Source: Gemmatimonadota bacterium (GTDB lineage: Bacteria > Gemmatimonadota > Gemmatimonadetes > JACCXV01 > JAHWKZ01). Taken from it: a stretch of 35,787 nt of DNA. The stretch spans positions 1 through 35,787 of the forward strand of contig DASSBK010000221.1 of the NCBI GenBank assembly GCA_035698825.1, in the 5' to 3' direction. The stretch's first letter is position 1. Every line of letters starts with the position of its first letter. Shown one piece after another: positions 1 to 35,787 of the stretch. The notes under the pieces were generated by a model. It was not told where the DNA came from, made no database searches, and saw only the letters and a list, made by a program, of their open reading frames with translations. The position numbers and the translations under genes were made by a program.

Positions 1-2739
1 AACGACGGCGCGGTCCGGTCGGAGGCGGGCGACGTGCTGGCGGCGACCGGCGCCGCGGACGCGGACATCGACTGGCTGGAAGCCTTCAACCAGCTGGGCG
101 CGGGGTTCTCCGGCTCGGCCCGGATCGGGATCCTCGACACCGGTGTGCGATCGACGCACGCGGACCTGAGCGGCCGCGTGCTCGCGCAGCACGACTTCTA
201 CAACAATGACCCGGACGCCTCGGACGATCAGGGACACGGCACGCACGTGGCCGGGATCGCCGGTGCGCGCGGCGGCGACGCGACGGGACTCTCGGGAGTG
301 GCCTGGGGCCCAAACATCGGGTTCGTGGTCGCCAAGGTCTGCACGCCCACGTTCTTCGGTCTGAACGCCGAATGCCCCAGCTCAGCGCTGGCCGCCGGGA
401 TCACCTGGGCCGTGGATCGGGGAGCGAACGTCCTCAACATCAGCCTCGGCGGCACAGAGCCCTCGCAGACCGAGCAGCTCGCACTCCAGTACGCCCGCGA
501 CCACGGCGTGCTGCCCTTCTGCGCGGCTGGGAACAGTGGACAGCAGGGCGTGCTGTGGCCGGCGGCGTTCCCGGAATGCATCGCCGTCAGCGCCACGGAT
601 TGGAGCGACGGCCTGGCCAGCTACTCGAACTGGGGGCCGGAGGTGCGGCTGGCCGCGCCGGGCGGTGACTCCGAGAACGCAAGCGGCTACAGCCAGATCG
701 CTTCGACGTGCTTCTCGAGCGACGTCGACTACTGCCTCAAAGCCGGAACCTCCATGGCGACGCCACAGGCCGCCGGTCTGGGCGCGCTGCTCTACGCGAT
801 GGGCCTCTCGGGGGCCGAAGTGCTCGAGCGGATGGAGTCGACGGCCGACGATCTCGGCGACCCGGGAATGGACGACCGGTTCGGCCACGGGCGCATCAAC
901 GTCTGGCGCGCGATCAACGACCTTCCCGCGCCGCCTCCGAACCCACCTCCGGCGGCCGACTTCTCCCATTCCTGCTCGGGCGGCGATTGCGCATTCACCG
1001 ATCTCAGCTCGGACAGTAACGGGACCGTGGTCGGCTGGAGCTGGACGTTCGGCGACGGTGGTACGTCGAGCGCGCAGAATCCCACGCATGCGTACGTGTG
1101 CGGCGGCACCTACGCCGTGACGCTGCGAGCGACCGACGACGGTGGGGCGATCGGGACGGCGACCCGGAGCGTGTCGGTCAGCGTGCCGGCGGTGGGAGGC
1201 GGGCCCGGCGAGCCGGGCGCGATTCCGGGGCTCACCCTCTGGCTCCGCGCCGATGGGCTGACGGGCCTCGCGGACGGCGATCCCGTCGCGACGTGGCCCG
1301 ACGCCTCGGGCTCCTGCAACCACGCCACTCAGGCCTCGGCGTCGAAGCGACCGACGTTTCGCGCCGCACAGGTGGCCGGGTTGCCGGCGGTGTCCTTCGA
1401 CGCCGCCGACGACGGGATGGAGACGCCCGTCGATCCGCCGCAGACGACCACGATCGTGGCCGTGTACGCCTCTCGCGCCGGCGCGACCGGCCACGTGCTG
1501 AACGGTGGGTTCAGCTTCTTCGAAGGACCGTACGTCGGCCGCTACCGGGCATACACCGGGAAGTACCTGAATGGGCCTGCGACGACCGCCGGCCGCTGGA
1601 TCGTCCAGGGCTTCCGGCAGACGAGCTCCAAGGCCGAGCTGTGGATCGACGGGACCGAGGTCACGAGCTCGAACAAGACGGTGAACCCGGGCCCGCTAAT
1701 GCTCGCCCGCCAGGGAACGTACAGTCAGGTGCTCGACGGCGCGCTGGCCGAGCTCCTGGTCTACGATCGCGCGCTGACGGACGCCGAGCTGGACCAGGTC
1801 CATGCCTGGCTCCACGATCGCTACGTGCCGCCGCCCGTCCCGAACAAGCCACCTGTCGCCGACTTCACGTGGACGTGCACGCACCTGTCGTGCGTGTTCG
1901 AGAACACGAGCACGGATTCCGACGGGACCGTGACGGAATGGAGCTGGACCTTCGGCGACGGAGGGACATCGACGGAGGAGGATCCCGAGCACGACTTCGC
2001 GGCCGCCGCGCCGTACCAGGTGACGCTGACCGTGACCGACGACGACGGGGACACCGCGTCGGTGACGAAACCGGTTGCGGTCGAGGCGCCACCCGACCCG
2101 GGACCCTTTGAAGATCCGGCGTCCTTGCCGGGACTGGTGCTGTGGCTGCAAGCGGACGCCCTGACAGGTCTCGCCGAAGGGGCACCCGTGGTCACGTGGC
2201 CGGACCGCTCGGGCGCCGGCAATCATGCATCGCAGGCCGTCGCCTCCAAGAGGCCACGGTACCGCGGCGGTGTCGTCAATGGGCTCCCGGCGGTGCAGTT
2301 CGACGCCGCCGACGACGGAATGACCACGCCCGCGGATCCGGGAACGCCCGTCACGATCGTCGTCGTCTATGCGTCGCGCGCGGCCGCTTCGGGCCATGCG
2401 CTGAACGGCGGCTTCAGCTTCTTCATGGGCCCCTACGTGGGGCGCTACCGGAATTACACGGGCCAGTACGCCACGGGCCCGAGCGTGACGGCGGGGAGAT
2501 GGCTGGCCCAGACGATGCGTCAGTCGGCGGCGCTGGCCGAGCTGTTCGTCGACGGGGTGTTCACGGCTTCGACCACGCGGACCGCGAACCCCGCGCCGCT
2601 CAAGCTCGCGCGCGAAGGGTCATACGGCGCGATCCTCGACGGCTGGATCGCCGAGGTCATCGTCTACGACCGCGCGCTCGACGACGCCGAGCTGGCGGAT
2701 GTGCATGAGTGGGTGCGCCACCGCTACGCCTTGGAGTAG
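1..2739 (+). CDS. S8 (subtilisin-like) serine peptidase with two tandem PKD + jelly-roll (LamG/ConA-like) modules; 5'-truncated
   Basis: Frame is open from base 1. Catalytic triad motifs ILDTG, HGTHVAG and GTSMATP, plus oxyanion AAGN. PKD signatures WSWTFGDG occur twice, each followed by a ~200-aa repeat starting PGLxLWLxAD. Confidence 0.88.
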   Translation, partial: NDGAVRSEAGDVLAATGAADADIDWLEAFNQLGAGFSGSARIGILDTGVRSTHADLSGRVLAQHDFYNNDPDASDDQGHGTHVAGIAGARGGDATGLSGVAWGPNIGFVVAKVCTPTFFGLNAECPSSALAAGITWAVDRGANVLNISLGGTEPSQTEQLALQYARDHGVLPFCAAGNSGQQGVLWPAAFPECIAVSATDWSDGLASYSNWGPEVRLAAPGGDSENASGYSQIASTCFSSDVDYCLKAGTSMATPQAAGLGALLYAMGLSGAEVLERMESTADDLGDPGMDDRFGHGRINVWRAINDLPAPPPNPPPAADFSHSCSGGDCAFTDLSSDSNGTVVGWSWTFGDGGTSSAQNPTHAYVCGGTYAVTLRATDDGGAIGTATRSVSVSVPAVGGGPGEPGAIPGLTLWLRADGLTGLADGDPVATWPDASGSCNHATQASASKRPTFRAAQVAGLPAVSFDAADDGMETPVDPPQTTTIVAVYASRAGATGHVLNGGFSFFEGPYVGRYRAYTGKYLNGPATTAGRWIVQGFRQTSSKAELWIDGTEVTSSNKTVNPGPLMLARQGTYSQVLDGALAELLVYDRALTDAELDQVHAWLHDRYVPPPVPNKPPVADFTWTCTHLSCVFENTSTDSDGTVTEWSWTFGDGGTSTEEDPEHDFAAAAPYQVTLTVTDDDGDTASVTKPVAVEAPPDPGPFEDPASLPGLVLWLQADALTGLAEGAPVVTWPDRSGAGNHASQAVASKRPRYRGGVVNGLPAVQFDAADDGMTTPADPGTPVTIVVVYASRAAASGHALNGGFSFFMGPYVGRYRNYTGQYATGPSVTAGRWLAQTMRQSAALAELFVDGVFTASTTRTANPAPLKLAREGSYGAILDGWIAEVIVYDRALDDAELADVHEWVRHRYALE

Positions 2740-2741
2740 TC

Positions 2742-2860
2742 GGATGATGAAAACGGCCCGCCTGCTGCGTTGGGCTCCTCGTTCTTCCTGCGGCGTGGGA
2801 ATCACCACGCCTAGGAAGAGCCTCGTCGCCCGCCTTGCATCCGGGCCGTTTTGATCATCC
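2742..2860. repeat. ~120-bp long-hairpin intergenic element, copy A
   Basis: 19-bp terminal inverted repeat GGATGATGAAAACGGCCCG/CGGGCCGTTTTGATCATCC with 1 mismatch, and nested inner stems. Aligns over its full length with 26249-26368. Confidence 0.85.
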
Positions 2861-2979
2861 TCCGCGGGTGGGGCAGGCAGGCATCGCTCGGCAGCGAAGT
2901 CGCGAATCGGATGCGGGGTCGGGCGCTGTCGTCGAGGCGGATCAGATAGCGGGATCGCTCGCTCGATCGGCCGTGGCGC

Positions 2980-4308
2980 TCATCTGTCGGCGATGGCGTT
3001 CGCGCCGGTTTCCCGCCACCGCCCGCCCACACAGGTCGCGGCGATTGCGCGGTCACCCGAGCCGAACACCCAGGCGTCGAGAAGCGCCCCTTCGTCACAG
3101 TCCCGGAGCTCGGGGGCGTCGAGGTCGAGCGCGGTGAGGTCGGCCCAGTAGCCGCGCGCGATCGCGCCGGCCGGAATGTCGAGCGCGGCGGCGCCACCCT
3201 GCGTGGCGATCGCCAGGAGCGACCGCCCCACGCAGCCCTCTTCGTCGGCCAGGACGCCACGCTTCTCGCGGCGGAGCCGCTGGCCGTACTCCAGCCAGCG
3301 CATCTCCTCGCTCATCGCGATCCGCAGGTTGGAGTCCGTCCCCAGGCAGAGCCGATCCAGGTGACCCGTCGCATCCGCGAGATCGGGGATGCCGTCTCCG
3401 AGATTCGCCTCGGTCAGCGGGCAGATGCAGACCGAACCCCCCGCCGCGACGAAGCTCTCGAGGTGCTCGCGAGCGGTGTGTGTGCAGTGGACCGCCGTGA
3501 GGCCTTCGAGCGAGGAGAGCGACCGTGACAGCAACGCGATCGGCGGCTCGCCGTACGCGGCGATGCACTCCTCGATCTCGCCGCGCTGCTCCTCGACGTG
3601 CATGTGGACGGGCAGCGCGCGCCGGCGAGCCTCCGCATGGACGGCGGCCAGGTCGTCGAGAGTCGCCGCGCGGATCGAATGGGGCGCGACGCCGAGCGAC
3701 TGGGTCGCGGGATCGATGCGCTCGGCGATTCGATCGAACCGCTCCCAATACTTGGCGACCGATCCGACCGCGAACCGCCGCTGCGCGGGCCCGAGCGGCC
3801 GCCCGATCCCGCCCGTCTCGTAGTACGACTGCAGGAGGACGAGCCGGATCCCGACCTCCGCGGCCGCGTCGAGGACGACCGTGTCGAACGAGCCGTCCCT
3901 CTCGTCGGTGGCATGGTGGAGATAGTGGAACTCGCCGACCGCCGTGATCCCGGCGTCCCGCATCTCCCGGAAGGCACGCACGCAGAGATCGCGAAACCGG
4001 ACGGGGTCGAGGGATCCCACGAGCTCGTACATGGCGTCGCGCCAGGTCCAGAAGCTGCCGGCTCCGGACGAAAACCCTTCGGGGCGCCCCCGGAGGCCGA
4101 TCTGGAAGGCGTGGGAGTGGGCATCGACGAGACCCGGGACGAGCGCTCGGCGCGGGAGCCGCCGGGTGGGCGTCGCCTCGAGCGCGCCGACCGCTTCGAT
4201 GCGCCCGGCCTCGTCGATGGCGATCCGGACCCCGCGCTCGAATCGCGAGCCGGTCCACGTGAGATCGGCCTCGAGGACGGCAGCGGGGGTCAGGAAATCC
4301 TCTTGCAC
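2980..4308 (-). CDS. hutF: Formimidoylglutamate deiminase (amidohydrolase superfamily)
   Basis: Motifs AHSHAFQ, FWTWRDAMY, GEFHYLHH, APHSIRA, HMHVEEQ, CPLTEANLGDG and GTDSN. GTG start at 4308 inferred from overlap with the upstream gene; the longer ORF-track N-terminus is spurious. Confidence 0.85.
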   Translation of the reverse strand: MQEDFLTPAAVLEADLTWTGSRFERGVRIAIDEAGRIEAVGALEATPTRRLPRRALVPGLVDAHSHAFQIGLRGRPEGFSSGAGSFWTWRDAMYELVGSLDPVRFRDLCVRAFREMRDAGITAVGEFHYLHHATDERDGSFDTVVLDAAAEVGIRLVLLQSYYETGGIGRPLGPAQRRFAVGSVAKYWERFDRIAERIDPATQSLGVAPHSIRAATLDDLAAVHAEARRRALPVHMHVEEQRGEIEECIAAYGEPPIALLSRSLSSLEGLTAVHCTHTAREHLESFVAAGGSVCICPLTEANLGDGIPDLADATGHLDRLCLGTDSNLRIAMSEEMRWLEYGQRLRREKRGVLADEEGCVGRSLLAIATQGGAAALDIPAGAIARGYWADLTALDLDAPELRDCDEGALLDAWVFGSGDRAIAATCVGGRWRETGANAIADR

Positions 4309-5462
4309 CAGCGGTCCACCGCCCGGACGAGCGTGTCGTGCGCCGCCGCCAGGTCGGCGAGTGGGATGAACTCGTTCGCCCGATGGGCCACTTCGATCGA
4401 TCCCGGACCCCAGATCGCGCACTCGAACCCGAGGCGCTGGAGCCAGCCCGCGTCGGTGGCGAAGGACACGCTCTCCGCCGCGGGCGAGGACGGATGCATC
4501 GGCCGGGCGGCCTCGCCCTCGAGCCACTCCCAGAGGTCCGATCCTTCCTCGAGCTCCGCGGGCGGGCTCTCGGCCGTCATCTCGAGCCTCCACGTCGCGT
4601 GGCCGGCCGCGCGCTCGACCGCCTCGCGAACCCGCGCGACGAATTCTCCGGAGTTCATCCCGGGCAGGAGCCGCGCGCCGAGCTCGATCTCGCACCGGTC
4701 GGGGATCACGTTCGCCGCCGCGCCACCGTCGATCCGTCCGACGTTCAAGGCCGCGAACGGAACCTGGGGGAACGCGTTCGCGCGCGGCGGGCGCTCGCCT
4801 TCGAGAGCCCGCCGCAGCTCCTCCAGCGCGAGGACCACCCGCGCGGCGGGCTCGATCGCGCTCCGCCCGAGGTGCGGCAGTCCGCTGTGGGCGGCCTTCC
4901 CCTCGACGACGATGCGGACCCGCAGATGCCCCTTGTGGACCCGCGCGGGAACGAGCGAGGTCGGCTCGCCGACGATCGTGCGCCGGGGAAGCGGCTCGGG
5001 CGGCCCACCGGACTCGAAGAGCCTTCGTGCGCCGCGGGTGCCGACTTCCTCGTCGTAGGTGAACAGGAGCGCCAAGGGGCGGTCGAGGCGCTCGGGGTCG
5101 GCCTCCAGCAGCGTCCGGATCGCCAGAGCGAGGAATCCCTTCATGTCCGCCGTGCCCCGGCCGAAGATCGCGCCATCGCGCGGCGCCGCCTCGAAGGGAT
5201 CGGACTGCCACCCGGGTTCGAGCGCCGGCACGACGTCGGTGTGGCCGCAGAGGGTCAGGCCCTCCCGGTCCCCCCGCAGGGGACCGGCGACGATGGCGAG
5301 GTTTGCCTTCTCCCCGTTCTCCGACGGCATCCGGTGGATCCGCAGCCCGCGCCGGTCCAGGCATTCACAGACGAAATCGACGAGCGGGAGGTTGCTCCGC
5401 GAGCTGGTGGTGTCGAAGGCGACCAGGCGCTCCAGGATCTCGACGTCGGACAGACGCGGCAC
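4290..5462 (-). CDS. argE: M20-family deacylase, acetylornithine deacetylase-like
   Basis: Motifs LVAFDTTS, GHTDVVP, GRGTADMKGF, YDEEVG, VGEPT, GPGSIEVAHRANE. GTG start shares a base with the recQ stop (TAGTG). Confidence 0.8.
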   Translation of the reverse strand: MPRLSDVEILERLVAFDTTSSRSNLPLVDFVCECLDRRGLRIHRMPSENGEKANLAIVAGPLRGDREGLTLCGHTDVVPALEPGWQSDPFEAAPRDGAIFGRGTADMKGFLALAIRTLLEADPERLDRPLALLFTYDEEVGTRGARRLFESGGPPEPLPRRTIVGEPTSLVPARVHKGHLRVRIVVEGKAAHSGLPHLGRSAIEPAARVVLALEELRRALEGERPPRANAFPQVPFAALNVGRIDGGAAANVIPDRCEIELGARLLPGMNSGEFVARVREAVERAAGHATWRLEMTAESPPAELEEGSDLWEWLEGEAARPMHPSSPAAESVSFATDAGWLQRLGFECAIWGPGSIEVAHRANEFIPLADLAAAHDTLVRAVDRWCKRIS

Positions 5463-6955
5463 TACGCCTCTCCGTCCGCGCCGTTCAGGGCCTCCAGGAA
5501 GGCGTCGCCGTACCGCTCGAACTTCACCGGTCCGACGCCGGTCACCTCGAGCATCTGGCTGCGGTTCCGCGGCAGCCGCGAGGCCATCTCCCGCAGGGTC
5601 GAATCGTGGAACACGACGTAGGCGGGCACGCCGCGCGAATCCGCCAGCTCCCGCCGCAGCGCGCGGAGGCGCTCGAACACGACCGGGTTCTCCGGCTCGG
5701 CCTGCGCGCGGGCGCCGGAGGGGGCGGTGCTCCCGCGCGCCAGATCCTCGACCGCCACGCCGGCGCAGACGTCGCACGACCCGCCGCAGGCCGCGATCTC
5801 CTCGTCGAAGTGCTCGACGATGGCGCGGTGGCGGCACTCCCGCGAGTCCGCCATCTCGAAGAGGTCCACCGTGGCCCGCCGCTTCTCGGCTCGCTGATCA
5901 GGGTCGGGGATGGCGTCGAGGAACCGCTCGTGGAGTCTGACGTCGGCCCACGAGTAGAAGAGGAAACATTCGCTGGAAAGTCCGTCGCGTCCCGCGCGCC
6001 CCAACTCCTGGACCCACGACTCGACGTCCTTCGGCATGTCCCGATGGATGACGAAGCGCACGTCGGGCTTGTCGATCCCCATGCCGAAGGCGATGGTCGC
6101 GACCACCACGTCCGCACGATCGCGCGCGAACGCCTCCTGGTTGGCGTGCCGCTCCGCCTCCGGCAGCCCGGCGTGGTAGGGAACGGCGGAGACCCCCTTC
6201 CGACGGAGCCACTCGGCCGTGCTCTCCACCGCGCGCCGCGACATGCAGTACACGATCCCGCTCTCGCCGGAGTGGCGTCGCACGAGCGTGAGGATCTCCC
6301 GCCGCGTGTTGCCTCCGCCGCCCTTCTTCCGCACCCCGATCCACAGGTTCGGCCGGAAGAACGAGCCCTTGAAGCCGGCGGGGCGCCGCATGCCGAGCTG
6401 GCGCAGGATGTCGCGCGCGACCCTGCGGGTGGCTGTCGCGGTGAGCGCGAGCACGGGGATGTCGCCGAGGCTCTCGCGAAGCCCCGCGAGCCGCCGGTAG
6501 GACGGACGAAAGTCGTGTCCCCACTGGCTGATGCAGTGCGCCTCGTCGACCACCATGAGGGACAGGGGGCATCCGGCGAGGAGATCCCGGAGCCGGCCCT
6601 CCAGCGCCTCGGGCGCCAGGTAGACGATCTCGTAACCGCCCGCCCGCAGGGTCTCGAGGCGGCGCCGGCGCTCGTCCCGGTCGAGCGTGGAGTCTATCCG
6701 TGTGGCGCGGAAGCCGAGATCGGCCAGCGCGTCGACCTGGTCCTTCATCAGGGAGATGAGGGGGGAGAGGACGAGCACGGTGCCGGGCAGGATCCGCGCC
6801 GGCAGCTGGAACGTCAGCGATTTGCCGCCCCCCGTGGGCATGACCGCGATGCAGTCCCGCCCGGCCAGCACCGCCTCGATGACCTCGCGCTGGCCCGGAA
6901 GGAACGCGTCGAACCCGAATACCCCGCGCAGGACGCCCTGGATGTCCTCCGTCAC
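5462..6955 (-). CDS. recQ: RecQ-family ATP-dependent DNA helicase with HRDC domain
   Basis: Motifs MPTGGGKSL, VDEAHCISQWGHDFRP, ATIAFGMGIDKPDVR, QELGRAGRDG, a Zn-binding Cys cluster and C-terminal HRDC (VPAYVVFHDSTLREMA). Confidence 0.92.
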   Translation of the reverse strand: MTEDIQGVLRGVFGFDAFLPGQREVIEAVLAGRDCIAVMPTGGGKSLTFQLPARILPGTVLVLSPLISLMKDQVDALADLGFRATRIDSTLDRDERRRRLETLRAGGYEIVYLAPEALEGRLRDLLAGCPLSLMVVDEAHCISQWGHDFRPSYRRLAGLRESLGDIPVLALTATATRRVARDILRQLGMRRPAGFKGSFFRPNLWIGVRKKGGGGNTRREILTLVRRHSGESGIVYCMSRRAVESTAEWLRRKGVSAVPYHAGLPEAERHANQEAFARDRADVVVATIAFGMGIDKPDVRFVIHRDMPKDVESWVQELGRAGRDGLSSECFLFYSWADVRLHERFLDAIPDPDQRAEKRRATVDLFEMADSRECRHRAIVEHFDEEIAACGGSCDVCAGVAVEDLARGSTAPSGARAQAEPENPVVFERLRALRRELADSRGVPAYVVFHDSTLREMASRLPRNRSQMLEVTGVGPVKFERYGDAFLEALNGADGEA

Positions 6956-7008
6956 CGGACCGAGCCGCCCCCCATGGAATCAGACACGAAGCAAGCGCCG
7001 GGCCCGAA

Positions 7009-7446
7009 TCATTTGCGGAACACCTTGTACCCGAAGCTGCAGGGCGAGACCGAACAATCGTACATGTTGACCCAGAGTATGTGCGGACCGCTGGCCGGAG
7101 CGGTGAAGATGAGGACCGGATAGGCGTCGTCGAGCGCGTCGCTAGACACTTCGGTTCCATCGGTGTCGCTGAGAGTCAGGTCGAGATCGTCGCAGTCGGC
7201 GTCGCAGACGCCCATGATCATGTACTCCACGCCGCCCGCCAGATCGATCTCCAGGCCGACCGCTGCTCCGGCGTCGAGGAGACCGACGATCATGTCCTCC
7301 TGATCGGGCCGGTAGCCCTCCGTCGACATCCGGTCCTGCACCGCGTCGAGCTGGGCTTCCAGGATGGTGCGATAGGAGCCCTGAGCGTTCGTCGCCTGCG
7401 CGAAGGCGAGCAGCAGGATCGGGACGAGGAATACGAGTCGCGGCAT
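7009..7446 (-). CDS. Exported hypothetical protein, acidic beta-sandwich-like with two Cys pairs
   Basis: Signal peptide (AFAQA), SD GAGGAG upstream, motifs GVCDADCDDLDL and CSVSPC. Confidence 0.7.
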   Translation of the reverse strand: MPRLVFLVPILLLAFAQATNAQGSYRTILEAQLDAVQDRMSTEGYRPDQEDMIVGLLDAGAAVGLEIDLAGGVEYMIMGVCDADCDDLDLTLSDTDGTEVSSDALDDAYPVLIFTAPASGPHILWVNMYDCSVSPCSFGYKVFRK

Positions 7447-7590
7447 GCGCTTTCTCCTCGGGTGCTGTGGTTTGGCTGCGGGGGACGACTAGGGGAATAT
7501 AGTGGGTTTTGAATCCCGGCCGTGGCCGCGTCGTCAGGGGAAGGCGGTCGCGCCCGGACGGCCACCCATCCATTCAACCGAGGAGAATCG

Positions 7591-8067
7591 ATGACCCGTG
7601 TGACGATGGCATTCGTGCTGTTCGCGGCCATGGCGGCGCCCGCACCGGCGCCCGCTCAGGAAAGCGAGGACGCCGCGGTCATGGCGGTGGTCGAGTCGAT
7701 GTTCGACGCCATGCGCGCCGGCGACAGCGCCGCCATGCGCGCGGTGCTCCACCCCACCGCGACCCTTGCCAGCGCCTTCGTCCAGGAGGGCGTGCCCACG
7801 CTCACCCGCGAAGAATCGCTGGACGGCTTCGTCGAGGCGGTCGGCACCCCGCACGAAGAGGTCTGGGACGAGCGGATCTGGGATGCGGAGGTGCGGGTCG
7901 ACGGGAACCTCGCGACCGCCTGGATGAAGTACGCGTTCTACGCGGGTGACGAGTTCAGCCACTGCGGAGTCGACGCGTTCCAGCTCTTCAAGGATGTGGA
8001 CGGCTGGAAGGTCTTTCACGTGGCGGATACCCGACGGCGGGAGGGCTGCGAGACACCGGAAGGCTGA
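7591..8067 (+). CDS. Exported NTF2/SnoaL-like family protein
   Basis: AGGAG SD before ATG 7591, signal peptide ending APA-Q, and the pattern MFDAMRAGD...VDGNLATAWMKY...HCGVDAFQL...GWKV. Confidence 0.78.
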   Translation: MTRVTMAFVLFAAMAAPAPAPAQESEDAAVMAVVESMFDAMRAGDSAAMRAVLHPTATLASAFVQEGVPTLTREESLDGFVEAVGTPHEEVWDERIWDAEVRVDGNLATAWMKYAFYAGDEFSHCGVDAFQLFKDVDGWKVFHVADTRRREGCETPEG

Positions 8068-8106
8068 ATCGAAGGCCGCCCGGGCGCCGCGGGCGTCGGG
8101 CGGGGA

Positions 8107-9501
8107 TCAGGGCACGGACACCGGCACCTCCGACCAGGTCCTCCGGAGCTTGCCCGTCCGGGGGTCCCTGCCCGGCGGGATCGGGGAGAGCTCGACCGAG
8201 ACGTGCGGCAATCCCCGCGCTCGCAGGTACGATCGTACCTTGCGTGCCATCTCTTCCCACACCGCGCCGCGGTCGGCTCCTTCGGAGAAGTTCACGCGGA
8301 AGGTGAGCACGTCTTCGGCGGTCTTGACCATCTGGGTTCCGGGACCGATCCCGGGGACGGAGCCGAGGAGGCCGATGATCAGGGCCATGGGGAGGAGCGC
8401 GACTTCCCGCTCCCCGTCCCGGAAGAAGAGCGTGTCGTGCTGCCTCCCTTCGACCTGCACGGCCGGCAGAGGGCTCTCGCACGGGCAGGGGTCCGGCCTC
8501 ACCGTCACCCGGTCCCCGAGATCGTGGCGTATCACCGGCTGGGTGCGGTTGGCGAGATTGGTGACGAGGGCGGTGTGGCTGGTTTCGCCGGGAGGCACGG
8601 GGCGAAACGCTTCGTCCACGGGCTCCAGCACGGCCCAGTCGGCGTTGACGTGGAGCCATCCCTCGGGACACTCGAACCCGAGGGCCAGGAACTCCGAAGC
8701 CGCATAGGAGTCGCGCAGCGGGCAACCGAACGCCGCTTCGATCCGGGCGCGGGCCGCCGGCTCCACCCATTCCGACACCGAGACCGCGAGGACGATGTCC
8801 AGGGAGAGGCGCCCCTGGAGCTGCTCGACGGCGAGGCAGTCGAGGGCGGTGGGATAGCCGACGAGCGCGGCCGGCTGCCAGTAGTCGAGTGCGCGAACGA
8901 TGCGCGAGACGGGCTTCTGGATGGAGAGCGTGCTCGAGCGGACGTTGGCGAAGGAGCCCAGCGGGCTCGGCCGCCGCACCATGGCGGCGCTCGCGTAGTG
9001 GCTGTTCGTCGCGATCACCGACGCGACTCGGCCGCCCCGGCGGCCCAGGCGGACCGCCCCGCGCGCGCCCAGCCAGGACATCCAGCCGCGGGTCAGCCAG
9101 AGAGCCCAATACACGTCCATGGCCTCCTGGTCGGTCACGAACAGCGACTTCTTCCCCGAGATGCCGGAGGAACGGCAGACGGAATAGCGGTCGAGCCACG
9201 GTCGCCCCACCCGCGCACGATCCTGCATGTATTCCCAGACCGCCTCGCGCGTGATCGCCGGCTCGGTGACCGTCTCGTCGAACCCTTCCACCCATTCCTG
9301 TTTCGTCACGGGGGGAAGATCCGCCAGGCGGGCATTCCCCGGGATGCCTCTCCAGTGGCGCCGATAGAAGGAGGTCCGCCGGGCGTACGTCAGCATCTCG
9401 GCCAGCCGCCGATCCCTGCGCGAGGCGATCGCGTCCGGGCCGCCTGATCGTGCGCGCAGGGCGTCCCACGCGACCCGGAGCAACCTGGCTCTTCTTCCCA
9501 T
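8107..9501 (-). CDS. Phenylacetate-CoA ligase (PaaK)/F390 synthetase-like adenylate-forming enzyme
   Basis: Motifs LPPVTK, SSGISG, YAASE, LVTNLAN..QPVIRHDLGD, CPC, EGR and terminal TGKLR. ATG 9501 preceded by AGGGA. Confidence 0.78.
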   Translation of the reverse strand: MGRRARLLRVAWDALRARSGGPDAIASRRDRRLAEMLTYARRTSFYRRHWRGIPGNARLADLPPVTKQEWVEGFDETVTEPAITREAVWEYMQDRARVGRPWLDRYSVCRSSGISGKKSLFVTDQEAMDVYWALWLTRGWMSWLGARGAVRLGRRGGRVASVIATNSHYASAAMVRRPSPLGSFANVRSSTLSIQKPVSRIVRALDYWQPAALVGYPTALDCLAVEQLQGRLSLDIVLAVSVSEWVEPAARARIEAAFGCPLRDSYAASEFLALGFECPEGWLHVNADWAVLEPVDEAFRPVPPGETSHTALVTNLANRTQPVIRHDLGDRVTVRPDPCPCESPLPAVQVEGRQHDTLFFRDGEREVALLPMALIIGLLGSVPGIGPGTQMVKTAEDVLTFRVNFSEGADRGAVWEEMARKVRSYLRARGLPHVSVELSPIPPGRDPRTGKLRRTWSEVPVSVP

Positions 9502-9598
9502 GGCGTCCCTGTCGAGGTATTCGGTGCGAGCCGTGAGAATATAGAATGGACTACCGTAGGGCGCGCCCGATTCGGCCATTCGAAGAGGAGGAACCCGA

Positions 9599-10564
9599 TT
9601 GCAGTACCGGAGGCTGGGACGATCCGGAGTCCGGCTGAGCGCGGTGGGGCTCGGCTCGTGGCTCACGTACGGAGGCTCGGTCGAGGAGGCCGTGGCACGG
9701 CGCTGCATCGAGCGGGCGCTCGAGCTCGGCGTGAACTTCATCGACACGGCGAACGTGTATGACCGCGGCAGGGCGGAGGAAGTCGTGGGGCGCGCCCTGT
9801 CGGCGTATCCCCGCGAATCGTTCGTGCTCGCCACCAAGGTGTACTTCCCGATGGGCGAGGGCCCGAACGACAGGGGGCTGTCGAGAAAGCACGTCTTCGA
9901 GCAGTGCCACCGGTCGCTGCGCCGGCTGGGGGTCGACTACATCGACCTGTATCAGTGCCACCGCTGGGACGCGGAAACGCCGCTGGAGGAGACCTGCGGG
10001 ATCATGGACGACCTGTCCCGCCAGGGGAAGATCCTGTACTGGGGAGTCTCCGAGTGGTCGGCGGCGCAGATCCGCGAAGCGGTCGAGCTGTGCCGGGAGC
10101 GCGGATGGAGATCCCCGTCCAGCAACCAGCCGGAATACAACGCGCTCCAGCGTGCGATCGAACGTGAGGTCCTGCCGACTACGCGCGAGCTCGGCATGGG
10201 GAACGTCGTCTGGTCACCCCTCGCCCAGGGGATCCTGACCGGGAAATACCGCTCGCTCGCCGACGTCCCGGAAGGGAGCCGCGCGGCCGGGCCGCAGAGC
10301 GGATTCATGCGCCGATACTGGCGCGCCGAGGTTCTGGAGGCCGTAGGTCGTCTGGCTCCGCTGGCGGAGAAGTCCGGATGCTCGATGTCCCAGCTGGCGC
10401 TGGCCTGGTGCCTGAGACGTCCCGAGGTGACGAGCGTCATCGTCGGGGCGACGTCCACCCGGCACGTGGACGACAACGTGGCCGCGGCGGACAGGGAGAT
10501 CGATCCCGCCGTGCTCGAGGAGATGAGCCGCATTCTGGACCCCGTTCTGGCGCCCACCATCTGA
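9599..10564 (+). CDS. Aldo/keto reductase (Kv-beta-like subfamily)
   Basis: Motifs LGLGSWLTYG-like, FIDTANVY, LATKVYF, DYIDLYQCH, GVSEW, WSPLAQGILTGKY. TTG start with strong SD GAGGAGG. Confidence 0.92.
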   Translation: MQYRRLGRSGVRLSAVGLGSWLTYGGSVEEAVARRCIERALELGVNFIDTANVYDRGRAEEVVGRALSAYPRESFVLATKVYFPMGEGPNDRGLSRKHVFEQCHRSLRRLGVDYIDLYQCHRWDAETPLEETCGIMDDLSRQGKILYWGVSEWSAAQIREAVELCRERGWRSPSSNQPEYNALQRAIEREVLPTTRELGMGNVVWSPLAQGILTGKYRSLADVPEGSRAAGPQSGFMRRYWRAEVLEAVGRLAPLAEKSGCSMSQLALAWCLRRPEVTSVIVGATSTRHVDDNVAAADREIDPAVLEEMSRILDPVLAPTI

Positions 10565-10644
10565 TCCGCGGGCTGGAAACGGGAGGGCCGCCGGGGTACC
10601 CTAGGAACGTGCCCCGCCTCGATGCCAGACGCGCGGTTCCGAGG

Positions 10645-11157
10645 ATGCGCCCGGAAGCGGCTTCGGGCGCGGCGCTTCTCGCCCTCGCGCTCGCCTGCGG
10701 CTCGGAAGACCTCGCGCCGACCGTGCCGGAAGGGCCGGAGAGCCCGCAACCGATCGTGGGCCGGATCGGCGAGCTGGCCTTCTCCGCCGAGCTCCTCCAG
10801 CCCTCGTGGGATCGCCTCGTGGGGCGGATTACGCTGACCAATCCGACCGGCGCGCCGGTCGCGCTCCGGTTTCCCGATACCTGCGTCGTGCTCCTCCGCC
10901 TCTACCGTCTGGTCGACGAGCAGCGCGTCGTCGACGCCCACAGCAAGCGGTGTCAGCCGCTGCCGATCGACGTCACCCTGGGTCCCGGCGAGTCGCGCAC
11001 GTTCGAGACGAACGTGACGTTCTTCTTCGTTTTGGGAAACGAAATCCCCGAGGGGCGATACCGCGCGACCCTGTACCTGCGCCCCGATGGCTCCGGCGAG
11101 ATCGAGGTCGGCGTCGGGCTGCCGCGCCTCATCCGGCCGGACGAGGAGCAGGCGTGA
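10645..11157 (+). CDS. Putative lipoprotein with Ig-like domain (BsuPI-like pattern)
   Basis: Lipobox LALA-C and the pattern ITLTNPT..PV.L.F...TLGPGES. Alternative GTG start at 10609. Confidence 0.6.
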   Translation: MRPEAASGAALLALALACGSEDLAPTVPEGPESPQPIVGRIGELAFSAELLQPSWDRLVGRITLTNPTGAPVALRFPDTCVVLLRLYRLVDEQRVVDAHSKRCQPLPIDVTLGPGESRTFETNVTFFFVLGNEIPEGRYRATLYLRPDGSGEIEVGVGLPRLIRPDEEQA

Positions 11158-11984
11158 GGCCACGGCTCCTGGTCCCGAGCGCGGCGCTCTGCGCGATTCT
11201 CGCGCACGCCGTTGCTGCCTCCGGCCAGGACGTGGCGGTTCCGGGTCCCGAGACCGAGATCGTCGATCTCACGTATTCCTTCGGGCAGTCCACCCTCTAC
11301 TGGCCCACCGCGGAGCCCTTCGTGCTGGAGGTCGTGAGCGAGGGCGAGACGGAGTCGGGGTGGTACGCGGCGAAGTCCTTCTGCGCGGCGGAGCACGGAG
11401 GCACCCACCTCGACGCGCCGATCCACTTCGCCGAGGGCGGGCGCACGTCGGCCGAGATCCCGCTCGAGGACCTGATCGGAGACGCGGTCGTGATCGACGT
11501 GAGCGCGGCCGCGGCCGCCGACCGGGATCTCGAGATCGGAGTGGACGCTCTCGAGGCCTGGGAGTCCATGAACGGGGCGATCCCTGCGCGCGCGATTGTC
11601 CTCCTGCGAACGGGATGGGGCGAGCGCTGGCCCGACGCGGAGCGCTACCTGGGGACCGCGGCGCGGGGTCAGGAGGCCGTGGCCGACCTCCATTTCCCGG
11701 GTCTCTCGGGGGAAGGCGCCGCCCTCCTCGTCGAGCGGGGGGTCCGGGCGGTGGGAATCGACACCGCCTCGATCGATCGCGGTCAGTCGACGGAGTTTCG
11801 CGCGCACCGCGTCCTCGCCGCCGCGAACGTGCCCATCTTCGAGAACGTGGCGAATCTCGACCGCGTGGTCCTGCGCGGCGCCACCGTCGTCGCCCTGCCG
11901 ATGAAGATCGAGGCCGGCACGGGCGGGCCGCTTCGGATCGTCGCGCTCCAGCCCCTCTTTCTCCCCGGCGCTCCCGGTGAGTGA
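11154..11984 (+). CDS. Cyclase-family (kynurenine formamidase-like) metal-dependent hydrolase, likely exported
   Basis: Motifs HGGTHLDAPIHF, LLRTGW, HFPG, VGIDTASID, ENVANL, GTGGPLR. GTGA overlap with the upstream gene and a signal-like N-terminus. Confidence 0.85.
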   Translation: MRPRLLVPSAALCAILAHAVAASGQDVAVPGPETEIVDLTYSFGQSTLYWPTAEPFVLEVVSEGETESGWYAAKSFCAAEHGGTHLDAPIHFAEGGRTSAEIPLEDLIGDAVVIDVSAAAAADRDLEIGVDALEAWESMNGAIPARAIVLLRTGWGERWPDAERYLGTAARGQEAVADLHFPGLSGEGAALLVERGVRAVGIDTASIDRGQSTEFRAHRVLAAANVPIFENVANLDRVVLRGATVVALPMKIEAGTGGPLRIVALQPLFLPGAPGE

Positions 11985-12228
11985 CTCCGGCGGCGTCGTC
12001 GAACGCCGCATGGCGGGGCTCACCGTCCGGATCGATCGCCTCCTCTGCGTGGGCTTCGGAGACTGTATCGACGAGGATCCCGAGTCCTTCGAGCTGGACG
12101 GCGAGGGCGTGGCGGCCTTCCGCGATGCGGGCGGGGTCGACCGCGAGCGGATCGTGCGCGCCTGCGCCGCATGCCCGGTGGACGCCCTCACCGTCCTCGA
12201 CGGGGATGGAAGGCAGCTGGCGCCGTGA
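11977..12228 (+). CDS. Single-cluster ferredoxin, probably [3Fe-4S]
   Basis: IDRLLCVGFGDC...P..F.L...CAACPVDAL; overlaps both neighbouring genes. Confidence 0.8.
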   Translation: MSDSGGVVERRMAGLTVRIDRLLCVGFGDCIDEDPESFELDGEGVAAFRDAGGVDRERIVRACAACPVDALTVLDGDGRQLAP

Positions 12229-13118
12229 GCGGAGGATCCGAGCGCCGCCGGATCCGGACCTACCACGAGGTCGCCGATCCCGGAGCCGAATCGGTCGTCG
12301 GCCAGGTGGTCGAACAGCGTCGGCGGCTCCGGGAGCGGCTGGCGGGAGTGGGCCGGCTGGTCGCGGTCGGGAGCGGAAAGGGGGGCGTCGGGAAGAGCGC
12401 GATCAGCGCGAACGTCGCCGCGGCGCTGGCCGCGAGCGGCCGGGCGGTCGGCGCCCTGGACGCCGACCTGGACGGACCGTCGCTGGCGCGGATGCTGGGC
12501 GCCCGGGGCGGTCTGGCGCGCGGCGACAGCGGATTCCGGCCGGCGAGGGGGGCGGCCGGCGTCGGCGTCGTGTCGATGGATCTCCTGGTCGCGGAGGGCG
12601 CCCCCGTTCGGTGGCGCGGACCGGAGGAGCACCGGTTCGCGTGGCAGAGCGTGATCGAGACGGGAGCGCTCCGCGAGTTCCTGTCCGACGTCGAGTGGGG
12701 CGCGCTCGACGTCCTCGTCCTGGACCTGCCGCCCGGCACGGAAAAGCTCGCGCGCCTGATCGATCTCGTGGGATCCCCCGACGCCGTCCTCATCGTGACG
12801 ACTCCGTCCGAGGCCGCCCGCCACGTCGTGGCGAAGAGCGCGCGATTCCTCGAGGACGCCGGAGTCCGGGAAGTGGGGCTGGTGGCGAACATGGCGACCT
12901 GGAGCTGCCCGCACTGCGGCGTGGCCGAGCCCCTCTTCGCCGCCGACGGCGCCCGCCGGCTGGCGCGGGATTCCGGCCTCGAGCTCTGGGCCGAGGTGCC
13001 GTTCGACCCCCGGATCGCGGCCGACACCGACGAAGGCATGCCGATCGTGCTGAGTGCGCCCGAGCGCCCGGCGGCGCGCTCGCTCGCGGCGCTCGCCGAG
13101 CGGGTGGCGGCGCCGTGA
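12225..13118 (+). CDS. Mrp/NBP35 (ApbC-like) P-loop ATPase, Fe-S cluster carrier
   Basis: Motifs SGKGGVGKS, DADLDGPS, WGALDVLVLDLPPGT, VTTP and NM..CPHC. GTGA overlap start. Confidence 0.87.
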   Translation: MSGGSERRRIRTYHEVADPGAESVVGQVVEQRRRLRERLAGVGRLVAVGSGKGGVGKSAISANVAAALAASGRAVGALDADLDGPSLARMLGARGGLARGDSGFRPARGAAGVGVVSMDLLVAEGAPVRWRGPEEHRFAWQSVIETGALREFLSDVEWGALDVLVLDLPPGTEKLARLIDLVGSPDAVLIVTTPSEAARHVVAKSARFLEDAGVREVGLVANMATWSCPHCGVAEPLFAADGARRLARDSGLELWAEVPFDPRIAADTDEGMPIVLSAPERPAARSLAALAERVAAP

Positions 13119-13564
13119 AATTTCTCTGCATCGGGTGCGACGCGGTGATGGATTACGTGGAGCGGCGGCTCCCCGGAGACGGGACGATGGCCGTCGTCTA
13201 CGCCTGTCCGGCCTGCGGCAAGGAGACCGCGATGCTCGCCAACCCGATGGAGACGCGCCTCGTCAGCGGCCTGGGGATCGAAGTGGGCGGCAGGAGCGTG
13301 CCGCCCGAGCCGCTCGAGCTCGTGCGGTCCTCCGTCGAGGGGCTCGAGGAGCGGGCCGAGGGAGTCGCCGAAGCGGCGCCTCCACGTCCGGGCGGGGTGC
13401 GCTGGAGCGAGGACGCGCGGGAGCGGCTCATGGCGGTGCCCTCGTTCGTCCGGGGGATGGTCAAGCGGATCTACGGCGAGTACGCGGCCGAGCGCGGCAT
13501 CGAGGAGATCACGCCGGAGATCATGGATCGCGCCCGCTCCGAGCTGGGACTGGAGGGGATGTAG
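13115..13564 (+). CDS. Zn-ribbon (CxxC...CxxC) protein with C-terminal PCP_red-like (BchB C-terminal-like) module
   Basis: VKFLCIGC...YACPAC, then VRWSEDARERLMAVPSFVRGMVKRIYGEYAAERGIEEITPEIMDRAR. GTGA overlap with mrp. Confidence 0.78.
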   Translation: MKFLCIGCDAVMDYVERRLPGDGTMAVVYACPACGKETAMLANPMETRLVSGLGIEVGGRSVPPEPLELVRSSVEGLEERAEGVAEAAPPRPGGVRWSEDARERLMAVPSFVRGMVKRIYGEYAAERGIEEITPEIMDRARSELGLEGM

Positions 13565-13582
13565 CGCGCGGGTGGAAGTCGT

Positions 13583-13611
13583 TTGACACGTTCCCCCACC
13601 GTTTTTATATA
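13583..13611 (+). promoter_or_regulatory. Possible sigma70-type promoter for the USP-to-cox transcription unit
   Basis: Perfect TTGACA at 13583-13588 and an AT-rich TTTATATA about 16-17 bp downstream in otherwise GC-rich DNA. The -10 element is imperfect. Confidence 0.45.
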
Positions 13612-13670
13612 GGGGCGTCGCACAGGCAGGAACCGCCCTTGCAGTCGATTTCCCTTCGAAATCGGGTGGC

Positions 13671-15764
13671 ATGTATCGAGAGATCCTCGTACCGGTGGAC
13701 AACTCCGAGCACTCCGACTGGGCCGTCGACCGCGCGATCGAGATCTGCCGCCGCTCGGGCGGCCGCGTCACCGGCAACCACGTCTACGCCGCCCGCCTCC
13801 ACGACGTCCGCTTCCGCCAGCTCGAGACCGGCCTCCCCGCACAGTTCCAGACCCCCGACGAGATCAAGCGCCAGCGGAAGATCCACGACAAGCTGATCGA
13901 GAAGGGCCTGCAGCTGATCTCCGACAGCTTCCTCGACCAGGTCGAGAAGCGCTGCGCGGCCGTGGGGGTGCCGGTGACGCGGCAACTCCTCGAGGGGATC
14001 AACTACGAGGAGCTGGTGCGCGAGGCGAACCGGGGCGAGGGCCGGCTTCCGAGCCTGATCGGCTTCGACCCCAACATCGCCGACAAGTACGACGGTGGCG
14101 CCACGGTGCGCGGCGACGTGCGCCTGGGGGAGGACGGCAGGATCATCGCCGAGGAAGAGGACGCCGACGAGAAGCTCGCGGGCAGCTCGGGCAGGAGCTA
14201 CGACCTGGTGGCGATCGGGGCGCACGGCCTCGGCAGGCAGCCCCTGAGCCAGCTGGGCGGGGTGGTGGCGCGCGCGATCCGAGGCATCGAGAAGGACGTC
14301 CTGATCGTGCGGGACGACCGCCCGCTCGAAGGCGGTCGCTTCCTCGTCTGCGTGGACGGCTCGGCCTACTGCTACAAGGCGATGCGCGTGGCGCTGGAGA
14401 TGGCGCGGGAATTCGGCGCGAAGCTCTACGTGGCGAGCGCGTTCGACGTCGAATACCACCACGTCGTCTTTCACAACATCAAGGACGTCCTCTCGGTCCA
14501 GGCCTCGAAGGTGTTCAAGTTCGAGGAGCAGGAGGAGCTCCACAACAACATCATCGACAAGGGCCTCCTGCGGCTCTGTCAGGCGAACCTCAAGCGCGCC
14601 GAGGTCATGGCCGCTGAGTATCCCGACATCGCGATCGAGACGCAGATCCTGATCGGCAAGCCGTTCCAGGTCGTCCTCCAGTGGGCGGAGGAGATCGAGC
14701 CCTCCCTGCTCGTGGTCGCGCGCCACGGGAGCCATCGCATCGACGGGACGGATCTGGGGTCCCAGGCGGACAACCTGAGCCGCATCGCGACGGTGAACAC
14801 GCTGCTGGTAGGCACCACCGCGGTCCATCCCGAGGAGATCCCGTGGATCGAGGAGGACGGCGAGACGGGCCTCGAGTGGTCGCCGGACGCCGAGGTCCGG
14901 ATCCTGCGGGTTCCGCCGTTCGCGCTCGGCATCGCGCGCAAGGCCGTCGAGGAGTACGTGCTGGAGCGGTACGGCGCCGCGGTCGGCGCTGGAGCCGGCG
15001 GGAACGGAAACGGCAACGGAACCGTGCCTGCCGACGGGAACGGGCACGCGCCGTCGAACGGGGACGGAAGACCGCGCGGCCTGCCGACCGTCACCGGCGA
15101 GCGGCTGGACGAGGCGATCCAGAAGCTCCTGCCGACCCACATGCAGCTCATCATGGGAATCGGCACGGCCGAGGAGCTCGCGCTGGCCGAGATCAAGGCC
15201 GAGGAGGCGATGAAGCGGACGCTCGTCGAGGGCAGCGACGTGGACGACGCTCCCGCGGTGCGCATGGTGACGGCGAAGTGTCCGTACACGGGGCACGTGC
15301 AGGAGCGGGAGTGGACGGAGAAGGACCCGGTCGTGTGGACGGGAGAAGCGTTCGAGCGACTGCGTCTGGTGCCGCTCATCGCGCGGCCGCTGGCCCGGAA
15401 CACGGTCGAGCGCTTCGCCCGCGATCACGCCATGTGGCGGATCACGACCCGGGTGATGGACGAGAACAAGCAGGCGATGATCGAGGCCGACGAGTTCGAC
15501 GTCGACACGATGCTGGTGATGTTCAAGGAGCTCCAGACCAAACAGCTCAGGGCCGCCGCGGAGGGCGTGGACGGACTGACGCCCGAGATGCGCCGATTCA
15601 TCGACGAGGCGAAGGCCGCCGGCGTCACTCGCTGCCCCATCCGGGACATCGAGAAGCAGATCGACAAGTGCCCGGTCGATTTCAAGGCCGCCACGCCCGC
15701 CGAGGCCAAGGCGGCCGTCGAGGCCTTCCTGAATTCCGCCGCAGCCGCGGAGGACGCCCCATAG
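13671..15764 (+). CDS. Tandem universal stress protein (USP) domain protein with two PCP_red-like modules and three Cys-Pro motifs
   Basis: USP motifs ILVPVDNSEHS...DLVAIGAHG...DVLIVR and FLVCVDGS...LLVVARHG...LGSQA. PCP_red-like LEWSPDAE..RVPPF and VVWTGEAFERLRLVP. Motifs KCPY, RCPI and KCPVDF. Confidence 0.8.
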   Translation: MYREILVPVDNSEHSDWAVDRAIEICRRSGGRVTGNHVYAARLHDVRFRQLETGLPAQFQTPDEIKRQRKIHDKLIEKGLQLISDSFLDQVEKRCAAVGVPVTRQLLEGINYEELVREANRGEGRLPSLIGFDPNIADKYDGGATVRGDVRLGEDGRIIAEEEDADEKLAGSSGRSYDLVAIGAHGLGRQPLSQLGGVVARAIRGIEKDVLIVRDDRPLEGGRFLVCVDGSAYCYKAMRVALEMAREFGAKLYVASAFDVEYHHVVFHNIKDVLSVQASKVFKFEEQEELHNNIIDKGLLRLCQANLKRAEVMAAEYPDIAIETQILIGKPFQVVLQWAEEIEPSLLVVARHGSHRIDGTDLGSQADNLSRIATVNTLLVGTTAVHPEEIPWIEEDGETGLEWSPDAEVRILRVPPFALGIARKAVEEYVLERYGAAVGAGAGGNGNGNGTVPADGNGHAPSNGDGRPRGLPTVTGERLDEAIQKLLPTHMQLIMGIGTAEELALAEIKAEEAMKRTLVEGSDVDDAPAVRMVTAKCPYTGHVQEREWTEKDPVVWTGEAFERLRLVPLIARPLARNTVERFARDHAMWRITTRVMDENKQAMIEADEFDVDTMLVMFKELQTKQLRAAAEGVDGLTPEMRRFIDEAKAAGVTRCPIRDIEKQIDKCPVDFKAATPAEAKAAVEAFLNSAAAAEDAP

Positions 15765-15765
15765 G

Positions 15766-17136
15766 GTGAGCGCGACACCGCCATTCGGGGCCGTGTCGGC
15801 GGATCGGGCCGCGCCGCGCAGGGACTGGGAAACGGACGTCGCGGTGCGCGCGGCGGGACCGGAGTTCGTGCCGCACGTCGTCGCCTGGAACCTGACCCGC
15901 CGCTGCAACCTCGAGTGCGCTCACTGCTACATCGCGGCGGGCGCCTGGCACGCCGCCGCGGAGGAGATGTCGACCGCGGACTGCCTGAGGGTCGTGGACG
16001 AGATCCTCGCGGTGAGCCCCGCCCCGATGCTGATCCTGAGCGGCGGTGAGCCCTTGCTTCGCGACGACCTGGAGACGATCGCCCGGCGGGCCGCCGACGG
16101 GGGCGCGACGGTGGTCGTGGGAACGAACGGCACGCGCCTCACGCCGGCCCGCATCGACTCGCTGAAGGCGGCGGGCGTCCGTGGCGTGGCGGTCTCGATC
16201 GACAGCCTCGACGGCGATTACCACGACCGCTTCCGCCACGGTGCCGGATCGCTGGACGAAACGCTGGCCGCGATCGAGCGGCTGCGCGAGGCGCGGCTCG
16301 ATTTCGTGGTCCAGACCACCGTGACGCGCGGCAACCGCCACGAGATCGCGCGCCTCGTGGCCTGGGCGGCGGAGAAGGGCGCGGTCTCGTTCAACTGCTA
16401 CTTCGTTGTGGCCACCGGTCGCGCGTCCGGGATGCGCGGGCTCTCGCCTCGCGAGAACGACGAGGTCCTGGCCGAGCTGGTGGCGCTGGGGAAGGCGTAT
16501 CGGGGCCGGATGATGGTGCGCTCGAAGTGCCAGCCCCAGATCATGCGCCACGCGTATGCCGGCGATCCGGAATCGGGACTCCTCGACTACGCCACGCGTT
16601 GCCCGTGCGGCGTTCAGTACTGCCGCATCACGCCCGACGGAAAGGTCACGCCCTGCCCCTACATGCCGGTCGAGGCCGGAGATCTGGCGAGCGCGAGCTT
16701 CGGAGAGATCTGGCGCGAGTCGCGGGTCTTCCGCGAGCTCCGCGCGACGGAGCTCGGCGGACGCTGCGGACGATGCGAGTTCCGGATCGTGTGCGGGGGC
16801 TGCCGGGCGCGCGCCTACGCGGAGGAGGGGGACTGGCTGGCGGAGGACCCCGCCTGCTCGTACGAGCCGACCGGACGGGTCCCGGTCGTGGAGCCGCGGC
16901 TCGTGGCCCATGGCGCGCCGGCGGAGCGGACGCTTGCGTGGAGCGCGGCGGCCCGGGAGCGGATGGGCCGCGTCCCCGGCTTCGTGCGCGCCGTCGTGAC
17001 CGCCCGCGTGGAGAAATACGCCGCGGAACGGGGATACCCAATCGTCACCGAAGACGTGATCGACGAGGTGCGCTCGGCGCTGCCGATCGACTTCGCCAAG
17101 AGGAAGCCGTTCTTCCTCGGGAAGGACCCGTCGTGA
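15766..17136 (+). CDS. Radical SAM/SPASM protein of the NirJ/AhbC/AhbD type with C-terminal PCP_red-like module
   Basis: VAWNLTRRCNLECAHCY, SGGEPLLRDD, GTNG, SIDS; SPASM CPCG..YC..PCP...CGRCEFRIVCGGCRARA...DPAC; tail LAWSAAARERMGRVPGFVR. Confidence 0.85.
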   Translation: MSATPPFGAVSADRAAPRRDWETDVAVRAAGPEFVPHVVAWNLTRRCNLECAHCYIAAGAWHAAAEEMSTADCLRVVDEILAVSPAPMLILSGGEPLLRDDLETIARRAADGGATVVVGTNGTRLTPARIDSLKAAGVRGVAVSIDSLDGDYHDRFRHGAGSLDETLAAIERLREARLDFVVQTTVTRGNRHEIARLVAWAAEKGAVSFNCYFVVATGRASGMRGLSPRENDEVLAELVALGKAYRGRMMVRSKCQPQIMRHAYAGDPESGLLDYATRCPCGVQYCRITPDGKVTPCPYMPVEAGDLASASFGEIWRESRVFRELRATELGGRCGRCEFRIVCGGCRARAYAEEGDWLAEDPACSYEPTGRVPVVEPRLVAHGAPAERTLAWSAAARERMGRVPGFVRAVVTARVEKYAAERGYPIVTEDVIDEVRSALPIDFAKRKPFFLGKDPS

Positions 17137-18887
17137 CCCGGCGCCGGCTCGGCACGGCCGCGACGTGCGTCGCGTCGCTGGCGCTGGTGCTCGTGGCGGT
17201 CCACGTGGCGGGCGCGCAGGAGCCGGCGGTCGTCGGGCCGCGCGAGTACGGCTCGTTCCCGTGGATCGGCAGCCGGACCGCCGTCTGGATCGCGGCCGAG
17301 GTGCATCTCATGTTCGCCGCCTTCGTCCTCGGCGTGCCGATTTTCGCGGTCGCGGCCGAAGGCATCGGGATCTTCGGCGGGGACGAGCGCTACGATCGCC
17401 TGTCCAAGGAGTTCACGCGGCTCCTCCTCATCGCTTACAGCGCAACCGCGATGTGGGGTGCCGTCCTGGTCTTCTTCCTGACCACGCTCTACCCGCGGTT
17501 CTGGGCCCACATGACGGAGATCTTCGAGGTCTCGATGTGGATCTACGTGGGTCTGTTCTTCGTCGAATCATTCACGCTCTATCTCTACTACTACGGCTGG
17601 GACCGCTGGAAGCACGGGCGCGCGAAGATCGGGCACTGGACGCTGGGGATCCTGCTCAACCTCTGGGGCACCGCGGTCCTGTTCATCGCCGACAGCTGGC
17701 TCACGTACATGATGAGCCCGCCGGCGACAGTCACGCCCGACACCTCGCCGGCCATGGTCCAGTTCTGGAGCGCCTTCGCCAACGCCACCTGGATGCCGAT
17801 CAACATCCATCGGCTGATCGCCAACGTGGTTTTCGGCGGCTCGGTGGTGGCGGCCTATGCCGGCTACCGCTTCCTCTCCTCGCGCACGGACGAGGAGCGC
17901 GCGCACTACGACTGGATGGGCTACGTCGGCAACCTGATCGCCATCGGCGCCCTGATCGTGCTGCCCTTCGCCGGCTACTACCTGGGCCGCGAGATCTACG
18001 AGTACAACCAGCAGATGGGCATCACGATGATGGGCGGCTTCATGTCCTGGCTGTGGATCATCCAGGCGTTCCTGATCGGGGTCCTGTTCCTGGCGGGCAA
18101 CTACTACCTCTGGGTGGGGATGGGACGGATTCCGGGAGCGGAGCGCTTCCTACCCTACACGAAATGGATGCTGCTGGTCCTGATCATCGGCGTGATCGTG
18201 TGGTCGACGCCGCACACGATGATCGCCGACAGGGCCGAGCTCGAGGCGATGGGCGGCTCTCACCATCCGTTCCTCGGCGTCCTGGGCGTCATGAGCGCCA
18301 AGAACACCGCCGTCAACCTCATGATCCTGACGACGTTCCTTTCGTTTCTGCTGTACCGCCGGGCGAACCGGCGACCGGTCGTGTCGTGGACGCGGACGGG
18401 AACGATCCTCCAGGCCGGGCTGTTCATGATCGCGGCCGCGGTGGTCCTCTTCTACGGAGTGTACGGCTACTTCGTGAGCGCGATCGTCCGGATCGGGTTC
18501 AGCGTGTATCAGGTGCTGGCGGTCCTGGCCACGATCGTGGGGGTGATGGCGATCGACGTGGCGATGCTGCGGGGGTCGGAATCGCGCGGTGCGATCCGCT
18601 GGGGCCAGATGCCGCCGCGCTCCCAGTACGCGCTGTTCGTCCTGGTCGTCACGTTCACCTGGCTCATGGGCCTGATGGGGTTCGCGCGGAGCGGCATCCG
18701 CCAGCACTGGCACGTGTGGGAGGTCATGCGGGACACGAGCGAATGGGCCGCGACTCCCGCGCTGGGATACGCGGCGCAGATCATCAGCGTCTGCGTCCTC
18801 ATCTTCCTGGGGCTGATCTCGTTCATCTTCTGGCTGGGCGGGCTGGTCGAGAAGCCCCAGCTCGTCCCCAAGTCCGGAGACCGCTGA
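17133..18887 (+). CDS. CydA-like ('cytochrome bd-like') multipass membrane protein
   Basis: CydA-type N-terminal half: VHLMFAAFVLG, ERYDRLSK, FFVES...YYYGWDR, GHW, YMMSP, IHRLIA. C-terminal MGFARSGIRQHW resembles CydA GRQPW. About 13 hydrophobic segments. Confidence 0.75.
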   Translation: MTRRRLGTAATCVASLALVLVAVHVAGAQEPAVVGPREYGSFPWIGSRTAVWIAAEVHLMFAAFVLGVPIFAVAAEGIGIFGGDERYDRLSKEFTRLLLIAYSATAMWGAVLVFFLTTLYPRFWAHMTEIFEVSMWIYVGLFFVESFTLYLYYYGWDRWKHGRAKIGHWTLGILLNLWGTAVLFIADSWLTYMMSPPATVTPDTSPAMVQFWSAFANATWMPINIHRLIANVVFGGSVVAAYAGYRFLSSRTDEERAHYDWMGYVGNLIAIGALIVLPFAGYYLGREIYEYNQQMGITMMGGFMSWLWIIQAFLIGVLFLAGNYYLWVGMGRIPGAERFLPYTKWMLLVLIIGVIVWSTPHTMIADRAELEAMGGSHHPFLGVLGVMSAKNTAVNLMILTTFLSFLLYRRANRRPVVSWTRTGTILQAGLFMIAAAVVLFYGVYGYFVSAIVRIGFSVYQVLAVLATIVGVMAIDVAMLRGSESRGAIRWGQMPPRSQYALFVLVVTFTWLMGLMGFARSGIRQHWHVWEVMRDTSEWAATPALGYAAQIISVCVLIFLGLISFIFWLGGLVEKPQLVPKSGDR

Positions 18888-19687
18888 TGTGGGGCACGAA
18901 CCTCCGGGTCCTCGCCGTCGTGCTGGGGACCGTCGCGGCTTACACGCTGCTGGCCAACGCGATCCCGCAGGTCGAGTCGGAGGTCCCCGAGGAGCTGACG
19001 TTCACCGGCGACGTGAGCCCCGAGCAGCTGATCGAGGCCGGGGAGGAGCTGTTCAACGGGGCCGGCGGATGCACGGCCTGCCACGGGCTCGGCACGCGGG
19101 CGCCGAACCTGCTGACCGATCAGGGCGGACTGGGCGCGATCGGCGCGCGCTGCGGACAACGCGTCGAGGGCGAGGACTGCAAGGCCTATCTGCACCAGTC
19201 GATGGTCGATCCGAACGCGTACGTGGTGGAGGGCTTCCAGCCGATCATGCCGGACATGTCGCGCACGCTGTCGGAAGCGCAGATCTGGTCGATGATCGCA
19301 TTTCTGCAGAGCCAGGGCGGGGAGGTAACCGTCACCGCCGCCGATCTGCAGGCGGCGGCCGAAACGGAGCCCGGCGCGGCGGCGGGGACGGCGGCCACGG
19401 CCGGTACCGGCCCCAGCGCGACCACCGACCCCGTGGCCCTCATCCAGGAGCTCCAGTGCCTCGCCTGCCACAAGCTGGGCGCGGAGGGGCAGGAGGTGGG
19501 GCCGCACTTCGACGGCATGGGCTCGCGTCTGTCGCCCGACGAGATCCGGCAGGCGATCCTCGATCCCGCGGCCTCGGTCTCGCCGGGCTTCGAGCAGTTC
19601 GCCGGGGTGATGCCGCCGAACTTCGGCTCGCGGCTGACGGCCTCGCAGCTCGAGGCGATCGTCGGCTTCCTGGCGGCGCGGAAGTGA
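18887..19687 (+). CDS. Membrane-anchored diheme c-type cytochrome
   Basis: N-terminal TM segment, CTACH and CLACH each followed by an MP motif (IMPD, VMPP). TGATG coupling. Confidence 0.88.
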   Translation: MWGTNLRVLAVVLGTVAAYTLLANAIPQVESEVPEELTFTGDVSPEQLIEAGEELFNGAGGCTACHGLGTRAPNLLTDQGGLGAIGARCGQRVEGEDCKAYLHQSMVDPNAYVVEGFQPIMPDMSRTLSEAQIWSMIAFLQSQGGEVTVTAADLQAAAETEPGAAAGTAATAGTGPSATTDPVALIQELQCLACHKLGAEGQEVGPHFDGMGSRLSPDEIRQAILDPAASVSPGFEQFAGVMPPNFGSRLTASQLEAIVGFLAARK

Positions 19688-19697
19688 GGCATACGCC

Positions 19698-20489
19698 GTG
19701 AGGCTCCTGCGCCATCCGTTCTGGCAGGCGGTCGCGATCCTGGTGATCGCCTACCTCCTGATCACCTACGGGATCCCGTACCTGCCCGCGCTGATTGGCA
19801 TGGAGAGCGCCCCGGTTCCCGGATCGGTCGTGCTGCAGTACATGGCGACCGTGCTGGTGGGGGTCCTGATCTGGGTCAGCGACAGCGACGAGCGGTGGAA
19901 CCGATTCCTGGAGCCGATCCGATCGACGATGGTCGACGGCAACAGGCGCTGGCTGCGGCTCGGGCTCATGGTCGCGATCCCGCTCCTGGTCGGGCTGCTC
20001 GCCTTCCGTCAGGTGCGGCAGACGGTCGCCGCACCGCCCGCCCTGCGCTCGATCCACCCCGCGCCCCCCTCGTCGATCACGTTCCGCGGTCGGCCGCTGA
20101 ACCTCGCGGGGCTCGACAACCCGCTCCGGGGGGACGGCTCGATCACGGAAGACTACGAGGAGGGCAAGCGGGTCTACTATCAGAATTGCCTCCCCTGCCA
20201 CGGCGATGGGCTCGACGGGCGCGGCCATTTCGCGCACGGCTTCACACCGGCCCCGCTGCCGTTCAACGACTCCGGCACGATCCCGCAGCTGACCGAGAGC
20301 TTCGTATTCTGGCGGATCGCCAAGGGCGGCCCGGGCCTCCCCAAGGAGGGAACGCCCTGGAACAGCGCGATGCCGGTCTGGGAGGAGATCCTCACCGAAG
20401 AGGAGATCTGGTCGGTCATCGTCTTCCTCTACGAGCAGACCGGCGCGACTCCCCGCACGTGGGCAGAGGCCGGGGAGGGGGCTGAATGA
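19698..20489 (+). CDS. Membrane-bound monoheme c-type cytochrome with three N-terminal TM helices
   Basis: Three hydrophobic segments, then YYQNCLPCHG and SAMPVW. Confidence 0.85.
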   Translation: MRLLRHPFWQAVAILVIAYLLITYGIPYLPALIGMESAPVPGSVVLQYMATVLVGVLIWVSDSDERWNRFLEPIRSTMVDGNRRWLRLGLMVAIPLLVGLLAFRQVRQTVAAPPALRSIHPAPPSSITFRGRPLNLAGLDNPLRGDGSITEDYEEGKRVYYQNCLPCHGDGLDGRGHFAHGFTPAPLPFNDSGTIPQLTESFVFWRIAKGGPGLPKEGTPWNSAMPVWEEILTEEEIWSVIVFLYEQTGATPRTWAEAGEGAE

Positions 20490-22129
20490 GGTTTCCGGCG
20501 CGCATGGCTTGGCCCCTGCTGGCGGCCCTCTTCGTGGCGCCCGCGTCCGTGACCGCGCAGGACTCCCAGACCGGGAAGGCGGAGTACGACCGGTGGTGTG
20601 CCGGCTGTCACGGCGTGGACGGCAAGGGGGATGGCCCGGGTGCCGGGACGATGATGCCGCGGCCGCGCGACTTCACGACCGGCCGCTACCAGATCCGCTC
20701 GACGCCGAGCGGCGCGCTCCCCACGGACGAGGACCTCACGAGTGTGATCCTGGACGGGATGCCCGGCACCGCGATGCCCGGATGGCGGGACCACTTCGGC
20801 GAGCGCGAGGTGCAGGAACTGGTCGCCCACATCAAGTCGTTCTCGCCGTTCTTCGAGAGCCAGCCGGCCCCCGAGCCGGTGGAGATCGTGTCGGCTCCCG
20901 GAGCGGACGATGCGGCGCTCGCGGAGGGTCGGGAGTTCTACGAGAAGATCGAGTGCAACAAGTGCCACGGCGAGGCGGGCAGAGGGGATGGTCCGTCGGC
21001 GCCCACGCTCGAGGACGACGACGACCGGCCGATACGCGCCGCCGATCTCACCGAGAACTGGTTCTTCAACGGCGGGGGGTCGGTGGAGGAGATCCACGAG
21101 CGTCTGGTCACGGGCCTCAACGGAACGCCGATGCCTTCGTTCCAGGACCTGATCGCCGCCGAGTTCATGACCGAGGAGCAGTTATGGCACGTGGCGCAGT
21201 ACGTCCGGAGCCTGGCGCCCGAGGAGCCCCCGGTCGTGCGGGAGGTCGTTCGCGCCGGGCGGGTGGAGGGCGATCTGCCGGCGTCGGTGGACGACGCCGC
21301 ATGGGAGACCGCCGAGCGCTTCTACGTGCCGCTCGTCGGACAGGTAATCGCCCGCCCGCGCTGGTTCTCGCCCACCGTGGACGGCGTATGGGTCCAGGCG
21401 CTTCACAACGGTCGAGAGCTGACGATGCGCCTCGTGTGGCACGACCCGTCGGAAAGCCCCGATCCGGACTGGGACGAGTGGCGGGACAAGGTGCTCGCGC
21501 TGATGGCGTTCGCCGACGCGCCGGTCGCGGAGTCGCCCGATTCGGCCGCCGCCGAGGCACCGGCGGAGTCCGCGCCGGGGGGCGGGGCCGATACGACGGC
21601 GGTCGCCGCCGCCTCGCCGGGGGCACCCTTCCCGGACGCGTTGGTGGTTCAGTTCCCGCGCTCCATCCCCGAGGGCATGGAGCGGCCCTATTTCCTCATG
21701 GGCGACGATCGCGATCCGGTGTATCTCTGGCGCTGGGAAAGCGGACGGCAGGCGAGCGAGATGCTGGCGCGCGGGCTGGCGAGGTACGAGCCTCTCGGCG
21801 GCGCCCAGGCCGGAGCCGTGACGGCCGAGGCCGTGTTCGACCAGGGCGAGTGGCGACTCATGCTGCGCCGGACGATGGACGCGGAAGGAGTCGCGGATCG
21901 CCTCGGCTTCGAGCCAGGGCGCGCGATCCCGATGGCGCTGTTCGCGTGGGACGGGTCCAACGGAGAGACGGGAACGCAAGGGGCGATCGGAAGCTGGTAT
22001 TTCCTGTACCTGGATCAGCCGACGGCGAGCACCGTGTACGTGACGCCGGTCCTGGCGACGCTGTTGACTGCGGCGCTGGGCGTGGTGTTGGTCAGGCGGG
22101 CGCAGCGGCGCGCGCGAAACGATGCGTAG
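20486..22129 (+). CDS. Diheme cytochrome c fused to an ethylbenzene-dehydrogenase-gamma (EbdC/DOMON)-like domain, with C-terminal membrane anchor
   Basis: Signal peptide; CAGCHG...PRPRDF...GMPGTAMP; CNKCHG...GTPMP; then VQALHNG..L.WHDP, DALVVQFP, PYFLMG, GEW...R, AWDG; C-terminal TM followed by RR. Confidence 0.82.
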   Translation: MRFPARMAWPLLAALFVAPASVTAQDSQTGKAEYDRWCAGCHGVDGKGDGPGAGTMMPRPRDFTTGRYQIRSTPSGALPTDEDLTSVILDGMPGTAMPGWRDHFGEREVQELVAHIKSFSPFFESQPAPEPVEIVSAPGADDAALAEGREFYEKIECNKCHGEAGRGDGPSAPTLEDDDDRPIRAADLTENWFFNGGGSVEEIHERLVTGLNGTPMPSFQDLIAAEFMTEEQLWHVAQYVRSLAPEEPPVVREVVRAGRVEGDLPASVDDAAWETAERFYVPLVGQVIARPRWFSPTVDGVWVQALHNGRELTMRLVWHDPSESPDPDWDEWRDKVLALMAFADAPVAESPDSAAAEAPAESAPGGGADTTAVAAASPGAPFPDALVVQFPRSIPEGMERPYFLMGDDRDPVYLWRWESGRQASEMLARGLARYEPLGGAQAGAVTAEAVFDQGEWRLMLRRTMDAEGVADRLGFEPGRAIPMALFAWDGSNGETGTQGAIGSWYFLYLDQPTASTVYVTPVLATLLTAALGVVLVRRAQRRARNDA

Positions 22130-22166
22130 GGTTGTCGCGAACCGAATCAAACCAAGGAGGACGCTG

Positions 22167-23021
22167 ATGAGACATTCGATCGAGGCGCTGGCCGCGAGCT
22201 TGCTGGTCGTCGCGCTAGCCTGCGGCGGTGGCGGCGAGGAGGCGGACACCGGGGGAGACGTAGCGGTGGACGAGGAGGCGGGGCCCGCCGTCAGCCCGGA
22301 CAGCGCGGCGACGATTACGGGCGTCGTGAACTTCACCGGCACCGCGCCGGCCGGGGAGCCCATCGACATGAGCGAAGAGCCGACGTGCGCGGAACAGCAC
22401 ACCGAGCCGCCCATGAGAATGCAGGTCGTTGCGGCGGACGGAAAGCTCGCCAACGTCTTCGTGTACGTGAAGGAGGGGTTGGGTGACCGCCGATTCCCGG
22501 TCTCGCAGGAAGGGGTCACGATCGACCAGCGGGGCTGCGAGTATCATCCGCACATCATCGCCATCCAGACGGGACAGGATCTGATCGTCAAGAATTCCGA
22601 CGGGATCCTGCACAACATCAACACGCAGCCGTCCGTGAATCAGGGCTTCAACGTGAGCCAGCCGGTGGCGATGGAGACCACCAAGACGTTCACGTCCCCC
22701 GAGGTGATGATTCCCGTGAAATGCGACGTGCACGGGTGGATGGAGGCCTTCATCGGCGTGCAGGACCATCCGTACATGGCGGTGAGCGGCGCGGACGGAA
22801 CGTTCACGCTCGAGAACCTGCCGCCGGGCACGTATACCATCGAGGCCTGGCACGAGCTGTACGGCACCCAGACACAGACCGTCACCGTCGCGGCCCAGGG
22901 GACGGGTCAGGTCACGTTCGACTACTCGAGCGATATGGCGGGCAACCCGGTGCCGATGGGGGATCCGATCGACCTCCACGAGCACGACGGGCACGTCCGG
23001 GTCGCGTCCGCGGGCCGGTAG
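22167..23021 (+). CDS. Lipoprotein with cupredoxin-like domain and carboxypeptidase-regulatory-like beta-sandwich
   Basis: AAGGAGG SD; lipobox ALA-C; IDQRGCEYHP, NSDGILHN and KCDVHGWM (type-1 Cu-like His/Cys/His/Met); GTFTLENLPPGTYTIEAWHE. Confidence 0.8.
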   Translation: MRHSIEALAASLLVVALACGGGGEEADTGGDVAVDEEAGPAVSPDSAATITGVVNFTGTAPAGEPIDMSEEPTCAEQHTEPPMRMQVVAADGKLANVFVYVKEGLGDRRFPVSQEGVTIDQRGCEYHPHIIAIQTGQDLIVKNSDGILHNINTQPSVNQGFNVSQPVAMETTKTFTSPEVMIPVKCDVHGWMEAFIGVQDHPYMAVSGADGTFTLENLPPGTYTIEAWHELYGTQTQTVTVAAQGTGQVTFDYSSDMAGNPVPMGDPIDLHEHDGHVRVASAGR

Positions 23022-23048
23022 CGTGCGCGCCACGGCGAGGGGGGAGTA

Positions 23049-23840
23049 ATGGACTGGGGCTGGTTGATGTCGGAGCCGGCTTCGACGTTCGGCTCCAAGA
23101 TCGACTCCATCTACTATGTGATCCTGGTGATCACAGGGGTGATCTTCGTGCTCGTGGAGGGCGCGCTGATCGTGTTCCTGTTGAAGTACCGGCACCGCGA
23201 GGGTCGGCGGGCGGAATACTCCCATGGACACACCAAGCTGGAGGCGGTGTGGACGATCATCCCCTTCATCCTCGTCATGGCGATCGCCTGGATGAGCATG
23301 GATGTGTGGCTCGAAGCGAAGATCGCGGATGGCCATGCGCCGGCGGACGCACTGCCGCTGCGCGTGACGGCGAAGCAGTTCGAGTGGAATGTCACCTATC
23401 CCGGGCCCGACGAGAAGCTCGACACCCCCGACGACTTCGTGAAGAGGAACCAGCTCCACCTTCCTGTGGGCAGGGCCGTGAGGGTCGACCTGGCCAGCGA
23501 GGACGTGATCCACTCGTTCTTCCTGCCTGTGTTCCGGGTGAAGCAGGACGCGGTACCCGGCATGGTGATTCCGGTGTGGTTCGAGGCGACGAAGGCGGGT
23601 GAGTACCCGCTGGGCTGCGCCGAGCTGTGCGGTCTCGGCCACTACCGGATGCGCGGCTCGGTCACCGTGCACGAGGCGGCGGCGTTCGACTCGTGGGTCG
23701 CTGAGGAGGGATCGGCGCCGGCCGCGGAGACGCCGGCGCCCGCGGACACCACCGGTGGCGGGGCCGAGGCAGCCGAAGCCGCCGCGGCCCCGGGCCACGA
23801 TCATCAGCAACCATCCAGCGAAGGAGAGGGGCGGGCATGA
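23049..23840 (+). CDS. coxB: Cytochrome c oxidase subunit II (CuA, no fused cytochrome c)
   Basis: Two TM helices, LEAVWTIIP, QFEW, DVIHSF and CAELCGLGHYRM. Confidence 0.93.
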   Translation: MDWGWLMSEPASTFGSKIDSIYYVILVITGVIFVLVEGALIVFLLKYRHREGRRAEYSHGHTKLEAVWTIIPFILVMAIAWMSMDVWLEAKIADGHAPADALPLRVTAKQFEWNVTYPGPDEKLDTPDDFVKRNQLHLPVGRAVRVDLASEDVIHSFFLPVFRVKQDAVPGMVIPVWFEATKAGEYPLGCAELCGLGHYRMRGSVTVHEAAAFDSWVAEEGSAPAAETPAPADTTGGGAEAAEAAAAPGHDHQQPSSEGEGRA

Positions 23841-25627
23841 GCACGGTGCCGATCGAAATCGGGCATCCGTCGGTTCAGCACTGGGCGGAGCCCGGCCACG
23901 CAGACCACAGGTCGTTCCTGCGGAAGTACATCTTCTCCACCGATCACAAGGTGATCGGGTGTCAGTTCCTGATCATGAGCCTCACGTTCCTGCTGATCGG
24001 CGGGTTGCTGGCGATGCTCATCCGCTGGCAGCTGGGCTGGCCGGGAACGGCGGTTCCGGGCGGCGCGATCCTCGGGGATGCGAAAGCTCCCGGGGGGATC
24101 ATCCTGCCCGAGTTCTACAACTCCCTGGTCACCATGCACGGCACGATCATGATCTTCTTCGCGATCATGCCGCTACTCGTGGGCGTGTTCGGCAACTGGC
24201 TGATCCCTCTCCACGTCGGTGCGGCCGACATGGCCTTCCCGCGGCTCAACATGGCGTCGTTCTGGACCGCCCTTCCCGCCGGGGTGATCATGCTGAGCAG
24301 CTTCTTCGTCACCGGGGGATCGGCGGCGGCCGGCTGGACGGCCTACGCGCCCCTCTCCGCGAGCCCCGAGCTGAGCGGCGTCTACATGGGGCAGAAGCTC
24401 TGGTGTCTCAGCCTGATCGTGCTCGGATTCTCATCGCTGATGGGCGCGGTCAACTACATCACGACGATCGTGAACATGCGCGCTCCGGGCATGAAGTGGA
24501 TGCGCCTGCCGCTTCCGATCTGGGCGCTGTTCATTACCGCGATCCTGGTCCTGCTGGCGATTCCGGTCTTGACCGGAGCGCTGATCCTGCTCCTCTTCGA
24601 TCAGACGATCGGGACGACGTTCTTCCTGCCGAAGGACGGCGGACAGCCGCTCATGTGGCAGCACCTGTTCTGGTACTTCGGGCACCCCGAGGTCTACATC
24701 CTGATCCTGCCGGCCATGGGAATCGCCTCCGAGGTCATCTCCAATGGCTCGCGGAAGCCGATCTTCGGCTACAAGTTCATGGTCTACGCGATCGTCGCGA
24801 TCGCGTTCCTCGGCTGGATCGTCTGGGGGCACCACATGTTCCAGAGCGGCATGAACCCGCTCCTCGGCGGCGCGTTCATGACCTCGACGATGATCATCGC
24901 GGTGCCCTCGGCGATCAAGGTGTTCAACTGGCTGGGAACCATCTACCGAGGAGACATCCACTTCCACGTGCCGATGCTGAACGCGCTCGCGTTCGTGGCG
25001 ATGTTCGTGATCGGCGGGCTGTCGGGCGTGTTCATGGCGTCGACGCCGGTCGACATCTACATCCACGACACGTACTTCATCGTGGCGCACATCCACTACG
25101 TGCTCTTCGGCGGGAGCCTGTTCGCGATCTTCGCGGGGATCTACTTCTGGTATCCCAAGTTCTTCGGGCGGATGCTGAATCCGACCTTGGGGAAGATCCA
25201 TTTCGCGTTGACCTTCGTGTTCTACAACGCGGTCTTCTTCCCGATGCACAACCTGGGGCTGGACGGCATGATGCGCCGGATCTACGACCCCAACCAGTAC
25301 GAATACCTGGCGCAGTACCAGCCGATGAACACGTTCATCTCCGTGTCCGCGCTGCTGCTGGGGGCATCCCAGCTCATCTTCCTGTTCAACTTCCTGTGGT
25401 CCCTGCGCGGGGGGAAGAAGGCGCCGGCGAACCCCTGGAACTCGAATTCCCTCGAGTGGACGCTGCCGTCGCCGCCGCCCCACGGGAACTTCCCGACCAT
25501 GCCCACCGTCTACCGGGGGCCCTACGAGTACAGCGTGCCGGGACGGGAGGCCGACTACTGGCCGCAGAGCGAACCGCCCGGAGAGCCGGAGCGAAAGGCC
25601 GCCCATCGGGAGGAGGTGCACGCATGA
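23837..25627 (+). CDS. coxA: Cytochrome c oxidase subunit I, A1-type
   Basis: TMHGTIM, DMAFPRLN, GHPEVY, WGHHMF, PSAIK, HDTYFIVAHIHY, GMMRR. Confidence 0.96.
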   Translation: MSTVPIEIGHPSVQHWAEPGHADHRSFLRKYIFSTDHKVIGCQFLIMSLTFLLIGGLLAMLIRWQLGWPGTAVPGGAILGDAKAPGGIILPEFYNSLVTMHGTIMIFFAIMPLLVGVFGNWLIPLHVGAADMAFPRLNMASFWTALPAGVIMLSSFFVTGGSAAAGWTAYAPLSASPELSGVYMGQKLWCLSLIVLGFSSLMGAVNYITTIVNMRAPGMKWMRLPLPIWALFITAILVLLAIPVLTGALILLLFDQTIGTTFFLPKDGGQPLMWQHLFWYFGHPEVYILILPAMGIASEVISNGSRKPIFGYKFMVYAIVAIAFLGWIVWGHHMFQSGMNPLLGGAFMTSTMIIAVPSAIKVFNWLGTIYRGDIHFHVPMLNALAFVAMFVIGGLSGVFMASTPVDIYIHDTYFIVAHIHYVLFGGSLFAIFAGIYFWYPKFFGRMLNPTLGKIHFALTFVFYNAVFFPMHNLGLDGMMRRIYDPNQYEYLAQYQPMNTFISVSALLLGASQLIFLFNFLWSLRGGKKAPANPWNSNSLEWTLPSPPPHGNFPTMPTVYRGPYEYSVPGREADYWPQSEPPGEPERKAAHREEVHA

Positions 25628-26244
25628 GCCACGGCGCCGCGATCTCGGCCACGCACCCGATGGAGGGGATGAAGGTCTACAACCTCAAGCTCGGGATGTG
25701 GGTGTTCCTGCTGTCGGAGGTGATGTTCTTCTCGAGCCTGATCGGGGCCTACATCATCCTGCGGTTCGCGCACCCCGAGCAGTGGGCGGAGCCCAATGTG
25801 GTCCTCAACGTTCCGCTCACGGGTTTCAACACCTTCATGCTGATCTGCAGCTCGGTGACGATGGTCAAGGCCTTCGCCGCGATCGAGCACGGGGATCAGG
25901 CGGGCCTCAGGAAGTGGCTGATCGCGACGATCATCCTGGGCTCGGCGTTCGTCAGCATCCAGGTCTTCGAGTACATCAAGCTCGCCCACGAGGGGTTCGT
26001 TCCCGTCGCGGCGAGATATGCTGCCGAGGGAGGTCCGCTGTACGGTTCGACGTTCTACACCATGACGGGCTTCCACGGCGCCCACGTCACGATCGGGGTG
26101 CTGGCGCTGATCTTCACGACCATCAAGGCGTTCCGGGGGAAATACTCGGCGACGGACTACGGCGGAGTGGAGATCATGGGACTCTACTGGCACTTCGTGG
26201 ATCTGGTGTGGATCATTCTTTTCACAATCGTCTACCTGATTTGA
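25624..26244 (+). CDS. coxC: Cytochrome c oxidase subunit III (short form)
   Basis: GMWVFLLSEVMFF, TGFHGAHV, GLYWHFVDLVW; ATGA overlap with coxA. Confidence 0.93.
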   Translation: MSHGAAISATHPMEGMKVYNLKLGMWVFLLSEVMFFSSLIGAYIILRFAHPEQWAEPNVVLNVPLTGFNTFMLICSSVTMVKAFAAIEHGDQAGLRKWLIATIILGSAFVSIQVFEYIKLAHEGFVPVAARYAAEGGPLYGSTFYTMTGFHGAHVTIGVLALIFTTIKAFRGKYSATDYGGVEIMGLYWHFVDLVWIILFTIVYLI

Positions 26245-26248
26245 TCAG

Positions 26249-26368
26249 GGCGCGTGAAAACGGGCCATCTGCTGCGTTGCGCTCCTCGTGCCGGCCTGCG
26301 GCGTACACTCCGGTACGCCTCGGCCGTCCCTCGTCGCGCGCCTTGCATCTGACCCGTTTTGACGCGCC
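26249..26368. repeat. ~120-bp long-hairpin intergenic element, copy B
   Basis: Terminal inverted repeat GGCGCGTGAAAACGGG/CCCGTTTTGACGCGCC with 1 mismatch; homologous to 2742-2860. Confidence 0.85.
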
Positions 26369-26414
26369 TCCAGCAGCGTCAACCTCACATCGGTCCTGAG
26401 CGGGGAGGAGCTTG

Positions 26415-26708
26415 ATGGCGGACGAAACGCACGCGGTGACAGGGAGGAAGAAGCCGAACTACTACCTGGTGTGGCTGTACCTGCTGATCCTGACGATCGC
26501 CGAGGTGGCGGTCGCGTTCATGTCACACCTGCCCGAGACGTGGCTCATCCTGCTGCTGCTGTTCCTGGCGGTGTGGAAGGCGGCCTTGGTGGCGATGTAC
26601 TACATGCACCTCAGGTTCGAGCCGCCGAGGCTCGTGATGATGGTGCTGGCCCCTATCCCGCTCGCCATCCTGATCACGGCCACCGTCGTCACGATGGAGA
26701 TCCGCTGA
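26415..26708 (+). CDS. Cytochrome c oxidase subunit IV family protein
   Basis: GGAGGAG SD; LTIAEV...KAALVAMYYMHLRFE; three TM helices. Confidence 0.87.
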   Translation: MADETHAVTGRKKPNYYLVWLYLLILTIAEVAVAFMSHLPETWLILLLLFLAVWKAALVAMYYMHLRFEPPRLVMMVLAPIPLAILITATVVTMEIR

Positions 26709-26724
26709 TCCGGGGCGGCAGTCG

Positions 26725-26862
26725 ATGAACCACGACGTCATGACCGGCATGCTGTGGGCGGCGCTCTTCATGGTGGGCGTGCCTCTGGCCATCGGCGTAG
26801 GCGTCCTGGTCGCAGTGCTCCGGCGGCGCCGCGGAGACGACAGCCCGGCGCCCGGCGCCTGA
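26725..26862 (+). CDS. Putative 45-aa single-pass membrane protein (absent from the ORF track)
   Basis: MNHDVMTGMLWAALFMVGVPLAIGVGVLVAVLRRRRGDDSPAPGA*: hydrophobic helix plus Arg stop-transfer, GC3-rich codons. Weak SD. Confidence 0.55.
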   Translation: MNHDVMTGMLWAALFMVGVPLAIGVGVLVAVLRRRRGDDSPAPGA

Positions 26863-26870
26863 GCAGGTCG

Positions 26871-27107
26871 TTGCCGGGCTCCTCGCTCATCCCCTTCCAC
26901 AGGGTTCTGATCGCGACCGCGATCGTCTTTTGCGCGGGCTTGTCGTGGTGGATGTTCTCGATGAGCGGGGAGGGCGGCTCGACGCCCTTCGGGCTGCTCG
27001 GCGCGGTCTTCGCGGTCCTCGCCGTGGTGCTGGCGATCTACCTGTGGAATCTTCGACGCGTGCTGGGCTACCGGGACGAGCGGGGCGAACGCGGCCCCCG
27101 CCGCTGA
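26871..27107 (+). CDS. Small two-TM membrane protein
   Basis: IPFHRVLIATAIVFCAGLSWW...GAVFAVLAVVLAIYLWNLRR; TTG start inferred. Confidence 0.6.
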   Translation: MPGSSLIPFHRVLIATAIVFCAGLSWWMFSMSGEGGSTPFGLLGAVFAVLAVVLAIYLWNLRRVLGYRDERGERGPRR

Positions 27108-27124
27108 GCCCGCTCGAGCTCCAA

Positions 27125-27673
27125 CTAGTCCTCGTTCCAGATCCTGTTGAAGTGGGTCAGGATCCGGGGATGTCGATACCAGAGGTAGGCCGCCATCGCC
27201 CCCGCCGCCAGAAGATTGGCGACCGCCACGCCCCAGAAAGCGATACCGCCGAGCAGGGGCTCCCCCATCGCCAGCAGGAAGATCTGGAATGCCGTCTCGA
27301 AGAAGACGAACAGGAACACGAGCGCAATGCCCAGCGGCGGGACCCGCTCGATCTCGCTCACGAGGAACGACGCCACCAGGCCGACACCGATGAACGCGGC
27401 ATGGTGGACCAGCGTATACGCCGCCACCATTCCGGGGTCGACGGCCCGATGACCCGCCGCCGCATGCGTCCCCTTGAAGAGTACTGTTCCGAGCAGGGAA
27501 GGCGTCCACAGAGGGACATGCTGGATCGTGTCCAGAAGCAGGAACCACGCGGCCACGACTCCGGCACCGATGAGGCCGGTGATGAACCCCTCCATCAGGG
27601 TCGTCGAGACCGACAGTGGGGGGACGGCGTGCGAAGCGGCGGCCGTGCCTGGATGTTCGTGCTCGTTGCCCAT
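27125..27673 (-). CDS. Four-TM hypothetical membrane protein, last gene of the caa3 operon
   Basis: ATG 27673 with AAGGA SD; four hydrophobic helices; motifs TPSLLG, YTLVHH and ANLLAA. Confidence 0.72.
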   Translation of the reverse strand: MGNEHEHPGTAAASHAVPPLSVSTTLMEGFITGLIGAGVVAAWFLLLDTIQHVPLWTPSLLGTVLFKGTHAAAGHRAVDPGMVAAYTLVHHAAFIGVGLVASFLVSEIERVPPLGIALVFLFVFFETAFQIFLLAMGEPLLGGIAFWGVAVANLLAAGAMAAYLWYRHPRILTHFNRIWNED

Positions 27674-27713
27674 TCCTTCTCCTGCTCGGTTCAAGAACGA
27701 CGGACTTCCAACG

Positions 27714-28034
27714 CTACATGTGGGCGCCCGATCCGATAGCGCCGAACAACAGCATCATCGCCAGAATGATCACGGTTGCCACCACGATTCCGCCCGCGAA
27801 CACGGTTGTAAGGATCGGCCGGTCGAACTTGAGGTGCATGAAGAACATCGCGACCAGTATGAACTTCGCCGCAGACAGGACGAGCAGGAACGGTACGATG
27901 ACCGAGTGGAGCAGCGGCACGTAGAAGACCGCGACCTCGAGCATCGTGAGGATCCCCAGGACCACCGCGATCAGCCAGTACGTGCTCTTGCTCGCGTGGC
28001 CCTTCGACGATTCCGATACGGCGTGCTCGGCCAT
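27714..28034 (-). CDS. Cytochrome c oxidase subunit IV family protein (caa3-type)
   Basis: LTMLEV...SAAKFILVAMFFMHLKFD. Confidence 0.88.
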   Translation of the reverse strand: MAEHAVSESSKGHASKSTYWLIAVVLGILTMLEVAVFYVPLLHSVIVPFLLVLSAAKFILVAMFFMHLKFDRPILTTVFAGGIVVATVIILAMMLLFGAIGSGAHM

Positions 28035-28043
28035 GATCTCCCG

Positions 28044-28616
28044 CTACTGAATGAGATAGACGACGGTGAAGATGACGATCCATACAACGTCCACGAAGTG
28101 CCAGTACAGCCCCGCCACCTCCACGTCGAGACTCCGCTCCGGGCCCAGAGTCCCGCGCAGCGACATCACCAGCAGGGTGATCATCCAGACGACCCCCACG
28201 GTCACGTGCGCCCCGTGGAAGCCGGTCAGGACGAAGAACGTGGCGCCGAAGAGGTTCTGCTGGAGCGTGAGGCCTTCGTGATAGAAGTGCGAGAACTCGA
28301 ACACCTGGCCGCCGATGAACAGTCCGCCGAGGAGGATCACGCCGCCGAGCCAGATCCTGGTCATGCGCCGGTCGCCGCTCTGCACTGCGTCCAATGCGAG
28401 CACCATCGCCAGGCTCGACATGAGAAGGACGAAGGTCGAAACCGACGTGAGCGGGATATTCAGGATCTCCGCGGGGGTAGGGCCGACGATGCTCTTTCCC
28501 TCGTACGAGAGGTAGGTCGCGATGAGCGATCCGAAGAACATGCACTCGGAGGCGATGAACACCCACATCGCCATCTTGCGGCTGGGAACCCCGAAAGTCG
28601 TGGCGTGCGGATCCAT
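28044..28616 (-). CDS. coxC: Cytochrome c oxidase subunit III (short form)
   Basis: MWVFIASECMFFG, TGFHGAHV, GLYWHFVDVVW. Confidence 0.93.
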   Translation of the reverse strand: MDPHATTFGVPSRKMAMWVFIASECMFFGSLIATYLSYEGKSIVGPTPAEILNIPLTSVSTFVLLMSSLAMVLALDAVQSGDRRMTRIWLGGVILLGGLFIGGQVFEFSHFYHEGLTLQQNLFGATFFVLTGFHGAHVTVGVVWMITLLVMSLRGTLGPERSLDVEVAGLYWHFVDVVWIVIFTVVYLIQ

Positions 28617-30505
28617 CAGCGACCTCCGGTCGATGCGGGTCCGAACGAGGGATGGCCCAGTCGCTCAAGCGGCTGGAACGCCCAGCGGTAGACGCCGAAC
28701 ACCAGGACGGCCACGCCGATCAGGACCAGCCACAGGCCGACCAGCGCCCCGCCGCCCATGAGCGCGAGGCCGAGGGCGGCCAGCACGGGCCAGCCCGACG
28801 GCGAAGGCAGGTCGACCCGCACCGGAGGCGTCTCCGGCTGGGCGGGGGTGCCTTCCTCCTTGGTGTGCGTCGAGATGTCCCTGGTCGGCCCGTGCTTGTG
28901 CAGCCAGAAGGGACGCGCGCTGTTGACCGCCGGGACGACCGCGAAGTTGTACTCCGGCGGGGGCGAGCTCATCGTCCACTCGAGGGTGGCGGCATCCCAC
29001 GGATCGCCGACGGCCCGCGCGCCCGACGCGGCGCTGCGGATCGCGTTGACGAAGAAGACGAGAACCGACACGGCGATCACGAACGCTCCCACCGTGGCGA
29101 CCTCATTCCATCGCTCCCAGCCGAGATCGGCGGCGTACGTATAGATCCGGCGAGGCATCCCGTCCATGCCCAGGAAGTGCATGGGGAAGAACGTCAGGTT
29201 CATTCCGATGAACATGAGCCAGAAATGGAGCTTCCCGAGCCCCTCGCCGATCATCCGCCCGGTGATCTTCGGCCACCAGTAGTAGATCCCCGCGAACAGG
29301 CCGAAGATCGTTCCTCCGAAGAACACGTAGTGGAGGTGCGCGACCACGAAGTACGAATCGGTCTGCTGGATATCGACCGGCGGGGAGGCGTGCATGATGC
29401 CGGAGAGTCCACCGATGATGAACAAGGCGACCATGCCGACGGCGAAGTAGAGCGGCGTCTTGAACCGGATTCTTCCACCCCACAGCGTCGCTATCCAGTT
29501 GAAGACTTTCACACCGGTGGGTATGGCGATCAGCATCGAGCCCAGCGAGAACGCCGTATCGGCGACGGCTCCCAGCCCGGTGGCGAACATGTGGTGGCTC
29601 CACACGCCGAAGCCGAGGAAGCCGATCAGGATCCCCGAGAAGATCATGAACGGTGCACCGAACAACGGCTTGCGCGAGAACGTCGGCAGGACCTCGGATA
29701 CAACCCCGAAGGACGGCAGAATCAAAATGTAGACTTCAGGATGACCGAAGATCCAGAACAGATGCTGCCAAAGGATCGGCGTTCCGCCCGCCGTGGGGAT
29801 GTAGAAATGCGTGCCGAAGAAGCGGTCGAACAGCAGGAAAATAAAAGCCACGGTAATAGCCGGGAACGCCAGCAGCATCAGCACCTGGGTGATCAGGGCC
29901 ATCCACACGAAGAGCGGGGTCCTCATCAGCGACATTCCAGGAGCGCGCATGTTGAGAATCGTGACCGTGAAATTGACCGCCGATGCGATCGACGCGATGC
30001 CCATGATCTGCAACGACAGCAGCCAGAAATCGATTCCCATGCCCGGGCTGTACTGCTTCGAGGTCAGGTTCGCGTAACCGAACCATCCGGCGTCCGGCGG
30101 GTGGCCCGCAAAGAATGATAAGTTGAGCAGCAGGCTGCCGAACAAGAAGGTCCAGAAGCTGAACGCGTTGAGACGCGGGAATGCCACGTCGCGCGCGCCG
30201 ATCATGAGGGGGATCATATAGTTGAAGAGAGCAGCCGAGAGTGGCATCAGGACGAGGAAGATCATCGTCGTGCCGTGCATCGTGAAGAGCTGGTTGAACG
30301 TATCGGCCCCGACGACCATTCCGTCCGCGGAAGCGAGCTGCAAACGAATGATCAACGCCTCCACGCCGCCGACGACGAAGTACAACAGGGCAGTGACACC
30401 GTACAGAATTCCGATGCGCTTGTGGTCGACGGTCGTCAGCCACGATCGTAGCCCGCCCGCGTAGATCGACTCGTGCCCTGCTTCCGCCGTCGCGTGGGAA
30501 CTCAT
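28616..30505 (-). CDS. coxA: Cytochrome c oxidase subunit I, A1-type, with extra C-terminal TM helices
   Basis: TVDHKRIG, TMHGTTM, DVAFPRLN, GHPEVY, WSHHMF, PTGVK, VVAHLHY, GMPRR. Confidence 0.96.
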   Translation of the reverse strand: MSSHATAEAGHESIYAGGLRSWLTTVDHKRIGILYGVTALLYFVVGGVEALIIRLQLASADGMVVGADTFNQLFTMHGTTMIFLVLMPLSAALFNYMIPLMIGARDVAFPRLNAFSFWTFLFGSLLLNLSFFAGHPPDAGWFGYANLTSKQYSPGMGIDFWLLSLQIMGIASIASAVNFTVTILNMRAPGMSLMRTPLFVWMALITQVLMLLAFPAITVAFIFLLFDRFFGTHFYIPTAGGTPILWQHLFWIFGHPEVYILILPSFGVVSEVLPTFSRKPLFGAPFMIFSGILIGFLGFGVWSHHMFATGLGAVADTAFSLGSMLIAIPTGVKVFNWIATLWGGRIRFKTPLYFAVGMVALFIIGGLSGIMHASPPVDIQQTDSYFVVAHLHYVFFGGTIFGLFAGIYYWWPKITGRMIGEGLGKLHFWLMFIGMNLTFFPMHFLGMDGMPRRIYTYAADLGWERWNEVATVGAFVIAVSVLVFFVNAIRSAASGARAVGDPWDAATLEWTMSSPPPEYNFAVVPAVNSARPFWLHKHGPTRDISTHTKEEGTPAQPETPPVRVDLPSPSGWPVLAALGLALMGGGALVGLWLVLIGVAVLVFGVYRWAFQPLERLGHPSFGPASTGGR

Positions 30506-31500
30506 CTCAACCCCTCCAGGAACCGTACCAGGTCATGGATCCTCTGCTCGTCCAGATTGAGATCGGGCATGAGGGCGCCGGGCTTCACACTGTCGGGTGT
30601 CCGCAGCCATCCCGCCAGGTGCTCTGGCGTGTTGGGGATCAAGGACGCCGCGAGGCTCGTCCGCCGGCCAACGTTGGTGAGGTTAGGGCCGACCTTCCCC
30701 TGCGCCGGCGTTCCCGCGATCGTGTGGCAGGCGGCGCATCCGGAGATCAGGAACGTCATCGCGCCGGCGGAATCCGGAGCGGCCGGTGCGCTCATCGCGG
30801 CGGCCCACTCGGCGAACGTAGCCGAGTCGTCCACGAACACGCGCATCCGCATGTTCGCATGCGAGGTTCCGCACAGCTCGGCGCACTGGCCGTGGTACTG
30901 GCCGACCTCGGTGGGCGTGAACCACAGCCGATTCTCCGATCCCGGATTCAGATCGCGCTTGCCCCCGATCCGGGGAACCCAGAAGGAATGGATGACGTCG
31001 GCCGACGTGAGGGTCAGGTTCACGGTGCGGCCGACCGGCACGTGGAGCTCGTTGGCGGTCACGAACCCCAGCTCCGGATACTGGAACTCCCACCACCATT
31101 GATGCCCGATGACGGTGATTTCCATCGGATCTCCACCGGGAGGCGGGCCCTGCATCACGAAGACCGTTCGCACCGTCGGAATGGCGATGAAGAACAGGAT
31201 TGCGGCGGGTACGAGCGTCCAGGCGATCTCGAGCGCGGTGAAGCCGTGAACCTGGCTGGGGGCTCCCGATTCGTCGCGGCGGCTCCTGTACCGCAACAGG
31301 GCGTAGAGCAGAAGCAGCTCCACCACCACGAAGATCCCGAGCGTCCACCAGATCAGGTCGCCGTAGACGTCTGACCCCAGGCGTCCGAAGTCCGAAACCG
31401 GCCTCAGGGTGCGCCAGTCCGGCCCGGTCCCGCATCCCGCCAGAAGCATGGGGAGCGCCGCGAGGAGCGTCTTTCGGAAGATCGACCGTTCGCGACTCAA
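30502..31500 (-). CDS. coxB: Cytochrome c oxidase subunit II with fused cytochrome c (caa3-type lipoprotein)
   Basis: Lipobox LLAG-C, LEIAWT, GHQWWWEF, DVIHSF, CAELCGTSHANM and C-terminal CAACH...KPGALMP. TTG start at 31500 is inferred. Confidence 0.9.
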   Translation of the reverse strand: MSRERSIFRKTLLAALPMLLAGCGTGPDWRTLRPVSDFGRLGSDVYGDLIWWTLGIFVVVELLLLYALLRYRSRRDESGAPSQVHGFTALEIAWTLVPAAILFFIAIPTVRTVFVMQGPPPGGDPMEITVIGHQWWWEFQYPELGFVTANELHVPVGRTVNLTLTSADVIHSFWVPRIGGKRDLNPGSENRLWFTPTEVGQYHGQCAELCGTSHANMRMRVFVDDSATFAEWAAAMSAPAAPDSAGAMTFLISGCAACHTIAGTPAQGKVGPNLTNVGRRTSLAASLIPNTPEHLAGWLRTPDSVKPGALMPDLNLDEQRIHDLVRFLEGLR

Positions 31501-31558
31501 GGTTTCCAGCGGTGTCAGAAGGCGATCGAAAAAAGCACCCGCGGCCAGGAAGGGCGGT

Positions 31559-31587
31559 AGAGTACCGGTCACGAGGGGTCTCGTCAA
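31559..31587 (-). promoter_or_regulatory. Sigma70-type promoter for the caa3 operon
   Basis: Minus strand TTGACG-17 bp-TACTCT, about 60 bp upstream of the inferred coxB start. Confidence 0.6.
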
Positions 31588-31702
31588 GGGAACACGACGC
31601 ACGGCGCAGGGGTCTAAGAAATGACGCTGGATTTCGGTCCGCTGTCGCATAAGTTCGTCCGTTCGAAGAAGGCCGGATCCGGGAACGATAGAAGGAGATG
31701 AA

Positions 31703-33361
31703 ATGAAGCCTACGCATTCCCCCTCGCGTGCCGTGTTCGCGATCGCGTTCCTCGCGGCGGCGCTCTCGTCCGGTTTCGAAGCCACCCGCGCCGTCGCCCA
31801 GGAGACGGAGTTCGTCGTCGCGGTGCTGCCCTTCACTTCGCCGGACGATGGCGAGTCGAAGGATGTCCAGGAGGCGATGATCGCAGGGCTCGATCTCCTG
31901 GGCCCGTACACTCTCATCGAACAGGACGTCATCAACGACGCACTGGACAATGCGGGCCTCGAGCCCGGGCAGGAGATTCCCGAAGCGAAGACCCTGGAGA
32001 TCGGCAGGGACCTGGGAGCCAAGATCGTTGCCCGCGGCAAGCTCTCGCAAAGCGGGGAGCAGTGGACGGCGGAGCCGGTCTTCGTGGAGGTCGGCACGCG
32101 GGTCACGCAGGAGCTGGGTCCCGTCACGGCGAACGACGCGAGTGACCTCGGCGAGCGCGTCGTCGAGTCGTTCAACTCGCGAAACCAGGCCGACAAGCAC
32201 GTGATCTTCGGCCGGGACTATGCACGCTCGCAGGCGTATGGTCGGGCGCTGACGAACTTCAAGCAGGCGCTCGAGTTCGATCCCGAGCTGGCCCGCGCGT
32301 ATTACTACATGGGGACCACGTACCTCGAGATGGATTCGCTGAACCCGGCCCTGGCGTCGCTGCAGAAAGCGGTCGAGATCGATCCCGCCTACATCAACGC
32401 CTATCTATCGATCGGCCAGGCGTACCTGGAGAAGGGCGACACCACCCAGGCCAAGGGATTCTTCGAAGAGCTCGCTGCCCAGAAGGCGGACGACTGCCAG
32501 ATCCAGGTGGCGTACGGCTACGTGATGGCGAACCAGCTCGGAGAGGTCGACAAGGGTCTGCAGGCGTTCGAGAAGGCCAAGCAGCTGTGTCCCGACAACG
32601 CCGAGGCCTATCAGTACCTCGCGTACGCGCTGCCCGACACGCGTCGCGAGGAGAAGATCCAGAACTTCCGGAAGTACCTCGAGCTGACCGAAGGGAAGGC
32701 CACGGATCCCGAGGCGCTCCAGTACCTGTTCGGGCTCTATCTCGCCGAGGAGCAGTTCACGGAGGCCGCACAGACGATCGAGCAGGCGCTCGCCGCTGAT
32801 CCGACGAACGCCAGCCTGCAGCTGTACGCCGGCATCGCACAGAGCAAGCTCGGGAATCACCAGCAGGCCATCCCGTACTTCGACAAGGCGATCGAGCTCA
32901 ACCCCGACCTGCAGGACGCGTACCTGTATCGCGCGATTTCCAATCGGGAGCTCGGCAACACCGCCGCCTACGCGCAGGATCTGGAGCGCGCCGGCCAGGG
33001 GCAGTCCGGCGAGATCCTGGCGGGCCTGGCGCTCGCCGATGCGCACCGGGCCCTTCAGTCGGGCCGGGCGAGCGCCGCTCTGGAGGCCCTCTCCCGCGCG
33101 TCGGCGCTGGGCGCGAACTCCTGCGCCGTCTCGTACTATCGCGGCGACGCCTTCTACCGCATGGGCCGGGGGCTGGAAGGGGAAGACAGCACGGTCGCCC
33201 AGAACGAGCGCGCCAAGGAGATGTTCCAGACCGCGATCAACCACCTGCAGGGCGCCTGCGGGGAATACCAGGGCTACGCGCAGGGGCTGATCAACAACGC
33301 CAACCAGTACATCGTGCGCGTCGACGCCATCATCCGGAAGCTGAGCTCGAGCGGAGGCTGA
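31703..33361 (+). CDS. Exported tetratricopeptide-repeat protein
   Basis: AAGGAG SD, signal peptide (AVA-Q), an N-terminal alpha/beta domain (VAVLPF) and multiple TPRs (ALEFDP..A.AYYYMG, AIELNP..AYLY). Confidence 0.85.
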   Translation: MKPTHSPSRAVFAIAFLAAALSSGFEATRAVAQETEFVVAVLPFTSPDDGESKDVQEAMIAGLDLLGPYTLIEQDVINDALDNAGLEPGQEIPEAKTLEIGRDLGAKIVARGKLSQSGEQWTAEPVFVEVGTRVTQELGPVTANDASDLGERVVESFNSRNQADKHVIFGRDYARSQAYGRALTNFKQALEFDPELARAYYYMGTTYLEMDSLNPALASLQKAVEIDPAYINAYLSIGQAYLEKGDTTQAKGFFEELAAQKADDCQIQVAYGYVMANQLGEVDKGLQAFEKAKQLCPDNAEAYQYLAYALPDTRREEKIQNFRKYLELTEGKATDPEALQYLFGLYLAEEQFTEAAQTIEQALAADPTNASLQLYAGIAQSKLGNHQQAIPYFDKAIELNPDLQDAYLYRAISNRELGNTAAYAQDLERAGQGQSGEILAGLALADAHRALQSGRASAALEALSRASALGANSCAVSYYRGDAFYRMGRGLEGEDSTVAQNERAKEMFQTAINHLQGACGEYQGYAQGLINNANQYIVRVDAIIRKLSSSGG

Positions 33362-33380
33362 TCGTCGATCGAGAAGAGCG

Positions 33381-33446
33381 CCGGACCGCAAAAAGGGGCG
33401 GTCCGGTCGAAGGGAACGGACGGGTCGCTTCTCGTGGCGACCCGTC
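33381..33446 (+). terminator. Two GC-rich hairpins after the TPR gene (possible terminator)
   Basis: CCGGACCGC/GCGGTCCGG (33381-33406) and GACGGGTCGC/GCGACCCGTC (33419-33446). Only a weak T-tract follows. Confidence 0.4.
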
Positions 33447-33469
33447 GGCGTTTCCGGGCCCGGAATTCG

Positions 33470-33498
33470 TTGACAGTGGAAAGGGGGCGCCGTACTTT
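33470..33498 (+). promoter_or_regulatory. Sigma70-type promoter for tRNA-Asp
   Basis: TTGACA-17 bp-TACTTT, 45 bp upstream of the tRNA. Confidence 0.7.
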
Positions 33499-33543
33499 CT
33501 CGGACCCTGCATCCCTATCGGCTGCTTCCATCTACCATGGCGC

Positions 33544-33621
<78 letters not shown>

Positions 33622-33682
33622 TTTCCAGAAGGGTGCCGACCCCTCTGCCCATCCCCCTCGCCGTCAGACTCCCCGCCGCGCC

Positions 33683-34918
33683 ATGAGCGGCGAACGAGTC
33701 TCGCTGGCCGGGGTCAGCCATCGAACGGCTCCGCTCGACCGGCGCGAGCGCTTCGCGCTCCAGCCGGACGCGGCCGCCCGCCTGCTCTCCGGGCTGGGTC
33801 CGGAGACGTTTCTGCTCGTCACCTGCAACCGCACGGAGCTCTACGGCTCCCGCACCGCCGAGGAGCTCGAGGCCGCGCTGCTCCATGCCGCGGGCGGGGG
33901 CGATCCCGGGGACCTCTACAGGAAGACGGGCAGGGAAGCCGTCGGTCACCTGTTCGCCGTTGCGGCGGGCCTCGATTCGATGGTCGTCGGCGAGCCTCAG
34001 ATCCTGGGTCAGGTCAAACGTGCCATGGGAGACGCCGAGGGAGCGGGTGCCCTGGGGCCGGTCCTCGGCGAGCTGGTCCGGCGTGCGATCTCGGTGGGGC
34101 GCCGCGCGCGTCGCGAGACGAACCTCGGCAGGGGCCTGCCGTCGATCCCCAAGGTGGCCACCGGGATGGTGCGGCTGGTCCTGGGAGACCTGGCGGACCG
34201 GACGCTCCTCGTCGTGGGCACCGGCAAGCTCGGCCAACAGGCCGCGGGCCTGCTGCGCCGGTCGGGAGCTTCGCGAGTGGTCGTCACGAACCGCAGCCCC
34301 GAGGCCGCGATGCGCCTCGCGGACGAGATCGGGGGACGGTCGGCCCCGTTCGCCGACCTGGACGCGCTGCTCGTCGAGGCCGACATCGTGATCACCTGCA
34401 CGGCGGCGGCCGCGCCGATCCTGACCCGCGATCGCCTCGCGGCCGCCATGACCGCCCGCCGCGACCGCAAGCTCGTTCTGATCGACATCGCCGTCCCCCG
34501 GGACGTCGAGCCCTCGGCGCGCTCGCTGCGCGGAGTGCGGCTCCACGACCTCGACGACCTGCGGGGCTGGGGATCGGCTTCCATCGCCCCCGAGACGATC
34601 GATCGCGCGCGGGCCATCGTGAACGAAGAGACGGCCGGCTTCCTCGGCTGGCAGGCGGCACGGTCGGCGGTGCCCACGATACGGGCGCTGCGCGAGCGCG
34701 CGGAGCGGATCCTGGAGGCGGAGGTGGGAAGCCGCGCGCCCGAGAAAGCGGAGGAGATGCGCGAGTTCGGCCGCCGGCTCCTCAACAAGATCCTCCACGA
34801 GCCGCTCGTTCATCTCCGCGACGGAGCCGCATCCGAAGGCGAGGCCTATCTCGCGGTGGCGCGCGATCTGTTCGGCCTCGAGGAGGGGGAGAACGGGGGC
34901 CCGCGGAGCGGGGAATGA
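33683..34918 (+). CDS. hemA: Glutamyl-tRNA reductase
   Basis: GVSHRTAP..RE, TCNRTELY, HLFAVAAGLDSMVVGEPQILGQVK, DIAVPRDVE, KILHEP. Confidence 0.95.
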   Translation: MSGERVSLAGVSHRTAPLDRRERFALQPDAAARLLSGLGPETFLLVTCNRTELYGSRTAEELEAALLHAAGGGDPGDLYRKTGREAVGHLFAVAAGLDSMVVGEPQILGQVKRAMGDAEGAGALGPVLGELVRRAISVGRRARRETNLGRGLPSIPKVATGMVRLVLGDLADRTLLVVGTGKLGQQAAGLLRRSGASRVVVTNRSPEAAMRLADEIGGRSAPFADLDALLVEADIVITCTAAAAPILTRDRLAAAMTARRDRKLVLIDIAVPRDVEPSARSLRGVRLHDLDDLRGWGSASIAPETIDRARAIVNEETAGFLGWQAARSAVPTIRALRERAERILEAEVGSRAPEKAEEMREFGRRLLNKILHEPLVHLRDGAASEGEAYLAVARDLFGLEEGENGGPRSGE

Positions 34919-35787
34919 CCCTGCCTGCGGTACGCATCGGAACGCGGGGGAGCGCGCTCGCCATGGCCCAGGTGTCGCTGGTCGCCGGCCGGGTGCGCGA
35001 GCTCGGCTTCGAGGTCGAGGTGGTGACGATCCGCACGCAGGGCGACCGCGCCCGATCGGAGGGATCGATGATGCTGGAGAGGGGGGCGTTCGTGAAGGAC
35101 CTCGAGACGGCGCTTCTTCGCGGCGATGTGGATCTCGCCGTCCACAGCGCCAAGGACCTGCCGGTCGCGATCGCCGGCGGCACGGAGCTCGCCGCGTTCC
35201 CGCCGCGGGGGGACGCACGGGACGCGCTCGTGAGCCGGGGGGACGTCCCGCTGTCAGGCCTCCCATCGGGAGCGCGCGTGGGAACGGAGAGCCCCCGCCG
35301 GCAGGCGTTCGTGCGGATGGAGCGCCCCGATCTCGTCGTCGAACCGGTTCGCGGCAACGTCGACACGCGCCTTTCACGGCTGGACGCCGGTGAGCGCGAC
35401 GCGCTCATCGTCGCCGCTGCGGGCCTGGTGCGTCTCGGGCTCGCCGGCCGGATCGCCGAGACCTTCGCGTCCGACAGGATGGTTCCGGCGGTGGGACAGG
35501 GGGCGCTCGCCGTGCAGGCTCGCCTGGATGACCCGTGGGGCGCGCACGCCCGCCGGATCGACGACCGCCCCACGCGGATGGCGGTGATGGCCGAGCGCGC
35601 GTTCCTCGCGGCGATGGGCGGGGGTTGCCGCGCGCCGTTCGCGGCGCACGCCCGGTGGTCCGAAGGCCGGCTGACGATCGATGCCGCCGCGCTGAGGCCG
35701 GACGGTGGCGCGATCCTGCGCGACCGGCTGACGGGGTCCGAGGAGGAGGCGGCAGCGCTCGGCGAGCGCGCCGCGGAGCTCCTCCTG
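34915..35787 (+). CDS. hemC: Hydroxymethylbilane synthase (porphobilinogen deaminase), 3'-truncated
   Basis: Translated by hand: MTLPAVRIGTRGSALAMAQ, TQGD, FVKDLE, AVHSAKDLP, RGNVDTRL, PAVGQGAL, AERAFL..MGGGC. ATGA overlap with hemA; runs off the window end. Confidence 0.95.
   Translation, partial: MTLPAVRIGTRGSALAMAQVSLVAGRVRELGFEVEVVTIRTQGDRARSEGSMMLERGAFVKDLETALLRGDVDLAVHSAKDLPVAIAGGTELAAFPPRGDARDALVSRGDVPLSGLPSGARVGTESPRRQAFVRMERPDLVVEPVRGNVDTRLSRLDAGERDALIVAAAGLVRLGLAGRIAETFASDRMVPAVGQGALAVQARLDDPWGAHARRIDDRPTRMAVMAERAFLAAMGGGCRAPFAAHARWSEGRLTIDAAALRPDGGAILRDRLTGSEEEAAALGERAAELLL

What the first reader, a model, noticed from the sequence alone, without database searches (positions are those of the whole stretch)
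2742..26368. Two diverged ~120-bp hairpin elements with compensatory base changes (2742-2860 and 26249-26368)
Seen: both copies share the blocks GAAAACGG, CTGCTGCGTTG, TCCTCGT, CCTGCGGCGT, ACGCCT, CCTCGTCGC, CGCCTTGCATC and CCGTTTTGA, while paired arms change together. The outer stem is GGATGAT/ATCATCC versus GGCGCGT/ACGCGCC; next come GGGC/GCCC versus GCGC/GCGC, CTTCC/GGAAG versus CGGCC/GGCCG, and apical GGCGTGG/CCACGCC versus GGCGTAC/GTACGCC. The same G.G mismatch sits in both outer stems. Both are in the same orientation, 2-4 nt after a stop codon. Inference: structure is under selection while internal loops keep their sequence, as expected for a structured RNA motif or a REP/MITE-like element recognised as folded ssDNA or RNA. 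No transposase is in the window.
Basis: seen in the sequence. Interest (0 to 1): 0.72.

Follow-up and report, generated by a model that had tools for sequence, protein, structure and literature searches.

The report
Decayed IS5 mini-transposon with conserved hairpin
The two hairpins are copies of a repeat present about 50 times just behind gene ends in this uncultured Gemmatimonadota bacterium; it is likely the worn-down remnant of an IS5-type miniature transposon, and its core, shared with about ten other bacterial phyla, is predicted to fold best on the strand opposite the messenger RNA, for a reason not yet shown.

Summary
The two hairpins belong to a family with about 50 copies in this genome (40 full length), found in 22 of 22 same-family genomes searched. 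There is no Rfam match. Covariation is strong: 29 of 43 pairs show double changes. 31 of 46 copies start within -9 to +6 nt of a co-oriented stop codon. The outer arm resembles the terminal repeat of IS5-group insertion sequences. In other phyla the same core sits in complete MITEs with a second terminal repeat (20 of 58) and 4-bp target duplications. In this genus those features are lost (2 of 67, no duplication). Copies are old and inherited, swap interiors and decay by deletion. Tolerated mismatches and tandem GA loops show that the conserved fold lies on the strand antisense to the upstream mRNA, which argues against a simple 3'-UTR RNA motif. No RAYT/Y1 gene was found in 31 family genomes. 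A related core was annotated in Geobacter metallireducens in 2009 as a 'predicted short RNA'. This scan already noted the family in this genome and similar cores elsewhere. Verdict: new variant of a known kind (MITE); the core's role is unproven.

The parts
2742..2860 (+). Copy 1 of the hairpin element (119 nt), 2 nt after the TAG of the upstream gene
   Evidence: orthologous copies in G002 (L002) and G005 (L037)
2742..2753 (+). Copy 1 left arm (GG-N4-TGAAAA), inferred remnant of an IS5-group left terminal inverted repeat
2761..2841 (-). Copy 1 cross-phylum core; its TC/TC loops on + read as tandem GA/GA loops on the - strand, the strand predicted to be kept folded
2849..2860 (+). Copy 1 inner arm (TTTTGA-N4-CC), pairs with the left arm except for the conserved G.G (2749/2853)
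   Evidence: G.G in 69 of 70 rows
26249..26368 (+). Copy 2 of the hairpin element (120 nt) between cox3 and cox4, 4 nt after the cox3 TGA
   Evidence: full copy in G003, G006, G008 and in another genus (G009, L239); symmetric internal deletions in G001 and G004
26249..26260 (+). Copy 2 left arm, inferred terminal-repeat remnant
26268..26349 (-). Copy 2 cross-phylum core
26357..26368 (+). Copy 2 inner arm, G.G mismatch at 26256/26361
1..2739 (+). Upstream host gene of copy 1 (Peptidase_S8, PKD, Laminin_G_3; 5' end open); context only
25624..26244 (+). cox3, upstream host gene of copy 2; context only
26415..26708 (+). cox4, co-oriented downstream gene of copy 2, so copy 2 lies inside an apparent operon; context only

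Best explanation
The two hairpins are copies of a roughly 50-copy repeat family that likely descends from an IS5-group miniature transposon (MITE), has lost its far terminal repeat and target duplication in this genus, and carries a cross-phylum core predicted to fold on the strand antisense to the upstream mRNA. Shown: copy number, stop-codon adjacency, orientation bias, covariation, retention at orthologous sites, loss by deletion, and complete MITE anatomy for the same core in other phyla. Inferred step 1: an IS5-group DDE transposase acting in trans inserted the ancestor at TA-containing 4-bp targets; at TAG/TAA stops the duplication leaves the gene intact. Inferred step 2: the spacer and far repeat were deleted, leaving a mostly immobile hairpin. 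Inferred step 3: gene conversion between copies swaps the inner hairpin as a unit while the outer arms stay with the locus. Inferred step 4 (weakest, about 0.3): the purine-rich strand folds as single-stranded DNA (a cruciform arm) with tandem sheared G.A pairs, and this fold is what conversion or a host protein recognises. On that reading the orientation bias comes from selection against placing the more stable, GA-rich strand in mRNA.
For: An IS5-family transposase (NF033581, 268 bits, cut-off 140) in same-genus G005 ends in a terminal repeat matching the element's left arm, preceded by CTAG. In 36 of 37 IS loci examined, 63 pattern-selected ends read YTAR+CAGG-N4-KGAAA, 47 of them CTAG. Cross-phylum copies have a distal terminal repeat in 20 of 58 (0.3 expected from shuffles), with 5 perfect 4-bp duplications. 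Orthologous NC10 copies L464 and L447 show the full form and the hairpin-only form at one site. In G000, stops before the element are TAG/TAA in 19 of 26 versus 666 of 2109 genes, p = 2e-5. Covariation: 29 of 43 pairs, 301 double-changed cells, 0 of 500 shuffles, slid controls 28-53 cells. In 41 ortholog pairs the outer N4 identity is 0.83 versus 0.42 for non-orthologs, yet the apex type differs in 19 of 41. Strand: A.C(+) = G.T(-) 71 versus G.T(+) 22 in 70 rows, and 65 versus 13 in 70 clustered cross-phylum copies. Three TC/TC loops are kept in 53, 59 and 62 of 70 rows. Neighbours are unrelated housekeeping genes: no transposase family among 77 scanned at E <= 1e-10.
Against: In this genus the MITE hallmarks fail: a distal repeat-like match in 2 of 67, both better read as ends of facing neighbour copies, and 0 duplications. 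No clean empty site was found at base resolution among 61 G000 sites. The matching transposase was found in only 2 of 31 family genomes and not in G000, though draft genomes often lose IS elements. Left arms differ from the IS consensus at two of four free positions. Only 6 of 26 preceding stops are strict YTAR. Only 335 of 1327 YTAR sites are at called stops, and autonomous ISs show no clear end bias at stops (about 3-5 left versus 5 right, crude test), so target choice alone does not explain the bias. The invariant G.G on + is a C.C on the favoured strand. 27 of the 71 A.C cells come from one column, kin and converted copies are not independent, and one TC/TC loop is imposed by the cross-phylum search pattern. 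The core also occurs with unrelated arms and without terminal repeats, so it is not simply an IS5 by-product.
Confidence: 0.6

Rival explanations
1. A domesticated mRNA 3'-end or intercistronic element: the + strand hairpin is co-transcribed directly after the stop codon and sets mRNA stability, processing or ribosome release, as described for REP/BIME, ERIC and Correia elements.
For: Left ends lie within -9 to +6 nt of a co-oriented stop in 31 of 46 copies. No right end lies within 6 nt of a convergent stop, apart from one truncated copy that overlaps a called gene. The + strand still folds at -65 to -75 kcal/mol. The cox3 copy is kept across two genera. Loop positions are 0.91 identical between orthologs versus 0.78 for the most variable codon position upstream. 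PMC3049150 passages describe orientation-dependent RNase effects of ERIC and Correia elements.
Against: Mismatch tolerance and GA loops favour the antisense strand. Neighbour genes share no function. Many orthologous sites have lost or truncated the element: of 61 sites, 10 show remnants and 23 were scored empty. No terminator- or promoter-like site was found at copy 2.
Confidence: 0.17
2. The purine-rich strand is a structured RNA (antisense or independently transcribed) with tandem G.A motifs, carried around by several MITE families.
For: The minus strand folds better as RNA in 51 of 70 family copies and 64 of 70 cross-phylum copies. The RNAalifold covariation term is -7.8 kcal/mol. The related Geobacter family was annotated as a predicted short RNA.
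Against: No promoter-like site was found at copy 2. There is no Rfam family. DNA parameters favour the same strand (55 of 70), so RNA is not required. Fifty interchangeable copies at unrelated genes is unusual for a trans-acting RNA.
Confidence: 0.13
3. A REP/REPIN-type element moved as single-stranded DNA by an HUH (RAYT/Y1) nuclease.
For: It has a strand-specific hairpin with conserved mismatches, copies at gene 3' ends, and occasional facing or tandem pairs. Y1 genes occur in all 10 other-phylum carrier genomes searched.
Against: Y1_Tnp was found in 0 of 31 family genomes although 22 of 22 searched carry the element. The core lay beside 2 of 51 Y1 loci, one orthologous site where the element supplies the stop codon. 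Four-base duplications and terminal repeats in relatives point to DDE chemistry. No terminal GTAG/CGTC tag belongs to the element.
Confidence: 0.05
4. Neutral palindrome upkeep: template switching between arms plus gene conversion produce double changes without any selection on structure.
For: Interior modules are swapped at orthologous sites, and internal deletions are symmetric.
Against: Arm copying should erase mismatches, yet the G.G two bases from a freely varying pair is kept in 69 of 70 rows. A single pair between two TC/TC loops also co-varies (C-G 56, G-C 6). The mismatch spectrum is strand-asymmetric, and core blocks are conserved across about ten phyla.
Confidence: 0.05

Closest known systems
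MITEs derived from IS5-family insertion sequences (transposase NCBIfam NF033581 transpos_IS5_4; Pfam DUF772 + DDE)
   Same: The left arm resembles the IS terminal repeat. Relatives in other phyla have both repeats and a 4-bp TA-containing duplication. The element is non-coding, short and multicopy.
   Different: An extra inner copy of the repeat closes a 120-nt hairpin. The core is not found in the autonomous ISs (0 of 48 loci). This genus has lost the far repeat and the duplication. Orientation at stop codons is strongly biased.
Gmet_R1001-R1024 'predicted short RNA elements' of Geobacter metallireducens (PMC2700814, Additional file 4 Fig. S1)
   Same: About 113 nt, 24 intergenic copies, with the same central palindrome and similar flanking blocks on both sides, judged by eye from the supplement alignment.
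   Different: Its basal arms are different and not IS5-like. The paper gives no mechanism, mobility or strand analysis in the passages read. I made no formal model search of those sequences.
REP/BIME/REPIN with RAYT; GTAG and CGTC repeats (PMC3733652)
   Same: Palindromic, intergenic, mostly downstream of coding regions (abstract).
   Different: Three to six times longer than the 20-40 bp REPs, with no terminal tag, and no RAYT in 31 family genomes.
ERIC/IRU, Correia, RUP and BOX elements; Chunjie MITE of Geobacter uraniireducens
   Same: MITE-like long stem-loops of 100-235 bp next to genes; BOX supplies stop codons in 36 genes (PMC3049150 passages).
   Different: Chunjie is A+T-rich with 21-bp repeats and 9-bp duplications (PMC3184786 passages). 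These families are described as lineage-restricted, whereas this core spans many phyla. Sequences were not compared directly.

Membership tests
IS5-derived MITE | Short, non-coding, multicopy | tested here: met
   119-120 nt; 51 hits, 40 full length, none inside a called gene
IS5-derived MITE | Left end similar to the terminal repeat of an autonomous IS | tested here: met
   GG-N-Y-G-N-TGAAA versus IS CAGG-N-T-G-C-KGAAA; same-genus IS L211; drift at two positions
IS5-derived MITE | Two functional terminal inverted repeats in this genus | tested here: not met
   2 of 67 distal matches in the genus; 20 of 58 in other phyla
IS5-derived MITE | 4-bp target-site duplication | tested here: not met
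   0 in this genus; 5 perfect among 20 cross-phylum copies with a distal repeat. The window copies are therefore filed as decayed descendants, not intact MITEs.
IS5-derived MITE | Empty pre-insertion site in a relative | tested here: inconclusive
   23 of 61 sites scored empty in G000, but spacers at 70-94% flank identity do not align to the base
IS5-derived MITE | Cognate transposase in the same genome | tested here: inconclusive
   Not found in the G000 draft (96% complete, 332 contigs); found in 1 of 8 other genus genomes
IS5-derived MITE | Mobilisation in trans shown | not testable with these tools
   Needs a transposition assay
REP/REPIN-RAYT | RAYT (Y1 HUH) gene flanked by the repeats | tested here: not met
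   0 of 31 family genomes; 2 of 51 Y1 loci elsewhere, one orthologous insertion
REP/REPIN-RAYT | 20-40 bp unit with a terminal GTAG or CGTC tag | tested here: not met
   Alignment A2; definition from the PMC3733652 abstract
Rfam structured RNA | Match above a family's gathering score | tested here: not met
Cis-regulatory or 3'-UTR structured RNA | Fold conserved on the mRNA strand, consistent gene class | tested here: not met
   Mismatch spectrum favours the antisense strand; unrelated neighbours
Cis-regulatory or 3'-UTR structured RNA | Expression with defined ends | not testable with these tools
   No usable stranded reads were available
Geobacter Gmet_R1 family | Shared core sequence and length | tested here: inconclusive
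   Similar by eye in the supplement alignment; no model search of those sequences
ISfinder-catalogued MITE/IS ends | Match to a named entry | not testable with these tools

The most novel reading that the evidence does not exclude
The roughly 80-nt core is an ancient, strand-specific structural module (tandem sheared G.A pairs, as ssDNA or antisense RNA) recognised by a conserved bacterial protein. It has been captured repeatedly by unrelated IS5/IS1182-type MITEs, spreads its variants by hairpin-guided gene conversion, and has been domesticated at gene 3' ends in at least ten phyla. That would be an undescribed class of orientation-specific gene-end element rather than transposon debris.
Probability: 0.25. 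Interest if true: 0.72.

Novelty: new variant of a known kind. Interest (0 to 1): 0.42.

Why it matters
MITE interiors are usually treated as inert filler. Here one interior is conserved across about ten phyla, outlives the terminal repeats that delivered it, and keeps its fold on the strand opposite the mRNA while hugging stop codons in one orientation. If a protein or RNA pathway reads this fold, it is a widespread unannotated genetic element of soil and sediment bacteria. It can be tested in cultured carriers such as Geobacter and Geothermobacter. If not, it is a clear example of how MITEs decay into REP-like repeats.

Tried and rejected
Rfam: no match for the element or for 12 cross-phylum loci (best E = 0.064, below gathering). 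RAYT/Y1: rejected as above. IS91-type Y2: 0 of 5 genomes, but the control rang nowhere, so this is uninformative. Reverse transcriptase: in 2 of 5 genomes, not in G000, and no core nearby. Replication-strand bias: strands alternate along a closed NC10 chromosome (12 +, 7 -, interleaved), so orientation follows genes rather than replichores. Plasmids: no match for two queries. Viral contigs: 1 core match. The 15-nt terminal-repeat pattern gave 103 viral hits, none of the 80 tested showing the transposase. Expression: no RNA holder listed; one small-share contig run was laid and is uninformative. My first stop-distance script for cross-phylum copies was confounded by the TGA inside the arm and was not used. 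The duplication count for the second repeat type (1 of 16) was one base out of register; six duplications were read by eye instead. The supplement term search found nothing because it covered 12 of 19 files and the alignments are split by tabs; one search opened the wrong file. Paper searches for this family: searches returned 0; two searches returned unrelated papers; some searches gave the comparators cited.
Full report
1. Observation. Both elements, the shared blocks, the stems and the G.G mismatch are as described. Both strands fold far better than shuffles. Only these two copies lie in the window, and Rfam has no match. The host is a Gemmatimonadota bacterium, judged by named relatives of its HemA at 83-91% identity. 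The genome is 2.78 Mb, 69.6% GC, 96% complete, in 332 contigs.

2. A repeat family. Iterated nhmmer gives 51 hits in the genome (one duplicated copy counts twice; 7 are cut by contig ends), 40 of them full length. A covariance model built from 74 copies gives 40 strong hits. BLAST finds the element in 8 of 8 genus and 15 of 24 family genomes. The model finds it in 22 of 22 family genomes and weakly in 11 of 78 other genomes of the class.

3. Position. With my own codon-model gene calls, no copy lies inside a gene. The upstream gene is co-oriented in 40 of 44 scoreable hits, against 0.37 expected for long gaps. Of 46 hits with a left end, 31 start within -9 to +6 nt of that stop; in five the TGA of the arm is itself the stop. 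No right end lies within 6 nt of a convergent stop, apart from one truncated copy that overlaps a called gene. Preceding stops are TAG/TAA in 19 of 26 versus 666 of 2109 genome-wide, but only 6 of 26 are strict YTAR, and only 335 of 1327 YTAR sites are at stops. Strands are interleaved along a closed NC10 chromosome, so orientation tracks genes.

4. Origin. Record titles include Nitrospirota, NC10, Desulfobacterota, Acidobacteriota, Binatia, Eisenbacteria, Pseudomonadota, Selenomonadales, Streptomyces, Porphyromonas and Bdellovibrio (grouping into about ten phyla is from my own knowledge, and some bins may be mislabelled). Many of these copies read: target, terminal repeat, core, inner inverted copy, 12-14 nt spacer, far terminal repeat, target. 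The far repeat is present in 20 of 58 (0.3 expected), with 5 perfect and 5 three-of-four duplications. A second repeat type shows six 4-bp duplications read by eye. Other copies have unrelated arms. Autonomous IS5-family elements (NF033581), including one in same-genus G005, end in the same repeat with YTAR duplications. There were 63 pattern-selected ends in 36 of 37 loci, and the core was in none of 48 IS loci. In this genus the far repeat and duplication are gone (2 of 67 and 0). One NC10 site shows both states in two genomes.

5. Age and turnover. Of 123 relative copies, 106 could be placed on G000: 57 occupied, 16 remnant, 33 scored empty; 17 were left out for lack of a close upstream match. 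They fall on 61 sites, none a clean empty site. The cox3 copy is intact in three congeners and in another genus, and internally deleted with arms kept in two. In 41 ortholog pairs the outer N4 positions follow the locus (0.83 versus 0.42), while the apex type differs in 19. There are 110 paired-to-paired double changes against 131 single changes. I read this as old insertion, conversion of interiors and gradual loss, not rapid spread.

6. Structure and strand. On 74 copies, 91.9% of cells pair, 29 of 43 pairs have double changes, and no shuffle or slid control approaches this (relatedness inflates the shuffle test). In 70 rows (4 left out for end misregister) unpaired cells are A.C 71, G.T 22, pyrimidine-pyrimidine 141 and purine-purine 20 on the + strand. 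Three 2x2 TC/TC loops are conserved, one pair sandwiched between two of them co-varies, and two positions toggle between G-C and T.C. On the - strand these become G.T wobbles and tandem G.A pairs in 5'-CGAG-3' context, a stable motif in both DNA and RNA (recalled knowledge). Seventy clustered cross-phylum copies repeat the bias with a strand-neutral register (A.C 65, G.T 13). Deamination of the coding strand would push the other way (inference). Caveats: 27 A.C cells are in one column, one TC/TC loop is built into the search pattern, and the invariant G.G is a C.C on the favoured strand. That last mismatch may keep the inner arm from acting as a transposon end (untested).

7. Alternatives. No Y1/RAYT gene was found in 31 family genomes, and the core is not enriched beside 51 Y1 loci elsewhere. 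Among 77 of the 136 neighbour ORFs picked and scanned, none matched a transposase family and functions were unrelated. An effect of the + strand hairpin on mRNA remains possible and untested.

8. Literature. [quoted passage not shown] For PMC2996986 I read passages only; its alignment supplements were not read and may hold this family. PMC3543383 was seen as a listing only. PMC3733652: abstract and section 16. PMC10969869, PMC3184786, PMC3049150 and PMC1590033: passages. The Chunjie and Yersinia ERIC papers were not read. Nine searches found no description of this family's MITE anatomy or strand bias; the library lacks most subscription papers.

9. Earlier notes of this scan. The family was already noted on another piece of this genome as REP/REPIN-like with one foldable strand, and similar cores in IS5-type MITEs were noted in other genomes. 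My IS5 and strand results preceded those look-ups. I agree on the strand, but my tests do not support RAYT or rapid turnover.

10. Verdict. A real, strongly covarying element: a likely decayed IS5-type MITE carrying an unexplained, widely conserved, strand-specific core. New variant of a known kind; interest 0.42.

Noticed in passing
G000:C65:22900-23353 versus G000:C64:4630-4743 and window 2860-3090: The C65 copy has the upstream flank of the C64 copy (113 of 114 nt identical) and a downstream flank about 91% like window copy 1. This is either recombination through the element or an assembly or strain chimera.
   Followed up: partly
L464:2440-2620 and L447:2440-2620 (two NC10 genomes): The element supplies the stop codon of a long Y1/HUH-domain gene at one orthologous site. 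One genome has the full MITE with far repeat, the other only the hairpin.
   Followed up: partly
L247, L249, L250 (other families of the same class): Diverged relatives of the core; in L247 and L249 it lies in reverse orientation after an IS5-like terminal repeat, with different arms.
   Followed up: no
G000 C181:539, C285:51, C41:3575, C211:21051; L244, L245: Several copies abut tRNA-like sequence (read by eye, not run through ARAGORN) instead of a stop codon.
   Followed up: no
G000 C130:3923-4200 and C160:13305-13548: A facing pair and a tandem pair of copies; C63:5599-5737 has an internal duplication, and C105 and C73 are symmetric internal deletions.
   Followed up: partly
window 13115-17136: PCP_red domains occur in three consecutive genes (Usp protein, radical SAM/SPASM protein and an upstream ORF); already noted by the scan as e1-7076695.
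   Followed up: no
window 23049-26708 (+) and 27714-31449 (-): Two convergent cytochrome c oxidase operons (cox2-1-3-4) lie in one window, downstream of a cytochrome c / EB_dh cluster.
   Followed up: no
L415-L417 (G006, G008): Reverse transcriptase genes occur on short contigs of two congeners, with no link to the core.
   Followed up: partly

Follow-up and report, generated by a model that had tools for sequence, protein, structure and literature searches.

A conserved gene cassette around a PCP_red-bearing relative of the haem synthase AhbD, linked to bd-like oxidase genes in Gemmatimonadota

The genes described here form a conserved cassette around a relative of AhbD that carries a PCP_red domain, a small domain whose other known setting is a chlorophyll enzyme. 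It is an unstudied gene set, and a literature search found no paper on it. Most likely the cassette makes or hands over haem for the bd-like oxidase encoded next to it. To the more specific reading, that it represents a SAM-dependent, AhbD-type coprohaem decarboxylase (haem synthase) that functions without O2 and H2O2, is assisted by Fe-S and electron-transfer proteins and serves the oxidase complex, we assign a probability of about one half.

The window (the whole stretch of DNA that was analysed, 35,787 nucleotides) comes from a soil Gemmatimonadota bacterium, in which the cassette lies upstream of an uncharacterised cytochrome bd-like oxidase operon. Genes were called using GC3 frame analysis, translations of open reading frames (ORFs) and Pfam. 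The cassette occupies positions 11977-17136 of the plus strand and consists of five co-oriented genes for a ferredoxin, an Mrp protein, a Zn-ribbon protein, a tandem USP protein and a radical SAM/SPASM enzyme. The radical SAM stop codon overlaps the start of the bd-like gene in the motif GTGA (17133-17136), and the same overlap is present between the ferredoxin and Mrp genes (12225-12228) and between the Mrp and Zn-ribbon genes (13115-13118). A preliminary description of this DNA had claimed the five co-oriented genes and the overlap with the bd-like gene, and the ORFs, Pfam matches and sequence bear this out. It had also stated that ahbA/ahbB and genes for haem A and haem O synthase are absent from the window, and indeed none was found among the scanned window ORFs. 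It overlooked the PCP_red domains, hemA and hemC at the 3' end of the window, and a gap of 106 bases (13565-13670). This gap is the only real one within the cassette and divides it into two gene blocks. On direct reading it contains TTGACA-N17-TATATA; a consensus promoter scan made no call there.

The radical SAM enzyme (15766-17136, plus strand, 456 aa) contains a radical SAM domain (PF04055, E 4.1e-28), a SPASM domain (PF13186, E 2e-9) and a C-terminal PCP_red domain. Its best NCBIfam scores are to NirJ2 (TIGR04055, 288.6 bits) and AhbD (TIGR04545, 288 bits, and 288.9 bits in a genome-wide search); the alignment spans both models entirely and misses the curated cut-off of 500 bits in each case. 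Scores to NirJ (TIGR04051, 183.9 bits, cut-off 515), AhbC (TIGR04546, 152.3 bits, cut-off 650) and NirJ1 (TIGR04054, 142.4 bits, cut-off 650) are also below cut-off. In an NCBIfam scan of 24 PCP_red-bearing representatives, none reached E 1e-105 on any family. The NirJ2 and AhbD top scores agree with the earlier description of the enzyme as NirJ/Ahb-like. With AhbD and the Firmicutes-type NirJ2 it shares the radical SAM core and a SPASM domain whose cysteines could bind two auxiliary clusters. The CX3CX2C motif (C47, C51 and C54) is invariant across 47 sequences, as are eight further cysteines (255, 279, 297, 334, 337, 343, 346 and 364), and the SPASM complement fits two predicted auxiliary [4Fe-4S] clusters as in AhbD.

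A quick-mode IQ-TREE analysis of the core region (69 rows, rooted on four putative AhbC-like rows) placed the window enzyme and all 21 included PCP_red-bearing representatives in one clade of 27 rows (SH-aLRT 98), within the same superclade as AhbD and NirJ2. This clade adjoins NirJ2-labelled rows with weak support (SH-aLRT 87) and is separate from a clade of AhbD and TIGR04053 (SH-aLRT 98). In this tree the enzyme is thus placed outside the AhbD clade. Clustering with bona fide AhbD, which the preliminary description had named, in combination with a housekeeping role, as evidence against its own proposal, did not occur. A Pfam scan of the 56 nearest representatives found PCP_red in 25, fusion to AhbA/B-type siroheme decarboxylase domains in 16 and fusion to ferrochelatase in one; since relatives carry such fusions, the neighbours in sequence space are haem enzymes. 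PCP_red was absent from the AhbD-, NirJ2- and TIGR04053-labelled representatives scanned with Pfam. The window enzyme further differs from AhbD and NirJ2 in its partners (USP-PCP_red, Zn-ribbon-PCP_red, Mrp and ferredoxin), and from AhbD in that it is encoded in oxidase operons and not alongside ahbABC.

The source genome, a 96% complete MAG, encodes HemE, ferrochelatase and a ChdC-like protein in one cluster with hemL and hemB, and in addition two HemY-type oxidases. Judged by these genes, the host can make coprohaem by the coproporphyrin-dependent route, and the likely substrate of an AhbD/NirJ2-type enzyme would thus be available. With this gene set present, the host has a route to haem b besides the cassette enzyme; that this enzyme might be the housekeeping one was part of the outcome named beforehand as speaking against the proposal. 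It is the only AhbD-like radical SAM protein in the genome (next match 89.8 bits), and the AhbA/B type (PF17805) had no match in the MAG or in seven related genomes, so the earlier picture of a lone radical SAM enzyme without AhbA/B holds genome-wide. CtaA and CtaB are encoded on a contig other than that of the cassette.

The step proposed here, from coprohaem to haem b, is also that of ChdC/HemQ, a peroxide-dependent coprohaem decarboxylase that the same genome encodes. The two are unrelated in fold and chemistry, and a radical SAM enzyme would need no H2O2, which ChdC requires according to a passage in PMC10965808. The same source terms the oxygen-independent counterpart of ChdC 'yet unknown', and part of a review notes that AhbD occurs in some prokaryotes with the coproporphyrin-dependent (CPD) pathway that have no other AHB enzymes, where it may act anaerobically at this step (PMC13564367). 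The passage in PMC10965808 leaves the final reaction of the pathway without an accepted oxygen-independent enzyme, and the PCP_red clade offers a concrete non-Firmicutes candidate for it. Of the 41 cassette genomes, 36 have a ChdC-family gene, compared with 25 of the 110 others; in relatives this gene is often located on the cassette contig, at a distance of about 10 kb. The five cassette genomes without ChdC also miss ferrochelatase, and HemE is absent in three and partial or weak in two; the haem cluster of these genomes is therefore probably just unassembled. Because a ChdC-like gene is present wherever the late haem pathway is detectable in cassette genomes, the cassette enzyme is never seen as the only candidate. 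A role as general anaerobic backup of ChdC is argued against by the 25 ChdC-bearing genomes without a bd-like gene, none of which holds the enzyme, though relatedness between the sampled genomes makes this count less telling.

The radical SAM enzyme and the bd-like gene occur together in 74 of 80 genome loci. Across 151 sampled Gemmatimonadota genomes the same 41 have both genes, always adjacent, and none of the other 110 has either. The tie between the cassette and the bd-like and cytochrome genes that had been proposed is thereby upheld, and the cassette is not generally unlinked from bd-like genes, an outcome that had also been named against the proposal; the linkage is not universal, however. 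The gene set recurs, rearranged in order, in Acidobacteriota and in several metagenome loci, and the enzyme clade extends over Gemmatimonadota, Acidobacteriota and records labelled Nitrospinota, Binatia and Nitrosomonadales. In three distant metagenome loci (L114, L116 and L120) a HemY-family oxidase gene (TIGR00562, 230-252 bits, cut-off 97.85) directly follows the radical SAM-PCP_red gene. Two distant loci have the USP/radical SAM pair beside COX/CtaAB genes and not bd-like genes, and four well-flanked metagenome loci (L104, L109, L110 and L116) lack a bd-like gene in the surrounding 8-10 kb.

Given scores below every curated cut-off and a position outside the AhbD-labelled clade, the enzyme may catalyse another reaction on a related substrate. 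It could make a specialised haem, for example a partly decarboxylated or otherwise side-chain-modified coprohaem, for the active site of the bd-like or COX oxidase, with the PCP_red proteins delivering the cofactor to the membrane complex. We consider this unlikely, at perhaps less than half the weight of the coprohaem decarboxylase reading, although it would explain the strict co-occurrence with the bd-like gene, the linkage kept across several gene orders and at least two phyla, the confinement of PCP_red to the cassette within the genome, and why an additional enzyme is present where ChdC-like genes already cover haem b. There is no known family of this kind for comparison, however, and the nearest families are haem b synthases. 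Strict co-occurrence can also reflect inheritance as a single block, and a pair that also stands beside COX/CtaAB, before HemY or without a nearby oxidase suits a general haem step better. The preliminary description had favoured either a specialised haem or a post-translational modification. The cassette proved real and conserved, and the bd-like linkage and the NirJ/Ahb-like enzyme were found, so that the description is supported in part; the specialised haem received no direct support. Ordinary conversion of coprohaem to haem b is favoured because the nearest families are AhbD-type, the nearest relatives without PCP_red have AhbA/B-type or ferrochelatase fusions, and HemY is the next gene in three loci.

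PCP_red (PF08369) is present once in the Zn-ribbon protein, twice in the USP protein and once in the radical SAM enzyme. The best scores in the three proteins are 55.9, 54.6 and 46.1 bits (cut-off 32.5), and these four copies, one of them below the Pfam cut-off (25.4 bits), are the only matches in the genome. With no match elsewhere, the genome has no BchB. The Zn-ribbon protein (13115-13564, plus strand, 149 aa) has four cysteines and PCP_red at residues 97-141 (E 4.2e-15), and its MKFLCxxCD...CxxC pattern is invariant in 46 sequences. An AlphaFold2 (AF2) model of this protein (mean pLDDT 77) has its best fold matches to the PCP_red NMR structure 2kru (TMt 0.76, rmsd 1.2, 53 columns), to 2l09 and to ChlB (2ynm_D), which confirms the PCP_red fold at the level of the model; the N-terminal part weakly resembles the zinc ribbon of NrdR. 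The USP protein (13671-15764, plus strand, 697 aa) has two USP stretches (PF00582, E 2.8e-29) and two PCP_red stretches (E 1.1e-14), encoded at 14877-14969 and 15336-15470. Compared with BchB/ChlB, the likeness is thus in the domain itself, by score and by superposition of the modelled domain, whereas the cassette has no nitrogenase-like catalytic core and joins PCP_red to a radical SAM enzyme, USP domains and a Zn ribbon. In BchB the C-terminal helix roofs the Pchlide cavity, as described in a section of PMC4071322.

To our knowledge, earlier descriptions of PCP_red are limited to the tail of a chlorophyll enzyme. That a haem-type radical SAM enzyme and two partner proteins also carry it suggests a general role in tetrapyrrole binding or docking. 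BchB partners the SIMIBI-class ATPase BchL, a possible parallel to the Mrp protein of the cassette. The Mrp/NUBPL-type P-loop Fe-S carrier ATPase (PF10609, 217 bits, E 2.9e-64) is encoded at 12225-13118 on the plus strand, with a likely GTG start at 12225 that overlaps the ferredoxin stop (the longest ORF runs from 12171). It contains the deviant Walker A motif GKGGVGKS and the CXXC motif CPHC, and is below the NCBIfam equivalog cut-offs of MrpORP (195 bits, cut-off 450) and ApbC (157 bits, cut-off 348). The ferredoxin (11977-12228, plus strand, 83 aa; PF13459 Fer4_15, E 1.3e-9) is small with a single cluster; its gene is found in 63 of 80 genome loci, either 5' of mrp or 3' of the Zn-ribbon gene.

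From these parts we infer the following route. Coprohaem would be supplied by the coproporphyrin-dependent pathway, and the radical SAM/SPASM enzyme, with one radical SAM cluster and two auxiliary clusters, would oxidatively decarboxylate two coprohaem propionates to vinyl groups to give haem b, a step that ChdC-like enzymes perform with peroxide. Mrp would load the three Fe-S clusters into the enzyme, and the ferredoxin, perhaps together with the four-cysteine Zn-ribbon protein, would move electrons to or from it. The enzyme may be joined to the Zn-ribbon and USP proteins through the PCP_red domains, or these domains may cover the tetrapyrrole in the way that the C-terminus of BchB lies over protochlorophyllide, and the tandem USP part may couple activity to the nucleotide or energy state. 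The haem is probably intended for the oxidase complex since the cassette is co-inherited with the bd-like, cytochrome c, EB_dh and COX genes, and it could be made for or passed to this complex under oxygen scarcity. A more elaborate version seems doubtful and somewhat less probable than a specialised haem alone: PCP_red would be a portable tetrapyrrole-handling domain, and a hand-over chain of radical SAM, USP and Zn-ribbon proteins would turn coprohaem into a haem other than plain haem b, or into haem b with ATP or USP as the gate, and place the product directly into an OR-N type oxidase, with Mrp acting on the PCP_red partners like BchL on BchNB. If such a chain exists, the module would be dedicated to maturing the cofactor of an entire family of oxygen reductases that have not been characterised.

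SPASM enzymes also mature proteins and peptides, and the enzyme could modify an oxidase subunit or the Zn-ribbon protein, using PCP_red for recognition. This fits the SPASM architecture and a Zn-ribbon protein with an invariant N-terminus and four invariant cysteines. The AF2 model of the enzyme (pLDDT 88, pTM 0.85, PCP_red at about 390-440 with pLDDT 86-96) likewise finds its best solved folds in the peptide maturases PqqE, SkfB, CteB and SuiB, but no AhbD or NirJ structure was among the matches in the solved-structure searches, and the resemblance simply reflects this. Scores to MftC (121.9 bits, cut-off 265) and PqqE (115.1 bits, cut-off 381) are far under those to AhbD and NirJ2, the sequence neighbours are haem enzymes, and a HemY gene next door has no place in this reading. 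We regard it as improbable, and nothing in the analysis points to the post-translational modification that had been suggested. Still less credible is a stress or hypoxia regulatory unit, with USP as nucleotide sensor and with control of oxidase assembly or expression, in place of cofactor synthesis, as the task of the radical SAM enzyme and its partners: the tandem USP gene does accompany that of the radical SAM enzyme, in 75 of 80 genome loci and in 28 of the 45 metagenome loci with a radical SAM match extending into PCP_red, and genes for a sigma-54 regulator and a PAS histidine kinase are found close by in loci L072 and L114, but the invariant radical SAM motif and eight cysteines point to an active enzyme and Pfam found no DNA-binding domain in the cassette proteins.

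Bd-like (OR-N) oxidases are widespread among soil and marine bacteria, and we know of no account of their cofactors and assembly; a gene set co-inherited with them gives a direct experimental handle. The bd-like subunit I (17133-18887, plus strand, 584 aa; PF01654 Cyt_bd_oxida_I, 71.6 bits, cut-off 26.2) is the single PF01654 member of the genome. In the portion of the preprint by Murali, Gennis and Hemp that covers them, OR-N proteins are CydA homologues without a quinol site and with 10 or 14 helices depending on the subfamily (10.1101/2021.01.16.426971). The window resembles this in having a divergent CydA homologue with genes for cytochrome c and other electron donors in the operon; crude hydropathy gives 12-13 hydrophobic segments for the bd-like subunit, where OR-N1 and OR-N2 are stated to have 14. 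The words 'radical' and 'Gemmatimonad' are absent from the main text of the preprint, and its supplements may list operon partners.

All the following genes are on the plus strand. The bd-like gene is followed by a dihaem cytochrome c (18887-19687, 266 aa, CxxCH at residues 62 and 191), a membrane-anchored monohaem cytochrome c (19698-20489; PF13442, E 3.4e-8; one CxxCH and three hydrophobic segments) and a dihaem cytochrome c fused to an EB_dh haem b domain (20486-22129; PF13442 in two stretches; PF09459, E 1.4e-15), which scores 92 bits to TIGR03477, below the cut-off. Further downstream, COX2 and COX1 of a haem-copper oxidase are encoded at 23049-25627 (PF00116/PF02790; PF00115, E 3.3e-153), and 53 of the 80 genome loci include COX1. 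Between these genes lies one for a CarboxypepD_reg-like protein (22122-23021; PF13620, E 3e-10), a homologue of which adjoins the USP-PCP_red gene in the distant loci L114, L116, L143 and L152.

The window, contig C221 of the MAG, has a G+C content of ~70%, and third-position G+C, ORF translations and Pfam matches define a run of + strand genes in it. A putative cyclase gene (10806-11984) is followed by genes for a ferredoxin with a single cluster (11977-12228) and for an Mrp/NUBPL ATPase that starts at 12225 or 12171 and ends at 13118. Next come a protein of 149 residues that combines a four-cysteine zinc ribbon with PCP_red (13115-13564), a tandem USP protein of 697 residues in which PCP_red occurs twice (13671-15764) and a radical SAM/SPASM/PCP_red enzyme of 456 residues (15766-17136). 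Behind these are encoded cytochrome bd-like subunit I (17133-18887), a cytochrome c with two haems (18887-19687), a further cytochrome c anchored in the membrane (19698-20489), a fusion of a dihaem c with an EB_dh haem b domain (20486-22129), a CarboxypepD_reg-like protein (22122-23021) and COX2 plus COX1 (23049-25627). GTGA start/stop overlaps join ferredoxin to Mrp, Mrp to the Zn-ribbon gene and radical SAM to the bd-like gene. These frames, translations, families and overlaps agree with the preliminary description of a five-gene cassette running from ferredoxin to the radical SAM gene, which had overlooked the PCP_red domain (PF08369). The upstream cyclase gene accompanies the cassette only in its closest relatives (L006-L009) and is therefore left outside the module. 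A second haem-copper oxidase operon lies on the - strand (27714-32196; COX2 fused to cytochrome c, COX1, COX3, COX4), so that the window encodes two COX sets in addition to the bd-like gene. Two + strand ORFs, one at 3529-5058 and one at 25698-26399 between COX1 and a COX4-like gene, have coding-like G+C and no Pfam family.

The sole real gap within the cassette, 13565-13670, is AT-richer, and direct reading finds TTGACA-N17-TATATA inside it; a consensus promoter scan of the gap returned 0 sites, with 0.9 expected. The gap may mark where a USP/radical SAM/bd-like transcription unit begins. A search of sequencing runs yielded one metatranscriptome and one possibly-RNA run with small word shares, 0.09 and 0.07, which do not count as evidence.

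Among NCBIfam models the enzyme scores highest with NirJ2 (288.6 bits) and AhbD (288 bits), in each case over the full model length and short of the 500-bit cut-off, followed by TIGR04053 (254 against a cut-off of 395); NirJ, AhbC, NirJ1, MftC and PqqE score far below NirJ2 and AhbD. A full HMMER search over 1.84 billion representatives gave 875 matches at E 1e-30 or better, and PCP_red was present in 25 of the 56 nearest representatives that were scanned with Pfam, in some as two or three copies. The NCBIfam scan at E 1e-105 covered 105 representatives; none of the 24 that bear PCP_red matched any family, and the others matched AhbD, NirJ2 or TIGR04053. In a catalytic-core tree of 69 rows, made in the quick IQ-TREE mode with an outgroup of unverified identity, one clade (SH-aLRT 98) unites the window enzyme with all 21 PCP_red rows and five unlabelled ones; it is placed beside NirJ2-labelled rows (87) and apart from a clade of AhbD and TIGR04053 (98). 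Across 47 sequences, neither the radical SAM motif nor any of eight other cysteines varies. The AF2 model of the enzyme is confident, its PCP_red part included (pLDDT 88, pTM 0.85), and the solved folds nearest to it are those of SPASM enzymes, PqqE and SkfB among them, with no AhbD or NirJ structure among the solved-structure matches. Natural fusions of AhbD/TIGR04053-type enzymes were also seen in the Pfam scan: in 16 of the 56 relatives the enzyme is joined to AhbA/B-type siroheme decarboxylase domains, and in one (P0244, a TIGR04053 member) to a ferrochelatase.

All four PCP_red matches in the genome lie inside the cassette. In fold, the domain as modelled agrees with 2kru and ChlB, and its second-best match is PDB 2l09 (asr4154 of Nostoc), a small stand-alone cyanobacterial protein, which shows that PCP_red also occurs on its own, apart from BchB. 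The C-terminal helix of BchB is reported to cover protochlorophyllide (PMC4071322), and from the matched model positions we infer that this helix corresponds to the Pfam PCP_red domain. By analogy, PCP_red in the cassette may cover a tetrapyrrole; alternatively, it may simply join the three proteins. A rubredoxin identity for the four-cysteine domain was rejected, as Pfam gave only weak zinc-ribbon matches (E 0.03-0.3) and the zinc ribbon of NrdR was matched only weakly in the fold comparison. The only rubredoxin-like call (PF21349) was in the USP-PCP_red protein of one metagenome locus (L152:6392-8299), a lineage in which the four-cysteine module appears to be fused to the USP protein, without a separate Zn-ribbon-PCP_red gene. 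A complex predicted between the Zn-ribbon-PCP_red protein and dimeric Mrp scored 0.00 (mark 0.32), a result that is neutral on binding.

The enzyme is closely linked to the bd-like gene. The match reached PCP_red in all 80 recovered genome loci, 74 of which also hold the bd-like gene, many loci being cut by contig ends. The six without it carry Acidobacteriota or Thermoanaerobaculia titles, and the five genomes searched behind them all contain the gene; it shares the enzyme's contig in L082 and L072, a short way upstream, and in L073, ~14 kb upstream. The order in L082 and L072, of the Acidobacteriota type, is bd-like, cytochromes, USP, a weakly GNAT-like gene (L082:5158-6339, L072:4640-5731), Mrp, Zn-ribbon and radical SAM. 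Among 151 evenly sampled Gemmatimonadota genomes, the enzyme orthologue (E < 1e-160) and the bd-like gene (E < 1e-270) were each found in 41, the identical 41, and were adjacent in every one; these counts describe the linkage rather than test it, as related genomes are not independent. Nine further genomes of the sample have only a relative of the enzyme with ~40% identity and no PCP_red. Second bd-like paralogues, without a second enzyme, occur in three Gemmatimonadota genomes (G064:C8:63790-65727, G090:C93:128-2056 and G131:C1:2114064-2115980; ~49% identity, matched in two pieces).

On the simplest account, the enzyme decarboxylates coprohaem in the manner of AhbD, and oxidase operons have taken it in along with dedicated carriers for its clusters and electrons. 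Such an enzyme would act independently of oxygen and peroxide. According to a recent review, AhbD is found in organisms of the CPD pathway in which the remainder of the AHB pathway is missing, and may perform this step anaerobically (PMC13564367); a second paper describes the oxygen-independent counterpart of ChdC as still unknown (PMC10965808). No paper on the module was found in the literature on radical SAM enzymes with bd-like oxidases, on PCP_red/PF08369 or on AhbD with cytochrome bd-like proteins. What the AhbD-type account leaves unexplained is the absence of the enzyme from all 25 genomes of the 151-genome sample that have ChdC but no bd-like gene. It is this strict co-occurrence that keeps alive the other possibility, that the product of the enzyme is special to the oxidase, akin to the specialised haem for the adjacent complex envisaged in the preliminary description.

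The haem genes of the MAG (2.78 Mb, 96% complete) bear on the substrate. One cluster on contig C218 holds ferrochelatase, HemE, HemL, HemB and a ChdC-like gene that scores best with HemQ_actino (142 bits, cut-off 235); two HemY-family genes are above cut-off, and CtaA and CtaB are on C164. The genome search found neither an AhbA/B-type gene nor a second AhbD-like radical SAM. Coprohaem can thus be made, and the last step is already covered by an enzyme of the peroxide type. Judged by the outcome named beforehand as counting against a dedicated cassette, the cassette enzyme is not this genome's housekeeping haem b enzyme. ChdC-family genes were found in 36 of the 41 cassette genomes vs 25 of the 110 others (one of the 25 being the unpublished G101), an excess that fits a shared substrate and may equally reflect kinship. 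Replacement of ChdC by the enzyme in the five cassette genomes without a ChdC match was dropped, because other late haem genes are missing or weak there as well. HemF and ferrochelatase are absent from all five, HemN is below cut-off (best 84-124 bits against 325), and HemE is absent from three and partial or weak in two (G113, G153); the whole haem cluster is therefore most likely unassembled. In the window, the + strand near the oxidase genes also carries hemA, for glutamyl-tRNA reductase, and hemC, for porphobilinogen deaminase, the latter truncated by the end of the window (33683-35787).

Distant PCP_red enzymes are placed by cluster names in Nitrospinota, Binatia and Nitrosomonadales. The match reached PCP_red in 45 of 80 metagenome loci; 15 of these have the bd-like gene, with varying gene order and orientation (e.g. 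L114, L122, L125, L166, L171), and 30 do not, only four of them with at least 8 kb on both sides (L104, L109, L110, L116). The constant core is the pair of USP-PCP_red and radical SAM-PCP_red genes, often with a CarboxypepD_reg-like gene. The Mrp and Zn-ribbon genes are present or absent together and stay adjacent, in most loci with the overlap of stop and start preserved. The USP/radical SAM pair comes after a COX operon including CtaA and a UbiA-family (CtaB-type) gene in L143, and COX1, COX3 and COX4 genes in L152, and the next gene after it encodes a HemY-family oxidase in L114, L116 and L120. In L109 (6354-13120) a UbiE-type methyltransferase gene and a B12-binding radical SAM gene are directly upstream of the pair, and no oxidase gene was found within 10 kb. 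In L116 (1-12666) the pair and its HemY gene are preceded by an arsenite-oxidase-like Rieske_3 + molybdopterin subunit, and by HEAT-repeat, CarboxypepD_reg-like and FGE-sulfatase-like proteins; a HEAT-repeat protein occupies the equivalent place in L114.

What the first reader, a model, noticed from the sequence alone, without database searches (positions are those of the whole stretch)
13115..17136. One PCP_red-like module repeated four times across three consecutive, unrelated proteins
Seen: the pattern W-x-x-[DEA]-A-x-x-R-[LIM]-x-x-V-P-x-[FI]...E-x-[YF]...[IV]-T-x-x-x-x-D recurs at about 13397-13550 (Zn-ribbon protein), 14871-15125 and 15330-15470 (USP protein) and 16933-17073 (radical SAM enzyme). 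Known: this resembles the small helical C-terminal domain of dark-operative protochlorophyllide reductase subunit B (BchB/ChlB). No photosynthesis genes are in this window. Inference: the module acts as a shared docking or tetrapyrrole-handling tag that assembles these proteins into a cofactor-maturation complex.
Basis: partly seen in the sequence, partly recalled or inferred. Interest (0 to 1): 0.82.

Follow-up and report, generated by a model that had tools for sequence, protein, structure and literature searches.

The report
Shared PCP_red modules around haem synthase
Three neighbouring genes beside an unusual respiratory oxidase each carry a small helical module otherwise known from a chlorophyll enzyme; one gene resembles the oxygen-independent haem synthase, so the set probably helps make or fit haem, but what the module itself does is untested.

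Summary
Pfam PF08369 (PCP_red) hits all three proteins. These four matches are the only ones in the 2.78 Mb genome.

The carriers are:
- a Zn-ribbon 'PCP reductase family protein';
- a tandem-USP protein with two modules;
- an AhbD/NirJ2-like radical-SAM/SPASM enzyme.

They are translationally coupled to a ferredoxin, an Mrp/ApbC ATPase and a haem-c-free cytochrome bd-like oxidase with two cytochromes c and a periplasmic cytochrome b. hemA and hemC lie at the window's end.

The set is conserved across Gemmatimonadota. In 201 sampled genomes, 57 hold both the USP-PCP_red protein and the oxidase, 2 hold one and 142 hold neither. It tracks the coproporphyrin haem pathway: 53 of 58 carriers have ChdC, against 34 of 143 non-carriers.

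The same three architectures, with up to six modules per protein, occur in proteins sources assign to Nitrospinota and Ca. Manganitrophus.

Best reading: an oxygen-independent haem b synthase set serving low-oxygen respiration, with PCP_red as a shared adaptor. Neither binding nor tetrapyrrole handling by the module is shown. I found no paper describing it.

The parts
11977..12228 (+). small single-cluster ferredoxin
   Evidence: PF13459 Fer4_15, E 1.3e-9. Present upstream of Mrp in most Gemmatimonadota loci.
12171..13118 (+). Mrp/ApbC-type P-loop iron-sulfur carrier ATPase (start codon uncertain)
   Evidence: PF10609, 217 bits. NF041136 MrpORP 195 bits and ApbC 157 bits, both below their cut-offs. 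Its stop overlaps the next start as GTGA.
13115..13564 (+). Zn-ribbon + PCP_red protein ('PCP reductase family protein')
   Evidence: PF08369, 55.9 bits. C5, C8, C31 and C34 are invariant in 70 sequences. AF2 model: N-terminal three-stranded ribbon, disordered linker at 67-93, C-terminal three helices with 10-residue block means of pLDDT 86-96. Name.
13403..13537 (+). PCP_red module 1
   Evidence: 57.8 bits, profile positions 1-45. Foldseek against 2KRU: TM 0.75, rmsd 1.3 A over 53 columns.
13583..13611 (+). promoter-like TTGACA-17 nt-TATATA in the 106-base gap before the USP gene
   Evidence: Read. Kept upstream of the USP gene in 8 of 79 loci, the closest relatives. Missed by the consensus scan, which requires T at position 6 of the second hexamer.
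13671..15764 (+). tandem-USP protein with two PCP_red modules and a Cys-Pro-rich tail
   Evidence: PF00582 two stretches, E 2.8e-29; PF08369 two stretches. 70-94% identical across 80 loci.
14877..15125 (+). PCP_red module 2, split by a 36-residue Gly/Asn-rich insertion
   Evidence: First part 14877-14969 scores 25.4 bits over profile positions 1-31. Full alignment; my HMM spans 14862-15140. The insertion length varies between loci.
15336..15470 (+). PCP_red module 3
   Evidence: 36.2 bits, profile positions 1-45. In the AF2 model, the 10-residue blocks covering model residues 121-210 have mean pLDDT 82-97.
15279..15671 (+). three invariant Cys-Pro motifs of the USP protein (C537, C655, C667)
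   Evidence: Each Cys is in 81 of 81 sequences. The following Pro is in 80-81 of 81.
15766..17136 (+). AhbD/NirJ2-like radical-SAM/SPASM enzyme with a C-terminal PCP_red
   Evidence: PF04055, PF13186, PF08369. TIGR04545 288 bits over positions 1-339 of 339; TIGR04055 288.6 bits; both cut-offs are 500. C47/C51/C54 and nine further Cys are invariant in 74 sequences.
16939..17073 (+). PCP_red module 4
   Evidence: 51.4 bits, profile positions 1-45.
17133..18887 (+). cytochrome bd subunit-I-like membrane protein
   Evidence: PF01654, 71.6 bits. No CxxCH; about 12 hydrophobic segments by a crude count; start overlaps the radical-SAM stop as GTGA.
18887..22129 (+). dihaem cytochrome c, monohaem cytochrome c, and dihaem c fused to an EB_dh-type haem b domain
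   Evidence: CxxCH counts 2, 1 and 2. PF13442, PF00034 and PF09459. TIGR03477 92 bits.
33683..35787 (+). hemA (glutamyl-tRNA reductase) and hemC (porphobilinogen deaminase, cut by the window end)
   Evidence: PF05201/PF01488/PF00745. PF01379/PF03900.

Best explanation
The three genes form a conserved accessory set built around an AhbD-like radical-SAM enzyme.

Proposed mechanism, all inferred:
- The enzyme uses S-adenosylmethionine, its three iron-sulfur clusters and electrons from the ferredoxin encoded upstream. The Mrp/ApbC carrier loads the clusters.
- It decarboxylates coproheme, made by the organism's coproporphyrin-dependent pathway, to haem b without oxygen or peroxide.
- This keeps haem available for the co-transcribed bd-like oxidase and its cytochrome b and c partners when oxygen is scarce.
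- PCP_red is a three-helix bundle that has become a shared adaptor. One copy sits on the enzyme, two on a tandem-USP protein (a likely nucleotide-sensing regulator) and one on a Zn-ribbon protein. In other phyla the Zn ribbon is replaced by rubredoxin-like domains fused into the USP protein.
- The adaptor most likely brings these proteins together, or to a common partner. It probably does not bind the tetrapyrrole itself.

Shown here: the domain identities, their conservation, the gene coupling and the co-occurrence patterns. Inferred: the enzyme's substrate, the low-oxygen role and any binding by the module.
For: Domains.

AhbD likeness:
- Full-length match to TIGR04545 (1-339 of 339, 288 bits). 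Peptide-maturase models score at most about 122 bits.
- The radical-SAM CxxxCxxC and nine further Cys are invariant in 74 sequences.
- Sources name some of the close homologues listed (69-93% identical) 'heme b synthase' or 'AdoMet-dependent heme synthase'.

Substrate available: the genome has ChdC and ferrochelatase on contig C218. A 2026 review states that AhbD occurs in some coproporphyrin-pathway organisms lacking other AHB enzymes, as an oxygen-independent alternative to ChdC (PMC13564367, passages read).

Association with that pathway: 53 of 58 genomes with the USP-PCP_red gene have ChdC, against 34 of 143 without it.

Link to the oxidase:
- GTGA or 1-base junctions run from Mrp to the cytochromes, except for one 106-base gap.
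- 57 genomes hold both genes, 1 holds only the USP gene, 1 only the oxidase gene and 142 neither, of 201.

Conservation:
- Four modules in 68 of 81 sources, with synteny.
- Each module type is 67-84% identical between genomes but 25-40% identical to the other types.

Same trio elsewhere:
- Of 147 of the 150 best PCP_red relatives, 35 carry Usp, 21 a rubredoxin-like domain and 8 Radical_SAM.
- Sources assign them to Nitrospinota and Ca. Manganitrophus.
- In 37 of 47 metagenome loci with room, the radical-SAM gene directly follows the USP gene.

hemA and hemC are in the window.
Against: - The AhbD and NirJ2 models are matched at 288 bits against equivalog cut-offs of 500, so orthology to characterised AhbD is not established.
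- ChdC is present, so the enzyme is not needed for haem b as such.
- 5 of 58 carrier genomes show no ChdC.
- Only 8 of 80 metagenome loci have a bd-like gene within the fetched flanks.
- The modules have no conserved His, Cys, Met or Tyr; the invariant residues are W, A, R and P.
- The PF08369 stretch of BchB (473-521 of 525) is not the helix said to touch the pigment (398-420).
- The sampled genomes are relatives of one another, so the co-occurrence counts overstate independence.
- No expression data were obtained.
Confidence: 0.45

Rival explanations
1. The radical-SAM enzyme does not make ordinary haem b. It performs a different side-chain reaction that yields a modified haem or other tetrapyrrole needed specifically by the bd-like oxidase. 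The PCP_red proteins hold or pass on that product.
For: It scores equally on NirJ2 and AhbD (288.6 and 288 bits) and well below both cut-offs. It co-occurs almost one-to-one with the bd-like oxidase. ChdC already covers haem b. The hemes of this oxidase family appear uncharacterised: papers call the enzymes experimentally unconfirmed (PMC10839748, passages read).
Against: No neighbouring gene suggests further tetrapyrrole chemistry. The association with ChdC fits coproheme as substrate equally well. In most metagenome loci no oxidase gene is nearby.
Confidence: 0.15
2. The set is mainly regulatory. The USP protein senses nucleotides or energy state under oxygen limitation and controls the oxidase operon or the enzyme. 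PCP_red is a generic helical interaction domain with no link to tetrapyrroles.
For: Tandem Usp domains are the best-conserved part: 70-94% identity within the phylum and 29-40% to the long forms assigned to other phyla over query residues 1-433. In Nitrospira marina, UspA proteins next to induced operons rose most at low oxygen (PMC8115632, passages read); whether those carry PCP_red is not known. A promoter-like site sits just upstream of the USP gene.
Against: It does not explain why the same module sits on a tetrapyrrole-type radical-SAM enzyme and in BchB. It also does not explain arrays of up to six modules without any sensor domain.
Confidence: 0.2
3. The radical-SAM/SPASM enzyme modifies proteins. 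PCP_red is its recognition element, or the module arrays are its substrates, as in peptide-maturase systems.
For: A SPASM domain is present. Repeated modules with invariant W, R and P occur in proteins that have no other domain. The enzyme carries the same module as its neighbours.
Against: Peptide-maturase models score at most about 122 bits, against 288 for the tetrapyrrole enzymes. BchB carries the module without any radical-SAM partner.
Confidence: 0.1
4. The recurrence is chance or low-complexity similarity.
For: None found.
Against: Three of the four matches pass Pfam's cut-off on their own, and the genome has no others. There were 0 motif matches in 200 shuffles. The module is conserved in 80 other loci.
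Confidence: 0.01

Closest known systems
PCP_red (PF08369): the C-terminal three-helix bundle of BchB/ChlB of dark-operative protochlorophyllide reductase, and the stand-alone forms solved by NMR (2KRU, 2L09)
   Same: A sequence profile of the window's modules hits 2KRU (E 5.2e-11), ChlB 2XDQ (1.3e-10), 2L09 (2.9e-10) and BchB 3AEK residues 473-521. The modelled module superposes on 2KRU (TM 0.75, rmsd 1.3 A), on 2L09, and on ChlB 2YNM_D (rmsd 1.6 A over 48 columns).
   Different: There is no nitrogenase-like domain and no other DPOR-type match in the genome. Here the module is attached to a Zn ribbon, to USP and to a radical-SAM enzyme, and is multiplied. I found no function on record for the stand-alone forms (recalled; only their titles were seen).
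AhbD, the radical-SAM/SPASM haem b synthase (coproheme to haem b)
   Same: Full-length alignment to TIGR04545, a radical-SAM motif plus nine invariant Cys for auxiliary clusters, and occurrence in a genome with the coproporphyrin pathway, as described for AhbD in PMC13564367.
   Different: The score is 288 against a cut-off of 500. It carries an extra C-terminal PCP_red, which the 339-position AhbD model does not cover. It sits in an oxidase operon with module-bearing partners.
bd-like oxidase gene clusters of Nitrospirota ('TO_1'; OR-N family)
   Same: The gene content matches: a bd-like protein, two cytochromes c and a periplasmic cytochrome b, as TO_1 is described in 10.1101/2021.11.15.468770 (passages read). 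There is no CxxCH in the bd-like protein, unlike OR-C (10.1101/2021.01.16.426971).
   Different: Subfamily placement was not tested, and the papers' supplements were closed. The passages returned by my term searches in those papers do not mention USP, radical-SAM or PCP_red neighbours.
Mrp/NBP35/ApbC iron-sulfur carrier ATPases
   Same: PF10609, 217 bits, with a CxxC at residue 246.
   Different: It scores below the MrpORP and ApbC cut-offs. Here it is conserved directly upstream of a Zn-ribbon-PCP_red gene, also in loci L109, L145 and L148.

Membership tests
PF08369 PCP_red | Profile score at or above the 32.5-bit gathering cut-off | tested here: met
   Protein scores are 55.9, 54.6 and 46.1 bits. 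Single modules score 57.8, 51.4 and 36.2 bits. The split module scores 25.4 bits for its first 31 positions only.
PF08369 PCP_red | Three-helix fold like the solved PCP_red domains | tested here: met
   Tested for the Zn-ribbon protein's module only: 2KRU TM 0.75, rmsd 1.3 A; 2YNM_D rmsd 1.6 A. The other three modules were not superposed.
BchB/ChlB (DPOR subunit B) | Nitrogenase-like catalytic domains N-terminal to PCP_red | tested here: not met
   None of the three proteins has an Oxidored_nitro match. NCBIfam BchB models match only their last ~50-75 positions, at 26-45 bits against cut-offs of 490-912.
AhbD haem b synthase (TIGR04545) | Radical-SAM CxxxCxxC plus a SPASM domain with Cys for auxiliary clusters | tested here: met
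   PF04055 and PF13186. C47, C51, C54, C255, C279, C281, C297, C334, C337, C343, C346 and C364 are in 74 of 74 sequences.
AhbD haem b synthase (TIGR04545) | Score at or above the equivalog cut-off (500 bits) | tested here: not met
   288 bits, with NirJ2 TIGR04055 at 288.6 bits.
AhbD haem b synthase (TIGR04545) | Converts coproheme to haem b | not testable with these tools
   Indirect only: ChdC and ferrochelatase are in the genome, and 53 of 58 carriers have ChdC.
Universal stress protein (PF00582) | Usp domain match | tested here: met
   Two stretches, E 2.8e-29, 102.9 bits. Nucleotide binding was not tested.
OR-N / TO_1 bd-like oxidase | CydA-like protein without haem c motifs, next to two cytochromes c and a periplasmic cytochrome b | tested here: met
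   PF01654 71.6 bits. No CxxCH in it; 2, 1 and 2 CxxCH in the next three genes. EB_dh domain.
OR-N / TO_1 bd-like oxidase | Phylogenetic placement in an OR-N subfamily and lack of the quinol site | not tested
   No reference sequences or supplements were on hand.
Haem-regulatory (Cys-Pro) motifs | Cys-Pro dipeptide that binds haem | tested here: inconclusive
   Three invariant Cys-Pro pairs are present. They may instead be remnants of rubredoxin-type knuckles seen in the forms from other phyla. The motif definition is recalled, not taken from any call.

The most novel reading that the evidence does not exclude
PCP_red is a portable hand-off module for haem-type tetrapyrroles. On this reading, the AhbD-like enzyme, the USP protein, the Zn-ribbon or rubredoxin proteins and the pure module arrays (up to six modules per protein, ten per locus) form a dedicated haem b synthesis and insertion machine. 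The machine would serve the uncharacterised bd-like terminal oxidases of Gemmatimonadota, Nitrospirota and Nitrospinota. The arrays would act as multivalent carriers or docking rails.
Probability: 0.2. Interest if true: 0.75.

Novelty: new variant of a known kind. Interest (0 to 1): 0.55.

Why it matters
The bd-like oxidases of nitrite and manganese oxidisers and of soil Gemmatimonadota are thought to be their main oxygen reductases, yet nobody has confirmed their subunits or cofactors. A conserved cytoplasmic gene set that travels with them offers a handle on how they are supplied with haem at low oxygen. That set is an AhbD-like enzyme plus partners sharing one adaptor module.

It would also give a first functional context to PCP_red outside chlorophyll synthesis. 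There the domain is annotated only by name.

If the ordinary reading holds, the practical gain is better annotation. These 'radical SAM protein', 'universal stress protein' and 'PCP reductase family protein' genes belong together.

Tried and rejected
Complex prediction of the radical-SAM protein (alignment A3, 59 rows) with the C-terminal 303 residues of the USP protein (A4, 57 rows) gave 'no answer': ipSAE 0.00 in both runs, and the controls were not run. This counts neither for nor against binding.

Literature on the BchB C-terminus:
- 10.1101/2025.02.17.634645 and PMC13474568 gave nothing on residues 473-521.
- PMC4071322 mentions only the 'C-terminal helix' that covers the cavity.

The ABC transporter that lies between the Zn-ribbon and USP genes in many other loci looked like a possible haem exporter. 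It is generic: DrrA-type, with CcmA at 107 bits against a cut-off of 131.6. I dropped the idea.

The CopD-like membrane protein after the pair in L118 and L109 was not pursued.

The consensus promoter and terminator scan found no promoter. It found 6 terminator-like sites against 4.2 expected, which is uninformative.

Sequencing runs: 20 of 22 listed runs hold part of the stretch. They are labelled soil and rhizosphere metagenomes, and one is on record as RNA with 0.10 of the words.

Literature searches for a prior description:
- 'PCP_red', 'PF08369', 'PCP reductase family': 9 papers, none on this topic by title and abstract start.
- bd-like, universal stress protein, radical SAM and taxa.
- AhbD, heme b synthase and taxa: none of the 15 listed papers contains 'AhbD'.

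Supplements were closed. The OR-N tables of Murali et al. and Data Sets 1-3 of the N. marina proteome may bear on subfamily placement, and on whether a USP-PCP_red homologue is induced at low oxygen.
Full report
WHAT IS THERE. The window is about 70% G+C. Its closest relatives are MAGs titled Gemmatimonadota and Longimicrobiales. Between 11977 and 25627 all genes read on the + strand. In order they are:
- a small ferredoxin, an Mrp/ApbC ATPase, a 149-residue Zn-ribbon protein, a 697-residue tandem-USP protein and a 456-residue radical-SAM/SPASM enzyme;
- a cytochrome bd subunit-I-like membrane protein, a dihaem cytochrome c, a monohaem cytochrome c, and a dihaem c fused to an EB_dh-type haem b domain;
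- a CarboxypepD_reg protein, then COX2 and COX1.

Starts and stops overlap or lie one base apart at Mrp/Zn-ribbon (GTGA), USP/radical-SAM, radical-SAM/bd-like (GTGA) and bd-like/cytochrome c. The one gap is 106 bases before the USP gene. It holds TTGACA, 17 bases, then TATATA. Further on lie COX subunit IV, a second COX operon on the - strand, a TPR protein, hemA and hemC.

THE OBSERVATION. It is correct.
- PF08369 passes its cut-off in all three proteins.
- The second module scores low on its own because a 36-residue Gly/Asn-rich insertion splits it. The halves align on either side of the insertion.
- A profile of these modules finds the solved PCP_red domains 2KRU and 2L09 and the last ~50 residues of BchB/ChlB.
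- The modelled Zn-ribbon protein has a confident C-terminal three-helix bundle that superposes on 2KRU at 1.3 A.

CONSERVATION.
- The USP protein is 70-94% identical in the 80 best genome loci.
- Gene order from ferredoxin to COX1 is kept.
- My module HMM finds four modules in 68 of 81 sources, three in 9 and two in 4. The short counts come mostly from loci that end near the cluster; I did not check each one.
- Each module type is conserved between genomes at 67-84% but is only 25-40% identical to the other types. The four are therefore old, specialised copies.
- Many loci carry an ABC transporter and a small membrane protein between the Zn-ribbon and USP genes. The window lacks these.

BEYOND THE PHYLUM.
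- The module profile finds 1733 cluster representatives at E<=0.001 among 1.84 billion proteins.
- Among 147 of the 150 best, 35 carry Usp, 21 a rubredoxin-like domain, 8 Radical_SAM and 7 SPASM. Single proteins carry other domains.
- Proteins hold up to six modules.
- Named members are annotated as from Nitrospinota and Ca. Manganitrophus.
- In those long USP forms, rubredoxin-type CxxC...CPxC units sit between the modules. That is a fusion of what the window encodes as a separate Zn-ribbon protein.
- In 80 metagenome loci found with these long forms, there are one to ten modules per locus.
- In 37 of the 47 loci with room, the radical-SAM gene directly follows the USP gene.
- Among the ten exceptions, two have the radical-SAM gene directly upstream and six have bd-like genes downstream.
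- Mrp is seen in 9 of the 80 loci and a bd-like gene in 8.

WHAT THE ENZYME IS.
- It aligns end to end with the haem b synthase model AhbD and with NirJ2, at 288 bits each against cut-offs of 500. Peptide maturases score at most about 122 bits.
- All cluster-binding cysteines are invariant.
- Some sources already name close homologues 'heme b synthase' or 'AdoMet-dependent heme synthase'.
- The genome has ChdC and ferrochelatase, so it makes coproheme.
- A 2026 review says AhbD occurs in some coproporphyrin-pathway organisms as the oxygen-independent alternative to ChdC.

CO-OCCURRENCE. In 201 sampled genomes of the phylum:
- the USP-PCP_red protein is in 58 and the bd-like protein in 58;
- 57 have both, one has only the USP gene (G180), one has only the bd-like gene (G120, where the gene lies at a contig start), and 142 have neither;
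- ChdC is in 87, comprising 53 of the 58 carriers and 34 of the 143 others;
- in many genomes ChdC lies 10-13 kb from the cluster on the same contig.

These genomes are relatives of one another, so the counts are not independent events. Three are unpublished (G182, G097, G157). Figures without them are given under Tried and rejected.

WHAT THE MODULE DOES. This remains open.
- It has no conserved residue that could ligate iron.
- In BchB it is the terminal bundle (473-521), not the helix at 398-420 that reaches the pigment in trans. The link to tetrapyrroles is therefore by association, not by a known contact.
- Its spread over an enzyme, a sensor-like protein and small metal-ribbon proteins, and its multiplication in arrays, fit an adaptor better than a catalytic part.
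- That the bundle fastens one half of DPOR to the other is my recollection, not a result here.

VERDICT. It is one instance of a widespread, undescribed gene set.

The most likely function is fairly ordinary: oxygen-independent haem b synthesis tied to low-oxygen respiration. The adaptor role of PCP_red is the new and untested part.

I rate it a new variant of a known kind, interest 0.55.

Noticed in passing
window 15279-15281, 15633-15635, 15669-15671: Three Cys residues of the USP protein (C537, C655, C667) are in 81 of 81 sequences, each followed by Pro (80-81 of 81), in the contexts KCPYTGH, RCPIRD and CPVDF. H542 is in 72 of 81. They could be haem-regulatory-type motifs, a Cys3His metal site, or remnants of the rubredoxin knuckles seen in the forms from other phyla. 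The tail holding two of them is modelled with low confidence.
   Followed up: partly
window 13583-13611: In a 70% G+C genome, the only sizeable gap in the operon holds a perfect TTGACA, 17 bases, then TATATA. The same element is found upstream of the USP gene in 8 of 79 loci, the nearest relatives. This suggests the USP-to-oxidase genes have their own promoter.
   Followed up: partly
window 14970-15080: The insertion inside PCP_red module 2 is Gly/Asn-rich. Its length varies widely between genomes: the module spans 186 to 462 bases across loci.
   Followed up: partly
window 13544-13564: The Zn-ribbon protein always ends in ELGLEGM or a near variant (L144, G145, E147 and M149 invariant in 60 sequences). 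Its first five residues, MKFLC, are also invariant.
   Followed up: no
L012 7553-9621 and most other Gemmatimonadota loci: A small membrane protein and a DrrA-type ABC ATPase plus permease lie between the Zn-ribbon and USP genes. The window and its nearest relatives lack them.
   Followed up: partly
L118 13586-14098; L109 12092-12538: A 150-170-residue CopD/DUF4149-like membrane protein directly follows the USP/radical-SAM pair in these metagenome loci. In L109 a HlyD plus MacB-type ABC set follows.
   Followed up: no
L109 17075-19667 (- strand): Mrp, then a 230-residue protein with two PCP_red modules (a tblastn match to the window's Zn-ribbon protein, query residues 1-145, overlaps this gene), then a 320-residue protein made of four PCP_red modules and nothing else.
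   Followed up: partly
window 27714-32196 (- strand) and 23049-26708 (+ strand): Two separate haem-copper oxidase operons (COX2, COX1, COX3 or unassigned, COX4) flank each other. One COX2 is fused to a cytochrome c.
   Followed up: no
several genomes, e.g. G062:C54, G073:C73, G046:C4: ChdC lies about 10-13 kb from the USP/bd-like cluster on the same contig. In the window's own genome it is on another contig, C218, close to ferrochelatase.
   Followed up: partly
one of proteins P0001-P0147 (not identified individually; tally): A single PCP_red protein carries a haem-oxygenase-like domain: Haem_oxygenas_2 at E 3.1e-31. One member also matches TENA/THI-4/PQQC; whether it is the same protein was not checked.
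   Followed up: no

Follow-up and report, generated by a model that had tools for sequence, protein, structure and literature searches.

In a soil bacterium of the Gemmatimonadota, a single operon joins a relative of cytochrome bd subunit I that lacks its usual partner to three c-type cytochromes, a blue-copper protein and, directly behind them, a normal cytochrome c oxidase. The reading that we favour, at roughly even odds, is that the bd-related protein and its cytochromes form the electron-input unit of the adjoining aa3 oxidase in Gemmatimonadota. On the path that we infer, the c hemes would hand electrons to the type-1 copper protein, which is lipid-anchored, and this would pass them on to CuA of a CoxB that has no cytochrome c of its own. 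Their likelier source would be membrane quinol, oxidized at a non-canonical site in the CydA-like protein; the operon would then form a self-contained branch from quinol to O2, alongside alternative complex III (ACIII)–caa3. Less likely, they would come from a periplasmic donor that docks at the EB_dh domain of the third cytochrome.

The operon lies in a 35,787-nucleotide stretch (the window) of a 96%-complete Gemmatimonadota metagenome-assembled genome. All elements of the gene set claimed in a first-pass annotation were found on the forward strand (Table 1), although two coordinates needed correction. The open reading frame at 18889–19701 was rejected as the diheme cytochrome gene because its product is Arg-rich nonsense; the true gene, encoding 266 residues with two CxxCH motifs, overlaps the stop codon of the CydA-like gene by one base. 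The frame at 25698–26399 was likewise rejected as coxC in favour of the one tabulated. From the radical SAM gene through coxC, intergenic gaps range from −8 to +27 bases. The five predicted c-heme motifs are present, two in c2a, one in c1 and two in c2EB; as a control for chance, the six frames of the 35.8-kb window hold seven CxxCH motifs in total, of which the remaining two fall in a second coxB and in a non-coding frame.

Table 1. Genes of the operon and of the cassette upstream of it (positions within the window)
Product	Position	Strand	Evidence or remark
Small single-cluster 4Fe-4S ferredoxin	11905–12228	+	Pfam Fer4_15, E 2.3e-09; first gene of upstream cassette
PCP_red protein, C-terminal domain (tetrapyrrole-binding type)	12230–13564	+	Pfam PCP_red, E 1.9e-14; true start uncertain
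Double USP-domain protein with PCP_red domains	13671–15764	+	Pfam Usp 2.8e-29, PCP_red 1.1e-14
Radical SAM/SPASM enzyme (rSAM), AhbD/NirJ2 kind, C-terminal PCP_red	15766–17136	+	Pfam Radical_SAM, SPASM, PCP_red
CydA-like (OR-N type 'bd-like') membrane protein, 584 aa	17133–18887	+	Pfam PF01654
c2a, TM-anchored diheme cytochrome c	18887–19687	+	Pfam Cytochrom_C, Cytochrome_CBB3
c1, monoheme cytochrome c, three N-terminal TM helices	19698–20489	+	One CxxCH
c2EB, periplasmic diheme c + EB_dh + C-terminal TM anchor, alt-NxrC-like	20486–22129	+	Pfam Cytochrome_CBB3, Cytochrom_C, EB_dh
Lipoprotein: type-1 copper cupredoxin + CarboxypepD_reg-like β-sandwich	22122–23021	+	Ligand set, fold, Pfam CarboxypepD_reg
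coxB, subunit II, CuA, no fused cytochrome c	23049–23840	+	NCBIfam CoxB 170.6 bits, cut-off 147.7
coxA, heme-copper oxidase subunit I, A-family	23837–25627	+	Pfam COX1 511 bits; GHPEV at residue 282
coxC, subunit III	25624–26244	+	Pfam COX3 8.4e-26
Prokaryotic cytochrome c oxidase subunit IV	26412–26708	+	Pfam COX4_pro 1.3e-14

The CydA-like protein, which has a signal peptide, about 13–14 transmembrane helices and no CxxCH, matches Pfam Cyt_bd_oxida_I (E 6.2e-20; 71.6 bits against a cut-off of 26.2) and is the sole PF01654 match in its genome. The suggestion that it has no CydB partner was borne out by a genome-wide search for cydB (PF02322), which found none. Nor is it a canonical CydA. In a quick maximum-likelihood tree, a branch with 100% SH-aLRT support parts it from six canonical CydA sequences taken adjacent to cydB, and the canonical quinol loop is missing in both the profile alignment and the structural model: hhalign against canonical CydA breaks off exactly at the start of the Q-loop, and the link between TM6 and TM7 spans only about 10 residues, with no long loop. 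In an ungapped extension, the Lys and Glu of the canonical QPVKLAAxE stretch, which we take to belong to the quinol site, align with Met and Met. The AF2 model (pLDDT 87.7) matches CydA chains over the full length (VIA Z 32–35.5), with a second tier of matches to the quinol-binding subunits ActC (Z 19–20) and PsrC (Z 15.7), a likeness that may reflect a general four-helix-bundle resemblance.

Genes 17133–22129 encode one membrane complex, comprising the CydA-like protein, c2a, c1 and c2EB. The proposed association of the CydA-like protein with c cytochromes is supported by naturally occurring fusions of such a protein with a diheme cytochrome c, one complete (P0122, in which residues 2–266 of c2a are matched at 33% identity) and two partial (P0133 and P0125), and by a control-passing co-fold with c1. 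The co-fold scored 0.70, against 0.01 for the best control; 58 of the 80 solved complexes attained that mark, as did 2 of the 110 mismatched pairs. At least 54% of contacts were common to three runs, partner pLDDT was at least 76, and the predicted interface joins residues 313–381 of the CydA-like protein to residues 26–67 of c1. Among the solved structures matched in fold comparisons, there was no similar complex. The heme sites are conserved, with C164, C167, H168 and M225 of c1 invariant across 26 sequences and both CxxCH plus Met sets of c2EB invariant.

By sequence comparison, this four-gene core is the orthologue of the Nitrospira cluster 'bd-like_3 / alt_NxrC_2 / two cytochromes c' and shares its gene order; that cluster is the same as Manganitrophus TO_1 and as the OR-N family of Murali et al. 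In 35 Nitrospira-type metagenome loci with a length of at least 15 kb, the bd-like proteins are 46–49% identical to the CydA-like protein and are followed by a c1-like gene in all 35 (35–39% identity) and, in the same order, by a c2EB-like gene in 34 (27–32% identity over 94–95% of its length), with a c2a-like match in 9. No cox genes lie near the module in any of the 35.

In a rival explanation, which we regard as a serious but clearly less probable one, the module is itself a terminal oxidase whose CydA-like subunit would keep the di-heme O2 site of bd oxidases, fed by the c hemes and the cupredoxin in place of quinol, so that the operon would comprise two oxidases with common donors, for example for different O2 tensions. 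On mapping to Escherichia coli CydA, H58 corresponds to His19 and H226 to His186, both kept across the CydA-like family; the retained His19 equivalent, a ligand of the O2-site heme, also counts against the electron-input reading. Yet a conserved Tyr (Y138) replaces Glu99, and the equivalent of Glu107 is not kept throughout the family. E76, K165 and H168 are conserved and, by the helix order of the model, lie towards the cytoplasmic side, where a proton path might run through them. Matches to the Cytochrome_CBB3 family come from the c-type domains, the proposed wiring resembles that of a cbb3 oxidase (catalytic subunit, anchored monoheme and anchored diheme c), and the module stands alone, with cupredoxins but no cox genes, in the paralogous Gemmatimonadota loci and in the Nitrospira-type loci. 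However, operons with two terminal oxidases are rare, a point that favours the electron-input reading, and a translationally coupled operon holding both would be unusual. The published view, on the other hand, opposes the latter: Murali et al. (2021) read the OR-N family as O2 reductases, without a quinol site, with His19 kept and in operons with alternative donors, and Yu et al. (2021) read TO_1 as an O2 reductase, expressed at the 98th percentile in an organism whose complex IV is weakly expressed. Against an oxidase stand the absence of a CydB-like partner from this genome and a literature search that found no purified enzyme of the CydA-like family.

Within Gemmatimonadota, 57 loci extend at least 8.2 kb downstream, and 56 of them have all nine genes, from the CydA-like gene to subunit IV, in colinear order; the CydA-like protein is the best conserved of the nine (72–96% identity, against 66–92% for CoxA). 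The linkage to cox genes is therefore conserved among the orthologous Gemmatimonadota loci but is not a property of the family; because the Nitrospira-type loci and the paralogous Gemmatimonadota module have no cox, feeding an aa3 oxidase is not the module's general function.

The cupredoxin is a lipoprotein with an LA|C lipobox that probably starts at Met16 (22167). Its copper ligands, H164...C201-x2-H204-x2-M207, are the same in 20 of 20 orthologues. Its AlphaFold model (pLDDT 83) finds amicyanin, pseudoazurin and plastocyanin in Foldseek (prob 1.00; TM(target) 0.55–0.79); AcoP ranks 45 among the cupredoxin fold matches. Every one of the 86 genomes with the module has an orthologue, and in the paralogous module two cupredoxin genes immediately precede the CydA-like gene; the protein thus belongs with the module. 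As claimed, the operon's coxB carries the CuA motif and no CxxCH, so this oxidase needs an external donor; a second, convergent cox operon encodes a CoxB–cytochrome c fusion.

A further part of the first-pass annotation, the proposed anticorrelation of the module with ACIII or bc1, fails. Of the 301 Gemmatimonadota sampled, 288 have ActD of ACIII, among them 84 of the 86 that carry the module; alternatives exist in the remaining two, one of which has NrfD fragments where contigs end and the other a canonical cytochrome b. The module is therefore not needed as complex III. The genome studied here itself encodes ActC–ActD–monoheme c. The missing canonical quinol loop and the modules without cox also argue against a substitute complex III, and these three points weigh on the electron-input reading as well. 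We nevertheless favour the latter, given the tight operon, the orthology of the core, the physical complex with its conserved heme sites, the cupredoxin, the oxidase's need for an external donor, the CydA, ActC and PsrC fold matches and the co-occurring radical SAM gene; complex-III-type modules are, moreover, commonly encoded beside cox genes. The earlier interpretation is thus partly upheld.

The radical SAM gene adjoins the CydA-like gene, and both occur in exactly the same 86 of the 301 sampled genomes. The order usp–rSAM–CydA-like is kept in 59 of the 62 loci that reach upstream; among 80 Gemmatimonadota loci, 56 keep the ferredoxin gene and 59 the C-terminal ~320 residues of the 12230–13564 protein. 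The radical SAM protein matches NCBIfam NirJ2 and AhbD (288 bits), both below the 500-bit cut-offs, and its sequence is AhbD/NirJ-like, of the heme side-chain chemistry kind. The probable role of this strictly co-inherited ferredoxin/PCP_red/radical-SAM cassette is to modify or insert a tetrapyrrole cofactor of the module.

The EB_dh domain of c2EB, DOMON-like and of the NxrC/EbdC gamma-subunit type (Pfam, 58.4 bits), bears on another, rather improbable explanation, in which the module would reversibly link high-potential periplasmic electrons to the quinone pool: of the electrons delivered by a periplasmic donor docked at EB_dh, some would run downhill through the cupredoxin to the aa3 oxidase and others uphill to reduce quinone at the CydA-like protein. 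Pfam and NCBIfam names indicate that this domain type takes electrons from periplasmic molybdoenzymes. The usual heme-b ligands of EB_dh domains are Met and Lys, but these are not conserved here, His307 being the only invariant residue of this part. Cytochromes c, an anchored cupredoxin and coxBAC together recall the layout that we take the rus operon of Acidithiobacillus ferrooxidans to have, with AcoP as its cupredoxin. Such a scheme is an existing proposal for the cluster associated with NXR in nitrite oxidizers and anammox bacteria, and we count Mundinger et al. in its favour. Yet an alpha subunit of the NXR-like, type II DMSO reductase kind is absent from the genome (best match 64 bits, against a cut-off of 985), the conserved cluster contains no periplasmic oxidoreductase gene, and the samples behind the organism are from soil and rhizosphere.

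The four-gene core is a known module, not a new one: earlier reports describe it in the nitrite oxidizers Nitrospira and Nitrospina, in anammox bacteria and in Manganitrophus (PMC6606698; bioRxiv 10.1101/2021.11.15.468770). What appears new is its fixed place, in the orthologous Gemmatimonadota clade, before a type-1 cupredoxin and an A1 coxBAC–IV, as does the cassette in front of it. This cox-linked setting provides a fresh way to test the role of a module known from Nitrospira and its counterparts.

Four consecutive genes near the middle of the window encode a CydA-like membrane protein, a diheme cytochrome c (c2a), a monoheme cytochrome c (c1) and a diheme cytochrome c with an EB_dh domain (c2EB), together referred to here as the core or module. 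It is followed by a copper-protein gene, coxBAC and subunit IV, and preceded by a cassette of ferredoxin, PCP_red-domain and radical SAM/SPASM (rSAM) genes. The source metagenome-assembled genome comprises 2.78 Mb and is 96% complete. At a GC content of about 70%, the window contains many spurious open reading frames (ORFs); reading frames were fixed through translation, CxxCH positions and family matches. From rSAM to coxC, the intergenic gaps range from −8 to +27 bases. Together with the gene table, these short gaps bear out the gene description of the first-pass annotation, except for two frames, those of the diheme c gene and coxC: ORFs 18889-19701 and 25698-26399 have Arg-rich products with zero family matches, and were rejected in favour of the c2a and coxC frames tabulated here. 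A promoter and terminator scan of 11500-28200 returned no promoter-like sites and four terminator-like sites, a number not above that in shuffled sequences. The DNA datasets containing 16800-26700 are soil and rhizosphere metagenomes, with no RNA dataset among them.

Genes of the upstream cassette, the module, its oxidase and the second oxidase operon
Feature	Coordinates	Strand	Basis
Ferredoxin, single-cluster 4Fe-4S	11905-12228	+	family match
PCP_red protein	~12230-13564	+	family match
USP/PCP_red protein, two USP domains	13671-15764	+	family match
Radical SAM/SPASM + PCP_red (rSAM)	15766-17136	+	family match
CydA-like	17133-18887	+	Pfam
Diheme c (c2a)	18887-19687	+	CxxCH and family match
Monoheme c, three TM helices (c1)	19698-20489	+	
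Diheme c + EB_dh + C-terminal TM (c2EB)	20486-22129	+	
Cupredoxin lipoprotein	22122-23021	+	
coxB	23049-23840	+	
coxA	23837-25627	+	
coxC	25624-26244	+	
Subunit IV	26412-26708	+	
Second coxB, C-terminal cytochrome c fusion (CxxCH)	30502-32196	-	
Second coxA, GHPEV	28616-30505	-	
Second coxC	28044-28616	-	
Second subunit IV	27714-28034	-	

In current annotation the CydA-like gene goes by the name 'cytochrome ubiquinol oxidase subunit I', a label that misleads metabolic reconstructions of Gemmatimonadota. Its product passes the Pfam family Cyt_bd_oxida_I weakly (71.6 bits against a cut-off of 26.2, residues 47-567), has about 13-14 transmembrane (TM) helices and contains no CxxCH motif. An AlphaFold model built from 45 sequences (m280b4e4a35d7; pLDDT 87.7, pTM 0.86) superposes on the CydA chains of five organisms (VIA) with Z scores of 32-35.5 and r.m.s.d. 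values of 3.5-4.3 Å over 342-367 residues, and the ten best Foldseek matches are all CydA chains. Model residues 40-578 and each CydA chain in its full length take part in the superposition, indicating that all nine CydA helices are present and that about five more have been inserted. After CydA, the closest structural matches of the model are two quinol-binding subunits, ActC of alternative complex III (ACIII), aligned over 320-332 residues at Z 19-20, and, at Z 15.7, PsrC of polysulfide reductase; we treat this predicted likeness only as a lead.

Within this fold the canonical quinol loop is absent. Compared by hhalign with six canonical CydA sequences from Gemmatimonadota genomes, each adjoining cydB, the CydA-like protein matches with a probability of 98.9% (E = 3.4e-17) across TM1-TM6 only (residues 47-293). 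The alignment ends at the start of the canonical 'YQPVKLAAxEG', where the CydA-like protein has 'YNQQMGITMMGG', and TM6 and TM7 are separated by about ten residues in the model; the absence of the loop follows from these two observations together. In canonical bd oxidases, a Lys and a Glu of the periplasmic Q-loop bind quinol, and an ungapped continuation past the end of the alignment places both on Met. Because sequence profiles do not align past TM6, M295 and E369 are only guesses for the equivalents of Met393 and Glu445. In a quick maximum-likelihood tree, a branch supported by 100% SH-aLRT divides the six canonical CydA proteins from the whole set of 37 bd-like rows, and the window protein falls into an 11-row Gemmatimonadota clade, likewise at 100%; the tree placement called for by the first-pass annotation thus upholds its view of the protein as non-canonical. 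Its observation that a cydB partner is missing holds genome-wide, with zero PF02322 matches in the 96% complete genome. Elsewhere in the phylum, cydB is found in 20 of 61 sampled genomes and lies on other contigs where it co-occurs with the module.

Profile alignment to the CydA subunits of Escherichia coli (6rko_A) and Geobacillus (5doq_A) equates H58 with His19/His21, H226 with His186, Y138 with Glu99/Glu101 and E145 with Glu107/108. H58, corresponding to the axial ligand of the active-site heme, is kept in 17 of 19 diverse family members. H58, H226 and Y138 (as Tyr) persist across Gemmatimonadota-type and Nitrospirota-type members; E145 does not. The Glu99/Glu107 signature of the canonical proton channel and O2 site is therefore missing from the CydA-like protein, which has Y138 and a variable E145 in these positions. 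E76 is invariant in the family, and Y150, Y152, W156, K165, H168, M193, W220, R227, M295, H361, E369, H378, K390 and H527 are conserved. The retained His19 and His186 equivalents speak for a module that is itself an O2 reductase fed by cytochrome c or cupredoxin, as the literature reads the family; E76, K165 and H168 might then form a proton path, the wiring would be cbb3-like, and the module does exist without any cox genes. The replacement of Glu99 by Tyr, the missing CydB and the oddity of two oxidases in one operon weigh against such an enzyme, and we regard it as somewhat unlikely.

The four-gene core and the CydB-less bd-like family to which it belongs are already in print. A whole-library HMMER search with the CydA-like protein returned 1157 representatives at E <= 1e-3, 231 of them at E <= 1e-30. 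One full-length representative (P0159), 36% identical to the query, has close relatives with the source names Nitrospira or Nitrospirota; aligning these relatives yielded 80 metagenome loci, which were searched with the window proteins, and the 35 loci of at least 15 kb were counted. In all 35, a bd-like gene (46-49% identity, 90-96% coverage) has a c1-like gene behind it (35-39% identity); a c2EB-like gene also follows in 34 (27-32% identity over 94-95% of the query), and in nine a c2a-like match (24-26% identity) is situated in between. Every locus further has a second bd-like paralogue about 5.5 kb upstream; the genome of the window holds a single CydA-like copy. The cupredoxin, coxB, coxA, coxC, subunit IV, USP protein and rSAM have zero matches in the 35 loci.

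In its genes and their order, the core thus matches the published Nitrospira cluster bd-like_3/alt_NxrC_2 and the Manganitrophus cluster TO_1. In the accessible text of Mundinger et al. (2019, PMC6606698), the cluster of Nitrospira moscoviensis is composed of bd-like_3, two cytochromes c and alt_NxrC_2, has a duplicate nearby, extends in conserved form to Nitrospina and anammox bacteria and ranks within the 40 most transcribed genes. The features given for the published clusters (a bd-like protein, two membrane cytochromes c and a CISM-gamma-type periplasmic cytochrome with a TM helix and two heme c motifs) are all found in the window genes. The available part of the Manganitrophus report describes TO_1 of Ca. 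Manganitrophus as lying in the 98th expression percentile and reads it as a terminal oxidase (bioRxiv 10.1101/2021.11.15.468770). According to the main text of Murali, Gennis and Hemp (2021, bioRxiv 10.1101/2021.01.16.426971), the OR-N family of the cytochrome bd superfamily has no quinol site but keeps His19, OR-N1 and OR-N2 have 14 helices, and OR-N2 often occurs without a second CydA-like gene; the window protein shows the missing quinol site, the lack of a heme c motif in the subunit, a helix number in the 10-14 range and relatives in Nitrospirota.

For nitrite oxidisers, the same cluster has been proposed to anchor nitrite oxidoreductase (NXR) and to contact the quinone pool (PMC6606698, in the portion accessible), in which case the module would connect periplasmic donors reversibly with quinone. 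The best match to a type II DMSO reductase alpha subunit in the genome of the window reaches 64 bits against a cut-off of 985, however, leaving no NXR-like enzyme in this search, and the cluster itself contains no periplasmic oxidoreductase gene; we hold a reversible link to be decidedly unlikely here. Since the module occurs without NXR, it is not specific to nitrite oxidation.

Two lines of evidence indicate that the CydA-like protein and its c cytochromes probably associate, as the first-pass annotation had supposed. Nature has fused them: P0122, an 889-residue representative from the HMMER search, joins a CydA-like protein (55% identical) to an entire diheme c, which is 33% identical to c2a over residues 2-266, and P0133 and P0125 join one to half of a diheme c. 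The diheme c part is at the C terminus in all three. Grouped with these fusions is P0162, which has one CxxCH near its N terminus; P0124, P0129-P0131, P0136, P0138 and P0147 have 740-850 residues and large insertions. The second line is co-folding of the CydA-like protein with c1, both supplied as alignments, which scored 0.70 against 0.01 for the best control; this mark is reached by 58 of the 80 solved complexes used for comparison and by 2 of the 110 mismatched pairs. At least 54% of the contacts were common to three runs, with a partner pLDDT of at least 76. The modelled interface lies between CydA-like residues 313-381 (TM7, TM8 and a conserved periplasmic loop holding T359/P360, H361, E369 and H378) and c1 residues 26-67 (TM helices), and the model supports binding of c1 by the CydA-like protein.

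The module is widespread in Gemmatimonadota, a heterotroph-rich soil phylum. The species-genome collection holds at least 593 related stretches; the best 80 carry Gemmatimonadota titles throughout (Gemmatimonadales, Longimicrobiales or Palauibacter), all come from metagenome-assembled genomes and are 72-96% identical. Among these best 80, 57 loci extend at least 8.2 kb downstream of the CydA-like gene, and 56 of the 57 preserve the complete nine-gene order that begins with CydA-like and ends with subunit IV, the exception (L065) matching c2a only in part. A further locus (L069; reach 8.1 kb) has no cupredoxin match and downstream cox genes that are only 34-50% identical. Upstream, the order USP protein, rSAM, CydA-like is kept in 59 of the 62 loci of this set that reach far enough; the ferredoxin is kept in 56 and the PCP_red protein in 59 of the 80. 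The linkage to cox genes that the first-pass annotation expected to be conserved is accordingly a feature of these Gemmatimonadota loci and does not extend to the whole family, being found in 0 of 35 Nitrospira-type loci and missing also from a paralogous Gemmatimonadota module.

In an even sample of 301 species genomes of the phylum, the CydA-like gene is present in 86 genomes and 42 of 127 genera, tallies that, like those below, are descriptive rather than statistical tests because related genomes are not independent. Its presence is mostly all-or-none by genus (8/8 genomes in each of the genera g5 and g16, 16/16 in g29, 0/18 in g7 and 0/11 in g18; 1/2 in g10). These counts include an unpublished genome, G182, and those for ActD also G057 and G097. 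A cupredoxin gene occurs in all 86 module genomes, and 25 further genomes have a 40-45% identical paralogue or weaker matches. Four genomes (G060, G086, G127 and G290) encode a second CydA-like protein, 49-50% identical. At the two loci fetched (L169, G127:C1:2104000-2123900; L170, G060:C8:55000-74900), where the CydA-like protein (49% identity) bears an insertion after about residue 440, this paralogous module has the order c1, c2EB, cupredoxin, cupredoxin, CydA-like, c2a, c1, c2EB and is free of cox genes; in G127 some 80 kb separate it from the primary module. Cupredoxin genes thus accompany the module even in the absence of a neighbouring oxidase.

Pfam recognizes only a C-terminal CarboxypepD_reg-like domain in the copper protein, and searching an orthologue profile of it against PDB sequences gave weak blue-copper matches (5fc9, E = 0.087; plastocyanin, E = 0.26). 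H164, C201, H204 and M207, a type-1 copper ligand set, are invariant in 20 of 20 orthologues, and the lipobox Cys is nearly so. The fold search was decisive: the AlphaFold model (pLDDT 83.3) has the fold of amicyanin, pseudoazurin and plastocyanin (Foldseek probability 1.00, TM(target) 0.55-0.79), confirming the protein as a cupredoxin and substantiating the earlier label of type-1-copper-like lipoprotein; the ligand set suggests that it binds copper. In the EB_dh domain of c2EB, a search for heme b ligands found no invariant Met or Lys, only His307.

The adjoining oxidase is of the A1 type, comprising COX1 with GHPEV, CoxB with CuA, COX3 and COX4_pro; the helix-VI Glu in GHPEV marks this class. 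Its CoxA scores 661.6 bits, just below the NCBIfam equivalog cut-off of 670.75, and 511 bits with Pfam COX1. A second A-family oxidase operon (27714-32196, minus strand) is convergent with it, and the two CoxA proteins have 267 identical positions over 663 alignment columns. A small membrane ORF (26754-27107, plus strand), kept in 20 of the best 80 of the at least 593 loci, follows directly after the first subunit IV and has only weak family matches, below cut-off (DUF3180, CopD). Less than 7 kb from both oxidase operons lies hemA (33683-34918, plus strand), whose product, glutamyl-tRNA reductase, opens the pathway of tetrapyrrole synthesis; between hemA and the oxidase operons lies the gene of a TPR protein (31703-33361) that matches TPR repeats of the CcmH/CycH type.

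This arrangement bears on the proposal of the first-pass annotation that the bd-like protein passes electrons from quinol to cytochrome c and on to the heme-copper oxidase. In a wider form, in which the module feeds the aa3 oxidase and quinol is the more likely of its electron sources, we favour the proposal over the two other readings and judge it about evenly balanced between right and wrong. The operon is translationally coupled, CoxB has no cytochrome c of its own and the cupredoxin is placed between module and oxidase; complex-III-type genes commonly lie beside cox genes, which we also count for a feeder. Its weak point is the missing recognizable quinol site.

The distribution of the module speaks against its standing in for complex III. 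The earlier annotation had suggested examining whether the cluster anticorrelates with bc1 or ACIII, and distribution shows no such pattern: ActD is present in 288 of the 301 genomes, 84 of the 86 module genomes among them, and the remaining two of these have alternatives, namely NrfD-family fragments at two contig ends (G221) and a canonical cytochrome b at 180 bits (G185). In seven single- or few-contig genomes (G141, G061, G199, G124, G079, G143 and G253), the distance between ActD and the CydA-like gene is about 37-45 kb, which makes them near but not adjacent. In the genome of the window, ActC, ActD and a monoheme cytochrome c stand in a row on a short contig (C190), and Pfam finds none of the ActA, ActB, ActC and ActD families among the cluster proteins. 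ACIII may be paired with the second, caa3 oxidase, and the aa3 oxidase without cytochrome c may have the bd-like module as its partner. A classic bc1 complex was considered for this genome and rejected, its sole cytochrome b (PF00033) and Rieske matches both belonging to other proteins: the former (C123:14502-18494, minus strand) is a cytochrome b domain with C-terminal 4Fe-4S-type Cys motifs, adjoining a 514-residue multiheme cytochrome c with many CxxCH motifs, and the latter (C194:15650-17296, minus strand) is the C terminus of a 548-residue FAD-type oxidoreductase.

The rSAM gene of the upstream cassette is strictly co-inherited with the module. An rSAM orthologue (E <= 1e-90) is found in exactly the 86 genomes with the CydA-like gene, adjacent to it, with the same family and genus tallies and the same genome handles, and in none of the other 215 sampled genomes, so it is not a general heme-synthesis gene of the phylum. 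With 288 bits for NirJ2 and for AhbD alike, the rSAM protein stays below the 500-bit cut-offs and is thus a relative of these enzymes and an equivalog of neither; enzymes of the NirJ2/AhbD type act on propionate side chains of iron tetrapyrroles. Three consecutive cassette proteins carry a PCP_red domain, and the single-cluster ferredoxin stands in front of them. On these gene patterns, the simplest reading of the cassette is a module-specific cofactor step.

Joined together, these elements would amount to a self-contained 'respirasome operon'. At its centre, a CydB-less, CydA-derived protein, converted from an oxidase, would oxidise quinol as part of a third kind of complex III, distinct from bc1 and ACIII, and electrons would reach an aa3 oxidase of its own by way of five c hemes and a blue-copper lipoprotein; the dedicated rSAM/PCP_red cassette would supply a non-standard heme, and in nitrite and manganese oxidisers the same core would work in the opposite direction. 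That all of this should hold at once we consider unlikely.

To our knowledge, no OR-N family enzyme has been characterized. The role of these bd-like proteins is a long-standing bioenergetic gap in nitrite oxidisers, anammox bacteria and manganese oxidisers, organisms in which, as far as the accessible portions of both papers go, expression of the bd-like cluster ranks with the highest of any genes (PMC6606698; bioRxiv 10.1101/2021.11.15.468770). Our literature searches found no paper joining 'bd-like' with 'Gemmatimonadota' or 'Gemmatimonadetes', nothing relevant on PCP_red (PF08369) and, among the papers listed from 2021 onwards, no cryo-EM paper on bd-like proteins of Nitrospira as terminal oxidases. 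A paper on Palauibacterales has zero occurrences of five oxidase terms, and the main text of Murali et al. mentions neither Gemmatimonadota nor cupredoxins nor a heme-copper oxidase linkage, although its supplementary tables may list the phylum. As far as these searches reach, what appears to be new is the genomic context: a fixed linkage to cupredoxin and aa3 oxidase, an rSAM cassette inherited along with the module, a paralogous module that also bears cupredoxins, and fusions that occur naturally. Three new constraints, namely the fixed downstream cupredoxin and aa3 oxidase, the strict co-inheritance of the rSAM/tetrapyrrole cassette and the coexistence with ACIII, narrow the hypotheses on what the module does.

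Set against known systems, the CydA-like protein has in common with canonical CydAB (E. coli 6rko, Geobacillus 5doq) the subunit I fold (r.m.s.d. 3.5 Å over ~355 residues) and the His19 and His186 equivalents, but differs in lacking CydB and the Q-loop, in having Tyr for Glu99 and about five more helices, in its three cytochrome c partners and in forming a separate clade. With the OR-N family it shares the CydA fold and His19, the missing quinol loop, the absence of heme c in the subunit and some 14 helices; like OR-N2, it can occur without a second CydA-like protein. Like the Nitrospira cluster and TO_1, the window module lacks both cydB and a quinol loop, and its bd-like protein has about 14 TM helices. 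By comparison with the Nitrospira cluster, the genome of the window has no NXR and a single CydA-like gene, whereas Nitrospira loci have an upstream paralogue, and the window module stands between the ferredoxin/PCP_red/rSAM cassette in front of it and the cupredoxin and A1 coxBAC-IV to which it is fixed.

ACIII-caa3 clusters and the actinobacterial qcrCAB-ctaCDEF genes likewise place a multi-heme membrane module directly beside cox genes. ACIII has six c hemes and the window module five, and ActC provides the second-best fold match to the CydA-like protein; the cluster nevertheless lacks ActA, ActB, ActD, a Rieske protein and cytochrome b, and a genuine ACIII is encoded elsewhere in the genome. 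The rus operon of Acidithiobacillus ferrooxidans has the order cyc2-cyc1-acoP-coxBACD-rus. In a comparison based in part on one fold match at rank 45, it resembles the window in placing cytochromes c and a membrane-bound cupredoxin directly upstream of an aa3 coxB, and differs in that rus has no CydA-like protein and the window no outer-membrane cytochrome.
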